The position numbers were made by a program, and so were the translations under genes. Positions 1 through 64,000 of a DNA stretch of 64,000 nucleotides are shown in pieces. The notes beneath the pieces were generated by a model. The model searched no databases and had not been told where the DNA came from. It worked only from the letters and a program-made list of their open reading frames with translations. The stretch is from NCBI GenBank assembly GCA_030390025.1, contig CM059432.1, positions 12,896,001-12,960,000 on the forward strand, in the 5' to 3' direction. Within the stretch, counting starts at the first letter, position 1. Each line of letters starts with the position of its first letter. The stretch is from Squalus acanthias (Eukaryota).

Positions 1-1959
1 GTGGTAATGGGGCGCGGTAAGGCTATCGACCCCATTTTGAAGCCGTTACCACCCTGCTATCACCAGATGAAGGCACTCAAAATCGACCCGCTGTGAACCA
101 GAATGTGCCTTTACCTGCCAATACCCCGGTAAATATAGCAAAGTCCAGAGGTTGAACAGAGAACCCTTGTCACCATAAGCTGGTTTAATGGAACATCATG
201 TGCTACTACACGAACCCTTCATCTTTAGTCAGTAGATATGCTCTATGAGACTATTGTTCAAGCTATAAACCACTAGATAAATGTATTGAACTTTAAGACA
301 AGGAAATGAACAGTAATCAGTAGAAATACTGTATTTCCATTAATTATAAACTTTCCTAATGACCTCAGAGTGTCAAAAACAACAAAACTACTCCTTCCAG
401 TCAATATTAAACTGATCCTTGATGTGGTTCCAGGTTCCTTGGAAGACAGCAAGAACAAAGGACATCAAAACCGTATCTCTCGTAACTATTACTTAGGTAA
501 TCAGACATTCAAAATGGTGCAGGCCCACAAAAATACGGCTGCCTAGCAAACACCTGATGTAAACAGAGTCACGGGATGCTTGTAATAGAATGGAATGGCT
601 GAACTCATGGTCAGTTCCAAAACAACTTTGAATCATCTGTGAAATGGATCGCCATCCAAGAACAATGGCAGCAACTGAACCATGTCTAATAAAGCCTTTG
701 GCGTGCCTGCTCATAATGTATATTCTCTGTTCGTAGAAGCGACTAGCAGTTACCAGGTGTAACCCTCTGTGTGCTGTGACTATCGAGAAAGAATTTAATA
801 AATGATCGAGCGTAGCCAAAAATGCTTCATTTTTTTGTCGTACCAAGTAACAATTCTATATTTTATACCGCACTGACTAGGTATATGAAGCCTGCCGGTG
901 GAAGAGTTAACTGTGTGCTACGTATCGCTCCATCTCCCAACGTGCGTTGTGTTTCCAGATCCATCTCCCATCTTTAAAGTCATTCATTCTGTCAGACAGC
1001 CAGGTCACTAATGGCTTATATTATTTGGAGGTCATTTATCCATATCCATGTTTTGCTCCATAGATAACTTCAGTAGTATCCTAGGATACACACTGATGAT
1101 CCTAGCACACATCATCTGCAAGTAGGCCTAAAGATCTTGTGCCAGTAGCTGGCATTGATCTGTAACCGCGTGAAGGATTTGAGATTAGGTCTACCTGCTT
1201 CACTTTTCCACTATGGGAAGTGACCGACGTTTAGAGCAGCGTTGAATCACCGTGAGGATTTAGATGACTTAAAAAGGCTCATTTTCATTATTTTCTCAAG
1301 CTGCCTAAACACTTCAGTCTGTGTTTAATAGAAGGATGTTGACTTGGGCAGGGGTTGAGGGCTTGAGTTGGCCACAGCTGTGTGAGGGTAGAATAAGTGG
1401 CCTCCTGCTCCAAAGGTAGCCATGGCGGAGAAACTTCCAGTGGGTAAAGCCACAGTGCGAGTTGGCAGCCTTTAAAGGTCCCGTCCACATTGACTTCCAT
1501 TATCTTCCTCAGATCAAAAAAAAACCCCCAGGTGATACCAGGTACCAAAGAGATGTCTGCAGCCCCTATAAAAGAGAACAAATGACTCACTTTATTAAAT
1601 AATGTACCTCGGAGTGTTTGCTCAGATCACGGACAATCATTTATTGAGAACATATCACCTTGAAAAGGGCTCTGCTCGGAATAGCTAAATAAATATATAT
1701 TTTTTTAATACCATTTGATTGAAAAAATGCTCGAGTTGGCCAGAATCTCAGTTTGAGCAGGAAGTGGATGACAAATCCATGATTAAAATAAAAAGCAGAA
1801 GTGCGTGGTGCTTCCAGTGCAAGAGCTTCCAGGAAAGAGTGGGCTAGAATTTATATCGGCGTGAAATTTTTGGTTCTTATTAGTCAAGCGTAATCAGCTG
1901 ACTTGGTAACAACACACCCAGGAACAGTACCCAGCCGGGTTGAAATCGTAGTGCCCAGT

Positions 1960-2535
1960 GTGATATTGAGACAAGGAGGGTCACAGATTCAATCCCTGAA
2001 TAGAGGCACTTACATCGAATTTACAGCACCGAAACAGGCCATTTGGCCCAGCTGGTCCATGCCGGTGTTTATGCTCCTCACAAGTCTCCTCCCACCCTAC
2101 TTCATCTCACCCTATCACCCTATCAGCTATTCCTTCTATTCCTTATCTAACTTCCCTTTAAATGCATCTATGCTATTCGTCTCAGCTACTCCTTCTGTGC
2201 TTTTATAGCTGATCTTGGCCATGGACACAGTAGGAGTGCTGCAATTGGGCCTCGGTGTCTTCTGGACTAGGGGTGCTAAGTATCAACCGTGGTTGTCACA
2301 CCTGATTGCTACCCAGTGCCCTGCGCTGGTAGGTATGTGCACGTGGATGTGAACATGAGAACATGATTGAGTTAAGCAGTGATGTGCCTCATAGTTGAAC
2401 AGTCTGGCAACACGCGCTGTCGAGGCTCATGCGCATGAAGCATGACCGCATGGACGAGGTACCAGAGAGCTGCTGGCACCTATGGGACTATACTGCTACA
2501 TGTCAATGGCACAGGGAGAAGGAGAGGAAGGGGAG
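1960..2535 (+). mobile_element. Degenerate MamSINE1-like ancient SINE, interrupted by a CR1 3' fragment
   Basis: Ordered motifs gctgatcttggcc..tgcaattgggcctc..cctgattgctacccagtg..tgtgatg..gaggtaccagag. Similar blocks occur at 58230-59080 and, inverted, at 51090-51340. Family name is from recall. Confidence 0.55.
2015..2196 (-). mobile_element. CR1 LINE 3' end fragment
   Basis: Reverse complement of a CR1 3' UTR (gggccaaatggcctgtttcggtgctgtaaa). Same type as the 20710-20985 tail. Confidence 0.75.
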
Positions 2536-2544
2536 AAAGCGAGA

Positions 2545-2910
2545 ACGTTTTAAAATAAGAAGGGTTTAGATTGAATAGACAGGGAGAAATTGATTCTACT
2601 GGCAGGAGGGTCGGTAACCAAAGGACACAGATTTAAGGTAATTGGCAAAAGAACCAGCAGGGAGATGAGGGGAATGTTTTATATGCAGCAATTTATTGTG
2701 ATCTGGAATGCACTGCCTGAAGGGGTGGTGGAAGCAGATTCAATAATAACTTTCAAAGGGGATTTGGATATAGACTTGAAAAGAGAAAAATTGCAGGGCT
2801 TTTGGGAAAGAGCAGGGGGAGTGGGACTAATTAGCTCTTTCAGAGAGCCGGCACAGGCACGATGGGCCGAATGGCCTCCTTCTGTGCTGTAAGACTCTAT
2901 GATTCTATGA
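2545..2910 (+). mobile_element. CR1 LINE 3' end
   Basis: ORF2 C-terminus TKGHRFKV..WNALP, followed by the 3' UTR gggccgaatggcctccttctgtgctg and a (attctatg)-type tail. Confidence 0.9.
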
Positions 2911-3289
2911 TAAGAAAATGCATGTGTGATGCTGCTATCTGAGTTTTGATAAACCAGGAGCAGTACAGCACTGGAACCGAGAGACGAATGTGCAAACCTG
3001 GATCGGGTGGAATCCGTGTAGCGGAGGAAGGTGTGAAGTTGTAGCTCTGAAGCTGGTGCAGGTGGGAAGGCACAGACTGAGCCACAACACTGTACGTTGA
3101 CCCAACATACCAAGAAAGAAGGCAAGACCCACGGAAAGCACCAGAGTTGGAGGCGGTTACTGACAGTAAACAAGGAAAATAAATTAATGTGGACAACCTG
3201 ACCGTTTAGTGTTTAATGTATTTATTTGTGTCACAAATTGTGAATTTTTTTCTCTTCTATTCCCAGTGGCTATATAAAAGTTTTCTTCA

Positions 3290-3815
3290 GCCCATCTTTG
3301 AAAGCGCTATCCAATTAGTCCCACTCCCCTGCTCTTTCCACATAACCCTGCAATTTTTTTTTCCTTTTCAAGTACATATCCAATTCCCTTTTGAAAGTTA
3401 CTATTGAATCTGCTTCCACCGGGTCCCTTTCAGGCAGTGCGTTCCAAATCGTAACAACTCGCTGCGTAAAAATCATTTATCCTCATCACCCCTTTGGTTC
3501 TTTTGACAATTATCTTAACTACGTGCCCTCTGGTTACCAAGCCGCCTGCCAGTGGAAACACTTTCTCCTTATTTACTCTTCAAAACCCCTTATAATTTTG
3601 AACATGTCTATTAAACATCCCCTTAACCTTCTCCGCTCTAAGGAGAACAATCCCAGTTTCTCCAGTCTCTCCACATAACTGAAGTCCCCTGGTATCATTC
3701 TGGTAAATCACCGTTGCATCCTCTCCAAGGCCTTGACGTGCTTCAGAAGTGCGGTGCCCAGAATTGGACACAATACTCTAGCTGAGGCCTAACCAGTGAT
3801 TTATAAAGATTTATG
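3290..3815 (-). mobile_element. CR1 LINE 3' fragment
   Basis: Reverse complement matches the CR1 ORF2 C-terminal region of other copies such as 7400-7900. Confidence 0.85.
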
Positions 3816-3831
3816 CTGAAAAATCATCAGG

Positions 3832-4260
3832 GGGCAGCACATCCTAGATATTATCACCACACAGATCAACCACAAATGACAGATGATGTCGCCGAAGGGC
3901 TGCATGTAGATGAGGAATAGGTGGGAGCCAAGGATATAGATCCTTGCAGGGCTCCAGAGGTAACGGTGCAGGACGGGAAGAGAAGCCACTGGATAGGTAA
4001 CATTGGAACCAAGCAAAGGCAGTCCCACTCAGCTGGACAACGGAGGAGAGGCGTTGGAGGAGCATGGTGTGTTCGACTGTGTCGAAGGTTGCAGACTGGT
4101 CGAGAAGGATGAGGAACGATAGTGCACCATGGTCACACTAACAGAGGATGTCACTTGTGACTTTGAAAAGGTGTCATTTCAGTGCTGTGGCAAGGGTGGA
4201 AACCTGGTGGAGAGGTTCAAACATGGAGGTTACGGAGTTTGCGGTGCGGTTGAAGACAAT
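3832..4260 (-). mobile_element. L2-clade LINE RT fragment
   Basis: Minus-strand translations VVQLSGTAFAWFQCYLS and ILGSHLFLIYMQPFGDII resemble L2 RT. The sequence continues across the 4261-8129 insertion (gaagacaat|ggcttc). Confidence 0.7.
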
Positions 4261-4794
4261 GGGGTGAATTGTAACACTCAAAAACAGTTGGGTTGGGGTC
4301 GGGTCAGATGTTAAAATGTTAAAAATCTGAAACCCGACCCCAACCCAGCTCAAACCCGCCCACGTCCGGGTTTAATGGAGGCGAGACAATGGACGGGCAG
4401 CCAATCCGCTCCCAGCAGGTGGGTTGGTAATTTAAATATTTTAATGAGGCTGGAAGCCTCTGATTCAACCTGCTGTGCAGGTTTAACTGTGGCCAGCCGG
4501 GTTTCCCAAGGCCTGGCAGCTGAAGGGAGGTGAGGACAGCGTCGGGGAGAAGGTAAGTGCCTTTACAGCACTGCTTGTGGGCCAGGAGGACCAGGAGTGC
4601 CTCCCCACGGCCCCCCGTAATCCGGTCCCCTCCCAGGAATCAGATTCCCCAGGATCGGAGATTGGCAAACCCCCGCCAGTGTCGGGAATCGGACGCCCCC
4701 ACCGGGTTCGGACCCCCTCCTGGAGTCGTGGATCAGAACTACCAGCTCCATAGGTCTGTGCTGGAGTCCTCCCCGCCTAACTGACAGCCAAGTC

Positions 4795-7700
4795 ACAGAG
4801 CGACTGCAGAACATTCTGAGGGGGGGAGGATGAACAGCAAGAGGTCGTGGTCCATATCGGTACCAACGACACAGGTAGAAAGAGGGATGAGGTCCTGCAG
4901 GCAGATTTTAGGGAGCTAGGAAAGAGAGTAAAAAGCAGGACCTCAAAGTATGTAATCTCCGGATTACTCCCGGTGCCACGCGCGAGTTAGTATAGAAATA
5001 GGAGGATAGTGCAGATGAATGCGTGGCTGGAGAGATGGTGCAGGAGGGAGGGCTTCAGATTCCTGGGGTATTGGGGCCGGTTCTGGGGGAGGTGGGACCT
5101 GTACAGGTCGGACGGGTTGCACCTCAACAGAGCCGGTACCAATATCCTCGCGGGGAGGATTGCTGGTGCTGTTGGGGAGGGTTTAAACTAAGTTGGCAGG
5201 GGGATGGGCACCAGGATGTAGCATTAGAAAGGAGAAACAAAGGGCACAAAGGATTGGGAGAGACGGATAGCAAGTAAGAAATAGTGCGGTATTAGGTGGG
5301 GTCAGACTAAGAGAGAACACAGGAGGGTCTAAGGTAGGTTTCCAGTGTATGTATATGAACGCATGAGGCATAGTAAACAAGGTTGGTGAGCTGCAGGCGC
5401 AAATAGCCACATGGGAATATGATGTCGAGGCAATAACGGAGACCTGGCTCAAAAAAGGGCAGGATTGGGTATTAAATATTCCTGGATATAAGGTGTTCAG
5501 GAAAGATAGGGAAGGAAAGATAGGAGGTGGTGTGGCAGTATTGGTCAAGGAGAATGTTACAGTGCTGGAGAGAGAGGATGGCCTGGAGGGGTCAAGGACA
5601 GAATCTATATGGCTAGAGTTAAGAAATAATAGAGGTGTATTCTATAGGCCACCAACTAGTGGGAAAATATGAAGGAGCAAATTTGCAGAGAAATTACAGA
5701 GAGATGAAAGAACTATAGTAGTGATAATGGGGGACTTCAACTATCCAAATATAGACCGGGATAGTAATAGTGTAAAGGGCAGAGAGAGGGAAATATTTCT
5801 GAAGTGTGTTCAGGAGAACTTTCCTGATTTTTATGTTTCCAGCCCAATGAGAAAGGAGGCATTGCTGGATCTGGTTCTGGGGAATGAGGTGGAGCAAGTA
5901 GAGTGAGTGTCAGTACGTGAACATTTAGGGAACAGTGATCATAATATCAGAAGGTTTAGATTAGCTATGGAAAAGGACGGGGAGCAATCTAGAGTAAAAA
6001 TACTTAATTGGAGGAAGGCCAATTTCAGTGGGATGAAAATGGATCTGGCCCGGGTAAATTGCAATCAAAGATTGGCAGGCAAAACTGTAGTGGAACAATG
6101 GGCTGCCTTTAAAGAGGAAATAGTCAGGTACAGTCGAGGTACATTCCCACTACGGGGAAAGGTAGGGCAACTAAAATCAGTGCTCCCTGGATGACGAAAG
6201 AGATAGAGAGTAAGATGAAGCAGAAAAAGAGTGCATATGACAGATGTCAGGTCGAGAATACATCTGAGAATCAGGCTAAATATAGAAAGTTCAGAGGAGA
6301 AGTGAAAAAGAAAATAAGAGGGGCAAAGAGAGAGTATGAGAATAGAATGGCAGCTAACATAAAAGGTAATCCAAAAGTCTTCTATAGGCATATAAATATT
6401 AAACAGGTAGTAAGAGGAGGGGTGGGGCTGATTAGGGACCAAAAAGGAGACATATGCATGGAGGCAGAGGGCATGGCTGAGGTACTAAATGAGTATTTTG
6501 CATCTGTCTTCACCAAGGAAGAAGATGCTGCCATAGACATAGTGAAGGAGAAGGTAGTTGAGATACTGGATGGGATAAAAATTGACAAAGAGGAGGTACT
6601 AGAAAGGCTGGCTGTACTTAAAGTAGATAAGTCACCAGGACCAGATGGGATGCATCCTAGGACGCTGAGGGAAGTGAAAGATGAAATCGCAGAGGTACTG
6701 GCCATAATCTTCCAATCCTCCTTAGAAATGGGGGTGGTGCCAGAGGACTGGAGAATTGCAAATGTTACACCCTTGTTCAAAAAAGGGTGTAAGGATAAAC
6801 CCAGCAACTACAGGCCAGTCAGTTTAATCTCAGTAGTGCGGAAGCTTTTAGAAACAATAATCAGGGACAAAATTAACAGTCACTTGGACAAGTGTGGATT
6901 AATTAAGAAAAGCCAGCATGGATTTGTTAAAGGCAAATCGTGTTTAACCAACTTGATCAAGTTTTTTGATAAGGTAACAGAGAGGGTTGATGAGGGCAAT
7001 GCGGTTGACGTGGTGTACATGGATTTCCAAAAGGTGTTCGATAAAGTGCCACATAATAAGCTTGCCAGCAAATTGAAGCCCATGGAATAAAAGGGACAGT
7101 GGCAGCATGGATACGAAATTGGCTAAGTGACAGGAAACAGAGTAGTGGTGAACGGTTGTTTATCAGAATGGAGGAGGGTACACAGTGGTTTTCTTGATAT
7201 ATATTAATGACTTGGACTTGGGTGTACAGGGCACAATTTCAAAATTTGCAGCTGACACAAAACTTGGAAGTATAGTGAACAGTGAGGAGGATAGTGATAG
7301 ACTTCAAGAGGACATAGACAGGCTGGTGGAATGGGCGGACACGAGGCAGATGAAATTTAACGCAGAAATAGAGGCATAGAGTACAAAAGTGTGGAAGTTA
7401 TGATGAACCTGCATAAAACACTGGTTCGGCCTCAATTGGAGTACTGTGTCCAATTCTGGGCACCACATTTTAGGCAGGATGTGAAGGCCTTAAAGAGGGT
7501 GCAGAAAAGATTTACGAGAATAATTCCAGGGATGAGGGACTTCAGTTACGTGGATAAACTGGAGAAGCTGGGGTTGTTCTCCTTGGAGCAGAGAAGAGTG
7601 AGAGGAAATTTGATAGAGGTGTTCAAAATCATGAGCGGTCTGGACAGAGTAGATAGAGAGATACTGTTCCCATTGGCGGAAGGGTCGAGAACCAGAAGAC

Positions 7701-7973
7701 ACAGATTTAAGGTGATTGGCAAAAGAACCAAAGGTGACACAAGAAAAAACTTTTTTACACAGCAAGTGGTTATGATCTGGAATGCACTGCCTGAAAGGGT
7801 GGTGGAGGCAGATTCAATTGTGGCTTTCAAACAGGAATTGGATAAGTACCTGAAGGAAAAAAAATTTCAGGGCTATTGAAAGGGCGGGGGAGTTTAACTC
7901 GCTGAAGTGCTCTTGCAGAGAGCCGGCACGGGCTCGACGGGCCGAATGTAACCATTCTATGATTCTTGATTCT
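4795..7973 (+). mobile_element. 5'-truncated CR1 LINE with ORF1 esterase end, APE endonuclease and RT, all disrupted
   Basis: Esterase DGLHLN motif, endonuclease IMGDFN and SDH motifs, RT motifs KSPGPDG/NYRPVSL/YMDFQK, attctatg tail, and a 5-bp TSD AAGTC (4790-4794 and 7974-7978). Confidence 0.95.
6191..7090 (+). pseudogene. Largest open fragment of CR1 ORF2 (N-terminal RT)
   Basis: 299-aa ORF with KSPGPDGMHPR, WRIANVTPLFKKG, QHGFVKGKSCLTNL and DVVYMDFQK. Frameshifted on both sides. Confidence 0.9.
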
Positions 7974-8129
7974 AAGTCTGTCAATCAGGCTGATTTCCGG
8001 GCGGGAAACCTGTCAAGTACAAAAGATGCACGGTAAAACTCCACAACATGTGGGGAAACCTGGGCGTTTCCCGTCCGTAACCCCACGCCCACCCCTGCCT
8101 ACGTAACCCGTCCTGTTAATGTTCAGGCC

Positions 8130-8935
8130 TATGGCTTCAATCTTCCCAATGTTTAACTTGAGTAAATTATGGCTCATCCAGTACTGGATATCAGGCAAGC
8201 AGTCTGACTGCACAGAGGCAATATAAACATACGGAAAATGGCAGACAGGAACAGACCTACTGTAGGAGTTGAGAGAGGTGGTGGAGAAGTAGACCTGGGT
8301 GTCATCAGCATAGATGTGGAAGCTGACCCCATGTCTGTAGATGATGTCGTCAAAGGGGAGCATGTAGATGGGGAAGAGGAGAGGGGACCAAGTAAAGATC
8401 TTTGAGGAATCCCAAAGGTAACGATGCTGGGGTGGGAAAAAGAAAAGAAAGACTTGCATTTCTATAGCGCCTTTCATGACCACCGGACATCTCAAAGCGC
8501 TTTACAGCCAATGAAGTACTTTTTAGAGTGCAGTCCCTGTTGTAATGTGGGAAACACAGCAGCCAACTTGCGCACAGCAAGCTCCCACAAACAGCAATGT
8601 GACAATGACCAGATAATCTGTTTTGGTTATGTGATTGAGGGATAAATATTGGCCAGGACACCGGGGATAACTCCCCTGCTCTTCTTCAAAATAGTGCCTT
8701 GGAATCTTTTACATCCACCTGAGAGAGCAGACGGGGCCTCTTTTTCATCTGAAAGATGGCACCTCCTAGAGTGCAGCATCCCCTCATCACTGCACTGGAG
8801 TGTCAGCCTAGCTTTATGTGCACATGTCCCTGGAGTGGGACTTGAACCCACAACCTTCTAACTCAAAAGGTGAGATGTGCTACCCACTGAGCCACAGCTG
8901 ACACTGTAAGGAAGAGAAGCCATTGCTGGAAACAC
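8130..8935 (-). mobile_element. L2-clade LINE RT fragment, interrupted by a SINE
   Basis: ORF 8013..8495 contains PLLFPIYMLPFDDIIYRHGVSFHIYADDTQVY (YADD motif) and LKLNIGKIEAI. Confidence 0.85.
8438..8904 (-). mobile_element. tRNA-derived Deu-domain SINE (SacSINE1-like)
   Basis: tRNA-like head with A box tggctcagtgg and B box ggttcaagtcc, Deu-like core (caggtggatgtaaaagat..cctggccaatatttatccctcaa), tail ggcgctatagaaatgcaagtctttc. Confidence 0.9.
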
Positions 8936-9257
8936 CAAAATTCCTGTTCAAAATCAGTGCACATTCACTGTAATCTGGGCAGGGTTGAATTGAGGGAGGA
9001 CCTGGTCACACTCGGTCCCTGTCCTTTGCTGCACCTGCCAAAATTTCCACTGGAAATAGAACAAATGCATAATATGCCTATTCGCATGTGATGACATGTA
9101 AATGAGGGAAATACATCATTGACGCATTTCTCTGTCCTTGGCGCCCGAGCAATCCTGGGCACAGGGGATACCCGAGTGTCCCTGGTGCCCAGTCGCATTG
9201 ATAAAGGCTTCGAGGCAGAATTTAAAAGGCAGGTTTTAACAATGCAACGTGAGTACC

Positions 9258-10175
9258 ACATAGTGGACTTGTTAGCAAAATCGAAGCCCATGGGATTAAA
9301 GGGGCAGTGGCTGCCTGCATACAAAATTGGCTAAGGGACAGAAAGCAGAGAGTAGTGGTGAATCATTGTTTTTCAGATTGGAGGGAAGCATGCAGTGCTG
9401 TTCCCCAGGGGTCGACATTGGGACCACAGCTCTTTTTGATATATATCAATGACCTGGACTTGGGTATACAGGGCATAAATTCAAAGTTTGCAGATGACAC
9501 AAAACTCGGAAATGTAGTAAACAGTGAAGAGGATAGTAACAGACTCCAGGAGGACATAGACAGACTGGTGAAATGGGCCAGACACATGGCATATGAAAAT
9601 GAATGCAGAGAAGTGTGAAGTGATTAATTTTGGTAGAAAGAATGAGGAGAGGCAATATAAACTAAATGGCCCAATTTTAAAGGGGGTGCAGGAACAGAGA
9701 GGCCTCGGGGTGTATGTACACAAATCTTTGAAGGTGGCAGGACAAGTTGAGAAGGCTGTTAAAAAGGCAGATGGCATCCTCGGCTTTATAAATATTCTGA
9801 AACTATGCCCCCGAATTCTAGATTTCCCCACGAGGGGAAACATCCTCTCATAGAGTACAAAAGCAAGGGAGTTATGCTAAACCTTTATAAAACAATGGTT
9901 AGGCCCCAGCTGGACTGTTGTGGCCAATTCTGGGGCACCACATTTTAGGAAGGATGTCAAGGCCTCAGAGGAGATTTACTAGAATGGTACCAGGGATGAA
10001 AGACTTCAGTTACGTGGAGGGACTAGAGAAACTGGGGTTGTTCTCATTAGAGCAAAGAAAGTTAAGAGGAGGTTTGATAGGAGGTGTTCAAAATCATCAG
10101 AGGTTTTGATAGAGTAAATGAGGAGAAACTGTTTCCAGTGGCAGAAAGGTCAGTAACTAGAGGACACTGATTTAA
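9258..10175 (+). mobile_element. CR1 LINE 3' half, left part (continues at 16411)
   Basis: VPQGSTLGPQLFLIYIND..KFADDTKL. Breaks at gatttaa and resumes at 16411 with aaggtgattgg. Confidence 0.9.
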
Positions 10176-11293
10176 CATAAGAACATAAAAACATAAGAAA
10201 TAGGAGCAGGAATAGGCCACTTGGCCCATCGAGCCTGCTCCGCCATTCAATAAGATCATGGCTGATCTTGGGCTCAAAGCCACTTCCCCGCCCGCTCCCC
10301 ATAACCCTTCACTCCCTTATCTTGCAAAAATCTGTCTACCTCCACCTTAAATGTATTTAATGACCCAGCCTCCACGGCTCTCTGGGGCAGAGAAGAATTC
10401 CACAGATTTACGACCCTCTGAGAGAAGAAATTCCTCCCCCATCTCAGTTCTAAAAGGGCGACCCTTTATTCTGAAACTATGCCCCCGAGTTCTAGATTCC
10501 CCCACGAGGGGAAACATCCTCTTTGCATCTACCTTGTCGAGCCCCCTCAGTATCTTATATGTTCCGATAAGATCACCTCTCATTCTTCTAAATTCCAATG
10601 AGTATAGGCCCAACCTGCTCAACCTTTCTTCATAAGTCAACCCCCTCATCTCTGGAATTAACCTAGTGAATCATCTCTGAACTGCCTCCAATGCAAGTAT
10701 ATCCTTCCTTAAATAAGGAGACCAAAACTGTATGCAGTACTCAAGGTGTGGTCTCACCAATACCCTGTACAGTTGTAGCAGGACTTCCCTGCTTTTATAC
10801 TCCAACCCCCTTGCAATAAAGACCAACATTCCATTTGCCTTTTTGATTACTTGCTGTACCTGCATGCTAACTTTTTGTGTTTCATGCACAAGGACCCCCA
10901 GGTCCCTCTGAACTGTAGCATTTTGAAATCTCTCGCCATTTAAATAATAATTTGCTTTTTTATTTTTCCTGCCAATGTGGATAACCTCGCACTTTCCCAC
11001 ATTATATTCCATCTGCCAAATATTTGCCCACTCACAGCCTGTCTATATCCCTTTGCAGATTCTTTGAGTCCTCTGCACAACTTGCTTTCCCACCCATCTT
11101 TGTATCATCTGCAAACTTAGCTACATTACACTCGGTCCCTTCATCCAAGTCATTAATGTAGATTGTAAATAGTTGAGGCCCCAGCACCGATCCCTGTGGC
11201 ACCCCACTAGTTACCGTTTGCCAACCAGAAAATAACCCATTTATCCCGACTCTCTGCTTTCTGTTAGTTAGCCAATTCTCTATCCATGCTAAT

Positions 11294-12035
11294 GGCCCAG
11301 AAATTAAAGACGGAGCCTTCGTGCGGGGGTAAGGCTTCCCCGTGATATCTCACTGCGCGCCTGCCTTTTCATTCCGAGCTCGCACGAACTTGAGTTTCTA
11401 GATAGCAGCTGTGCAGTGCTTCCGTATCCCACAGACGCAGTTAATTCGTGCGAGCTGTGGGATCACGTGATTCAGTTACAGCCAATGGCAGCACACCATC
11501 TTTCATTCATAGTTTTCAGAGCAAGGGCTGTGAAAGCTATGAATCTATACCCCCCCAAAAGAACAGCTAAACCTCAATTAAATTTTAAAAAAAACATCAC
11601 ATTCATAAAATAAGTATAGTTAAATAAATTAACCACTTTAAACAAAAAATTAAATTTTTGAAAAAATTTAAAATCTTTTAAAAAGTTATAAAAATAAACT
11701 TACCTTTCTTTAAAGTCTCTAAAAAAGATATACCTGTTGAAAAAAATTCAAAATAATACTTAATTAACTACTTACCTTGTTAAAAGAGGGTCTTACGCCT
11801 CCTTTCTTTATGTGCAAAATCTTCCATGCTTACCTGCGCGTTCAAAGCACTAAGTGCACTGCGTGCGCGCAGCCTGTAGCGCGCACGCGGTTCACTTAGA
11901 AACCGCCCCCTTTTGAAATCACCAAGTGCCGGTTTTCAGCGCATGCGCAGTGCATGCAGAAAACCGGCAATTGGAGACAGAATACGCGAGAGTACACAGT
12001 GCGTACTCTCGCGTAGCAAGACTAATTTTTGGGCC
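11294..12035. mobile_element. Harbinger-type MITE, local family A, copy 1
   Basis: TIRs ggcccagaaatta / taatttttgggcc with 3-bp flanks AAT/ATT. The CR1 host is restored on removal. Homologous to the copies at 48598 and 50043. Confidence 0.88.
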
Positions 12036-12645
12036 ATTATATTACCCCCAACTCCGTGAGCTCTTATCTTATGCAGTAACCTTTTATGTGGCACCTTATC
12101 GAATGCCTTCTGGAAATCCAAATACACCACATCCACTGGCTCACCTTTATCTACCCTGCTCATTACATCCTCAAAGAACTCTAGCAAATTTGTTAAACAT
12201 GATTTCCCTTTCATAAAACCATGCTGACTCTGCTTAACTGCATTATGATTTTCCAAATGCCCTGCTACCACTTCCTTAATGAAGGACTCCAGCATTTTCC
12301 CAACGACAGATGTTAGGCTAACTGGTCGATAGTTTCCTGCTTTCTGTCTCCCTCCTTTCTTAAATAGGGTTGTTACATTTGCGGTTTTCCAATCTGCTGG
12401 GACCTCTCCAGAGTCCAGGGAATTTTGGTATATTGCAACCAATGCATCCACTATCTCTGCAGCCACTTCTTTTAAGATCCTGGGATGCAGACCATCTGGG
12501 CCAGGGGACTTGTCATCTTTTAGTCCCATTATTTTACCAAGTACTTTTTCCTTAGTGATAGTGATTGTCTTTAGTTCCCCCCTCCCTGTGGCCCCTTGAT
12601 TATCCATTATTGGGATGTTGTTAGTGTCTTCTACCGTGAAGATTT

Positions 12646-12982
12646 GAGCTGGATTTTCAATGACCCGTGGAGTCGGGTTTGGAGGCGTGTGGGGGGTTAA
12701 AGTTGCAGATTCGGGGGTCCCGACCCCATCCCGCCTCCAACCTGCCTCCATGCAATTTTGATGAAATCGTGTGCAGTGTTCCCGACTCCGTCCCGCCTCC
12801 AAGAGGCGGGAGAGGCCATTAAAGCCCTTAACAAGCCCTAAATTGGCTCTGTAATGCCATTTTGAAAAGTTTTAGCTAGTTTAACCCTTTTCCGACGTGA
12901 AGCACGCCTGATGTGAAACACGCCTGTGAAACCTGGCGGGAGCACAATGACCTCAACTCGACCCCAAGACAAAATCTAGCCC
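12646..12982. mobile_element. Harbinger-type MITE, local family B, short or chimeric copy
   Basis: Termini gagctggattttc / aaaatctagccc. The first ~300 bp closely match the left part of 22115-22797. Confidence 0.85.
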
Positions 12983-14411
12983 AAAATATTTGTTCAGAGT
13001 CTCTGCCATTTCCCCATTCCCCATTATTAATACCCCATTCTCATCCTCTAAGGGACCAACGTTTACTTTAGCTACTCTCTTCCTTTTTATATACCTGTAG
13101 AAGCTCTTACTATCTGTTTTAATATTTCTTGCCAGTTTACTCTCATAATTCATCTTCTCTCTCTTTATTATTTTAGTCATCCTTTGCTGGTTTTTAAAAA
13201 TTTCCCAATCCTCTGGCCTCCCACCAATCTTAGCAACATTGTATGCCTTCGTTTTCAATTTGATACCATCCTTTACTTCCTTAGTTAGCCACGGATAATG
13301 CTCCCTTCTCTTAAAATCTTTCTTTCTCACTGGAATATATTTCTGTTGAGAGTTATGAAATATCTCCTTAAATGTCCACCTCTGCATTTCAACTGTCTTA
13401 CCTTTTAATTTATTTTTTCAGTCCACTTTAGCCAGTTCTGCCCTCATGCCATTGTGATTGCCTTTGTTTAAGATCAGGACACTGGTTTGAGATACAACTT
13501 TCTCACCCTCCAACTGAATTTGAAATTCAACCATGTTATGACCACTCTTACCTAGAGGATCCTTTACTATGAGATCATTTATTAATTCTGTCTCATTACA
13601 CAGTACCAGATCCAAGATAGCCTGCTCGCTGGTTGGTTCCATTACATACTGTTCTAGGAAACCATCCTGGATACACTCTATGAACTCCTCCTCAAGGCTA
13701 TCATGGCCAATTTGATTTGTCCAATCAATATGGAGATTAAAATCACCCATGATTATTACCATACCTTTTTTACAGGCCTCCATTATTTGTTGATTTATAC
13801 TCTGTCCAACAGTATTGCTACTGTTCGGGGGCCTGTAGACTACGCCCACCAGAGACTTTTTCCCCTTAATATTTTTTATCTCTACCCAAACCGATTCTAC
13901 ATCTTGATCTTCTGAGCCAATATCACTTCTCACCACTGCACTGATCCCATCCTTTACCAACAAAGCCACCCCACCTCCCTTTCCTTTCCTTTTTTCCTTC
14001 CGGATTGTCAAATACCCTGGAATATTCAATTCCCAGCCCTGGTCACCTTGCAACCATGTCTCTGTAATGGCGATCAGATCATATCCATTTGTATCTATTT
14101 GTGCCATCACCTCATCTATCTTGTTACGAATGCTGCGCGCATTCAGATATAGAGTTTTTAACTTTGTCTTTTTACCATTTCTCCTTGTTTTGTCCCCATT
14201 TTCTGTTGCACTCTTATTTTTAAACATTCTGTCCCTTTCTGTCACACTCTGATTATTATTTCTCCCATCTCTATCCTGCTCTATTGTTTTCTCATTTCTC
14301 ATTGATTTTTTAAATTCCCGCTCACCTGGACCCTCCCCCCCACTACTTAGTTTAAAGCCCTCTCTACAGCCCTAGTTATTCGATTCGCCAGGACTCTAGC
14401 CCCAGCATGGT

Positions 14412-15281
14412 TCAAGTGAAGCCCATCCAAACGGAACAGCTCCCTCTTACCCCAGTACTGGTGCCAGTGCCCCACAAATCAAAACCCATTTCTCCCACAA
14501 CAGTCTCGTTCATTTCTCTGATCTTATTTACCCTATGCAAATTTGCTTGTGGCTCAGGTAGTAATCCAGAGATTATTACCTTTGTGGTTCTGCTTTTTAA
14601 TTTAGCCCCTAGCTGCTCATACTCTCTCAGCAGAACCTCTTTCTTTGTCCTACCTATGTCATTGGTATCTACGTGGACCATGACAACTGGATCTTTCCCC
14701 TCCCACTCTAAGTTCCTCTCCAGCCCAGAGGAGATGTCCTTAACCCTGGCACCGGGCAGGCAACACAGCCTTCGGGACTCGCACTCTCGGCTACAGAGAA
14801 CAGTATCTATCCCCCTAACTATACTCTCCCCTATCACTACAACATTTCTTTTTACTCCCCCCACTTGAATGGCTCCCTTTACCACGGTGCTGTGGTCAGA
14901 TTGCTCATCCTCCCTGCAGTCCCTGCCCTCGTCCACACAGGGAGCAAGAATCTCCTACCTGTCGCTGAGGCTCCTCCATCACTACCTCCTTGATCCCAAT
15001 ATCTGCCTCGCTTGTAGTCACACCCTCCTGTCCCTGACCATGGGCCAAATTGGAAGTAATTACTCTAGTGGGTGTGACTGCCTCCTGGAACATAGTGTCC
15101 AGGTAACGCACCCCTTTCCTAATGTGTCGCAGTGTCCGAAGCTCGGACTCCAGCTCATCAACTCTGAGCCGAAGTTCCTCGATGAGCCAACATTGCTGCA
15201 GATGTGGTCGCTGTGGACCTCAATGGTGTCCACCAGCTCCCACATGCAACAACAAAAACAACACATTGCCTGGTCTCCCAT
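14412..15281 (-). pseudogene. CR1 ORF1 (Cys-rich finger and SGNH/GDSL esterase), disrupted
   Basis: MCCFCCCMWE..HICS at the N-terminus, then VVVIGESIVRG, CLPGARVKD and VHVDTNDIG (degenerate GDS and GTND blocks). Confidence 0.85.
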
Positions 15282-15489
15282 CTCAATTAATTAATTAATT
15301 AGTTTTTTAAAATTTGGAATACGTATATCTTTTAATCTACACCAAGGCACTTAAATTTAGATGCCCAAGTTTGGAAAAAAGCGAGAAATAGAGAAATACT
15401 CACCAACCAATCACTTACCTGCTTTCTGATGACGTCAGACTTCAATTACTTTTTACTTCCTTACACTCACCGGTCCGTTGCAGCCCCGG

Positions 15490-16406
15490 CTCACCTTTAA
15501 ATCACCCGAGGTCTCGCGCTCTCGCTCACCATTTAAATCACCCGCTGAGGTCTCGCGCTCTTGCTGATCTTTAAATCACCCGCCAAGGTCTCGCGCTCTC
15601 GCTCACCTTTAAATCACCAGAGGTCTCGCGCTCTCGCTCACCTTTAAATCACCCGCTGAGGTCTCGCGCTCTCGCTCACCTTTAAATCACCCGCTGAGGT
15701 CTCGCGCTCTCGCTCACCTTTAAATCACCCGCTGAGGTCTCGCGCTCTCGCTCACCCTTTAAATCACCCGCTGAGGTCTCGCGCTCTCGCTCACCTTTAA
15801 ATCACCCGCTGAGGTCTCGCGCTCTCGCTCACCTTTAAATCACCCGCTGAGGTCTCGCGCTCTCGCTGATCTTTAAATCACCCGTTGAGGTCTCGCGCTC
15901 TCGCTCACCTTTAAATCACCCGCCGAGGTCTCGCGCTCTCGCTGATCTTTAAATCACCCGCCGAGGTCTCGCACTCGCGCTCACCTTTAAATCACCCGCT
16001 GAGGTCTCGCGCTCTCGCTCACCTTTAAATCACCTGCCGAGGTCTCGCGCTCTCGCTGATCTTTAAATCACCCGCCGAGGTCTCGCGCTCTCGCTCACCT
16101 TTAAATCACCTGCCGAGGTCTCGCGCTCTCGCTCACCTTTAAATCACCCGCTGAGGTCTCGCGCTCTCGCTCACCCTTTAAATCACCCGCCGAGGTCTCG
16201 CGCTCTCGCTCACCTTTAAATCACCCGAGGTCTCGCGCTCTCGCTCACCTTTAAATCACCCGCTGAGGTCTCGCGCTCTCGCTCACCTTTAAATCACCAG
16301 AGGTCTCGCGCTCTCGCTCACCTTTAAATCACCCGCTGAGGTCTCGCGCTCTCGCTGATCTTTAAATCACCCGCTGAGGTCTCGCACTCTTGCTGATCTT
16401 TAAATC
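15490..16406. repeat. Tandem array of a 38-bp unit, about 24-25 copies
   Basis: Unit tttaaatcacccgctgaggtctcgcgctctcgctcacc with 35-39 bp variants. I counted 25 occurrences of tttaaatc by eye. No spacers. Confidence 0.97.
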
Positions 16407-16410
16407 TGCC

Positions 16411-16682
16411 AAGGTGATTGGTAAAGGAACCAGAGGCGACATGAAAAAAAAATGACAGGGCAAGTTGTTATGATCTGGAATCCATTGCCTGAAAGGGTGG
16501 TGGAAGCAGATTCAATAATAACTTTCAAAAAGGAATTGGATAAATACTTGAAAAAAGAATTGCTGGGCTATGGGGAAAGAGCAGGGGAGTGGGACTAATT
16601 GGAGAGCTCTTTCAAAGAGCCGGCACAGGCACGATTAGACCAAATGGTATTTTTCTGTGCTTCATCATTCTACGAGTCTATA
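16411..16682 (+). mobile_element. CR1 LINE 3' end, right part of the 9258 element
   Basis: aaggtgattggtaaaggaacc..tggaatccattgcctgaaaggg followed by the 3' UTR. Confidence 0.88.
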
Positions 16683-17002
16683 CTGCAATCAATTAGAGAT
16701 TGCATTACTTAGATGGCATAATGGAGAACTGGTAATTTAAAAATGTTCCTGCATTTTTCGTAGAACTGCGGTGGCTCACTGACGTTGTGGCACAGTGATT
16801 TCCCCTCCCCATTCCCACAATCCTCCATCTGAAGGCACAACCCAGAAGCACAGATGAGGTGGTGCCAGCACCAACCTGAGATATTTAAATGCCCCTAACC
16901 CCGGGAAGTGGGATGGAATCAGGGGCCCAAACAATGGGGAGATGGATGTCTCACCCTGCCACATCTCCTCCGGCAGAGCGAGAGCACAAGAAATTCAGCC
17001 CT

Positions 17003-17473
17003 GAAAGAAAGAAAGACTTGCATTTATATAGCGCCTTTCACGACCACCGGATGTCTCAAAGCACTTTACAGCCAATGAAGTACTTTTTGGAGTGTAGTCA
17101 CTGTTGTAATGTAGGAAACACAGCAGCCAATTTGCAGACAGCAAGCTCCCACAAACAGCAATGTGATAATGACCAGATAATCTGTTTTTGTTATGTTGAT
17201 CGAGGGATAAATATTGTCCAGGACACCGAGGATAACTCCCCTACTCTTCTTCGAAATAGTGCCATGGGATCTTTTACGTCCACCTGAGAGAGCAGACAGG
17301 GCCTCAGTTTAACGTCTCATCCAAAAGACGGCACCTCCGACAGTGCAGCACTCCCTCAGCACTGCACTAGAATGTCAGCCTAGATTTATTGTGCTCAAGT
17401 CTCTGGCTTGGGATTTGAACCCACAACCTTCAGTGAGAGGCAAGGGTGCTACCCACTGAGCCATGGATGACAC
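17003..17473 (-). mobile_element. Deu-domain tRNA SINE
   Basis: Full head, core and tail, as at 8438. Confidence 0.9.
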
Positions 17474-17696
17474 GCAGGAGTCTCAAAAACACAATCTTGA
17501 CTTATAAATGTAGTCCTGGAGAAAAGTTACTTTTGACAAAAAAAACTGCACAAGAGCAATGTATTAAAGAAGGAAGTCTTAGCATTGACAGAGCAAAACG
17601 TGATCTCGTGAAAAATGGACCTAACAGCTTTGATTCCAGTGAGATTCAGTCAGAACCTTGTTCAACAACTTCAGACATTACAGTTGAGATCATATC

Positions 17697-18050
17697 AACA
17701 ACAACAAATTGCATTTATATAGCACCTTTTCAAAGAGTAAAGCATCCCAAGGTGCTTCACAGGACAGTAATCAGACAAAAAATTGACACCAAGCCAAAGA
17801 AGGAGATTTTTGGACAGGTGACCAAAAGCTTGATCAAAGAGGTAAGTTTTAAGGAACGTCTTAAAGGAGGAGAGAGAGTGGAGAGGCGGAGAGGTTCAGG
17901 GAGGGAATTCCAGAGCTTAGGATCTCGGCAGCTGAAGGCACGGCCGCTGATGGTGGTGCGATTAAAATCGGGGATGCACAAGAGACCAGAATTGGAGGAA
18001 CGCAGAGATCTCGGAGGGTTTTAAAGTTGGAGGAGGTTACAGAGATTGGG
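17697..18050 (-). mobile_element. L2 LINE 3' end
   Basis: ORF 17757..17981 GRAFSCRDPKLWNSLP..LKLTSL and tail gtgctatataaatgcaatttgttgttg. Confidence 0.85.
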
Positions 18051-18097
18051 AGATAATTAGTCATATATCAATAATATTACCATTAATATTAATGGCA

Positions 18098-18583
18098 GGC
18101 CCTTGAGAGGGTGCAGAGGAGAATTACCAGAATGGTTCCGGTGATGGGCGATCTTAGCTACAAGGACAGGTTGGAGAAGCTGGATTTGTTTTCATTAGAG
18201 CAAAGGAGGTTGAGGGGTGATTTGATAGAGGTGTACAAGATTATGACGGGTTTGGATAGGCTAGACGGGGAAAGGCTGTTCTCACTAGTTGATGGTACAA
18301 GGACTAGGGGACACAGATTTAAGGTTTTGGGCAAGAGATACAGGGGGGATGTGAGGAAAAACTTTTTTACGCAGCGAGTGGTGAGGACGTGGAACTCGCT
18401 GCCGACGGAAGTGGTGGAAGCGGAGACACTCAATGTTTTCAAGGGGAGACTGGATAGGCACTTGAGGGCTACGGGGATAGAGCGGGGGAATGGGACTGAC
18501 TGGATTGCTCTACAGAGAGCTGGTACGGACTCGATGGGCCGAATGGCCTCCTTCTGTGCCGTTATGACTCTATGGTACTTCTA
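18098..18583 (+). mobile_element. CR1 LINE 3' end
   Basis: QRRITRMVP..RRLRGDLIEVYKI..RTRGHRFKV. Same subfamily as the 59979 copy. Confidence 0.9.
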
Positions 18584-19029
18584 AAATCTTTGTAGCATTA
18601 TTATTGTAAAATTAGTTGACCCTTCAATTACATGTTGTGTAAGCTAAAATCGAAAAAATATGACTATCCTAAGTATAGATTCCCTCAAGCTATTTAGTGG
18701 TTATTAACTGTCAGTCAGCAAGCCAGCTAATTACTTGAATCCAGTTGCTATTGATTTATTCATTAACTTGTTCCGGAGCCAACTATATATTGGATGTTGC
18801 CTGCCCAGTCAGAAATTCCTTATGGTTTAACTGTAATCAGTATCATGTTGGCATTGCATGTAGACTGTCCCCGCATATGGAGTGCTCCCTGAACTTGAGC
18901 CCTCACTCCGAAGGAACGAAAAAAATCTTATTATTAATTCATTGCCAAGGCCTTCTACCTCAATGGCATTGCTTGCTTAAAGCCCCCGCCCACCCCGCAC
19001 CTCACTCTCACTACTGCAGAAATCCTAAT

Positions 19030-19400
19030 CAACAAACTTGGGCTTTTCAGCCTAGAAAGGAGGCATCGGAAAGGTGATTTTATAGAGGTGCATACGATTG
19101 TTAACGATGTCGGAAAAGTGAACCCAGGATATCAATTTTAATTAAACTGCAGGGGTAGAACAGGCAACAGGTTCAAACTACTAAACCATAGTTTTAGGTC
19201 TAATATCAAAAAGTTCTTCTTTACATAAAGAGCAATCAATGTTTGAAATAAACTTCCAGGCAGAGTAGCGGAGGCAAGAACCCTGTAATCATTTCAGAAG
19301 CAATTGGGTGCTGCAATGGGGCGCCATTCGAATCTTCCTGGATGGATGAATTAAGATGGGCGAAATGGTTCTCCCCGTCCATAATTATCTTGTGGCCTTG
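19030..19400 (+). mobile_element. Old degenerate CR1 3' fragment
   Basis: ttcagcctagaaaggaggc..aggtgattttatagagg..ttcttctttacataaagag..gggcgaaatgg. A similar relic lies at 52750-52970. Confidence 0.6.
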
Positions 19401-19929
19401 TGAACACTTCCATCATAATGAAGACTATCTTCTCCAGTGGTCTCCTCACTGAACCTCCGCACATTCGCAAAACTTCAGCTAATTCAGAACATCAAGGGCT
19501 ACATCCTTTCCTGGATGACATTATCAGAGGCCAAGCTCCATATTTAAAGCAGCACTCCGCTGCCTTCCCAATGTTGTCCCGCACGCCTGCTGAAAACAGC
19601 AGGTTAAAGTCCAATCCCGCAGATAGGCAGCAGATCCCGGGGCTGGGGCTAAGGCGCTGCCCTTATTTTAACTCACCCCACACGGTTTCTGCCGAGTGTG
19701 TAGAGGGTGGGGGGGGGAGTTAAAATTCCCCCCACCCACAAGTTTTTAAGTTCAACTCGGCCTCTCCAAGTTTCCCCAGAATGTTTCTGATTTTTCGATT
19801 TGAAATCTCCCGCATGTACAAGGTGGTGGGACGCAGGGGGTTGGGGTGGGGCGGGGTGGGGGTGGGGGGGGGGGGCGGAGGTTGAAGGAGGAGATTGAAG
19901 CGCACATCACAAAACTTGAAGCAGGCTTC

Positions 19930-20985
19930 TGAAACACTCGAGAAGGTGCAAAAAAAGATTTACTAGAATGATACCAGAACTGAGAGGTTATAGCTAACAG
20001 GAAAGATTGAACAGAGTGGGCCTCTTTTCTGTAGAAAAGAGAAAACTGAGGGGTGACCTAATAGAGGTCTTTAAGATTATGAAAGGGTTGGTGGGGTAGA
20101 TGTAGAGAAGATGTTTCCACTTGTGTGGGAGACCAGAACTAGGGGCCATAAATATAAGATAGTCACTAATAACTCCTAAGGAAGGATATACTTGCCATAG
20201 AGGGAGTGCAACGAAGGTTCACGAGATTGATTCCTGGGATGGCGGGACTGTCGTATGAGAAGAGATTGGGTAAACTAGGCCTGTATTCTCTTGAATTCAG
20301 AAGAATGAGAGGGGATCTCATTGAAACATACAAAATTATTACAGGGCTTGATAGGGCTGTTGGATGCTGGGAGAATGTTTCCCTTGGCTGGGGAGTCTAG
20401 AACCAGGGGCCACAGCCTCAAGATAAAGGGTAGGCCATTCAGGACTGAGATGAGAAGAAATTTCTTCGCACAGAGGGTGGTGAATCTTTGGAATTCTCTA
20501 CCCCAGAGGGCTGTGGAGGCTCAGTCATTGGGTATATTCAAAACAGAAGTCGATAGATTTCTGACTAGTAAGGGCATCAAGGGATATGGCGATAGGGCCG
20601 GTGAATGGAGTTGAGGCAGAAGATCAGCCATGATCTCATTGAATGGCAGAGCAGGCTCGAGGGGCCAAATGGCCTACTCCTGCTCCTATTTCTTATGTTC
20701 TTATGTTCTCAATAGGTAATTCAAGAGAAACTTCTTGACTCAGCGAGAGGTTAGAATGTGGAACTCGCTACCACAGAGAGTAGTCGAGGCGAATAGAATA
20801 GATGCATTTAAGGGGAAGCTAGATAAGCACATGAGGGAGAAGGAATAGAAGGATATGCTGATAGGTTTATATGATGAGAGGTAGGAGGAGGCTCGTGTGG
20901 AGCATAAGCACCGGCATAGACCTGTTGGGCCGAATGGCCTGTTTCTGTGCTGTAAATACTATGTAATATTTTGTAATACTTTTAA
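19930..20985 (+). mobile_element. CR1 3' end with a younger CR1 3' end nested at about 20173-20710
   Basis: The host breaks at gtcactaataa and resumes at caataggtaattc. The nested copy ends in ttcttatgttcttatgttc. Confidence 0.85.
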
Positions 20986-21399
20986 TCTCAGCTGCCCACT
21001 TGATGCCGTGGCTGGAGGTTCCTACCCAATTCTGCACCCAGAGCCACCCGACTAAACATACAGTTATCAGTCCCCCCACCCCACGGAATACTAACATTAC
21101 GTGAGCATCCCTTGCTTGTATCCGGGACGGAAATGTTGGAAGAAATTAGAACAAAAACACAAGCGCAAACTTCTGCTGAGAGAGTCTTGTCAGTAACATG
21201 GGATCGTTCCAGCGTTTAAAAGAACAATTCCAAAGCAAGGCAAAAGGACTTGACAAATTGCCTGATCGTTGTCTGACCCTGCTGACAGTAGATCCAAAAC
21301 CCTACAGCTAAGGTAAGAATGAGTAACCTCAGTTTATACAATGAATATATTTTGTCGTTGGTTCCGAATAGTACAGGCTACTGATTACTCTGAGTGTTA

Positions 21400-21830
21400 T
21401 AACAACAGCTTGCATTTATATAGCACCCTTAACATAGTCAAACGTCCCATTAACAGGAGCATTATTGGACAAAATTTCACACCGAGTCGCATAAAGAGAG
21501 ATTGGGACAAGTGACCAAAAGCTTGGTCAAAGAGGTAGATTTTAAGGAGCATCTTAGCAAAGGAGAGAGAGGTGGAAAGGCGGAGAGGTTTAGGGAGGGA
21601 TTTCCATGAGCTTAGGACCCAGACAGCTGAAGGCACGGCCACCAATGGTGGGTGAAGAAAATCTGGGGGTGCACAAGAGGCCAGAGTTGGAGGAACGCAG
21701 AGTTTTTGGAGGGTTGTAGGTAGAGCTGGAGGTGCTTACCGAGATAGGATGGGGCGAGGCCGTGGAGGGATTTGAACACAAGTATTAAAATGTTAAATTT
21801 GAGGCCTTGCTGGACTGGAGCCAATTTTTT
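21400..21830 (-). mobile_element. L2 LINE 3' end
   Basis: FNILILVFKSLHGLAPSYL, GGRAFS and KIYLFDQAF, with tail gtgctatataaatgcaagctgttgtt. Confidence 0.85.
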
Positions 21831-22114
21831 GCAATTACGCAAAGGTTTGGGAAAATAAGGAGTGCCAGGCTAAGAAAAACGTGAGGTGATGCCTGCTAAC
21901 AGATGGTACCATGAAGCAGAGGTTGATGATTTCCTTTAAATGAACGCAAGTACGAATTATGAACTTGGCCACACAGATTGCTGCTTCCTTTTCCCTTAGT
22001 AAGATTGTTGAATTCCACAGCATGGTTCTGTTGGCAGAGGCCTGAGAAGAATGCTGTCAGATGAGGGAGGCTCCCTCGACAATTCATGGGCGAGTGGGAA
22101 CCATTAAAAATTAA

Positions 22115-22493
22115 GGGCTGGATTTTCAATGACCCGTGGAGTCGGGTTTGGAGGCGTGTGGGGGGTTAAAGTTGCAGATTCGGGGGTCCCGACTCCATCC
22201 CGACTCCACGCAATTTTGACAAAATCGGTCGCGGGGTTCCCAACTCCGTCCCGCCTCCAAGAGGCGGGAGAGGCCATTAAAGCCCTTAACAAGCCCTAAA
22301 TTGGCTCTGTAATGCCATTTTGAAACGTTTTAGCTAGTTTAACCCTTTTCCGACGTGAAGTACGCCTGATGTGAAACACGCCAGTGAAACCTGGCGGGAG
22401 CACAAGTGGATAGCTGACTATCAGCTGCAGGTCCACTATTACAACGGAGATGTGATGAAGGTAGTAGTAGTATTGTGATGAAGGTAGTAGTAT

Positions 22494-22526
<33 letters not shown>

Positions 22527-22797
22527 AGATGCTGCTCATTTTGCATCCAGGTCCTCTCACAGCAAAGGCCAGGCAATCTCTGAGACCAGGCAATCTCTGA
22601 GACCTGCAATGATGACATCATCAAAGGCGACTTTCAGACTGAAACCACTAATTGGTTCATGGGTTCCCACATGCTGGAACTCAATTGCCCAATTAAGTGA
22701 AAATTGCATCAATCTCCCACATCCAATTGCAGTCGGGTGGATAACACGAAATACGGATGACACGACCCCAACCCGCCCCAGTATCAAAATCCAGCCC
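22115..22797. mobile_element. Harbinger-type MITE, family B
   Basis: TIRs gggctggatttt / aaaatccagccc with flanks TAA/TGA. Contains (CT)n at about 22496-22523. Confidence 0.88.
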
Positions 22798-23324
22798 TGA
22801 AGTTCAGTTTCCCATCAATCTTTTTGTTGAACATGTCCAATAGATTTCCAGGACAATCCATCAGATATTTGGAAATGAACCAATTATATTTGCTGAAACT
22901 TCAATGAATGAATTCAACTGAAAGATCTGGTCATTTCATTCTAAACGAGAGACTTGATGGGGCCAATTTTCCTCTGCTTTGTGTCCAGGGAACACATATT
23001 TCCTGGGTTTAAAGCAGAGGAACTAGGGCAGACACTAAGGTGATGGGTCTTTGCCCCTTTTGTGTTGTACCAGGATATCCAGGGTTTCGTCCAGGATGGG
23101 TGGGAGGGGCGTGTGGGTGGGGGCAAAGTGGGCGGTACCTGAATCAAGTGCAAGCATTCAAATCGCATTTCAATGAGACGGGAGTGCTTTAATGGCACCT
23201 GCTGCCTGATTTTACCAGGGGGACACCCATTTCCAACAGTGCCAAGGACACCTGGGTGTGAGGTTCTGTATCCAGCCCTGCTCAGATCAGACGATCCGAG
23301 AAAGGGCAAACAGCAAGAAGATGG

Positions 23325-23575
23325 AATAGAATCATAGAAATTTACGGCACAGAAGGAGGCCATTCGGCCCATCGTGTCCGCGCAGGCCAAAAAGAGCAAT
23401 CCAGCCAAAGCCCACTTTCCAGCACTTGGTCTGTAGGTTACGGCACTTCAAGTGCATATCCAAGTACTTTTTAAATGCGATGAGGGTTTCTGCCTCTACC
23501 GCCCTTTCAGGCAGTGGATTCCAGACCTCCGCCACCCACTGGGTGAAAAGATTTCTCCTCAACTCCCCTCTAAAC
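23325..23575 (-). mobile_element. CR1 3' end
   Basis: RRNLFTQWVAEVWNPLP followed by the 3' UTR and tail. Confidence 0.85.
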
Positions 23576-24096
23576 CTGGGAAAAAAGTAAGTACTTTTTT
23601 CTGGCAGGTACCCAAGAATATCTTCGGGGACAGAGGTCTTGTAGCTGCCGATTTTGAGGCCTCGCAGTCGGTGGCCATTACTGTTTGATTTCCGTCGCCG
23701 TTTCTAGGACAAGATGCTGCCAAGGGGTTGGGGCCTGGGGAAATTACCTGAACCCAGAAATATGGGTAGGTTCTGGTCAGATCAGGCAGAATGTACCTTG
23801 GCTGCGCTCTGCCTAACATACCAAGGGGCCGGGGGGTGTAAGAAAGTCAGCCCTGATACCTTTGCATATGTACACATATGCTGACAATAATTTGACATTT
23901 TTAATGTTGACATCTTCACAATCTTGGCTCAAACCTGCTGCCTCACAGCCAACTCTGGCCTGACGTTGTGGCCGTTTGTCTGATCCTGAACCAATTCTAC
24001 CATGTCCACGCCAACTCTGGCCTGACACTGTAACCTTATGCCCAACCTTGGTCCACCTCAGCAGTCTCCAACTTTCGCCCAACTGTCTCCGCAGTC

Positions 24097-25376
24097 TCAG
24101 GTTGCCAACTCTCGTTGGAGGTATTCCAGGAGGTTTCATCACACGACCACCCACCTCAACCACCCTGCCCCCCGCGCTCCTGCCATTGGTCACCCGACAT
24201 GTCCATCCTCACGGTGCCCGGCCTTCCCACGCCAATCAGAAAGCAAACAGACTCTTCGTTACCTGATTGGATGAATCTTGACCGTCAGTTAAATAGCCTT
24301 TTTCCCAAACTCCAATTTTTTTATAACTAATAAACAAAAGTTAAAAAAAAAAAAAATTTTTTAAACACCATGGGGTAAAAATTCAGTTGGTTGCGCCTCC
24401 CGTTAGCGCCTTAAGAGGGCGCTAATGGGGCGCAAAGCCGCTAACGCCCGGGCGCAGCGATGTTTGCGCCGCTCGAGAACTTAACTTGAGATTGTGCGGC
24501 GGCGCTAAAACTTACCGCTGCGACCACCTGCGCGCGCAGATTGTGACGTCATTCCATGGTGCAACGCCCTTGTGGCGCCCCGGAGCGGAAATTGAGTGGC
24601 GCCCCCTGCCTTACCGCCTGGCGCTTCCAACGACCGGAAGACTGGAACGCTATCAATCGCTGTGGGGCTGGGGGAGGCGCTATTTAAAGGGGGCCTCTTC
24701 CTGTCTTTTATCGTTGGTGGCATTTTTGAACTACGCATTCTGAGAGAGAGAGGGAGAGACTTCTGGAGAGATTCAACGTTGTGTGAAGGAGTTTTGGGTA
24801 CTGAGCAGCACTTTGCAGGTTCATTTTGATTTGCCATTCCTTGTATCGATTTAGCAGAGACTGTGGGAGCTGCACTCTGAGCTCTTTGATGGTACTCTCC
24901 ATTGTTCTTTCCAGCACATTTGATGTGCAAGTCTCTCCAGGCCGAGATTCAAGGCTGCAATGAACAGGATGTGGATGGAAAGCAAGATTAACCATCCCCT
25001 TTAAGAACTGGCCCGTGCCATTGTGTGTGTGTTCCATTGCTGACTGACATTACATGAGCTTCGCCAGCGCTCTGAGTTAGCGCCTCATTCCTTGGCCTTT
25101 GCGCCTTAAGACAGGTGTGCAGCGCCTGATTTAGCGCTCCACTCACCTCCCGGGGCGGTAAAAGTGAAGTTTCCAGTCAGTGCCGATAATTAGCGCCAGG
25201 CGCTAATATTTGCGTCCAGACGATATTTGCGCCCCAAATGGGGCGCGACCTAATTTCTACCCCCATTTCTTTAATGCCCCTATGAGTTTCCTCCCTGGTT
25301 TGCTCGAACAGTGTCCTGGAGATTAATCTTTGATTCCTGGAGACTCCAGACCAATCCTGGAGGGTTGGCAACACTA
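24097..25376. mobile_element. hAT-type (Blackjack-like) non-autonomous element, split by a family C MITE
   Basis: TIR-like ends tcaggttgccaactctc / gagggttggcaacacta. 8-bp TSD ccgcagtc (24089-24096) versus ctgc|..gcagtc, the right copy split by the adjacent CR1. Confidence 0.65.
24372..25263. mobile_element. Harbinger-type MITE, family C
   Basis: TIRs ggggtaaaaatt / aatttctacccc, TSD CAT, many gcgcc/ggcgc subterminal motifs. Homologous to 60667-61546. Confidence 0.88.
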
Positions 25377-25380
25377 CTGC

Positions 25381-26363
25381 ATAAGAACATAAGAAATAGA
25401 AGCAGGAGTAGGCCATTTGGCCCTTCGAGCCTGCTCCGCCATTCAATAAGATATGGCTGATCTTCTACCTCATCTCCACTTTCCTGAACTATCCCCATAT
25501 CCCTTGATTCCCTTAATATTCAAAAATCTATCAATCTCTGTCTTGAATATACTCAACGACTGAACCTCCACAGCCCTCTGGGGTACAGAATTCCAAAGAT
25601 TCACCACCCTCTAAGTGAAGAAATTTCTCCTCATCTCAGTCTGAAATGGCCAACCCCTTATTCTGAGACTGACCCCGTGTTCTAGACTCCCCAGCCAGGG
25701 GAAACGTCCTCCCTGCATCTGCCCTGTCAAGCCCTGTAAGAATTTTGTATGTTTCAATGAGATCACCTCTCATTCTTCTAAACTCTAGAGAATATAGGCC
25801 TAGTCTACTCACTGTCTCCTCATAGGGCAATCCCCCCATCCCAGGAATCAGTCTGGTGAACCTTCGCTGCACTCCCTCTATGGCAAGTATATCCTTCCTT
25901 AGTTAAGGAGACCAAAACTGTACACAATATTCCAGGTGTGGTCTCACCAGGGCCCTATATAATTGCAGTAAGACGTCTTTCCTCTTATACTCAAATCCTC
26001 TTGTAATAAAGGCCAACATACCATTTGCTTTCCTAATTGCTTGCTGTACCTACATGTTAACTTTCAGTGATTCATGTACAAGGACACCCAGGTCCCTCTG
26101 AACACCAACATTTCCCAATCTCTCACCATTTAAAAAATACACTGATTTTCTATTTTTCCTACCAAAGTGGATAACTTCACATTTCTCCACATTATGTTCC
26201 ATTTGCCATGTTCTTGCCCACTCACTTAGCCTGTTTATATCCCCTTGAAGCCTCCTTGCAGCCTCCTCACAACTTACATTCCCACCCAGCTTTGTATCAT
26301 CAGCAAACTTGGATATATTACAGTTGGTTCCCTCATCCAAATCATTGATGTAGATTGTGAATA
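25381..26363 (-). mobile_element. CR1 3' portion
   Basis: ISKFADDTKLGG..QRRFTRLIPG with a (ttcttatg) tail. Confidence 0.92.
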
Positions 26364-26940
26364 GCAGTCCCTTGAAGAGGTGAGAATCTATGGATTTTCA
26401 TTTTAAGGTGGTAAGATTTTGACATCTGTTCTCGTATTTTGTAAAAAGGAGCAGGAACAGTATGAAATAATTTTCCAAGCAGCACCCAAGTCTGTCACAC
26501 GCTGTGAACTTTATTTGTTTCTGTTGATGAAGCGAAAGCTTGCAATCAATCTATTGCAGCCTTTTTTACACTCGTACCAGGGCATTCCAATTTCCTTTCA
26601 TTCATAACTTTACAGCAGTTATGCTTGTGTGTAATAGGCTACAATTTTATAGAGGAGGCAAAATGTTTGTTACTTTAACATAAAGCCTTGTTTGAGAATG
26701 TAATAAAAATTAGCAGCATTCAATTAAGTCTTCGCAATGTGATCAACACATTTGCAATCTTATGTTTCAGACTCCATGAGATATTTTTTTGGTAGAAAAT
26801 TCACTTGATCAAACTAAGAGGCAGTGTTGCCATGGTTTCAGTGGCCGGGCTCAGGCTGATTGTGATGACACAATTACCATTCTGTGCATTACACTGCCCA
26901 TGACAACCAGCGGCTGTTAGAACCAGCATCTGGACAAACA

Positions 26941-27374
26941 GAAAGAAAATAAAGAAAGACTTGCTTTATGTAGCGCCTTTCACCGCCACAGGACGTCCCA
27001 AAGCGCTTTAAAGCCAACGAAGTACTTTTGAAGTGTAGTCACTGTTGTAAATGTAGGAAACGCGGCAGCCACTTTGCGCTCATCAAAGTCTCTCAAACTG
27101 CAATGAGATAATGACCAGACAATCTGTTTAACTGATGATGGTTGAGGGATAAATATTGGCCACCACACTGGGGAGAACTCCCTTGCTCTTTTTTGAAATT
27201 GTCCTGGTGGGATCTTTTATATCCACCTGAGAGAGCAGATGGGGCCTCAGTTTAACATGTCATCTGTTCCTAGAGTGTCAGCCTAGATTTTTGTACTCCA
27301 GTGTTGTGGAGTGGGACTATGAACTCACAACCTTCTGACTCAGGGGGTGAGAGTGCTACCAACTGAGCCACGGC
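26941..27374 (-). mobile_element. Deu-domain tRNA SINE
   Basis: Head, core and tail present, with a small internal deletion. Confidence 0.88.
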
Positions 27375-28176
27375 ATTAATATTTGTTGCCGAGGCAAAAG
27401 TGCTTTAAATGCCAGTGTACGCTCGCATCAAGGAAACAGGGACAGGGCAGGAATTAGATTTCATGCCGTCTGTTTGCACTCGTAAGTGAAGAAGTCCTTT
27501 TAGTTTCTTCTTAGCCAGTTTGAGCAACTCTGCTTGGGGCAGGGGGGGTTGGGAGTTGGGAACGTGGGGTATTTTAAGTATTTACAAAATACTAAAATAT
27601 GCCAAATAATAACTACCAGGTGCTCAAGTCAAATATCACTGGAAATGACGGAGCAGCCCAACAGGCCCTGCCTTTTGTTTGATGGCTGATGAAGTGGAGG
27701 TGCTTGGGAGGGGAGTAGCCCTGTGTGCCACTCCAGGTTTGATTCCCAGAGGTTAGCATTGCAGTATATCTGCAAGGAAGAGGGGTCCAAGTTGCAGGCC
27801 ACAGCTGAGTGTTACTGTCTCTCCCCATGCATCTCTATGCAGCAGATTGCATCGAGCTCGCTGCTGACCCAGACTCTGAGGAGACAGTTCTCCACTCTCA
27901 TTTCCAGGTAGACGTCCCTGGGTCCTGGTTGCTGGCACCTTGGTGGGAGCAGGCAATCGGTGTAGGCTAGCTGTTAATGACCGTAACTTGGCTCCTTTGG
28001 TGGAGTTCCACGGAAAGCATGACTTACTCTGCTGGGTGCTTCTCAGGAAACAACCAACATTACAATTAATCAAAAGCAAAACACTGCGGATGCTGGAAGT
28101 CGGAAATAAAAACTGAAAAATGCTGGAAATACTCAGCAGCTCAGGCAGCATCTGTGGAGAGAGAAACAGAGTTAAT

Positions 28177-28951
28177 GGCCAGAATTTTCCCATCAAAAAA
28201 CGGGTGGGTTTGGAGCGTGGGGGCAGTTACATTGTTAAAAGTGGGATTCCCAACTTGATCCCGCCTCCAACCCGCCCACTTCCGGTTTTGCTGGAGGCGG
28301 GACACCAACCCGCTCCCAGGGGGCGTTGCCTCAATTTAAATATTGTAATGAGGCTGGAAGCCTCTATTTTCCCCTCCATTTTGAATTTAACTGCCTGGGG
28401 ACGAGTTTCACACAATTCGTGAAACCCAGCAGCTAAACAGAGGCGGGGGCTGCTGCATCCAGGAGGTAAGTGGCTTTATACCTACCTCCTAGATCCAGGG
28501 TCCTTGCCTGACCCACCCCCAGCGATCGGAGACCCCCACCACGAGGCCTCCGATCGCATTCCCAGGCCTCCCCCCGCCACACCCAGGCCTCCCTCCACCA
28601 CCGATGATGATGAGGCCAGCCACGATCCTCCAGTGACTGGCCCCGATCCTCCGGGCCCCCCCCTGCCGATCCTCCACACCCCCCGATCCCTGGTCAACCC
28701 CCCCCACCGCGATCCCCGACCACTCCCCCGCGATCCCCTACCAACCCCCATCACCTGCCAATCCCCGATCCCCTTCCGATCCTGCAACCGCCCCCGCCGA
28801 TCCTCTCTCCCCCCCTCCCGATTGCCAATCCCCTCCCACCGATCCCCGACCCCCCTCCCGCGATCCCTCCCCCCTCTCAAACGGGCTGGCTACGGGCGGG
28901 AAACCGAGGCCTCACATTTAAATTAGGCCCTTCCCGAGGAAAATTCCAGCC
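28177..28951. mobile_element. Harbinger-type MITE, family D-like
   Basis: TIRs ggccagaattttcc / ggaaaattccagcc with flanks AAT/AAC. The host gagttaacgtttcagg is restored on removal. Internal (ccccgatc)-like repeats. Confidence 0.82.
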
Positions 28952-28961
28952 AACGTTTCAG

Positions 28962-28996
28962 GTTCTGATGAAAGGTCATCGACTTGAAACGTTAAC
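28962..28996 (+). ncRNA. Minimal type I hammerhead ribozyme motif (putative)
   Basis: gtt CTGATGA aaggtc atc gactt GAA ACGT T aac: catalytic core boxes, stem II, palindromic ACGT in place of stem III, and stem I gtt/aac. Confidence 0.55.
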
Positions 28997-30864
28997 TCTG
29001 TTTCTCTCTCTCCACAGATGCTGCCTGACCTGCTGAGCATTTCCAGCATTTTCTGTTTTTATTACAATTAATCATCCATTCACACATATTTCTGAAGCAA
29101 TTTGGTCTGTTGGGCAAGGGCCACTTTTCTTTGGGAATAGCAGCTTCTGAATACCCTAATTGTCTACCGGGATGAGATACGTTGACCTCTGTTTGCAGAT
29201 GCAGGTGGGTGAGGTGAATGGGCACAGAGCATCTCTCCTGCTGCTTAACCCACATGAATCCTTCCATTGTCCCTCTTCACCTTCTCCTTCCCAACTCTTC
29301 AAATAGGGGGATTCACACTGAGAAACCCCCAGCGATACACTGGGGCAAAAAAAAAAGACAAATTAAAATGATAGTACGAAGGGTTACGACAACCTAAGCG
29401 CCAGCGGGGGGGTGGGGGGGGAAGAAAGCAACAAAAACCGTCAAGAAATGGCTGAAAAACCGCAGACTTAATTTACTTATTTGATCCCGTTAGCTCAGCT
29501 ATAGCCACAGTTGGTTCCCTAACACAACGAGCGTCCTTTGGAAACAACACCCTGCACACGCAAAATGGTATGCAGGATGTCAAAGCCTCCAAATAAGTGT
29601 TGAAATGAAGCTTCCACCTGTTTGAGGCAGGCACACGGCCACAGTGCAAAATTGGGTGGAGTTTCAGCAGAACAGATTTACAGTGGTGGCATGGGTAGCC
29701 AGAAGTGGAAAATCCAGGCTCATGTATTGAGCCACAAAACAATGGGAGTCTCTGATGATTAATGTGAAATGTAAGTATAACTGAGAAGACAAGTATGACT
29801 CAAAAAGAGGCCATCTCCTATGAATCAGCTTGTGTCTTAAAGTGTACACTGGAGCATTAACCTCTTGCCCTCCTCTTCCCCCTCCATGCTCTTTGTACTC
29901 TGTTTTGGAAAATAATACGAGAGTGGATAGATCCTTACCATTCCCAGTAAAATGTTTCTGTATGTTTATCTCTGCCTGCTACTGTCACAAAGGCCAGCTG
30001 GCCTGGGGCTCATGAAGCCGCTTATACTTCTGGCTGCTTTGCATCAAAGCCCATTGACACAGGACTGCGGAATTTTTTCTGGGAGCGCTAGCATTTAACA
30101 GCGAGCCATGCTGCAGTCAATCGCTGCGATGTCTGTTTGATCAGGGCTTGTTTGTCAATGCATCTGGACGGAGTCTCAAACAGAAGAAGCTTAGAGAAAA
30201 GTTGGAACTGAGCCTGGCACTGACTGAAAGTGATTTTTCATTCGTTTACTATTTGCGTTTCCAGTACTGAGAAAGCTACCAGTTCCAAACGAGGTCAATA
30301 ACATCTGATCTTTACAGCACTGATGTCTGGTTGAAATACTGGTGCGTAGAGAGAGGATGCACAACAGGGAGTACTGAATTCTAAAAAATAAACCATCACC
30401 CGATGTCTTGCTGCTTGACTTATTTTGTCCACATGACGTGTACTCAAAAATATTTCCCATTTTGTATGAATTCTAGGGTGACTGTATTACAAACAGGCCA
30501 CCTGAATGCAGTGTGAGCAAACGGCTTCTGATCAAAGAAATGTGTTCAAAATGAGAACTTCCTTTTAGCATATTACTGTGGAAACAGAATGAATAGTTTA
30601 TTAAGAACCAATACTGTTTAACAAGTTGGAAGTTTCCTGAAGCCCTGAATGTTTGTTTGTAAAGCGTGTGACTGACTAGAAGGCTCTGTGGAGGTCACCA
30701 GTCAGGGCAAAGGAGTAAGTACTCAGCCAGCCACTTAGCAACAGCACACCTATGCCGAGGAGAAATTAAGACAGAAATGCCTCTATACCATTATGTGGTG
30801 CCTCTTTTGTTTTGAGTACATCATGGTAGGCCTTATTTATCTGTAAGTTTCTTTCATTCTAAGT

Positions 30865-31740
30865 AAAGAACATAGAAACAGGACCAGGCCATTCAGCTTC
30901 TGGAGCCTGTTCCACCATTCATAGAAACATAGAACATAGAGAAATAGGAGCAGGAGTAGGCCATTCGGCCCTTCGAGCCTGCTCCGCCATTCAATATGAT
31001 CATGGCTGATCCTCTATCTCAATACCATATTCCCGCTCTCTCCCCATACCCCTTGATGCCTTTTGTGTCTAGCAATCTATCTATCTCCTTCTTAAATATA
31101 TTCAGTGACTTGGCCTCCACAGCCTTCTGTGGTAGAGAATTCCACAGGTTCACCACCCTCTGAGTGAAGAAATTTCTCCTCATCTCAGTCCTAAATGTCC
31201 TACCCCGTATCCTGAGACTGTGACCCCCTCGTTCTAGACCCCCCCCAGCCAGGGGAAACATCCTCCCTGCATCCAGTCTGTCTAGCCCTGTCAGAATTTT
31301 ATACGTTTCAATGAGATCCCCTCTCATTCTTCTAAACTCTAGTGAACGCAGGCCTAGTCGACCCAATCTCTCCTCATACGACAGTCCTGCAATCCCAGGA
31401 ATCAGTCTGGTGAACCTTCGCTGCACTCCCTCTATGGCAAGTATATCCTTTCTTAGGTAAGGAGACCAAAACTGCAGACAGTACTCCAGGTGTGGTCTCA
31501 CCAAGGCCCTGTATAACTGCAGTAAGACATCCTTGCTCCTGTACTCAAATCCTCTTGCAATGAAGGCCAACATGCCATTTGCCTTCCTAACTGCTTGCTG
31601 CACCTGCATGTTTGCTTTCAATGAGATCCTTGATGTAGTTACCTTGTTTCTCACCCCTTTCCTTCTTAAATAATGGATTGACATTTGCAATTTTCCAATC
31701 CAAAGGCACAATTCCTGAGAGCTTTGCAAAATTGTGACTA
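30865..31740 (-). mobile_element. Cluster of CR1 3' fragments, including a young copy at about 30921-31619
   Basis: ORF 31019..31816 contains an open ORF2 C-terminus, nearly identical to 40744-41455. Confidence 0.9.
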
Positions 31741-32479
31741 CTCCTCGCATATTTCTTTTAATAGGCCTGAAATGACAATGTGTGGAATGACAAGGGAAGA
31801 GCTCAAGCTGCATCATTTTGTTCTTTGCTCACAAACTGCGTATAAAAAAATAAATGTGCAGTGAAACAAGCACTGAACAAAGCTCCAGCTGGCACAGCTA
31901 ACCTGCACTTCATCCAAGCAGCCTATTGTTGGTATCTCCAAGGAAATGCCAAGCCGGCGGGGAGGGGGTGGGGGCGGGGGGTGGGGGAGGGGGGGGTGTG
32001 CGGCTTGGCTTTATGACAAAGGCAATTCAACTTATTTTAGGCAAGAGATTGCTACCTCAGACTGGCATCCCACCTACCAGTCAAATGATCCAGGATTTAC
32101 CTGGACTCTGGCCTAGCAGATCTGATCTAATGCTGCAGAATGCTTTAACACACCCAAACAGCCCCGGATTCATGAAAGATGTCCTGCAACATTACGCGAG
32201 AGACACTGGCTTATAACTATTGAATTGCACGTTGCTGACTACTTTTTTTTTTGGCTGAAAGCAGAACCAGTCCTATTGGCAATCTTCTGAAAGATCCCGG
32301 CCTCGATTTTTTTTTACTCACGGGCGGGCGCGCACCAGACAGCGGGGCCGATTTGAACGGCTGGGCCCCGCTGCCAACTTCCCGACCAAAACAGCCAGGT
32401 GGCGGGAAGCGTCTGCCCCGACTGTGAAAATCGTGCTGGTCGGAGGCAGCCGCCAGGGGACCCGAGGCAACGGTGGAGG

Positions 32480-33020
32480 AGAATCATAGGAACAGGAGGA
32501 GGCCATTCAACACCTCGAGCCTGTGTCTGATCTGTATCCTAACTCCATCCACCCGCCTTGGCTCTATATTCCTAATACTCTGGGCTAGCGAAAATCTATT
32601 GATCTCAGATTGAAAATTATTAATTGAGCTAGCATCTACTTTTTTTTGTGGGAGAGAGTTCCACACTGCTACCACCCTTTGTGTGAAGAAGTGTTTCCTA
32701 ACTTCCCTCTGGGAATGGCCTGGCTCTAATTTTAAGGCTATGTCCCCTTGTCCTTGACTCCCCCACCAGCGGAAAAAATTTCTATCTACCCTATCAATTC
32801 CTTTCAAAATCCTAAAAACCTCAATCAAATCACCCCTCAACCTTCTACAGTCCAGGGAATGCAAGCCTAGTTTATGTAATCTCTCCTAATAATCTAACCC
32901 TTGGAGCCCTGGTAAGGTTCTGGTCAATCTGCGCTACATTCCTTCCCAGGCCAATATATCCGTTCTACGGTGCGGTGCCCAGAACTGGTCACAGTACTCC
33001 AGATGTGGTCTAACCAGGGC
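32480..33020 (-). mobile_element. CR1 3' end
   Basis: RRLRGDLIEVFRIL..KHFFTQRVVAVWNSLP. Confidence 0.85.
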
Positions 33021-33059
33021 TTTGTAGCAAAACTTCCTCCCCTTTATATTCTAGATTAC

Positions 33060-33488
33060 TGGTCGGCTGGGGTGGTGGGGTGGGGGGGGGGGGGGGGGGG
33101 GGCGCGGGGGAATCTCGGAGCAAGGGAGCCCAAGATTTCTTTGTGGGTCCCAGAGGAGCATTCCTTCTCCTCCAGGCCCACAAGGAAACTTAAAAAACCA
33201 AATACATAACGTACTTTACTGGGCCTCTTTTGCCCCTGGCTGCTGTTTCCAGCAGGTTTGGACTTGCAGAGAAGCCACCACTGCTCAGGCCTCAGGTTAA
33301 AATTACTGATCAGGCCCCGATTAAGTCTTTGGAGCCCTGCTGCCTTTGGGTGGGGGTCTTGCTGCCTGCAATTTAAAATTGCAGCCGGTCAGATCGGGGT
33401 GGGAAAGGAGTGGGACAGTCCCCCCCATTTTAACTGCTCCCACCAACCTAGTTTCCATCCAGGTGGAAGGAGTTAAAATTGAGGCCCT
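33060..33488. mobile_element. Partial Harbinger-type MITE (family D-like, inverted)
   Basis: Ends in gttaaaattgaggccc. The body resembles the reverse complement of 4261-4620. Confidence 0.45.
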
Positions 33489-33494
33489 GAAAAA

Positions 33495-34078
33495 TACAGG
33501 GCCTTGGTGAGACCACATCTTGAGTACTGTGCACAGTTTTGGTCTCCTTATCTAAGGAAGGATATATTTGCCTTGGAGGCGGTGCAACCAAGGTTCACTC
33601 GATTGATTCCTGGGATGAGAGGGCTGTCCTATGATGAGAGATTGTGTAGAATGGGCCTATACTCTCTGGAGTTTAGAAGAATGAGAGGTGATCTCATTGA
33701 AACATACAAGATTCTGAAGGGGATTGACAGGATAGATGCTGAGAGGTTGTTTCCCCTGGCTGGAGTGTCTAGAACTAGGGGGGCATAGTCTCAGGATAAA
33801 GGGGTTGGCCATTTAAGATTGAGATGAGGAGGAATTTCTTCACTCAGAGGGTTGTGAATCTTTGGAATTTTCTGCCCCAGAGGGCTGTGAATGCTGAGTC
33901 TTTGAGTATATTCAAGGCTGAGATAGATAGATTTTTGGACTCTAGGGGAATCGAGGGATCTGGAGATCGGGCGGGAAAGTTGAGTTGAGGTCGATGATCA
34001 GCCATGATCTTATTGAATGGCGGAGCAGGCTCGAGGGGCCGTATGGCCTACTCCTGCTCTTACTTCTTATGTTCTTAT
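33495..34078 (+). mobile_element. CR1 3' end
   Basis: [26 protein letters not shown] with tail ttcttatgttcttatg. Confidence 0.92.
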
Positions 34079-34944
34079 GAGATGAAATTCAACTTCATGA
34101 AAAGCAAGGATCTATTGTTTCTCTTCAAAAGAAGAAGCCCGATATTGCCTGCATTAATAATTGGTAACTGCCTGGCAGAATAGTATCTATGATGTTGTTG
34201 GACATCGAAACAACCTGAAATGGGTCCGTCAAAGTGCACATAGGAAAGGCCAGTAAAAAGTTACTTCATTTAATCTGTGTGAAGAAACCGAACCTGCACT
34301 TAGTTGACCTTGTATTGGTTTCCAAATCTGTCATAACTCTTCTTTACCGTACACATGTGTGACAGTATATATAGAATGTAAATATTAAGACGGTAAGCAT
34401 TCATATTTTACAATGTTATGTTTCCACATGCATTAAGAATTAAGTTACAGTAAAAGTATTCTCAGAGAGTAATGAGATAAATGTGATACTTCCCATAATA
34501 ATCTCTTAATATTTTTTAAAGACGTTGATAGCTGCCATAAAGATGAAGGAGAAAAGGTTTGCAGTCAGGTGAATAGTGTGTTTTAATTGCCCTTTGAGCC
34601 AAATTCTCCTCGCCTGCCTTAAAAATGCTCTTCCCCTTTCACTCCGTTGACAGCCACAGTGACTGACATTAGAACAGCTAATTATAGAGTTTCTTTGGCA
34701 AAGTTTGATTGGCAGATGGGACAACAAGATACTTCCTCTAACTTCAGCCAGATTAATCCTAGACAAAAACTAATAAATGTGTGATTGACTTGCTTTCCCT
34801 AGCTACGTTTCTTTGAGCTTGTGGCAATTTTGAGAATATGGCGACTACAATCCTAAATCCTTGGTAACGTGAATAATGAGGATGCTTTAGTTATGTGTTG
34901 AATCTTAGAGCGAGGTAGTGATCCTCCTATTTGTGATACTCTAT

Positions 34945-35320
34945 CTTCTTCTTCTTAGGCAGTCCTTCGGAACCCAGGATGACTCGCTTTCACACTAAAA
35001 ATGAGTTCTCAGGTGACTGATGAGTCCAATGCGGGACCTACAGTCTCTGTCACAGGTGGGGCAGACGGTGGTTGAAGGGGCGGGTGGGTGGGGTGCTTGG
35101 GTTGACGTGCGTTGCTTGCGCTTGGCTTCCGCTTGCTCCTGGCGAAGAGACTCGAGGTGTTCGGCGCCTTCCCGGATGCTTCTCCTCCACTTTGTGCGGT
35201 CTTGGGCCAGGGATTCCCAGGTGTCAGTGGGGATGTTGCACTTTTTCAAGGAGGCTTTGAGGGTGTCCTTGAAGCGTTTCCTCTGCCCACCTGGGGCTCT
35301 CTTGCCGTGCCGGAGCTCCA
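34945..35320 (-). mobile_element. RTE-clade LINE 3' fragment
   Basis: ELRHGKRAPGGQRKRFKDTLK..WESLAQDRTKWR..CPTCDRDCRSRIGLISHLRTH, (AAG)n tail, 9-bp TSD atactctat (34936-34944 and 35321-35329). Confidence 0.92.
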
Positions 35321-37551
35321 ATACTCTATACCTCGTGTACTAAAGCAAGGATTATTTCTGTCTAAGGGCGAGCAAATATCAAATTAAGCAATGTGATTCT
35401 GTGAAAATTATATTGAATACGATATTTTGGTTATGGATGGTAATAAAAAAGCAAATTATCTGGATTGTACACAGAGTGAAATATTTCCTTTTCTTATACC
35501 TCAAAAATTATTTTCATTCATACTGTAATTATGTCAGATGTTCCAGCTGGACTCAGTAATGTGGCAGTCAAGATATGGATATGGGCGGCACAATTGAAGC
35601 CTGCCCAGAACCAGAAACATTAAATGGACCCCAGTATACATGGGTACCAAACACCAACCGAAAACAGAAAATAAATTTGATTCAATTTAAAAGATATTAA
35701 TCTGAATATTAAATGGGGACAGGGCTTACAAGAAACAAATTCTAGTTGAAAAAAGGAATAATTTTCCTAGAAATAACAGACAGAAATTACAATTGAAATA
35801 ACCTATTAATCAAGACTCCCCATTACCATCATAATACCAGAAAACATAAGAACATAAGAACACAAGAAATAGGAGCAGGAGTAGGCCATTTGGCCCCTCG
35901 AGCCTGCTCCGCCATTCAACAAGAGCATGGCTGATCTTCTACCTCAACCCCACTTTCCTGCATTATCCCCATATCCCTTGATTCCCTTAATATCCAAAAA
36001 TCTATCAATCTCTGTCTTGAATATACTCAACGACTGAGCCTCCACAGCTCTCTGGGGTAGAGAATTCCAAAGATTCACCACCCTCTCAGTGAAGAAATTT
36101 CTCCTCATCATAGTTCTAAATGTCCGACCCCTTATTCTGAGACTGTGACCCCTGGTTCTAGACTTCCCAGCCAGGGGAAACATCCTCCCTGCACCTACCC
36201 TGTCAAGCCCTGTAAGAATTTTGTATGTTTCAATGAGATCACCTCTCATTCTTCTAAACTCTAGAGAATATAAGCCTAGCCTACTCAATCTGTCCTAATA
36301 GGACAATCCCCCCATCCCAGGAATCAGTCTGGTGAACCTTCGTTGCACTCCCTCTATGGCAAGTATATCCTTCCTTAGGTAAGGAGACCAAAACTGTACA
36401 CAATACTCCAGGTGCAGTCTCACTGGGGTCCTATATAATTGCAGTAAAACATCTTTACTCTTATACTCAAATCCTCTTGTAATAAAGGCCAACATACTAT
36501 TTGCATGTTAACTTTCAGTGATTCGTGTACACGGGCACCCAGGTCCCTCTGAACACCAACATTTCCCAATCTCTCGCCATTTAAAAAATACTCATGCTTT
36601 CTATTTTTCCTACCAAAGTGGATAACTTCACATTTCACCACGTTATATTCCATTTGCCATGTTCTTGCCCACTCACTTAGCCTGTCTATATCCCCTTGAA
36701 GCCTCTTTGCATCCTCCTCACAACTTACATTCCCACCTAGCTTTGTATCATCAGCAAACTTGGATATATTACATTTGGTCCCCTCATCCAAATCATTGAT
36801 ATAGACTGTGAATAGCTGAGGCCCAAGCACTGATCCTTGTGGTACCCCACTAGTTACAGCCTGCCAACCCAAAAATGAACCGTTTATTCCTACTCTCTGT
36901 TTTCTGTCTGTTAACCAATCCTCAATTCATGCTAGTATATTAATCCAATCCCATGAGCCATAATTTTGTTTAATAACCTTTTGTGTGGCACCTTATCAAA
37001 TGCCTTCTGAAAATCCAAATACACCACATCCACTGGTTCCCCCTTATCTATTCTGCTAGTTACAACCTCAAAAAATTCTAACAAATTCGTCAAACATAAT
37101 TTCCCTTTCATAAATCGGTCATGACTCTGTCCAATCCTATTATTATTTTCTAAGTGCCTTGTTACCACGTCCTTAATAATAGATTCTAGCATTTTCCCTA
37201 CGACTGATGTCAGGCTAACTCGTCTGCAGTTCCCCGTTTTCTCTCTTCCTCCTTTCTTAAATAGTGAGGTTACATTTGCTACCTTCCAATTTGCAGGAAC
37301 CATTCTAGAATCTATGGAATTTTGGAAAATGACAACCAATGCATCCATTATCTCTATAGCCACCTCTTTTAAAACCCTAGGATGTAGGCCATCAGGTCCA
37401 GAGGATTTATTGGCTTTCAGTCCATTAATTTCTCCAGTACTATTTTTTTACTAATACTAATTTCTTTCAGTTCCTCATTCTCGCTAGAGCCTTGGTTTTC
37501 CACTATTTCCGGGAGGGTTTTTGCGTCTTCTTCCGTGAAGACAGACACAAA

Positions 37552-39320
37552 AGGCTGGATTTTCCCTGCGGAGACGGGATGGTGGCGGGAGAGCTGGTTG
37601 GCGGTTTCCGGTCCCGCTCCCGTCTGCAGCCGCTCTCTGAAATTATTTTCCGTAGATTGGCCTTGTTGAGCCGCCCTGCGGGGTTCCCGGCCAATTAACA
37701 GGAAGCGGGTCTAATGACGTCATTTGATGATGGTCATCAGCTGGTTTCCTTAAAGGGACCATGGCCACATTGATTTTGACAGTTCTGCTGTCAGTGTTCT
37801 ACAGCATTGAGGTGCTGCAAACACTGACAAGCACTGCACAAAGGTGGACAGCTGCACCCAGGCTCTCCCATGACTCCCTCCATATGCTTATGGAGAGAGT
37901 CACAGCACGCAGGGAGTTCTCTTCCTTTCCCATCAGCGGAAGAGACCTCCCCAGGAGACCAACGCAGTCTGGTTGCACATTACACAGGAGGACACAAGCA
38001 GGATGTCGTCAGGAGTGTCTGGCCGCAGTGGCTCCAACCTTTCAATGATCTCAGTAGATCACAAAATGTTACTGCAAAGCCACACTCAAACTCACCCTGC
38101 TGTGCCCCTCATCACATCCCCATCATTCTGTCTTCCATACCCTACTCCTGCACATCCTTACTCACACCAACTTACCTTGCACCTCCACCCATCCCTCTCT
38201 ATCTACATTATCACTTCCCCATCTCACTAGCCAACCCTCACACTCACCCTCATCCTACTGCAAGCATACGAACTAACAACACACAAGAGTAGGTGCCTGG
38301 GTGGTTTAGCCAATGTTCATGTGAAGTTTCTGGTAAGGTGTTGTCATACAGTGAAATCTATATTTTCAACACTTCAACTTATTGGACAGATCTGCGCGCA
38401 CCTTGAGATGTGTCTTACTGAGTTCTAGTGAATGTTGAGACATAACTTCCCGCCCCGCTATAATGATGAGTGTGAAAGGAATGGCTTGGACATTATAGGG
38501 ATGCTTTACGGTGCTGGTGTGGGATGGTATCAACCTGGCGCATCATGTGGCAGCCAGGGTTTACAGCATCAAGTGAAGTAAATCTGGCCATGGTAATGCC
38601 ATCGCTGGCCTCCCGGGCAGCAATGTTGTCAGGGGATGATGTCCTGTGCAGCATCAGGTGATGGCAGAGAAGGTTGGTGATGTTGTTGGTGATGTTGGTG
38701 TGCCTGGTGATGTTGGGGCTGATCGTGGAAGGATTCAGGGGACCAAGGTGTGATTTTTTCAAGGGCACCGATGTTGCTGGAATAGATGGCAGCTGCAGGT
38801 GAGATGACAGAAGCGATCTGTCAATGGAGAGAGAGGTTGTTCCAATGTGGTGGCACTGGACATACAGTTGGCTCTAAACACTTGCAAGCTAAAGAAATCT
38901 CTATATGTTTTACAAATGCAGTAACCAACAGTTTCTGAGCTCTGGAACTGAACAGCTGCAACATGGTATCCTTCATACCAGTTCTGCAGCTGTCAGGTTA
39001 TCAGATAAATCAAAGCAGACAACTCACGACAGGGTGAGCTGGCGTGTTCCCCGAGCAGCGGGTAACCCGTGGGGGAGCACGTAAAATTACACGGTAGGCT
39101 CAAAATAGCATTAAATTGGCTGTTAACAAGCCATTTAATGATCTAAATTGTCTCCCCCGCCTCTTGGTGTCGAGTCAGTTCTACGCAGACAGACCTGACA
39201 CCTGGGAGACTGGCGTGGAGGCGGGGTGACAGCAGGTTTCCTACCCGCTGTCAATCTTTGCTATTTTGACAGCGGACACGCCTCTAAACCCGCCCTCTGA
39301 GCGCTGGCAAAATCCAGCCC
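37552..39320. mobile_element. Harbinger (PIF/Harbinger) internal-deletion derivative, 1.77 kb
   Basis: TIRs aggctggatttt / aaaatccagccc, TSD AAA, a Myb/SANT-like remnant on + and a possible transposase C-terminus on -. Confidence 0.88.
37845..38070 (+). pseudogene. Frameshifted Myb/SANT-like DNA-binding domain of Harbinger
   Basis: Read across three frames: AAPRLSHDSLHMLMERVTARREF / KRPPQETNAVWLHITQEDTSR / DVVRSVWPQWLQPFNDLSRS, which fits a trihelix Myb/SANT pattern. Confidence 0.7.
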
Positions 39321-39871
39321 AAAGTATTTGTTTAATTTCACTGCCATTTCCTTATTCCCCATTATAATTTCTCCTGTCTCAGCCTGTAAGGGATCCACGT
39401 TTACTTTCGCTAATCTCTTCCTTTTTACATACCTATAGAAGCTTTTACAGTTTGTTTTTATGTCTCTCGCTAGTTTACTCTCATATTCTATTTTCCCTTT
39501 CTTTATCAATTTCTTGGTCCTCCTTTGCGGAATTCTAAAATCCTCCCAATCCTCAAGCTTACTATTCTTTTTGGCAACATTATAAGCTTCTTCCTTTAAT
39601 CTAATACTAGCTTTAATTTCTCTTGTTAGTCATGGTTGGACCATTTTTGCCATGGTGTTTTTATTCCTTACGGGAATGTATATTCATTGCAAATTATGAT
39701 TTATTTCTTTAAATGTTTGCCATTGCTTTTCTACTGTCATATCTTTTAATCTAGTTTCCCAACCTAACTTAGCCAACTCGCCTCTCATACCTACGTAGTT
39801 TGCTTTGTTCAAGTTTAGGACCCTAGTTTCGGACTTAACTAAATCACTCAACATAAAATGTTATCATATTA

Positions 39872-42800
39872 TTCGTGGTCCATGTCGGTACCAATGACAT
39901 AGGTAGAAAGAAGGATGAGGTCCTGCAGGCAGAGTTTAGGGAGCTAGGAAAGAGATTAAAAAGCAGGACCTCAAAGGTAGTAATCTCCGGATTACTCCCA
40001 GTGCCACGTGCTAGTGTGTACAGAAATAGGAGGATAGAGCCAATGATATTGCATGGCTGGAGAGATGGTGCAGGTGGGAGGGCTTTAGATTCCTGAGGCA
40101 TTGAGACCGTTTCTGGGGGAGGTGGGACCTGTACAAGCTGGATGGGTTGCACCTCAACAGAGCCAGGACAAATATCTTTGCGGGGGGCTTTGCCAATGCT
40201 GTTTGGGCGGCGGGGGGGGGGGTTTAAACTAGCTTGGCAGGGGGATGGGAACCTGAGAATAGATTCAGAAGGGAGCGAAGCAAAGCTGAAATTAGAAAGC
40301 AGAAAAGTAGAAAGTGAATTTGGAAGACAGAGGAAGCAAGGGCTAGAAAATAGACAACAAGGGAGTTTGGCAGTGATAATGCAAGGAGTCTAGGGAATAA
40401 GGCAGATGAGCTGAGAGCACAGATAGAAACTTGGGAGTATGATATTATAGCTATTACTGAGACATGGCTGAAAGAAGGGCAGGTATGGCAGCTCAACATT
40501 CCTGGTTACAGGGTTTTCAGACGAGATAGAGAGGGGGTAAAAAAGGAGGGGGGTGTCGCAGTATTGATTAAAGAAACAATTACAACTGTGAGGAGGAATG
40601 ATTTGTTAGAAGGATCATCAAATGAGGCCATATGGGTTGAATTGAAGAACAAAAAAGGGGTAATCACACTGCTGGGAGTGTACTATAGACCCCCAAACAG
40701 TCAGAGGGAGATAGAAGAGCAAATATGTAGGCAAATTTCTGAGAAACATAGAAACATTGGAAAATAGGAGCAGGAGTAGGCCATTCGGCCCTTCGAGCCT
40801 GCTCCGCCATTCAATATGATCATGGCTGATCCTCTATCTCAATACCATATTCCCGTTCTCTCCCCATACCCCTTGATGCCTTTTGTGTCTAGAAATCTAT
40901 CTATCTCCTTCTTAAATATATTCAGTGACTTGGCCTCCACAGCCTTCTGTGGTAGAGAATTCCACAGGTTCACCACCCTCTGAGTGAAGAAATTTCTCCT
41001 CATCTCAGTCCTAAATGTCCTACCCCGTATCCTGAGACTGTGACCCCCTCGTTCTAGACCCCCCCAGCCAGGGGAAACATCCTCCCTGCATCCAGTCTGT
41101 CTAGCCCTGTCAGAATTTTATACGTTTCAATGAGATCCCCTCTCATTCTTCTAAACTCTAGTGAATACAGGCCTAGTCGACCCAATCTCTCCTCATACAC
41201 CGGTCCTGCCATCCCAGGAATCAGTCTGGTGAACCTTCGCTACACTCCCTCTATGGCAAGTATATCCTTTCTTAGGTAAGGAGACCAAAACTGCGCACAG
41301 TACTCCAGGTGTGGTCTCACCAAGGCCCTGTATAACTGTAGTAAGACATTCTTGCTCCTGTACTCAAATCCTCTTGCAATGAAGGCCAACATACCATTTA
41401 CCTTCCTAACTGCTTGCTGCATCTGCATGTTTGCTTTCAGTGACTGGTGTACAAGAAGTGCAAAAACTATAGGGCAGTAATAGTAGGGGATTTCATCTAC
41501 CCTAATTAAACTGGGTTAAAATTAGTGTGAAAGGTATAGAGGGTGCGGAATTCCTAAAATGCATTCAGGAGAACTTTTTTAGCCAGTATGTAACAAGCCC
41601 AACAAGGGAGGGGGCGGTTCTGGACTTAGTTTAAGGGAATGAAGCTGGGAAAGTGGAAGGAGTATCAGTGGGAGAGCATTTTGGTGCTAGTGACCATAAT
41701 TCACTTATATTAAAGGTAGTTATGGAAAAGGACAAAGATAGACCAGGAATAAAATTTCTTAATTGGAGAAAAGCCAATTTTGCTAAGCTGAGATTGGATT
41801 TAGTCAAAGTGGACTGGAAACAGCTACTTGAAGGTAAAACAGTTATCAGAACAGTGGGAGGCATTCAAGGAAGAGATCCTGAGGGTTCAAAGCAACTATG
41901 TTCCCTTAAAGAAAAAGGGTGGGACTTACAAATCTAGAGCTCCCCTGGATGTCAAGGGACATACAGGGTAGGATAAAGAAAAACAAGGGAGGCTTATGAG
42001 AGATACCGAGGGCTCAATACTGCAGAAACTGTAGAGGACTTTGGAAAGTGCAGGGGTGCAATTAATAAGGAAATTAGGAAAGCAAAGAGAGATCATGAAA
42101 ACATTTTGGCAAGTAAAATCAAGGAAAACCCAAAGATGTTTTATAAATACATTAAGAGCAAGAGGATAACTAAAGAAAGAGTAGGGCCTATTAGAGACCA
42201 TAAAGGTAATCTGTGTGTGGAGGCGGAAGACGTGGGTATAGTTCTTAATGAATAGTTTGCATCTGTTTTCACAAAAGAGAGGGACAACACAGACATTGCA
42301 ATCAGGGAGGAGGAGTGTGAAATATTAGATGAAATAAACATAGTGAGAGAGGAAGTAGTAAGGGGCTTAGCAGCTTTGAAAGTGGATAAATCCCAGGCCC
42401 AGATGAAATGTATCTCTGGCTTTTAAGAGAAGCAAAAGAGGAAATAGCAGTGGCCCTGACCATCATTTTCCAATCCTCCCTGGCTACAGGTATGGTGCCG
42501 GAGGACTGGAGGACTGCAAATATTGTACCTTTGTTTAAAAAAGGAGAAAGGGATAGACCGAGTAATTATAGGCCAGTCAGCCTAACCTCAGTGGGGGAAA
42601 ATTATTGGAAAAAGTTCTGAGGGACAGGATAAATCTTCATTTAGAAAGACACGGATTAATCAAGGATAGTCAGCATGGATTTGTTAAGGGAAGGTCATGT
42701 CTGACTAACTTGACTGAATTTTTTGAGGAGGTAACAAGGAGGGACGATGAGGGTAGTGCGTTTGATGTAGTGTATATGGATTTTAGCAAGGCTTTTGATA

Positions 42801-44101
42801 AGGTCCCACATGGCAGACTGGTCATGAAAGTAAAAGCCCATGTGATCCAGGCCAAAGTGGCAAGTTGGATCCAAAATTGGCTCAGAGGCAGGAAGCAAAG
42901 GGTAATGGTTGATGGGTGTTTTTGTGACTGGAAGGCTGTTTCCAGTGGGGTTCCACAGGGCTCAGTACTAGGGTCCTTGCTTTTGTGGTATATATCAATG
43001 ATTTAGACATGATGTAGGGGGTATGATTAAGAAGTTTGCAGATGATACTGTAATTGGCCGTGTGGTTGATAATGAAGAAGAAAGCTGTAGACTGCAGGAA
43101 GATATCAATAAATTGGTCAGGTGGGCAGAACAGTGGCAAATGGAATTCAATCTGGAGAAGTGTGAGGTAATGCATTTGGGGAGGGCTAACAAGGCAAGGG
43201 AATACACTATAAATAGTAGGACACAGTAATGTAGAGGAACAAAGGGACCTTGGTGTGCATGTCCACAGCTCCCTGAAGGTAGCAGGCCAAGTAGATAAGG
43301 TGGTTAAGAAGGCATACGGAATACTTGCCTTTATTAGCTGAGGCATAGAATACAAGTGCAGGGGGGTTATGCTTCAACTGTATAAAACACTAAGTTAGGC
43401 CACAGCTAGGGTATTGCGTGCAGTTCTGGTCACCATATTACAGGAAAGATGTGACTGCACTGGAGGGGATACAGAGGAGATTTACAAGGATGTTGGCTGG
43501 AGTCATAGTCATAGAATCATTGAGTCATAACGGCACAGAAGGAGGCCATTCGGCCCATCGAGTCCATGCCGGCTCTCTGTGGAGCAATCCAGTCAGTCCC
43601 ATTCCCCCCTCTAGCCCCGTAGCCCTGCAAGTTTATTTCCCGCAAGTGCCTATCCAATGGACTGGAGAATTTTAGCTACAAGGAAAGATTGGATAGGCTG
43701 GGTTTGTTTTCTATGGAACAGAGGAGGCTGAGGAAAGACCATTTTGAAGTGTATAAAATTATGAGGGGCCTAGATAGTGTGGATAGCAAGGACCCCTTAG
43801 CAGAGGGGTCAACAACCAGGGGACATAGATTTAAAGTAATTGGTCGGAGGTTTAGAGGGGATTTGAGGAGAAATTTCTTCACCCAGAGGGTGGTGGGGGT
43901 CTGGAACTCACTGCCTGAAGGGTGCTAGAGGCAGAGACCCTCATCACATTTAAAAAGTACTTGGATGTGCACTTGGGATGCTGTAACCTACAGGGCTACG
44001 GACCAATAGCTGGGAAGTGGGATTAGGCTGGATAGCTCTTTGTCAGCTGGCGCGGACACGATGGGCTGAATGGCCTCCTTCTGTGCTGTAAATTTCTATG
44101 A
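39872..44101 (+). mobile_element. 5'-truncated CR1 nested in the minus-strand CR1
   Basis: VHVGTNDIG esterase, YYRPP endonuclease, [11 protein letters not shown] and KFADD, 3' UTR. The host reads through tcatattat|gatcactg on removal. An inverted CR1 tail fragment lies at about 43502-43660. Confidence 0.92.
40744..41455 (-). mobile_element. Young CR1 3' end nested at third level
   Basis: The host tttctgagaagtgcaaaaac is restored on removal. Near-identical to 30921-31619. Confidence 0.92.
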
Positions 44102-46224
44102 TCACTGCTTCCCAGAGACTCCTTTACTACAAGGCTATTAATTAACCCTGTCTCATTGCACAGTACTAGATCTAAAATAGCCAATTCCCTCGTAGGTTCC
44201 TTGACATACTGATCTAGAAAACCATCTTAAATACATTCCATTAACTCTTCTTCTGCACTATTTCTGCAAATTTTGTTTGCCCAGTCTATATGAAAGTTAA
44301 AGTCCCCCATGATTACTGTATTACCTTTGTTACATGCATCTCTAATTTCCTGATTTATACTCTGCCCGACACTACAACCACTGTTAGGGGGCCTATAGAC
44401 TACTCCCCACTAGTGTTTTCTGCCCCTTGTTGTTTCTTAGCTCCACCCAAACTGATTCTACATTTTGTTTTTCCGAGCCAACATCCTTTCTCTCTACTGT
44501 CTTTATCCCATCCTTTATTATTAGTGCTGCCCTTCCTCCTTTTCCATTCTGTCTGTCTCTTCTAAAAGTCAAATATCCTGGAATATTTTGTTCCCAACCT
44601 TGGTCACTCTGCAACCACGTCTCTGTAATGGCTATTAGATCAAACCCATTTATTTCTATCTGCATTATTAATTAATCTATTTTGTTGTGAATGCTTCATG
44701 CATTCAGATATAGTACCTTTAGCTTTAACTTTTTCCTATTTTTCCCTGATGTCACTTTAATCACTAATGCCCTATTACCTTTATTAATCTTTCTGCCCCT
44801 TCCTGACCCATTCTGCTTATCTTTACCCAGATCACTACTCTGCTCTACAGCCTTGACATGTCTCTTACTGCTTTTGAATTTACCCTTTCCTGAATCTTCC
44901 CACCCCCCCTTCATTAGTTTAAAGCCCTATCTACCTGCCCTAGTTATTCGATTCACCGGGACACTGGTCCCAGCCCAGTTTAAGTGGAGCCTGTCCCCAC
45001 GGAACAGCTCCCTCTTTCCCCAGTACTGGTGCCAGTGCCCCATGAATTGAAACCCCTGCCTTACACACAATTCTTTGAGCCACGCGTTTAACTTTCTAAT
45101 TTGTTTGTCCCTATGCCAATCCAGAGATTATTACCTGTGAGGTTCTGCGTTTTAATTTCGACCCTAGTTCCTCAAACTCTCTCAGCAGAACCTCATTCCT
45201 AGTTCTACCTATGTTGTTGGTTCCTACATGGACCACGACAACTGGATCATCCCCCTCCCACTCCAAGTTCTTCTCCAGCTGCGAGGAGACATCCTTTACC
45301 CTGGCACCAGGCAAGCAACACAACCTTCGGAACTCCCGGTCGCAGCTGCAGTGAATAGTATCTATCCCTCTGACTATACTGTCCCCTACCACTACCACAT
45401 TCCTTTTCACTCACCCCACTTGAATGGCCTCCTGCACCATGGTGCCATGGTCAGTTTGCTCATCCACCCTGCAGTCCTTGTTCTCATCCCCCACAGGTAG
45501 CAAGTATCTCATACCTGTTGGCCAAAGTCAAGGGCCGAGGCTCCTCCATCACTACATCCTGGGTCCCCATACCTTCGTGACTCACGGTCACACCCTCCTG
45601 TCCCTGACCATTGACTAACTCTAAAGTACTATTTAATCTAAGGGGTGTGACTGCCTCCTGGAACAAAGTGTCCAGGTAACTCTCCCCCTCCCTGATGCCC
45701 CGCAATGTCTGCACCTAGTACTCCAGCTCAATAACTCTGAGCCGAAGTTCCTTGAGCTGCAGACACTTACTGCAGATGTGGTTGCTCAGGATCTCGCTGG
45801 TCTCCACAAACTCCCACATGCTGCAGTTATGGCACACCACCTGCCCTGCCATCTCTATCTAACCTTCTATATTTATTTCATTAGTTAATTAATTATTATT
45901 ATTATTTTTTCAATCAATGATTTTAGTTTTATTAATTAATTGGTTTATCTAGCTCAAGTTACTTATTCAGTAAAGTAAAATAATAGCAAGTTACAGTTTC
46001 CTAGCTCTGAGTTTAACCCACTTCCCTAGCTTAGAGGCTAAAAAAACTGTAATACTCACCAACCAATCATCTACCTGCTGCCCTGTGATGTCACTCCTTC
46101 ATTTTTTTCTGTTCTGAAGGTTCCTCACGCTGCCTCTCTCCTTGTAGCACCGCCACCGTCGCCGCTCTCTGCTGTTGAAGGATTCTTCAGCAAATTTGAG
46201 AGTAAAATGATTACGTTGCTGTAT

Positions 46225-46990
46225 GTTCATCGGTGTTGTTTCTGACTCCATCCCTCTCCCTAACATCTATCTGAGGCTGAACCACATTGTTCGCAACCTT
46301 GGTATCATATTTGAACTTGAAATGAGCTTCCGACCACACATCCGTGGCATAACTAAGACCGCCTATTTCCACCTCCGTAACATCGCCCGTCTCCGTCCTT
46401 GCCTCAGCTCATCCACTGCTGTAACCCTCATCCATGTTTTTGTTACCTCTAGACTTGACTATTCCAATACTCGGAGCTCTACTCGGAGCTCCGGCACAGC
46501 AAGAGAGCCCCAGGTGGGCAGAGGAAACGCTTCACGGACACCCTCAAAGCCTCCTTGAAAAAGTGTAATATCCCCACCGACACCTGGGAATCCCTGGCCC
46601 AAGACCGCACAAAGTGGAGGAGAAGCATCCGGGAAGGCACCGAACACCTCGAGTCTCTTCGCCAGGAGCAAGCGGAAGCCAAGCGCAGGCAGCGCAAAGA
46701 GCGCACATCAACCCAAGCACCCCACCCACCCGCCCCTTCAACCACCGTCTGCCTCACCTGTGACAGAGACTGTAGGTCCCGCATTGGACTCATCAGTCAC
46801 CTGCAAACTCATTTTTAATGTGGAAGCAAGTCATCCTCAGTTCTGAGGGACTGCCTAAGAAGAAGAAGACACTCCTAGCTAGCCTCCCACGTTCTACCCT
46901 ACGTAAACTTGAGGTCATCCAAAACTCGGCTGCCCGTGTCCTAACTCTCACCAAGTCCCGTTCACCCATCACCCCTGTGCTTACTGACCT
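46225..46990 (+). mobile_element. L2 LINE fragment split by an RTE
   Basis: VRNLGIIF..AYFHLRNIARLRP..LIHVFVTSRLDYSN, then KLEVIQNSAARVLT..ITPVL. Confidence 0.9.
46473..46868 (+). mobile_element. RTE-clade LINE 3' fragment
   Basis: Highly similar to 34945-35320, with an (AAG)n tail and a candidate TSD atactc/acactc. Confidence 0.9.
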
Positions 46991-47311
46991 CCTCGCTCCC
47001 TTTCAAGTACTTGGCATGTTTTTAAGTATTTAAATTGCTAATGTGGCAACATGGCATTATCATTCCATGTGCAGATGCTGTAGTTCAAAGTCCTTCAGAT
47101 CTGATACGGAGAACTAGTGAGCACTGATAAACTGAAGTCATCATTCCACTCTCCTCAAAGTTGGTGTTGCCAAGTGGAGGGACTGTGCCATTGTTCTGGG
47201 GGGAGTTTCTTGGGTAGTTTCAGCTCTTCGAATATCCTGTGCTAAAACCCTGCCATCATTACCAGTTGGGAAAGTTTCACACAGCCGCAAATTCTGCCTG
47301 ACAAAGTTCAA

Positions 47312-48032
47312 GGGGGAAAAATTCGGTGTCGCCCCTTTTGAGGCGCTAACGTTGCCAGGGCGCTAATTTTAGCGCCCCGAAAAAATTAGCCCCCCTCGCC
47401 TGAAATGCAGTTATAGCGCCCCAAGCAGGAGGTGGTGCGCTACTGGAAGCACTCCACCTCCTTCTTGGGGAGCTACAACTGAATATTGTGGCGCTACGTG
47501 CAACAGCGCCACACACGTCGGCACGTAGCACCGCTTCATTGCAGGCCTCCCTCCCCTGTGCTGTGCGCACCGGGGCCTTGCTAGACCACCGGGGAGCAGG
47601 GTGCTGGGAAAGCAGCCCGGCACGCAAGAGGAGTGCCAGGCTGAGCAATCATGGCCGGCATCCTGAAGAAAAAAGGGGAAGGGGGCAGGTGCTGGCAGTC
47701 GGCCAAAATTAAAAATGGCCACCCGACTCCTGCCCTTTAAGTTGAGCCGCCGCGGCTGCAAAAACGCCACCCTGACCCTGTCAGACATATCGTCCAGCGA
47801 TAGGTCAGGGGGGCGCAACGCAAGGTTGCGTCCAGGGCGCTGCGCACAGCGATGACATCATCACCGGCAGCGCAGTGCCGCGGGGTGCTATCGGCTACCG
47901 CCGCCGCAAACCTCCCGCTGAATTTCGCGGGTGGTGTTAGCGGTGCCCTGCCCGGGCGCTAGGGGATTTGCGCCCCGTTAGCGCCCCCCGGGGCCGCTAA
48001 CGAGGGGCACAAATCAACCCAATTTTTCCCCC
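47312..48032. mobile_element. Harbinger-type MITE, family C-related
   Basis: TIRs gggggaaaaatt / aatttttccccc, TSD CAA, gcgcc-rich ends. Confidence 0.88.
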
Positions 48033-48325
48033 CAAATGTTTCCCCAGCTTTTAATAAAAATGTATCTTTCTTTAATTTTTTTTAACTTTAATTTACTTTT
48101 GAATATGAAACAGAGGAAACAGAGAAAGTAGCTTTAGCTCCAAAAAAATCATCTCACATTCTTGCGTGATTGGCTTGGAAAATATTCACTTTTAGTAATG
48201 GAAAATGATAAGCCAAGATACACAGTTTGTTCTGTTGAATTCTTATCTCTGTTTGTTAGACCGGTTTTCTGCCATTCAGTGAATCAAGATTCAGTCGTGA
48301 AGAGTATGAGCCAGCATCATTAAGT

Positions 48326-49493
48326 TGTCAGCCATGGCTCTAAGTCAGAAGGTTGTGGGTTCAAGTCCCACTCCAGAGTCTTGAACACATAATCTAGACT
48401 GACACTTTAGTACAGTGCTGAGGGAGCGCTGCACTGTCAGAGGTGTTGTCTATCAGATGAGACGTTAAACCGAGGCCCTGTCTGCCCTTTAAGGTGGATG
48501 CAAAAGATCCCACGGTACTATTTCAAGAAGAGCAGGGGAGTTCACCCTGGTGTCCTGGCCAATATTTATCCCTCAAGCAACATCACTAAAACAGATTGGC
48601 CCAAAAATTAGTCCCGCGACGCGAGAGTACGCACTGTGTACTCTCGCGTATTCTGTCACCAATTGCCGGTTTTCTGCATGCACTGCGCATGCGCTGAAAA
48701 CCGGCACTTGGTTTTTGGAAAAGGGGGCGGTTCCTCGGTGCACCGCGTGCGCGCTACAGGCTGCGCGCACGCTGTGCACTTAGTGCTTTGGACGCGCAGG
48801 GAAGGACGGAAGATTTTAGAAATGAAAAAAGGAGGAGTAAGACCCACTTTTAACAAGGTAAGTAGTGAATTAAGTATTATTTTGAATTTTTTTTAACAGG
48901 TATATCTTTTTTAGAGACTTTAAAGACAGGTAAGTTTATTTTTATAACTTTTTAAAAGATTTTAAATTTTTTCAAAAATTTAATTTTTTATTTAAAATGG
49001 TTAATTTATTTAACTATACTTATTTTATTAATGTGATGGTTTTTTTTTAATTTAATTGAGGTTTAGCTGTTATTTTGGGGGTGTGTAAGATTCATAGCTT
49101 TCACAGCACGTATGTGAAACTTATGAATGGAAGATGGTGTGCTGCCATTGGCTCTAACTGAGTCACGTGATCCCACAGCTCGCACGAATTCACTACGCCG
49201 GTGGGATACGCAAGCACTGCCCAGCTGATGTCTGGAACATCAAGTTCGTGCGAGCTGGATCTGAAAAAGCCAACGCGGAGTGAGAGATCGCGGGGAAGCC
49301 TTACCCCCGCGTCAACACTCAGTCTTTAATTTCTGGGCCATTATGTCATCGCTGTTTGTGGGAGCTTGCTGTGCGCAAATTGGCTGCCATGTTAGCTACA
49401 TTACAACAGTGACTACACTTCAAATGGGCTGTAAAGCGCTTTAGGACATCCTGAGGTTGTGAAAGATGCTATATAAATGCAAGTCTTTCTTTC
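48326..49493 (+). mobile_element. Deu-domain tRNA SINE split by MITE A
   Basis: Head and core at 48326-48597, tail at 49340-49493. Confidence 0.9.
48598..49339. mobile_element. Harbinger-type MITE family A, copy 2
   Basis: TIRs ggcccaaaaatta / taatttctgggcc with TSD ATT. Confidence 0.92.
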
Positions 49494-49555
49494 AACATTA
49501 TACATTTGCTGTGGCACGTGCCCAAGGATATACGATGATACACCAACGTTACCAA

Positions 49556-49680
49556 AAGTAAAATACTGCAGATGCTGACAATCTGAAGAGTCATTGACCT
49601 GGAATGTTAACCCTACCTTCCTTCCGCCACAGATTCTGCCTGACCTGTCGAGCGTTTCCAGCATTTTCTGCTTTTATTTC
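49556..49680. mobile_element. Degenerate Penelope-type terminal remnant
   Basis: aaaatactgcagatgctg..ctgaagagtcattgacctggaatgttaac..cacagattctgcctgacctg..ttccagcatttt, homologous to 28073-29062. Confidence 0.55.
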
Positions 49681-49860
49681 GCCGGTGTAACTGCTGTATT
49701 CCATATTTATAAACGGGAACGGTCATATTGTAAGCTTTTCTTTCTTTTAAAAAAAATTCTTCTCTTAATTTTCTCCCTTCTTCTCCTGCAGGTGCTGACG
49801 CAGGTTGTGAACAGTCACCATCACTCCCTTACCTAGCCAAAGTTATCATGCTTTATATAT

Positions 49861-51089
49861 GAAAGAAAGAAAGAAAGACTTGCATTTATATAGCGCTTTT
49901 CATGACCACCAGATGTCCCAAAGCACTTTACAGTCAATTAAGTACTTTTGAAGTGTAGTCACTGTTGTAATGTGGGAAACGCGGCAACCAATTTGCGCAC
50001 AGCAAGCTCCCACAAACAGCAATGTGATAATGACCAGATAATGGCCCAGAAATTAAAGACTGAGTGTTGACGCGGGGGTAAGGCTTCCCCGCGATCTCTC
50101 ACTCCGCGTTGGCTTTTTCAGATCCAGCTCGCACGAACTTGATGTTCTAGACATCAGCTGGGCAGTGCTTGCGTATCCCACCGGCGTAGTGAATTCGTGC
50201 GAGCTGTGGGATCACGTGACTCAGTTAGAGCCAATGGCAGCACACCATCTTCCATTCATAAGTTTCACATACGTGCTGTGAAAGCTATGAATCTTACACA
50301 CCCCCAAAATAACAGCTAAACCTCAATTAAATTTTTAAAAAAAACCATCACATTAATAAAATAAGTATAGTTAAATAAATTAACCATTTTAAATAAAAAA
50401 TTAAATTTTTGAAAAAATTTAAAATCTTTTAAAAAGTTATAAAAATAAACTTACCTGTCTTTAAAGTCTCTAAAAAAGATATACCTGTTAAAAAAAATTC
50501 AAAATAATACTTAATTCACTACTTACCTTGTTAAAAGTGGGTCTTACTCCTCCTTTTTTCATTTCTAAAATCTTCCGTCCTTACCTGCGCGTTCAAAGCA
50601 TTAAGTGCACAGCGTGCGCGTAGCCTGTAGCGCGCACGCGGTGCACCGAGGAACCTCCCCCTTTTCCAAAAACCAAGTGCCGGTTTTCAGCGCATGCGCA
50701 GTGCATGCAGAAAACCGGCAATTGGTGACAGAATACACGAGAGTACACAGTGAGTACTCTCGCGTCGCGGGACTAATTTTTGGGCCAATCTGTTTTTGTT
50801 ATGTTGATTGAGGGATAAATATTGGCCAGGACATCGGGGATAACTCACCTAATCTTCTTCAAAATAGTGCCATGGGATCTTTTACGTCCACCTGAGAGAG
50901 AGAGCAGACGGGGCCTCGGTTTAACGTCTCATCCGAAAGACAGCACCTCCGACAATGCAGCACTCCCTCAGCACTGCACTGGGAGTGACAGCCTAGCTTT
51001 ATGTGCTCAAGTCCCTGGAGTGGGACTATGAACTCACAACCTTCTGACTCAGAGGCGAGTGTGCTCCCCACTGAGCCACAGCTGACACT
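49861..51089 (-). mobile_element. Deu-domain tRNA SINE split by MITE A
   Basis: Tail at 49861-50042, core and head at 50787-51089. Confidence 0.92.
50043..50786. mobile_element. Harbinger-type MITE family A, copy 3
   Basis: TIRs ggcccagaaatta / taatttttgggcc with TSD AAT. Confidence 0.92.
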
Positions 51090-52311
51090 AGTCTAGGCAA
51101 TCTATGTTACAGGCATCGGGCCATGGGCATTCCCTGTCAAGTTTTATCCTGTTCTCGTCCAATGTCCGCGTACAGGAGAAGTCATTGGATTAGAAATCAG
51201 GAGCAGAAACCCCTCGTTAATCCTTTCTACCCCCCCCTAGCCCAGCGTGCGCACAGGCCATTTACAGTATCTCTCCCACCACTGCAGCTGAGAGCAGCTA
51301 ACTCAGAACAGGTTGGGGAAGTCAGGCTTTCCTGAACGGTCACACACACACACAGCTCCTTTAATTCGAATATCATTGCTTATCCAATGCATTGATTCCC
51401 AGATCCACATCAATGTAAGGGGAACACCGCCCCCCGTGCTTTTGCATCATTGTTTCGAAACACCGGCAAAATGACAGAATGAAAAATGGCGGCAGGCACC
51501 ATCTCACTTCACGCGGGCCGAGCTGATTTGTTCGTCTTTGTACTTTTAGAGCAAGTCTTATTTTCCTTCCCCAGCTTTCTTCTGGAATGTTCTTAAAATG
51601 ACTTCAGTTTTGAGGTTTTGCTCTTTATTCTGAGAAGTCACACATGGGTTTTAGAAAGCATTTTTCATGTATACATGGGTAGAATTTGTTTACGAAGGTG
51701 CCAGCAATCGACCCTCACCAAAATCTGGAACGATTCATTTCTCGTTTTATCTTGATCATTAACAGATGATGCACATGTATATGTCAATCCCAAAATACTA
51801 CACAGTAATTAGGGTTTGATTTACAAAGATGCCATTTTGGTAGCTGCCTTTGCTTTCAATTAGCTTATGGGACAATAGATATTGTGCCAAATGTTTCCTT
51901 TTTAAATGTCATGCCAATATTCATATTTTCAACTGGGAAGCGAGTTTTGTTCTTCTTTCAGTTCTTTAACTTCTTACTTCTGTTGTTGTAAGGCCATCTA
52001 GAAGGCAAGGGAGCAGCAGGACTGTAAACACCATATTGTAAAACCAAGGTGAAATGCCAGGGCCCTTCAGAATATCACCAAGGCTGAAGAGAGTGATGAG
52101 GTGCTGTCAGTTCAACTCTTCCGGTCGGCCATAAGCACTAACAAAATACGGCATACTGTGTGTGGTGAAATGTTGGCTTTCAGAGGACTAAAACCTATGA
52201 CAACCAAAGAATAAGAGAAGCTCTACCTTAACACCACACAACCTTAACAATGCATGAAATGATTTGCAGATAAGATAGGTAACAGTATGGGAAACGTAGA
52301 TTTGGAAAATT

Positions 52312-52728
52312 AAAGAAAGAAAGACTTGCATTTATATGGCTCCTTTCACGACCTCAGGACGTCTCAAAGCGCTTTACAGCCACTGCAGTACTTTTGAAGT
52401 GTAGAAAACATGCCAATTTGCGCACAGCAAGCTCCCACAAACAGCAATGAGATAATCTGTTTTAATGATGTTGATTGAGGGATAAATATTGGCCAGGAAT
52501 AACTCCCCTGCTGTTCTTATGAAATAGTGTTGTGGGATCTTTTACATCCACCTGAGAGAGTAGACAGGGCCTCGTTTAACATCTCATCCGAAAGATGGCA
52601 CCTCCAACAGTGCAGCACTCCCACAGTGTCAGCCTAGATTATGTGTTCAAGACTCTGGAGTGGGACTTGAACCCACAACCTTCTGACTCAGAGGCGAGGG
52701 GTGCTACCCACTGAGCCACGGCTGACAC
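52312..52728 (-). mobile_element. Deu-domain tRNA SINE
   Basis: Head, core and tail present. Confidence 0.9.
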
Positions 52729-53776
52729 TTCAAATTACTACAAATTGCGAGAATAGGAAAGATTCAGACAGCAAAAGGCAAATTTAGGATTGACGTCAGG
52801 AAGCTCTTCTGCACATAAAGAGTGATCAACGCATGGATAGAGCTGCGGAGGCAAAAACCTAAAATTATTCAAGGAGCAGTTGGATCTGCAAAGTGTTTCT
52901 GGATGGATGAACGAAAATAGACTTAGTAGACTTCCTTATCCATATTTCTCTTGTGATCTTGTGGTTGCATAAAAAAAATAGAAACGTAGGTAAAGAATTG
53001 AAAAATATTTGCATGAGTTTCGGTCCGAGAATCACCTGTTATTCGGATAGCTCGGCTCAGCTGGCACAGCTCGGGCAGATTTCTGCCAGGCTGTTAAATG
53101 AAGGCTTTTCATCTTGTGGGAAATGGCAGAGCCTAACATCGCCCATCTTGCCTTGTTTAAATTGTGCCTCCTAGCAGATAATCAGAGAGCAATGGTTGGC
53201 AGGAAGTAGTGGAGAAATAACTTTAACCGCCTCTACCCTCCCAGGGGGGGAAGGAAAGAAGCACGACAGCTTTTGTTAAGATGCCAACAGAACTTGAAAA
53301 AGAAAATGTCGCAAACATGTTGGATACCGATTGCATTGCATAAAGTGCCAATTCTTTACCCAGAACAGTATGCAGTTATCCACTGGATGTCCATTACATT
53401 TAAATACATGCCGCTCCATTACTAAATGGTTCTGAAACTCAAACTTCAGGCTCCAACCTCAGACTGCCACCACTGCACTATTCAGGGTAATATCACACCT
53501 GGCTGGCCACAGCCTCAGACTGTATCCATGCTCATGCAACCTGCTGAAAATAGCAAAAATAAATGTAAAGACTGAGGTTATTATATGTATCGAATAACTA
53601 AATGCATATCTCTGCTTTGTATCAAGAGAGCGTACCTTTGGATTGGATGGTTTCTGAAAATTGAACTACTCGTTATGCCAATCAATGGCTTATTTTTTTG
53701 GAAAATATCTGATCCTCAATCTACACCCTTCGTATAATTATTTGTGAAAACGAAAGAAAGAATTTGCACTTATATA

Positions 53777-55750
53777 GGCCCGGATTTTGCGTAGCTAATA
53801 ACGGCGAGGCTAACAGCGCTCACCGTTATATCGCAGTGAATCGGACAGCAGCTTCCGGAGCCCACACATGCGCAGTTCCAGGTGGAAATCTAGAAGTTGC
53901 TGTCAGAGATACCGCGCTCCTCCACAGGGTGCGCTGCAACAGTCCTCGCCAATAGACTCGCTGCTGAGATCAATGCAACGGCGTGAAGTTCGGGTACTTG
54001 CCCACAAGTTCCCCACTAAAGGCGCCAGAAAAAGTTAGGGCTGGTGCATTCGGGAGTAACTGAATTTTTAACTGCCTGATAATTACTGCAAACAACCACT
54101 CTGGCCCTGAAAATTGAATTTATAAGTGTGGGGTCTCATTCCCTCAGAAGCTAATTAGTGTGCGAGATTTTTTTTTTAAGTCAAAATAATTTTTTGTTTT
54201 ACTTTTTCAGTCTGTCTCTTTTGTCTCTCTCTCTCTCTTAATCCCTTCTGTCTTTCCTAATCATTAATTCACTTTCTGTACATGATTTAAATCTAATTTA
54301 TACTTCCTGGTTTAGACACTGTTGGGGGAGTTTTAACATGGGTGAGCGGATGGGAATGGGTGCGGGTGGGAATGGGTGCGGGTGGGAATGGGTGCGGGTG
54401 GGAATGGGTGAGTGGGTGGAAATGGGTGCGGGTGGGAATGGGTGCGGGTGGAAATGGGTGCGGGTGGAAATGGGTGCGGGTGGAAATGGGTGCGGGTGGG
54501 AATGGGTGCGGGTGGGAATGGGTGCGGGTGGGAATGGGTGCGGGTGGAAATGGGTGCGGGTGGGAATGGGTGAGCGGGTGGGAATGGGTGAGCGGGTGGG
54601 AATGGGTGAGCGGGTGGGAATGGGTGCGGGTGGGAATGGGTGAGCGGGTGGGAATGGGTGCGGGTGGGAATGGGTGAGCGGGTGGGAATGGGTGAGCGGG
54701 TGGGAATGGGTGAGCGGGTGGGAATGGGTGAGCGGGTGGGAATGGGTGCGGGTGAGAATGGGTGCGGGTGGGAATGGGTGAGCGGGTGGGAATGGGTGAG
54801 CGGGTGGGAATGGGTGCGGGTGAGAATGGGTGCGGGTGGGAATGGGTGAGCGGGTGGGAATGGGTGAGCGGGTGGGAATGGGTGAGCGGGTGGGAATGGG
54901 TGAGCGGGTGGGAATGGGTGAGCGGGTGGGAATGGGTGCGGGTGGGAATGGGTGCGGGTGGGAATGGGTGCGGGTGTGGGGGTTAAATGGGCAAAAAATC
55001 TAAGCGTGTCGGGAAGCCGGCTCCAACCCGCCGACTTCCAGGTTTTGACGAGGCGGGACAAGGGGCAGGCAGCCAATCCACTCCCAGGAGGCGGGTCAGC
55101 ATTTTAAGTTTGTTAATAAGGCTAGAAGCCTCGGATTTAACCTGCTTTGCAGGTTTAACTGTTGCCGGCCGGTTTTCCTGAGCTTCGGGAAACCCGGCAG
55201 CTGCAGCAATGCGAGGACAGTCTTGGGGAGCACTCCTTGTAGGCCAGGAGGAGCAGAAGTCCTTTCTCCCACCTCCCCAAGCTCTCCCACCATCAGACAC
55301 CACCCCCCCATACTAAACCCCCCCCCCCAAGGGATCGGAACCGCGCCCCCTCCCCCCCCCCCACCCCAGGGTTAGGGATCGGAGCACCCCTCGGTATTGG
55401 ACACCCCCCCCACCGGGGTTGGGGATCAGATGCCTTCCCCCGGGGTCAGGGATCGGACCCCCCTTGGGATCGTACCCCCCGGGGTTGGGGATCGGACCTG
55501 CTTGGTGCTGTGGCCTCCTCCGGAGCGTTCCCCACCTGACTGAAAGCCAGGCCTGTCAATCAGGCTGACTCCTGGGTGGGGAACCTGTCAATGATGAAAG
55601 ATGCAAGCTTGCGGAGTTAAATCTCCACGGCATGCAGGGAAACCCAGACGTCTGAGCAAGTCGTCGCTCAAAAGCCCACACACACTTTGCGTGCAGCTGT
55701 CAGCGAGGTGAACAGCGAGCGCCGTTCCTTCACCACTGACCGCAAAGTCC
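53777..55750. mobile_element. Harbinger-type MITE (family E) containing a nested family D element
   Basis: Left terminus ggcccggattttgc and a truncated right terminus gcaaagtccg. The nested element starts gggggagttttaac at 54324, and its body (54980-55650) matches 4261-4789 and 7976-8070. Confidence 0.55.
54340..54978 (+). repeat. G-rich minisatellite with mixed 16-bp and 18-bp units
   Basis: Units gggtgcgggtgggaat and gggtgagcgggtgggaat over about 640 bp. Confidence 0.97.
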
Positions 55751-56837
55751 GAAAAACAGTGTCCCAAAGTACTTCAATGGTGACTCCACTTCAAAAGTAC
55801 TTTATTGGCTGTAAAGCACGTTTGGATGTCCTGATGTCGTGAAAGACGTTATATAAATGCAAGTCCTATTAATTATTTTACTTTATTCGTCCCATTGTGT
55901 TTGCGCTATTTTCTTTTTCAAAGCAATTCGAAATCACTCTCACTGCCCTGCTCTTTGCCCGTATCGCTGCACTTTCCTGGGCTTTAAATCTTTATAGACG
56001 CATAGAAGATTATTGTATGTAGAGTATAAGGAGGAGGAGCAAGGGAGAGTGAGCCACAGGCAATGGGGGGACTCATTATGATGTTACCGTGTTAGCATGT
56101 CGTATTTAACTTAAGGGAGAAGCAAAAAACTTTCATGTGTGCCTCTGAGCCTATTGTGGCTGGGCTCTGAAATGTTAGAAGGGTTTCATTAACCTTAATG
56201 CTGAAGGAGATTTGAGAAAAGCAAGAGAGATGGGAGGAAATACCAACTACTAGATGATCATTTCTGTCTGAAGTCAGAGGGTGAATTACATTAAATAAAT
56301 TACCACTGGGCTGCTTCCAATAAAGCCTCTAGTCATACAGCTCAGTGCACTTCTGCAGAAGTTAACTGGTATAATGGTGTACGATCATTTAACATGTCTG
56401 AAATTCCTCTCTCTGTTATTTTAGCGGAGGTGTCAATCTACTAAGAGTTCAATTAACTTCGGTTGACTGAAGACTTTTTTTTTAACAGGAGACTTTTCAG
56501 ATGATTAAATTTTCAGGCTATAATAATAACATTATTTAACTTTCTCCTTAATATTTTAAAACTGTGCATTTTTCGCTTTTTCAATAAACCCCAGCCCATT
56601 ACAGTACCGTAACTTTCCTGTTGCTGCCCCTCAATTAACCTCCAGTAATATTTTGCCCAGAAATGCTAATGGCTAACAGACTGACAAAAGAGCCATTGGT
56701 CCAGAAATTGCTCAGGGACATGATCCCTGCAGTTACACTGGGATCGCACCCGCCGGTGACTAACAGCTCTAACCCCGATGGAGTTTTGTGGGGTCGGTGA
56801 GAGGGCACCTGATTTGCATTAGCTGGGCGGGTGCCCG

Positions 56838-57143
56838 TGAAAGAAAGACTTGCATTTATATAGCGCCTTTCACGTTGGACGTCCCAAAGCGCTTTACAGC
56901 CAATGAAGTACTTTTTGAAGTGTAGTCGCTGTCGTAACGTAGGAAACGCGGCAGCCGATTTGCGCACAGCAAGCTCCCACAAACAGAAATGCAAAATGAC
57001 CAGATCATCTATCTTTAGTGATGTTGGTTGAGGTATAAATATTGGCCACGACACCGGGGGGGGGAACTCCCCTGCTCTTCTTCGAAGTATTGCCACGGAA
57101 TCTTTTCCATCCACTTGAGAGTCTTAATGTCTCACCCGAAAGA
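56838..57143 (-). mobile_element. Deu SINE, 5'-truncated
   Basis: Tail and core only. Confidence 0.85.
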
Positions 57144-57739
57144 CAGATGCCATGAGGAGTGCATCTCGGACACCTGCCAGTTCACACAGGCAGCAAACTC
57201 AGGTGTCTGTTCCCATCCAGGCAAGGGGTGCCTGGTCCCCCACTGAAGAAATAACTTTCCAGGCCATCCAGTTCTTTATTAATTGGCGCCAATAATTAAT
57301 TTTTTTTTAAGTATCAATTTGAGACCCATGGGGCTCACTTGCACCCTTTAACTCACTGTGCGTACCGACTTCCACACTTCCACTGGGTTCCCCCCTGAGG
57401 CTAGGGAAGTGGTAACTCTCAGCGTAGGGAGTTGCCACTCCTGACTCCATCCTCCCCACTGCTGCAGGCAAATATGTTTGGGATAGACGGAGGTTCTGTC
57501 CTAGGCAGCGAAGGCTGGCACCTGGTGTCTCTGGTTCCCAGCCTTTTTCTCAGGCCTTCCTGCTGGAGATACGTCAGGAGTGCACGGAAGGCCCGCACAC
57601 TTTCAGGGCCATTGTTAGTAACAGTGCTTGCTTCTCCTCAATACGTCAACATTGAATAGTTGGAACGGGGAGATACATTTGGAATCCTGATTTGGAAGCA
57701 GAACCAGTTTATTGTAAATAATGGTTATTGAGATAGGTT

Positions 57740-57982
57740 AAAGAAAGAAGAAAGTAACATGCATTTATATAGCGCCTTTTGTGACCTCAAGATCTCCCAA
57801 ACCACTTCACAGCCATTAAAGTACGTTTGAAGTGTAGTTACTGTTGTAATATATGAAAATGCACCAGCCACTTTGCACGCAGCAAGGACCCACAAATAGC
57901 AATATGATAGTCTGTTGTTGGTTGAGGGACAAATGTTGGTCGGGACACCAACAGAACTCCCCTACTCTTCTTCGAATAGTGG
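57740..57982 (-). mobile_element. Deu SINE, degenerate 3' part
   Basis: gcatttatatagcgcc..gaagtgtagt..cttcttcgaatagt. Confidence 0.75.
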
Positions 57983-58229
57983 CACAGGTCATAAGCACAT
58001 GGACAGCATCTCTAGTGAATGCTGAAACTACTGGTATACAGATAATAATTTCTAGATAATGTAGGTTGATAAAGTACCTTGTTGTATTGAAGTTGGGCCT
58101 GAAATCTTCCACTCACCAACTGGCTTCCTCACTTTTAAACTTTAATGGCCCTGTAAAAAAGCCAACTCACTAGCATGCAAGTAATATCAGCACCTTTATC
58201 CCTATCTCCACCCCTTCCCGTAAGCTTTC

Positions 58230-59080
58230 TCGCTGGACTCATTTGTTAGGTACACTGCCTAATGCAGAACTGAGCCATACAGAATGGGTTTAATTCCCAG
58301 TCAGTGCTGAGTTATCTGACCTCACGCAGGGCAAAGGATGAAGCCCCACAATTGGCCTCAGGGGCTAGGGAGACAAAAATAAATCAGTTTCCATTCCCAA
58401 TCGTTATCTAGTGGCTGTTACTGGGAAAGGCTCTTCTGTGGATGTCAATTTATATAGCGCCTTTTACGACTACCAGACGTCCCAAAGCACTTTACAGCCA
58501 ATGAAGTACTTTTTGGAGTGCAGTCACTGTTGTAATGTGAGAAACGCGGTAGCTAATTGCGCACAGCAAGCTCCCACAAACAGCAATGTGGTAATGACCA
58601 GATAATCTGTTTTTGTTATGTTGATTGAGGGATAAATATTGGCCAGGACACCGGGGATAACTCCACTGCTCTTCTTCAAAATAGTGCCATGGGATCTTTT
58701 ACGTCCACCTGAGAGAGCAGACAGGGCCTCGGTTTAACGTCTCATCCGAAAGACGGCACCTCCGACAGTGCAGCATTCCCTCAGTACTGCACTGGGGGTG
58801 TCAGCCTAGAGTTTTGTGCTTAAGTCCCTGGAGTGGGGCTTAAACCCACAACCTTCTGACTGAGAGGAGAGAGTGCTGCCCACTGAGCCACGGCCGAGTG
58901 AAAACAGGATCAAGCTTAGCTGTGATGTCCCTTATGGCCATTGAGTGTGGACTGGGCCAGGCTCTGTAATGATGTCCTCCCAGGTCAAATAGCTTGCCAA
59001 TGCTCACTGCCTACTCTCACACATGAGTAATAGTCATTTAGGTGAGATACCAGAGGGCAAACGTCAGCCATGGAATGGTG
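58230..59080 (+). mobile_element. MamSINE1-like SINE relic split by a Deu SINE
   Basis: ctgagccatacaga..gtgctgagttatctgacctca..acaattggcctca..ggctaggga..caggatcaagcttagctgtgatg..aatagcttgccaatgctcactg..gataccagaggg. Confidence 0.6.
58448..58895 (-). mobile_element. Deu-domain tRNA SINE
   Basis: Near-consensus head, core and tail. Shows the empty gaccagataatctg site. Confidence 0.92.
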
Positions 59081-59364
59081 GGGCCTGAAATTGCTCTTCC
59101 TTGCATTGATGGCGCAGTGCGGTGCAGAGGAAGTGCAAAGTCTGGAATTCATCCCTGCATAGTGAAATGGTGCTGTGCTTAATCTGCCCTGTCCCTTTAA
59201 ATTCACATTACTGTTAATAGGCACATTCTCAGTTCAATTAGACGATAATTGCTGTTGCTAAGAGAAGTTTGTAGATTGACAACTGCGTCTATTTCCACAT
59301 CTCCAAGTCCAAAGAAACCAGGTTTGCCTTTTACTGGTTAATTACTTAATTGATGACAGATGTC

Positions 59365-59978
59365 ATCACCAATTAAAAAGGTAGCACATTCCCCCTTCTT
59401 AAAGGGACACAACCCATAAACTGTAACTTAAACAAAAATTTAAAGGAAACTTATCAAATCAAAAAAAAATTTATTCTGGGGCGAGGTGAAGCACTCCAGT
59501 CCAATGTTCCCCCTAATCTTTTTTTTTGAGTGCGCGGCCCCTTTAAGGGGCTGCGCAGCCCATTTACAGTTTCGGCGCATGTGCGAAATTTAACATTGGA
59601 GAAGCCAGTCCTGGGCTGCACGGGACCGGCAGAGAGCTGCGCGGCACAGCTTACGTTGCTCCAGTCCCTCCAGTGCCCACCGGTCGCGGAAGGCCTCGAG
59701 CGTGCCGGTGGACATCGTGTGCTGCATCTCCAGGGACACCCGGGCACGAGCGTAGCCGCGGAAGAGAACCGAGCCGAACGACCCCCTCGACCACCCGCTG
59801 CCTGGACCTGTTTATGGCCATCTTGACCAGGCCCAGGAGCAGTCCCACGAGGAGGTCCTCTGACCTGCCCGCTACCCTCCGCACCGGGTGGCCAAAGATC
59901 CAGAGCGTGGGACTGAACAGCAGCCAAAAGTTGAGGAGCAGCCCCTTGAAATTGTGGAAGAGAGGAACCAGGTTTACC
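59365..59978 (-). mobile_element. Tx1-clade LINE 3' fragment
   Basis: [46 protein letters not shown], then [23 protein letters not shown] and an AT-rich 3' UTR. Clade assignment is from recall. Confidence 0.75.
59502..59658. mobile_element. Short hAT-type MITE
   Basis: Perfect 8-bp TSD ctccagtc (59494-59501 and 59659-59666), termini caatg / cgttg. Confidence 0.8.
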
Positions 59979-60666
59979 TGGCTGTTCCCACTAGTTGATG
60001 GTACAAGGACTAGGGGACACGGATTTAAGGTTTTGGGCAAGAGATACAGGGGGGGCGTGAGGAAAAACTTTTTTACGCAGCGAGTGGTGAGGACCTGGAA
60101 CTCGCTGCCGACGGAAGTGGTGGAAGCGGAGACACAATGTTTTCAAGGGGAGACTAGATAGGCAGTTGAGGGAAATAAACTTGCTGGGCTACGGGGATAG
60201 AGCGGGGGAATGGGACTGACTGGACTGCTCTACAGAGAGCTGGCACGAACTCGATGGGCTGAATGGCTTCCTTCTGTGCCGTTATGACTCTATGGGCTGG
60301 ATTTTGATACTGGGGTGGGTTGGGGTCGTGTCATCCAGCCAGCTATAGTCAGCTATCCAAATGTGCTCCAGGTTTCACATTCGTGGTTCAGAACAGGCGT
60401 GCTTCATGTAGAAAAAGGGTTAAAATCACAAAGGCCTTTCAAAATGGCATTATAGAGGCAATTTAGTGCTTGTTAAGGGCCTTAACAGCCTATCCCACCT
60501 CTTAGAGGCGGGACGGAGGTGGGACCAGCAGACACGATTTAATGAAAATTGCGTGGAGGCGGACTTGTGCCCACCCGCCAGTTTTTGCAATTTTAACCCC
60601 CCACATGCCTCCAAACCCACCTCCATGGGTCAATGAAAATCCAGCCCTATGTCTCTATGAATCTAT
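59979..60666 (+). mobile_element. CR1 3' end with MITE B inserted in its tail
   Basis: [22 protein letters not shown] and (actctatg)-type tail repeats. Confidence 0.9.
60294..60647. mobile_element. Harbinger-type MITE family B (inverted, internally deleted)
   Basis: TIRs gggctggatttt / aaaatccagccc with TSD TAT. Confidence 0.9.
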
Positions 60667-61546
60667 GGGGGCAAAATTTGGTTGCTTTGCGCCTCCTGTT
60701 AGCGCCCTAAGAGGGCGCTAATGGGGCGCAAAGCAACTAGCGCCCAGGCGCGGTGATGTTTGCGCCACTCACGAAATTGACCAGACATTTTGCGGCAGGC
60801 GCTAAACACTACCACCGCGATCTCCTGCGCCAGCAGATCGTGACGTCAGTCAAGCGTGCAACGCCCCGGTAGCACCCCGGACCGGATATTGAGTGGCACC
60901 CCCTGCCTTACCGCCTGCCGCTAGCAACGACAGGTTGAGGGGAACGTTTTGCAGTCGGGAAGGGACTGGGGGAACGTTATTTAAAGGCGGCCGCTTCCTG
61001 CCTTTTTTTGTCGGCGACATTTTTGCACCACGCATTCTGAGAGAGAGACTTCCGAGAGATTCAATGCTGTGTGAAGGAGTTTTGGGTACTGAGCTGCACT
61101 TTGCAGGTTCATTTTGATTTGACCTTCCTTGCATCGATTTAGAAGAGACTGTGGAGGCTACACTCTGAGCTCTTTCCCTGGGCCTCTCCATTGTTCTTTC
61201 TAGCAGAATTGATGTACAGGTCTCTCCAGGCTGAGAATCAAGGCTGCAATGAGCAGGGTGGAGAGCAAGATCAACCCTCCCCTTTAAGAACTGGCCGGCG
61301 CCAGTGTGTCTGTGTTCCATTGCTGACTGACATCACATGAGCTTTGCCAGCGCTCTGAGGTAGCGCCTCACTCCTCAGCGTTAGCGCCTTAAGAGAGGTG
61401 TGTCGCGCCTGATTTAGCGCTCCAATCACCTCCAGGGGCGATAGAAGCCAAGTTTGCAGTCGGAGGCGATAATTAGTGCCAGGCGCTAAACTTTGCGCCC
61501 AGCCGATAATTGCGCCCCAAACGGGGCGATACCGAATTTCTCCCCC
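60667..61546. mobile_element. Harbinger-type MITE family C
   Basis: TIRs gggggcaaaatt / aatttctccccc with flanks TAT/CAT. Colinear with 24372-25263. Confidence 0.88.
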
Positions 61547-62342
61547 CATGACTTTTGACTTTTTCTTAAGATTGTATTTATTCGTTGGTAAGCTCCCTAT
61601 TTGTTTAGTGGGACACAGACTTTCCAATTGAAATGGAGTCACTAGATTTAAGACTTTTATATGGACTAGCAGATCTCCCTTGGTTGATCATGGTAAGGCT
61701 TAGGATACTCTGTTTTATACCATGCCAATATAACATTCTGCTGCAAAGGTGGAGCTGTGTCCCTTCAAGGCCACATGGTTTAATTGCTGTCAGTAGGCCT
61801 TGAAGTAAGTTAGAGGCCAATTCCCCTAGAGACTTCCTGAAATCAATTAGCAGGTGATTGAGAGTGGCAGTCAGTTATAAATCGTTGGCTGATCCCGGAG
61901 GGCAGGTGAACTTGTCTTCAAATGATTGCCTGGTTTCCTTTCTCTTTTCTGCAAAACTGTTTTGCACCTGTAGCATCTGGAATGTGATATTTGGAGTATG
62001 AGAAACAAGACCTGGAAACAAGAATTTTACATACATAACCGATAGATGTGGCGTTCTTCCTTCCCAGAATACACCCTGAGCTCTTGTCAATTTCCACATT
62101 GTTGTCAGCATCGAGCAAATCATTCCCATCATGTTTAGTTTTTTGGCAAAGTTATACATTGCAAAGATGTGAAAGCTGACACTGGAAAAAGTAAAACCTA
62201 TTAACTAATCGAGGCAAGGGCTGAAAGCTGTCTGGAACTGCTTTGGAAAGATGTGTGATCATTCTGAGCAATGGAAGTGGAGAAGGGCAATAGTCTTTTC
62301 CCTTATTGAACTACTGTACTTAAAGGGCTTTTGACTGAAATA

Positions 62343-62697
62343 TCAGATGCAGGAAGGATGTTCCCGATGGCGGGGGAGTCCAGAACCAGGGGTCACAGTC
62401 GAAGGATAAGGGGTAAGCCATTTAGGACAGAAATGAGGAGGAATTTCTTCACCCAGAGAGTGGTGAACCTGTGGAATTCTCTACCACAGAAGGCAGTAGA
62501 GGCCAATTCATTAAATAGATTCAAGAAGGAGTTGGATATATTTCTTCAGGCTAAAGGGATCAAAGGATATGGGGAGAAAGCAGGGACAGGGTACTGAATT
62601 TGGATGATCAGCCATGATCGCATTGAATGGCAGAACAGGCTCGAGGGGCCAATTGGCCTACTCCTGCTCCTATCTTCTATGTTTCTATGATTCTATA
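62343..62697 (+). mobile_element. CR1 3' end
   Basis: DAGRMFPMAGESRTRGHS..WNSLPQKAVEA plus tail. Confidence 0.92.
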
Positions 62698-62942
62698 TAT
62701 AGGCCGGAATTTTGCCGGTCCTCAGAGTGCAGGGTTGGAGGCGGGACCGCTGTCAAAATCGCAAAGATTGACAGCGGACAGGAAACCCGCTGTCAACCCG
62801 CCTCCAATCAATCTTCCCAACTAACAAACAGGCACCAGCAGGAATAAAGTATCCTGCGTGTCGCAAGAAGTATACAAAATAAAAAATTAACTCATCCAAT
62901 TTATAGCCATTAAGGTGCTCCCTAGTCTATCATTTTTATAAG

Positions 62943-63221
62943 AATGAAAGACTTGTATTTCTATAGCTCCTTTCACGACCTCAGGATGTCCCAAAGCGCT
63001 TTACAGCCAATGAAGTACTTCTGCAGTATAGTCACTGTTGTAATGTAGGAAACACGGCAGGCAATCTGCGCACAGCAAGCTCCCACAAATAGCAATGAGA
63101 TAAATGAGCAGATCATCTGTTTTAATGATTTTGGTTGAGGGTGAATATTGGCAAGGGCACTGGGAAGAACTCCGTGCTCTTCTTCGAAATAGTGTCGTGG
63201 GATCTTTTACATCCACCTGAG
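62943..63221 (-). mobile_element. Deu SINE, 5'-truncated
   Basis: Tail and part of the core. Confidence 0.85.
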
Positions 63222-63479
63222 ATTTATGCAAGTGTCTCACTCACAAGGTCAGTATTATCACTTAGCCCTGGAGTTAGGGTTCTAATGTCGTTTTTTTTAT
63301 CATCTTTGTAACCACTGGATGACTTCAGTCATAAGTTTCATTCCTGATAAATGCATCCTTTCATTTCAGCCCAATTTTATATGCAGATAGAAAATTCAAA
63401 AGAATGGAGCCACATCAAGTGTACATCCTCAAATGGTTCTTAAGTGCACACTGAATAAGGAAAAAGACTTGATTTGCAT

Positions 63480-63622
63480 TTATTGCTCCACCATTGGTGG
63501 CCGTGCCTCCAGCTGCCTAGATCCTAAGCTCTGGAATTCCTTCCCTAAATCTCTCCACCTCTCCACTTCTCTTTCCTCCTTTAAGATGCTCCTTAAAACC
63601 TACCTCTTCGACCAAGCATTTT
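63480..63622 (+). mobile_element. L2 LINE 3' fragment
   Basis: TIGGRASSCLDPKLWNSFP..FKMLLKTYLFDQAF. Confidence 0.8.
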
Positions 63623-63624
63623 TC

Positions 63625-63980
63625 TGACTTTTCCTTTCTGTCTCTTTTTTCTCTCTCTCTTAATCCAATCTTCTTTTCCCTCTCTTTATTCCTCTTTATG
63701 TGCCTGATTTTGACATTGAATTCATCCACTCTAATTTACACTTCCTTTTCAGTCCTTCCGCTATTTATTTCTCAATCCTTCAATCTGATTGGTTTGGGAG
63801 ATACCCTGTTGCTTGTCCTGTTCACTCAGGTCCCAGATGCCCTGTTTCCCTCGCTGCGATGTTATCCGCTCGCACTTTCAGCAACTTAGTGGGCAAACAT
63901 TTTTTGAGCTGAAGGGTGCGGGGTCATGTCTAACTAACGGCAGACACCATTGGATGCCCTGCTACAGCAAAATGTGGCCC
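63625..63980. mobile_element. Partial Harbinger-type MITE (family E-like)
   Basis: Ends in gcaaaatgtggccc. The pyrimidine-rich body resembles 54200-54310. Confidence 0.45.
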
Positions 63981-64000
63981 ATAATGTATGGTTCCAGTAT

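What the first reader, a model, noticed from the sequence alone, without database searches (positions are those of the whole stretch)
12640..39330. Two different Harbinger-type elements hit the same nucleotide of CR1 ORF2 in two separate CR1 copies
Seen: in CR1 10176-16410 a 337-bp MITE ends aaaatctagccc|aaaatatttg (12982). In CR1 35843-46190 an internally unrelated 1.77-kb element ends aaaatccagccc|aaagtatttg (39320). The ORF track shows the same junction in both: MAETLNKYF-GLDF and MAVKLNKYF-GLDF. The CR1 hosts are diverged and the inserts differ internally, so this is not a simple duplication. The site is an imperfect palindrome (acagacac AAA gtatttgt). Known: zebrafish Harbinger3_DR has an unusually long target preference. 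Inference: a Harbinger transposase with gggctggatttt TIRs preferentially targets a fixed site in the most abundant LINE, a DNA transposon using and disrupting CR1 as a safe harbour.
Basis: partly seen in the sequence, partly recalled or inferred. Interest (0 to 1): 0.78.

Follow-up and report, generated by a model that had tools for sequence, protein, structure and literature searches.

The report
Harbinger landing site in conserved CR1
Two related cut-and-paste transposons sit in opposite orientations at the same base of two diverged copies of a LINE retrotransposon, likely because a protein-conserved stretch of that LINE spells the 15-base target that these transposons also use outside LINEs, so this is likely ordinary Harbinger target choice, not a LINE-seeking system.

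Summary
The shared right junction is real, and the two insertions are independent. The hosts are 72-77% identical. The inserts lie in opposite orientations, and the MITE is 95% identical to a copy outside CR1. Two details of the finding are wrong: the inserts are related (about 285 bp homologous, z 11.5), and site 1 has lost its left flank and TSD.

Site 2's target matches 10 of 12 flanking bases of the published zebrafish Harbinger3_DR consensus, the best of 4,279 host positions. Six other window elements, four outside CR1, define a WRANNY-NNN-RNNTYW motif (11 of 12 half-sites) that site 2 fits. The site lies in ORF2's conserved LNxYFxSVF stretch, so protein constraint likely preserves the target. 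This reads as a passive hotspot, not CR1 targeting.

The genome-wide histogram could not be run: no genome was held and the contig tables were truncated. My crude model gives only 0.25-0.85% for a same-site pair, so hotspot strength is open. The scan earlier noted the same mechanism in this genome at CR1 tails and satellites, but not at this site.

The parts
12646..12982 (.). 337-bp MITE with GGGCTRGATTTT-type TIRs, inserted in CR1 host 1
   Evidence: 94.7% identical over 284 nt to 22115
12643..12645 (.). damaged left junction of site 1: no TSD; 3 bases stand where host 2 has 10 CR1 bases
12983..12991 (+). right TSD copy (AAA) and right half-site of site 1, fits WRANNY
10174..15247 (-). CR1 host 1: RT and endonuclease pieces; another repeat interrupts it at 11290-12036; probably runs on to the 38-bp tandem array ending about 16409 (not verified)
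   Evidence: Pfam RVT_1 E 6e-14 and Exo_endo_phos E 1.5e-11
37552..39320 (.). 1,769-bp non-autonomous element; its right-hand ~290 bp are homologous to the MITE in reverse orientation
37543..37551 (+). left half-site AGACAC and left TSD AAA of site 2
39321..39329 (+). right TSD AAA and right half-site GTATTT of site 2
   Evidence: empty-site joints
37851..38061 (+). possible decayed Myb/SANT-like ORF remnant spread over three frames (by eye; the likeness is recalled and no tool confirmed it)
   Evidence: translation; searches found no true relative
35843..39829 (-). CR1 host 2, 3' part (continues at 44097-45821 beyond nested insertions)
22115..22797 (.). longer member of the site-1 MITE family, outside CR1 ORF2-like sequence; full motif
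60294..60647 (.). member of the site-1 MITE family in a CR1 3' tail; TSD TAT; full motif
24372..25263 (.). other Harbinger-type element, TSD CAT, target 11 of 12 to Harbinger3_DR, outside CR1
28177..28951 (.). other Harbinger-type element inside a SINE-like repeat (label recalled); full motif
47312..48032 (.). other Harbinger-type element, TSD CAA, 9 of 12 to Harbinger3_DR, outside CR1; full motif
60667..61546 (.). other Harbinger-type element in the same CR1 tail as 60294; full motif
6491..6505 (+). empty homologous site in a third CR1 (LNEYF); upstream half-site does not fit the motif
42250..42264 (+). empty homologous site in a fourth CR1; upstream half-site does not fit the motif

Best explanation
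Two related non-autonomous Harbinger-type DNA transposons inserted independently, in opposite orientations, at the same CR1 ORF2 position, likely because that position is one of the best matches in CR1 to the 15-bp palindromic target these transposons also use outside CR1, and protein constraint likely keeps that match in place. SHOWN: independent insertion; a 3-bp TSD at site 2; the WRANNY-NNN-RNNTYW motif at elements inside and outside CR1; the site's top rank in its host; conservation of LNxYFxSVF among ORF2 relatives. FROM LITERATURE: PIF/Harbinger elements move through a transposase plus a Myb-like protein and have an extended 9-15-bp target preference set by element-encoded protein. INFERRED: an autonomous partner elsewhere in the genome mobilised both elements; the complex reads W-R-A-N-N-Y on each side of a free 3-bp centre; CR1 lineages with a Lys codon AAA before Tyr-Phe and a Ser codon TCT/TCA two codons after carry both half-sites; with very many CR1 copies the site becomes a passive hotspot. 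The inserts break ORF2, but nothing shows that this matters to host or element.
For: Target of site 2: 10 of 12 flanking bases match AAACAC-CWG-GTCTTT (consensus from a passage of PMC3016246). It ranks 1 of 4,279 host-2 positions, and only 3 of 63,985 window positions reach 10. The six other paired elements score 5, 11, 6, 9, 8, 7 against a background mean of 3.4. Their half-sites have A at -4 in 12 of 12, R at -5 in 12 of 12, W at -6 in 12 of 12 and Y at -1 in 11 of 12. Leave-one-out puts each of the six in the top 0.02-0.7% of window positions, and site 2, not used in training, in the top 0.06%. The full motif occurs at 86 window positions (0.13%) and at 7 of 4,279 host-2 positions; of the 5 others that could be mapped, 1 is kept in host 1. 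All 3 intact half-sites at the two junctions fit. Among 112 of 120 ORF2 relatives covering the site, N is 100%, Y/F 96%, F 98%, S 96% and V 97%; in 79 of 112 the residues are compatible with three of the four core bases. Only Lys-AAA or Arg-AGA completes the upstream half-site; both hit hosts have Lys-AAA and both empty homologous sites in the window lack it (2 vs 2, weak). Independence: opposite orientation; MITE copies K2P 0.055 against hosts 0.28-0.37; empty sites in 4 of 4 runs.
Against: The weight matrix from six elements gives only 0.25-0.85% for two insertions in these two hosts to coincide (10-33 times uniform). Site 2's predicted share of host-2 insertions is 4-10% by that matrix and 6-50% by a Harbinger3_DR match model, so the motif lowers the surprise but does not remove it. 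The motif comes from 12 half-sites of several families. Site 1's left half-site is lost and cannot be scored. The junction is not among the 24 loose ends shown of about 17,000, which is uninformative because the table was cut and undercounted. No transposase was found and the Myb-like remnant is unconfirmed. Residue 127 (K here) is not conserved among relatives (E 29%, A 19%), so constraint explains only part of the motif.
Confidence: 0.66

Rival explanations
1. Chance among motif sites: the site is only one of dozens of acceptable targets in CR1 and no marked hotspot, and the pair was noticed because many windows are read.
For: 83 of 4,279 host-2 positions carry the short A-N-N-Y/R-N-N-T core. 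At 1.2% per pair, 50 windows each holding such a pair give a 45% chance of one coincidence; 214 windows of this genome carry notes. The pair probability is 0.25-0.85%.
Against: The site is not average: rank 1 by Harbinger3_DR match and rank 2-3 by the independent matrix among 4,279 positions.
Confidence: 0.22
2. Dedicated CR1 targeting: the transposase's specificity has been tuned to this conserved ORF2 site as a safe harbour.
For: Both paired elements found inside CR1 ORF2 in the window are at this site. The site lies in one of the most conserved linker motifs, as a durable target would. Dada transposons show that DNA transposons can home on multicopy sequence (abstract starts of PMC3706591 and PMC8869645).
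Against: 2 of 3 copies of the same MITE family are elsewhere. The motif is used outside CR1 and resembles the zebrafish consensus, which was not described as CR1-linked in the passages read. Specified flanks are only about 6 bp a side. Contig depth at the element's first base is 0.3-7% of the depth in the CR1 flank 110 bp away (four runs); this is a rough ceiling only, since the tool warns that depth is no copy number.
Confidence: 0.08
3. One ancestral insertion, copied with its CR1 or by duplication, and later rearranged.
For: The inserts are in fact homologous over about 285 bp, and the left junction of site 1 is rearranged.
Against: The homology is in opposite orientation. The MITE is 94.7% identical to a copy in unrelated flanks while the hosts differ by 23-28%. 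Empty sites are present in 4 of 4 runs.
Confidence: 0.03

Closest known systems
Harbinger3_DR / Harbinger3N_DR of zebrafish (passages of PMC3016246 and PMC2836001; the primary paper PMC2290759 is not held)
   Same: 15-bp palindromic target around a 3-bp TSD; the flanks match its consensus at 10 of 12 (site 2) and 11 of 12 (24372).
   Different: The TSD is not CWG (AAA, TAT, CAT, CAA and others seen); the flank preference looks more degenerate (WRANNY); only non-autonomous copies were seen.
NuwaI group of the PHIS superfamily (passages of PMC4482050)
   Same: TIRs start GGG, are short, and occur in animals; 3-bp TSD.
   Different: NuwaI is defined by CWG TSDs, and none of the window's paired elements shows CWG.
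PIF/Harbinger proper and Tourist-like MITEs such as mPing (passages of PMC2836001, PMC4482050)
   Same: Short TIRs, 3-bp TSD, extended target preference, MITE derivatives.
   Different: The plant preference is 9 bp with TWA-type TSDs; here it spans 15 bp with a free centre.
Dada DNA transposons (search listing and abstract starts of PMC3706591, PMC8869645)
   Same: A DNA transposon found repeatedly at one position of a multicopy sequence.
   Different: Dada is described as strictly specific for small-RNA genes; these elements mostly sit elsewhere and share only a short degenerate motif.

Membership tests
PIF/Harbinger (PHIS) non-autonomous element | short terminal inverted repeats starting with G/A | tested here: met
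   12-13 bp TIRs
PIF/Harbinger (PHIS) non-autonomous element | 3-bp target site duplication | tested here: met
   site 2 AAA/AAA, empty joints skip 1,769+3; exact at 3 of 6 other elements and 2 of 3 bases at the other 3; lost at site 1
PIF/Harbinger (PHIS) non-autonomous element | extended palindromic target preference | tested here: met
PIF/Harbinger (PHIS) non-autonomous element | link to a DDE transposase and Myb/SANT ORF | tested here: inconclusive
   no Pfam hit of use in 7 stop-free pieces of element 2; no true relative; a Myb-like reading over three frames by eye only; no autonomous copy at hand
NuwaI group | CWG TSD | tested here: not met
   TSDs AAA, TRA, CAT, AAY, CAA, TAT, YAT
NuwaI group | TIR begins GGG | tested here: met
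   most ends; two left ends carry one change
strictly target-specific DNA transposon (Dada-like) | most copies of the family in one multicopy target | tested here: not met
   1 of 3 MITE-family copies in the window is at the site; no genome-wide count
CR1-type LINE host | APE endonuclease plus RT in ORF2, short-repeat 3' tail | tested here: met
   Pfam; 8-bp tail repeat; relatives in birds and a ray; the clade name CR1 itself is recalled, no tree was built

The most novel reading that the evidence does not exclude
The protein-constrained K-Y-F-x-S codons of CR1 ORF2 form a fixed landing pad that takes a large share of Harbinger insertions genome-wide across several families and species, strong enough that it shapes both parties: Harbinger specificity kept on a self-renewing safe harbour, and CR1 lineages escaping by codon change (Lys-AAA to Glu).
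Probability: 0.1. Interest if true: 0.65.

Novelty: new member of a known kind. Interest (0 to 1): 0.27.

Why it matters
As it stands, this is a tidy example of known Harbinger target choice meeting an abundant repeat. It adds that a zebrafish-like 15-bp preference is used with a free 3-bp centre in this genome, and that amino-acid constraint in a LINE can preserve a DNA-transposon target across lineages 25% apart. It also warns that identical insertion points in paralogous repeats need not mean common descent. It would matter more if occupancy proved high and tracked the Lys-AAA codon across CR1 lineages, since that would make a conflict between two transposon classes directly testable. A passage of PMC9179366 says Harbingers were not detected in elephant shark and asks for other cartilaginous fish; that this genome is a shark is inferred, not shown here.

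Tried and rejected
No genome is held, so the histogram and trees could not be made. Contigs of 4 of 20 listed runs were laid on 35800-39830: they showed empty sites, but only 15 of 2,089 joints and 24 of about 17,000 loose ends were printed and counts were incomplete, so there is no hotspot measure. Junction pattern in metagenome contigs: 17 of 17 loci were chance matches with no window homology beyond the pattern. Junction peptide search: 1 candidate, an uninterrupted ORF2 piece. Viral and prokaryote collections: nothing. Myb/transposase remnant: Pfam, word search and atlas were blank; the single phmmer hit is a low-complexity turtle protein and was rejected. Rows left out of the motif set: single ends without a partner (1841, 4262, 17001, 19733, 29720, 53777, 58096, 59080, 62702) and three pairings (17899-20502 and 31130-33877, taken as CR1-internal look-alikes; 28177-29720, a second pairing of one end). 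1841 does not fit the motif on its one visible side, and several of the others have uncertain boundaries. Two end coordinates were off by one and were corrected; one offset was corrected. Literature searches for a Harbinger hotspot in CR1 listed nothing that describes it by title or abstract start; the library lacks most subscription papers and Repbase reports, and no supplements were read.
Full report
OBSERVATION. The 12-mer occurs 9 times at up to one mismatch against 0.98 expected. Both end at the same register of a minus-strand LINE ORF2, reading LNKYF-GLDF. The hosts carry RVT_1 and endonuclease domains and are 77.4% and 71.6% identical on the two sides. Site 2 has an AAA duplication. Contigs from 4 of 4 public runs laid (25, 6, 16 and 22 contigs in the rows shown) join across it, the best-supported rows skipping 1,772 bases, the element plus 3.

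TWO CORRECTIONS. The inserts are not unrelated. With TIRs removed, the MITE aligns over about 285 bp to the reverse complement of element 2's right end (score 173; 300 shuffles 78+-8, max 111), at K2P about 0.60. They are distant relatives in opposite orientation. Also, site 1 has lost its left TSD and flank: 3 bases stand where host 2 has 10. The shared register therefore rests on the right junction.

INDEPENDENCE. Three things argue against one ancestral insertion. The orientations are opposite. The MITE is 94.7% identical to the copy at 22115 in unrelated flanks (K2P 0.055), while the hosts are 0.28-0.37 apart. Empty sites exist.

THE TARGET. A review passage gives the Harbinger3_DR target as AAACACCWGGTCTTT (PMC3016246). 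Another passage gives 9 bp in plants and 15 bp in vertebrates, set by element-encoded protein (PMC2836001). Site 2 reads AGACAC-AAA-GTATTT, 10 of 12 flanking bases. That is the best of 4,279 positions in host 2, and a score reached by 3 of 63,985 window positions. I then took the six other elements with both ends intact (22115, 24372, 28177, 47312, 60294, 60667; found; nine single ends and three doubtful pairings were left out). An earlier scan note (e1-7807215) had given the core A-N-N-Y/R-N-N-T, and I tested it here. The 12 half-sites extend it to W-R-A-N-N-Y (12, 12, 12 and 11 of 12 at the four positions). Leave-one-out places each element in the top 0.02-0.7% of positions, and site 2, unseen in training, in the top 0.06%. 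Four of the six lie outside ORF2-like cover and outside CR1 tails; two lie in one CR1 tail. Of three copies of the site-1 MITE family, one is at the ORF2 site. The preference is for a motif, not for CR1.

WHY THIS PLACE. The cut falls on the Phe codon of L-N-x-Y-F-x-S-V-F. In 112 of 120 ORF2 relatives that cover it, N is 100%, F 98%, S 96% and V 97%, among the most conserved of 160 linker positions. The upstream half-site needs Lys-AAA or Arg-AGA before Tyr/Phe, and the downstream one needs Ser TCT/TCA. Both hit hosts have Lys-AAA; the two empty homologous sites in the window (6497, 42256) have Glu codons and fail the upstream half (a 2-by-2 pattern, weak). Only 7 of 4,279 host-2 positions carry the full motif, and just 1 of the 5 others that could be mapped is kept in host 1. 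Inferred: protein constraint holds most of the target in place while neutral matches drift, so this is one of few targets shared across CR1 lineages. The residue at the Lys position is not conserved more widely, so the full site is lineage-limited.

HOW SURPRISING. Uniform insertion gives 1 in 4,279. The six-element matrix gives site 2 a 4-10% share of host-2 insertions and a Harbinger3_DR match model 6-50%. Using both hosts' own sequences, the matrix gives only 0.25-0.85% for any same-site pair, 10-33 times uniform, depending on what is assumed for the lost half-site. So the motif explains much but not all. The rest is either a stronger true hotspot than 12 half-sites can model, or selection of a lucky pair among many windows. 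I could not separate these: no genome is held, the contig tables were cut, and other collections held nothing. Contig depth at the element's first base is 6.2%, 1.0%, 0.3% and 7.2% of the depth at 37442 in the CR1 flank. This suggests most CR1 copies are empty, but depth is no copy number.

FAMILY. TIRs, 3-bp TSD and extended target fit non-autonomous PIF/Harbinger (PHIS) elements (passages of PMC9179366 and PMC4482050). The CWG TSD that defines NuwaI is not met. A stretch at 37851-38061 reads by eye like a frameshifted Myb/SANT domain (the likeness is recalled), but Pfam, a word search, the atlas and phmmer gave no true relative. Membership rests on end structure and target, not on a coding link. 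It does not behave like the strictly specific Dada elements (abstract starts only).

WHAT I SAW OF THE LITERATURE. Passages: PMC3016246, PMC8151067, PMC2836001, PMC9179366, PMC4482050, PMC9587614. Listings and abstract starts only: PMC3706591, PMC8869645 and the rest. Not held: PMC2290759. Six searches listed no paper on a Harbinger hotspot in CR1 ORF2; no supplements were read, and Repbase reports are outside the library. Earlier scan notes describe the same mechanism in this genome at CR1 tails and in satellites. They are unchecked AI notes and not independent support.

VERDICT. A real, independent double hit, most likely a passive hotspot made by a known kind of target preference and a protein-conserved LINE motif (0.66); chance among motif sites 0.22; dedicated CR1 targeting 0.08; common descent 0.03. 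New member of a known kind; interest 0.27.

Noticed in passing
window 60240-61546 and 62690-62810: Two Harbinger-type elements sit 19 bp apart in one CR1 3' repeat tail, and a third terminus (related to element 2's right end, 86% over 98 nt) sits at another CR1 tail.
   Followed up: partly
window 37883-38776: Contigs of runs X1 and X16 skip about 890 bases inside element 2 (3 joint rows): a shorter deletion derivative of about 880 bp appears to exist.
   Followed up: no
window 37690-38900: The interior of element 2 has contig depth about 10-20 times that of its left end, so it is likely shared with a much larger family that has other ends.
   Followed up: no
window 37851-38061: Possible frameshifted Myb/SANT-like remnant; not confirmed by any tool.
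   Followed up: partly
window 12636-12657: The damaged left junction of site 1 ends in letters that resemble part of the TIR and are also the reverse complement of the TSD; a repair or abortive-excision scar is possible.
   Followed up: no
window 48338-51054: Large inverted duplication, arms about 1.15 kb at 92% identity and up to 99% over 305 nt; the same repeat interrupts CR1 host 1 at 11290-12036.
   Followed up: no
window 15508-16409: 38-bp tandem array of about 20 units at the 5' side of CR1 host 1.
   Followed up: no
window 54340-55000: 16/18-bp tandem array that runs into the subterminal part of a Harbinger-type element related to 28177 and 4262.
   Followed up: no
P0013, P0047: CR1-like ORF2 proteins deposited under bacterial names (Carnobacterium, Candidatus Brocadiaceae), likely animal DNA in bacterial assemblies.
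   Followed up: no

Follow-up and report, generated by a model that had tools for sequence, protein, structure and literature searches.

Harbinger3_DR of zebrafish is a PHIS-type transposon that produces a 3-bp TSD within a 15-bp palindromic target, and the accessible part of the same report describes local hopping as general among cut-and-paste elements (PMC3016246). Within the PHIS superfamily, the Pangu group is distinguished by an ANT TSD and by TIRs of 11–40 bp starting with AG or GG. Assignment to this group rests on transposase phylogeny, and the 15 genomes listed in the accessible portion of that paper include no vertebrate (PMC4482050). Dada transposons generate 6–7-bp TSDs, target tRNA, snRNA and 5S genes and, according to the part of the survey that is available, were undetected in elasmobranchs (PMC8869645). 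Our literature search, with most subscription papers and Repbase lying outside it, returned no paper on the MITE family described here or on its SINE hot spot, and no DNA transposon specialised on a SINE was found in print.

Here, we describe two MITE copies, M1 and M2, inserted into two SINE hosts, H1 and H2, in a stretch of 64,000 nucleotides of Squalus acanthias DNA (contig CM059432.1), hereafter referred to as the window. The coordinates of the features are listed in Table 1. The two copies are arranged in inverted orientation with a gap of 703 nt, and their alignment contains 733 matches, nine substitutions and two gap columns (a 2-nt indel). The original prediction, which was made by reading the letters, had placed both copies exactly, about 700 bp apart and with roughly ten differences. 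Its claims that the copies share one SINE position and one orientation relative to the SINE, and that their 3-bp TSDs are intact, are likewise confirmed. In the SINE sense both loci read AAAACAG-ATT, the MITE and then ATT-AT, and at both M1 and M2 the ATT is perfectly duplicated directly after AAAACAG, about 270–300 nt into the SINE. The TIRs of M1 and M2 are 13 bp in length (GGCCCA-R-AAATTA, with one base differing). Parsing the TSD as TTA, a reading prompted by the CAGAT-T-ATCTG palindrome, is ruled out by the junctions.

Table 1 Features of the twin insertion and of the third family copy (positions are those of the window)
Feature	Position	Strand	Basis
SINE host H1, 5' half; tRNA-type head with short internal deletion; subtype ending CATCACTAAAACAG	48326..48594	+	SINE alignment
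Left TSD (ATT) of M1	48595..48597	+	alignment
MITE copy M1, 742 nt; 13-bp TIRs starting GG; non-coding; AT-rich middle	48598..49339	+	
Right TSD (ATT) of M1	49340..49342	+	alignment
SINE host H1, 3' half and tail; 11-nt deletion, common to empty copy 52312	49343..49493	+	
Spacer between SINE tails; halves without mutual homology; pyrimidine tract ending CAG	49494..49860	.	
SINE host H2, 3' half and (TTTC)n tail	49861..50039	-	
Inner TSD of M2 (AAT on +, ATT in SINE sense)	50040..50042	-	
MITE copy M2, 744 nt; 98.8% identical to M1	50043..50786	-	
Outer TSD of M2	50787..50789	-	
SINE host H2, 5' half with complete head; subtype ending CATAACAAAAACAG	50790..51089	-	
MITE copy M3, older, same family; inside CR1-type LINE; TSD AAT/ATT, one mismatch	11294..12035	-	

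A third copy of the family, M3, is approximately 90.5% identical to the twins (670 matches and 70 substitutions against M1). It interrupts the reverse-transcriptase frame of its LINE, and the corresponding position of a paralogous LINE near 36930 lacks the insertion. T-AAT precedes the same MITE end in all three copies, and comparison with the empty SINE and LINE sites gives a TSD of ATT/AAT in 3/3 cases, two of which lie at a homologous site. The family copies are thus not confined to one target repeat, with one of the three located in a LINE, and the family is not SINE-specific because M3 sits there. An autonomous PHIS partner would share the TIRs and encode a DDE transposase together with a second ORF. 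The MITE is non-coding, and visual inspection of the 29 window ORFs with at least 150 aa revealed no recognisable transposase.

TSD and TIR features alone set the family beside Pangu as described in the accessible text: the TSD is of the ANT form (perfect ATT in M1 and M2, one mismatch in M3; n = 3, two at a homologous site), and the 13-bp TIRs start with GG (PMC4482050). Look-alike MITEs in the window carry CAT, CAA, TAT, AAA and TAA duplications, so that the ANT pattern drawn from three copies may be a family bias. Relative to strict PIF/Harbinger elements, as outlined in the same partial source, the TWA duplication is replaced by ATT/AAT in 3/3 copies, and the TIRs agree in being short with A or G as the first base (13 bp, starting with GG; PMC4482050). 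ISL2EU elements duplicate 2 bp, AT, within an A|AT|T target; the empty sites here show a 3-nt duplication instead. According to the available part of its description, Harbinger3_DR possesses an AAACAC half-site that agrees with the AAACAG of the SINE at five of six bases, but its core is CWG rather than ANT; in addition, H2 fits poorly at its right half-site and the window is without a transposase (PMC3016246). The recurrence of a DNA transposon at a single base within a multicopy repeat resembles the behaviour of Dada in the accessible account of that group; however, the present family differs in its 3-bp TSD, its site within a SINE body and its member in a LINE (PMC8869645).

The hosts may resemble known SINEs in possessing a Deu domain and an L2-type tail. 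Their tRNA-like head is represented in a paralogous SINE copy at 8440 by an ARAGORN tRNA call at 8826–8897. From the head alone, which is the part that was compared, the hosts look like SacSINE1-type Deu-SINEs; this group, in the accessible part of its description from cartilaginous fishes, is similar in its tRNA-like head, its length of about 460 nt and its high density (PMC5499810).

The near-identity of the MITEs does not extend to the SINEs that carry them. In ungapped columns, 223/259 positions match between the 5' halves of the hosts and 132/150 between the 3' halves, in agreement with the earlier observation that the hosts differ far more than the MITEs. The resulting identity of 86–88%, with indels in addition, compares with 98.8% for the MITEs and corresponds to a host divergence about ten times as high. 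With the hosts included, the inverted repeat covers approximately 1.19 kb at 92% identity (48338–49493 versus 49869–51054), as would be expected if a composite SINE–MITE had been retroposed whole, if the locus were a simple inverted duplication or if it were an artefact of assembly. We regard this group of explanations as extremely improbable: the hosts differ by 12–14% plus indels and belong to different subtypes, the junctions at each copy are unique and the sequences outside both SINEs show no relatedness (best local score 20; shuffled mean 19.8). A composite that moves as a unit, one of the mechanisms offered in the original prediction, is accordingly disfavoured by the roughly tenfold higher divergence of the hosts and by their different subtypes, and the SINE flanks as similar as the MITEs that a simple inverted duplication would leave are not observed.

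Ten SINE copies of the window were aligned, namely H1, H2 and eight others. The other copies had been described as empty at this position from two examples, and all 8/8 of those aligned are indeed without the MITE; the site is kept in seven of them and one has a deletion beside it. H2 clusters with empty copies 8440, 17004 and 58431 (support 93/92, with an open fork) and H1 lies outside this cluster; in the tree of the 3' halves, from which one short copy was left out and in which support is weak, H1 joins 52312 and 62940 (82/83). The occupied SINEs, for which monophyly had been put forward as a point to examine, form no clade in this small sample of ten.

The alignment also bears on homing-like repair, in which a break at an empty SINE site would be mended from the occupied neighbour and the MITE copied together with its TSD. 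Such an event would cover the same site, the same relative orientation, the proximity and the near-identity together, but no co-conversion is seen. H1 carries C at 11 nt and T at 8 nt upstream of the TSD, as do empty copies 26941, 52312, 56838 and 62940, whereas H2 carries A at both positions, as do empty copies 17004 and 58431. The 11-nt deletion of H1 begins 5 nt past the TSD and is present in empty copy 52312 as well. Subtype-diagnostic bases therefore persist 8–11 nt upstream and 3–5 nt downstream of the duplication in both hosts, and near the site the similarity between H1 and H2 does not exceed that of either to the empty copies. A conversion tract would have to stop within 7 nt at one end and within 2 nt at the other. 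The identity extending into the SINE flanks that would mark such a tract is absent, and homing-like conversion between SINE paralogues, which the original prediction had also offered, is in our judgement very unlikely. Within the window, H1 (48326–49493) and the empty copy at 52312–52729, 3 kb away, have in common this deletion of 11–12 nt by the insertion site and several variants in the 5' part. Either a sub-lineage of the SINE or repeated slippage between two ATTATC units would account for the shared deletion.

The outer ends of M1 and M2 themselves enclose 2.19 kb (48598–50786) as a perfectly matched pair of 13-bp TIRs. In principle, this block could move as a composite or its 703-nt spacer could flip; there is no sign that either has occurred. 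Within each host the 5' and 3' halves agree in subtype, and because the two halves share it a net flip of the spacer by MITE–MITE recombination is rejected, with the 3' tree contributing weak support to this comparison.

The twin insertion is real and is most likely an ordinary nested insertion pair, not a new mobile unit. The reading that we favour, with a probability of about 0.68 as judged from the sequence, is that two separate cut-and-paste insertions of PHIS/Harbinger type occurred at a preferred target in pre-existing SINEs, by a local hop or in one burst. M1 and M2 would then belong to a young subfamily within a non-autonomous MITE family of PHIS/Harbinger type, with 13-bp TIRs starting GG and a 3-bp ANT duplication. 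Transposases of this group recognise a loose palindrome about the cleavage point, and one of them, acting in trans, would have put the young MITE into the best ANT site of the SINE. AAACAG-ATT-ATCT is that best match, and insertions of MITEs into the SINE would be predicted to converge on this base. The second event, into the same site of the neighbouring SINE, was probably a short hop in which the donor was kept by replication or gap repair; alternatively, the near-identity may reflect two near-simultaneous insertions from one burst. Retention of the donor by replication or gap repair is established for cut-and-paste elements. The inverted repeat itself would be a by-product of the tail-to-tail SINEs and of the same relative orientation, a one-in-two event. 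We infer the source of the transposase, the local hop, the retention of the donor and any later conversion between the arms.

Target preference was evaluated with a matrix trained on eight other MITE insertions in the window that have paired TIRs and TSDs. Relaxed TIR pairing gave 31 rows, from which the eight sites were picked by eye; the three rows of M1/M2 were dropped and 20 further rows were excluded as duplicates or for lack of the TIR pattern. The MITE at 12646–12982 was excluded from training because of its deleted left flank. The 16 training half-sites have R at -5 in 16/16, A at -4 in 15/16 and Y at -1 in 15/16, giving a half-site of W-R-A-N-W-Y in this window, a pattern similar to the target of Harbinger3_DR (PMC3016246). 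When left out in turn, seven of the eight training sites fall within the top 0.5% of window positions; the site of M3 reaches only the top 11.5%. Since the M3 site is poorly predicted, the matrix derives mostly from other MITE families.

With this matrix, the occupied triplet is the best ANT triplet in each host (1/26 in H1 and 1/36 in H2), and among all host positions the occupied site ranks 3/415 in H1 and 16/459 in H2. Across 24 parameter settings the H1 site comes first in 24 and the H2 site first in 15 and never below fourth. The ranks of the 'same site' in the two hosts are effectively one test, because H1 and H2 are homologous. The motif fits in part: the SINE site has G at -1, which occurs in 0/16 training half-sites, and the score of the H2 site is no higher than the top 3.9% of the window. 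Among the original suggestions was local hopping into a preferred target; support for its target component comes from the top rank of the occupied triplet among the ANT triplets of each host when the matrix is trained elsewhere, and the hop itself is a probable step of the favoured reading. AWT sites that score equally or better number 129 in the window, five of them in empty SINE copies, and 15 lie within about 3 kb. A rough estimate for such a pair from the motif combined with a local hop is 0.05 × 0.06 = 0.3%. This value is acceptable given many copies and the selection of oddities, and it leaves room for a sharper preference specific to the family.

Reuse of repeat sites is also seen with other MITEs of the window. 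Two MITEs with similar TIRs and unrelated interiors (12646–12982, part of whose left flank is lost, and 37552–39320) share the same end coordinate on two paralogous copies of a CR1-type LINE. Two different Harbinger-type MITEs (60294–60647 and 60667–61546) lie 20 nt apart in a LINE-type tail microsatellite, each at a TAT triplet.

A sharper preference could take the form of a young subfamily specialised on the SINE site, with a large share of its copies at this coordinate, in the manner of a safe harbour like that of Dada. Both young copies of the window (2/2) lie at the same base, the general motif yields such a pair at only the estimated 0.3% and the target is kept in 7/8 empty SINE copies, all of which would suit this proposal. 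We nevertheless consider it unlikely, as the older member M3 resides in a LINE, 8/10 SINE copies are empty, other MITE families in the window also reuse repeat sites and the two young copies are neighbours and hence not independent samples.

The substitutions between M1 and M2 are unevenly distributed. Seven of the nine are located in the outer 204 nt and two in the inner 540 nt (scan-corrected P 0.024), and only 13 of the 69 differences from M3 that the twins share lie in the outer part (Fisher P 0.0007, with a boundary picked post hoc). CpG transitions account for only one of the seven outer substitutions. Plain independent decay does not predict such clustering, which could be explained by recent conversion of the inner arms or by a variant template for M2, and the pattern hints at later arm-to-arm conversion. 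In a stronger version, the insertions would be two somewhat older independent events, which subsequent gene conversion from arm to arm made alike over a tract ending where the SINEs diverge; the twins would then look too young. The uneven substitutions, the distribution of shared differences and the paucity of CpG transitions all agree with this version. However, the outer 204 nt are still 96.6% identical and carry derived states relative to M3 that are common to both twins, which implies one young subfamily in any case, and the five outermost changes, all derived in M2, also fit a recombinant or variant template. We hold this version to be unlikely; it would modify the favoured reading of two separate insertions and would leave the choice of site unexplained.

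The original prediction had further proposed that the inverted repeat, if transcribed, would form long dsRNA. The stem is physically trivial for an inverted repeat, and the fold of 49100–50290 gives the expected long hairpin (-816.7 kcal/mol, a value obtained without a shuffle control), which says nothing on function. For transcription the search gave no support: none of the 140 ORFs from unique regions that were scanned (those from 33013 on, of 285 found) matched Pfam, so that no host gene was identified. Rfam gave no matches in the window, metagenome contigs gave none to the MITE-end pattern or to the SINE-site pattern and viral contigs gave none to the SINE-site pattern.

Three AG/GTAAG donor-like motifs are present at MITE positions of about 200–340; they are kept in all three family copies, with one altered in M1, and CTTACC occurs near the opposite MITE end. 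In the spacer, the long pyrimidine tract that ends in CAG (49750–49795) resembles a strong splice acceptor and faces the same way as the donor-like motifs of M1.

On the favoured reading, the locus would add a further example of a hot spot created within an abundant repeat by a target motif of Harbinger type. It also calls for caution: shared insertions of a MITE in a SINE can arise in parallel, and they should therefore be trusted neither as evidence of common ancestry nor as an indication of a composite element. The host range of Pangu listed in the accessible part of PMC4482050 would be widened by a vertebrate PHIS element with ANT duplications. If the young subfamily were truly concentrated at the SINE base, it would constitute a DNA transposon specialised on a SINE and offer a natural setting in which to study the acquisition of site specificity by sequence-reading transposases. 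More speculatively, and in our opinion improbably, a young MITE subfamily of a vertebrate, with ANT duplications like those of Pangu, may have narrowed its targeting to one conserved base of an abundant Deu-type SINE as a safe harbour; tail-to-tail SINEs would then give rise to near-perfect inverted repeats, which would be kept alike by conversion of the arms and could yield long dsRNA.

Several other repeats occur in the window. Two LINE 3' fragments (30920–31624 and 40742–41443) are 96.9% identical over 703 nt and are younger than the other LINE copies. A 380-nt repeat with a (TTC)n end forms an inverted pair (34944–35319 and 46485–46869) of 92.7% identity. Tandem arrays are found at 15489–16406 (38-nt unit, 24 copies) and at 54346–54976 (16–18-nt unit, about 37 copies).
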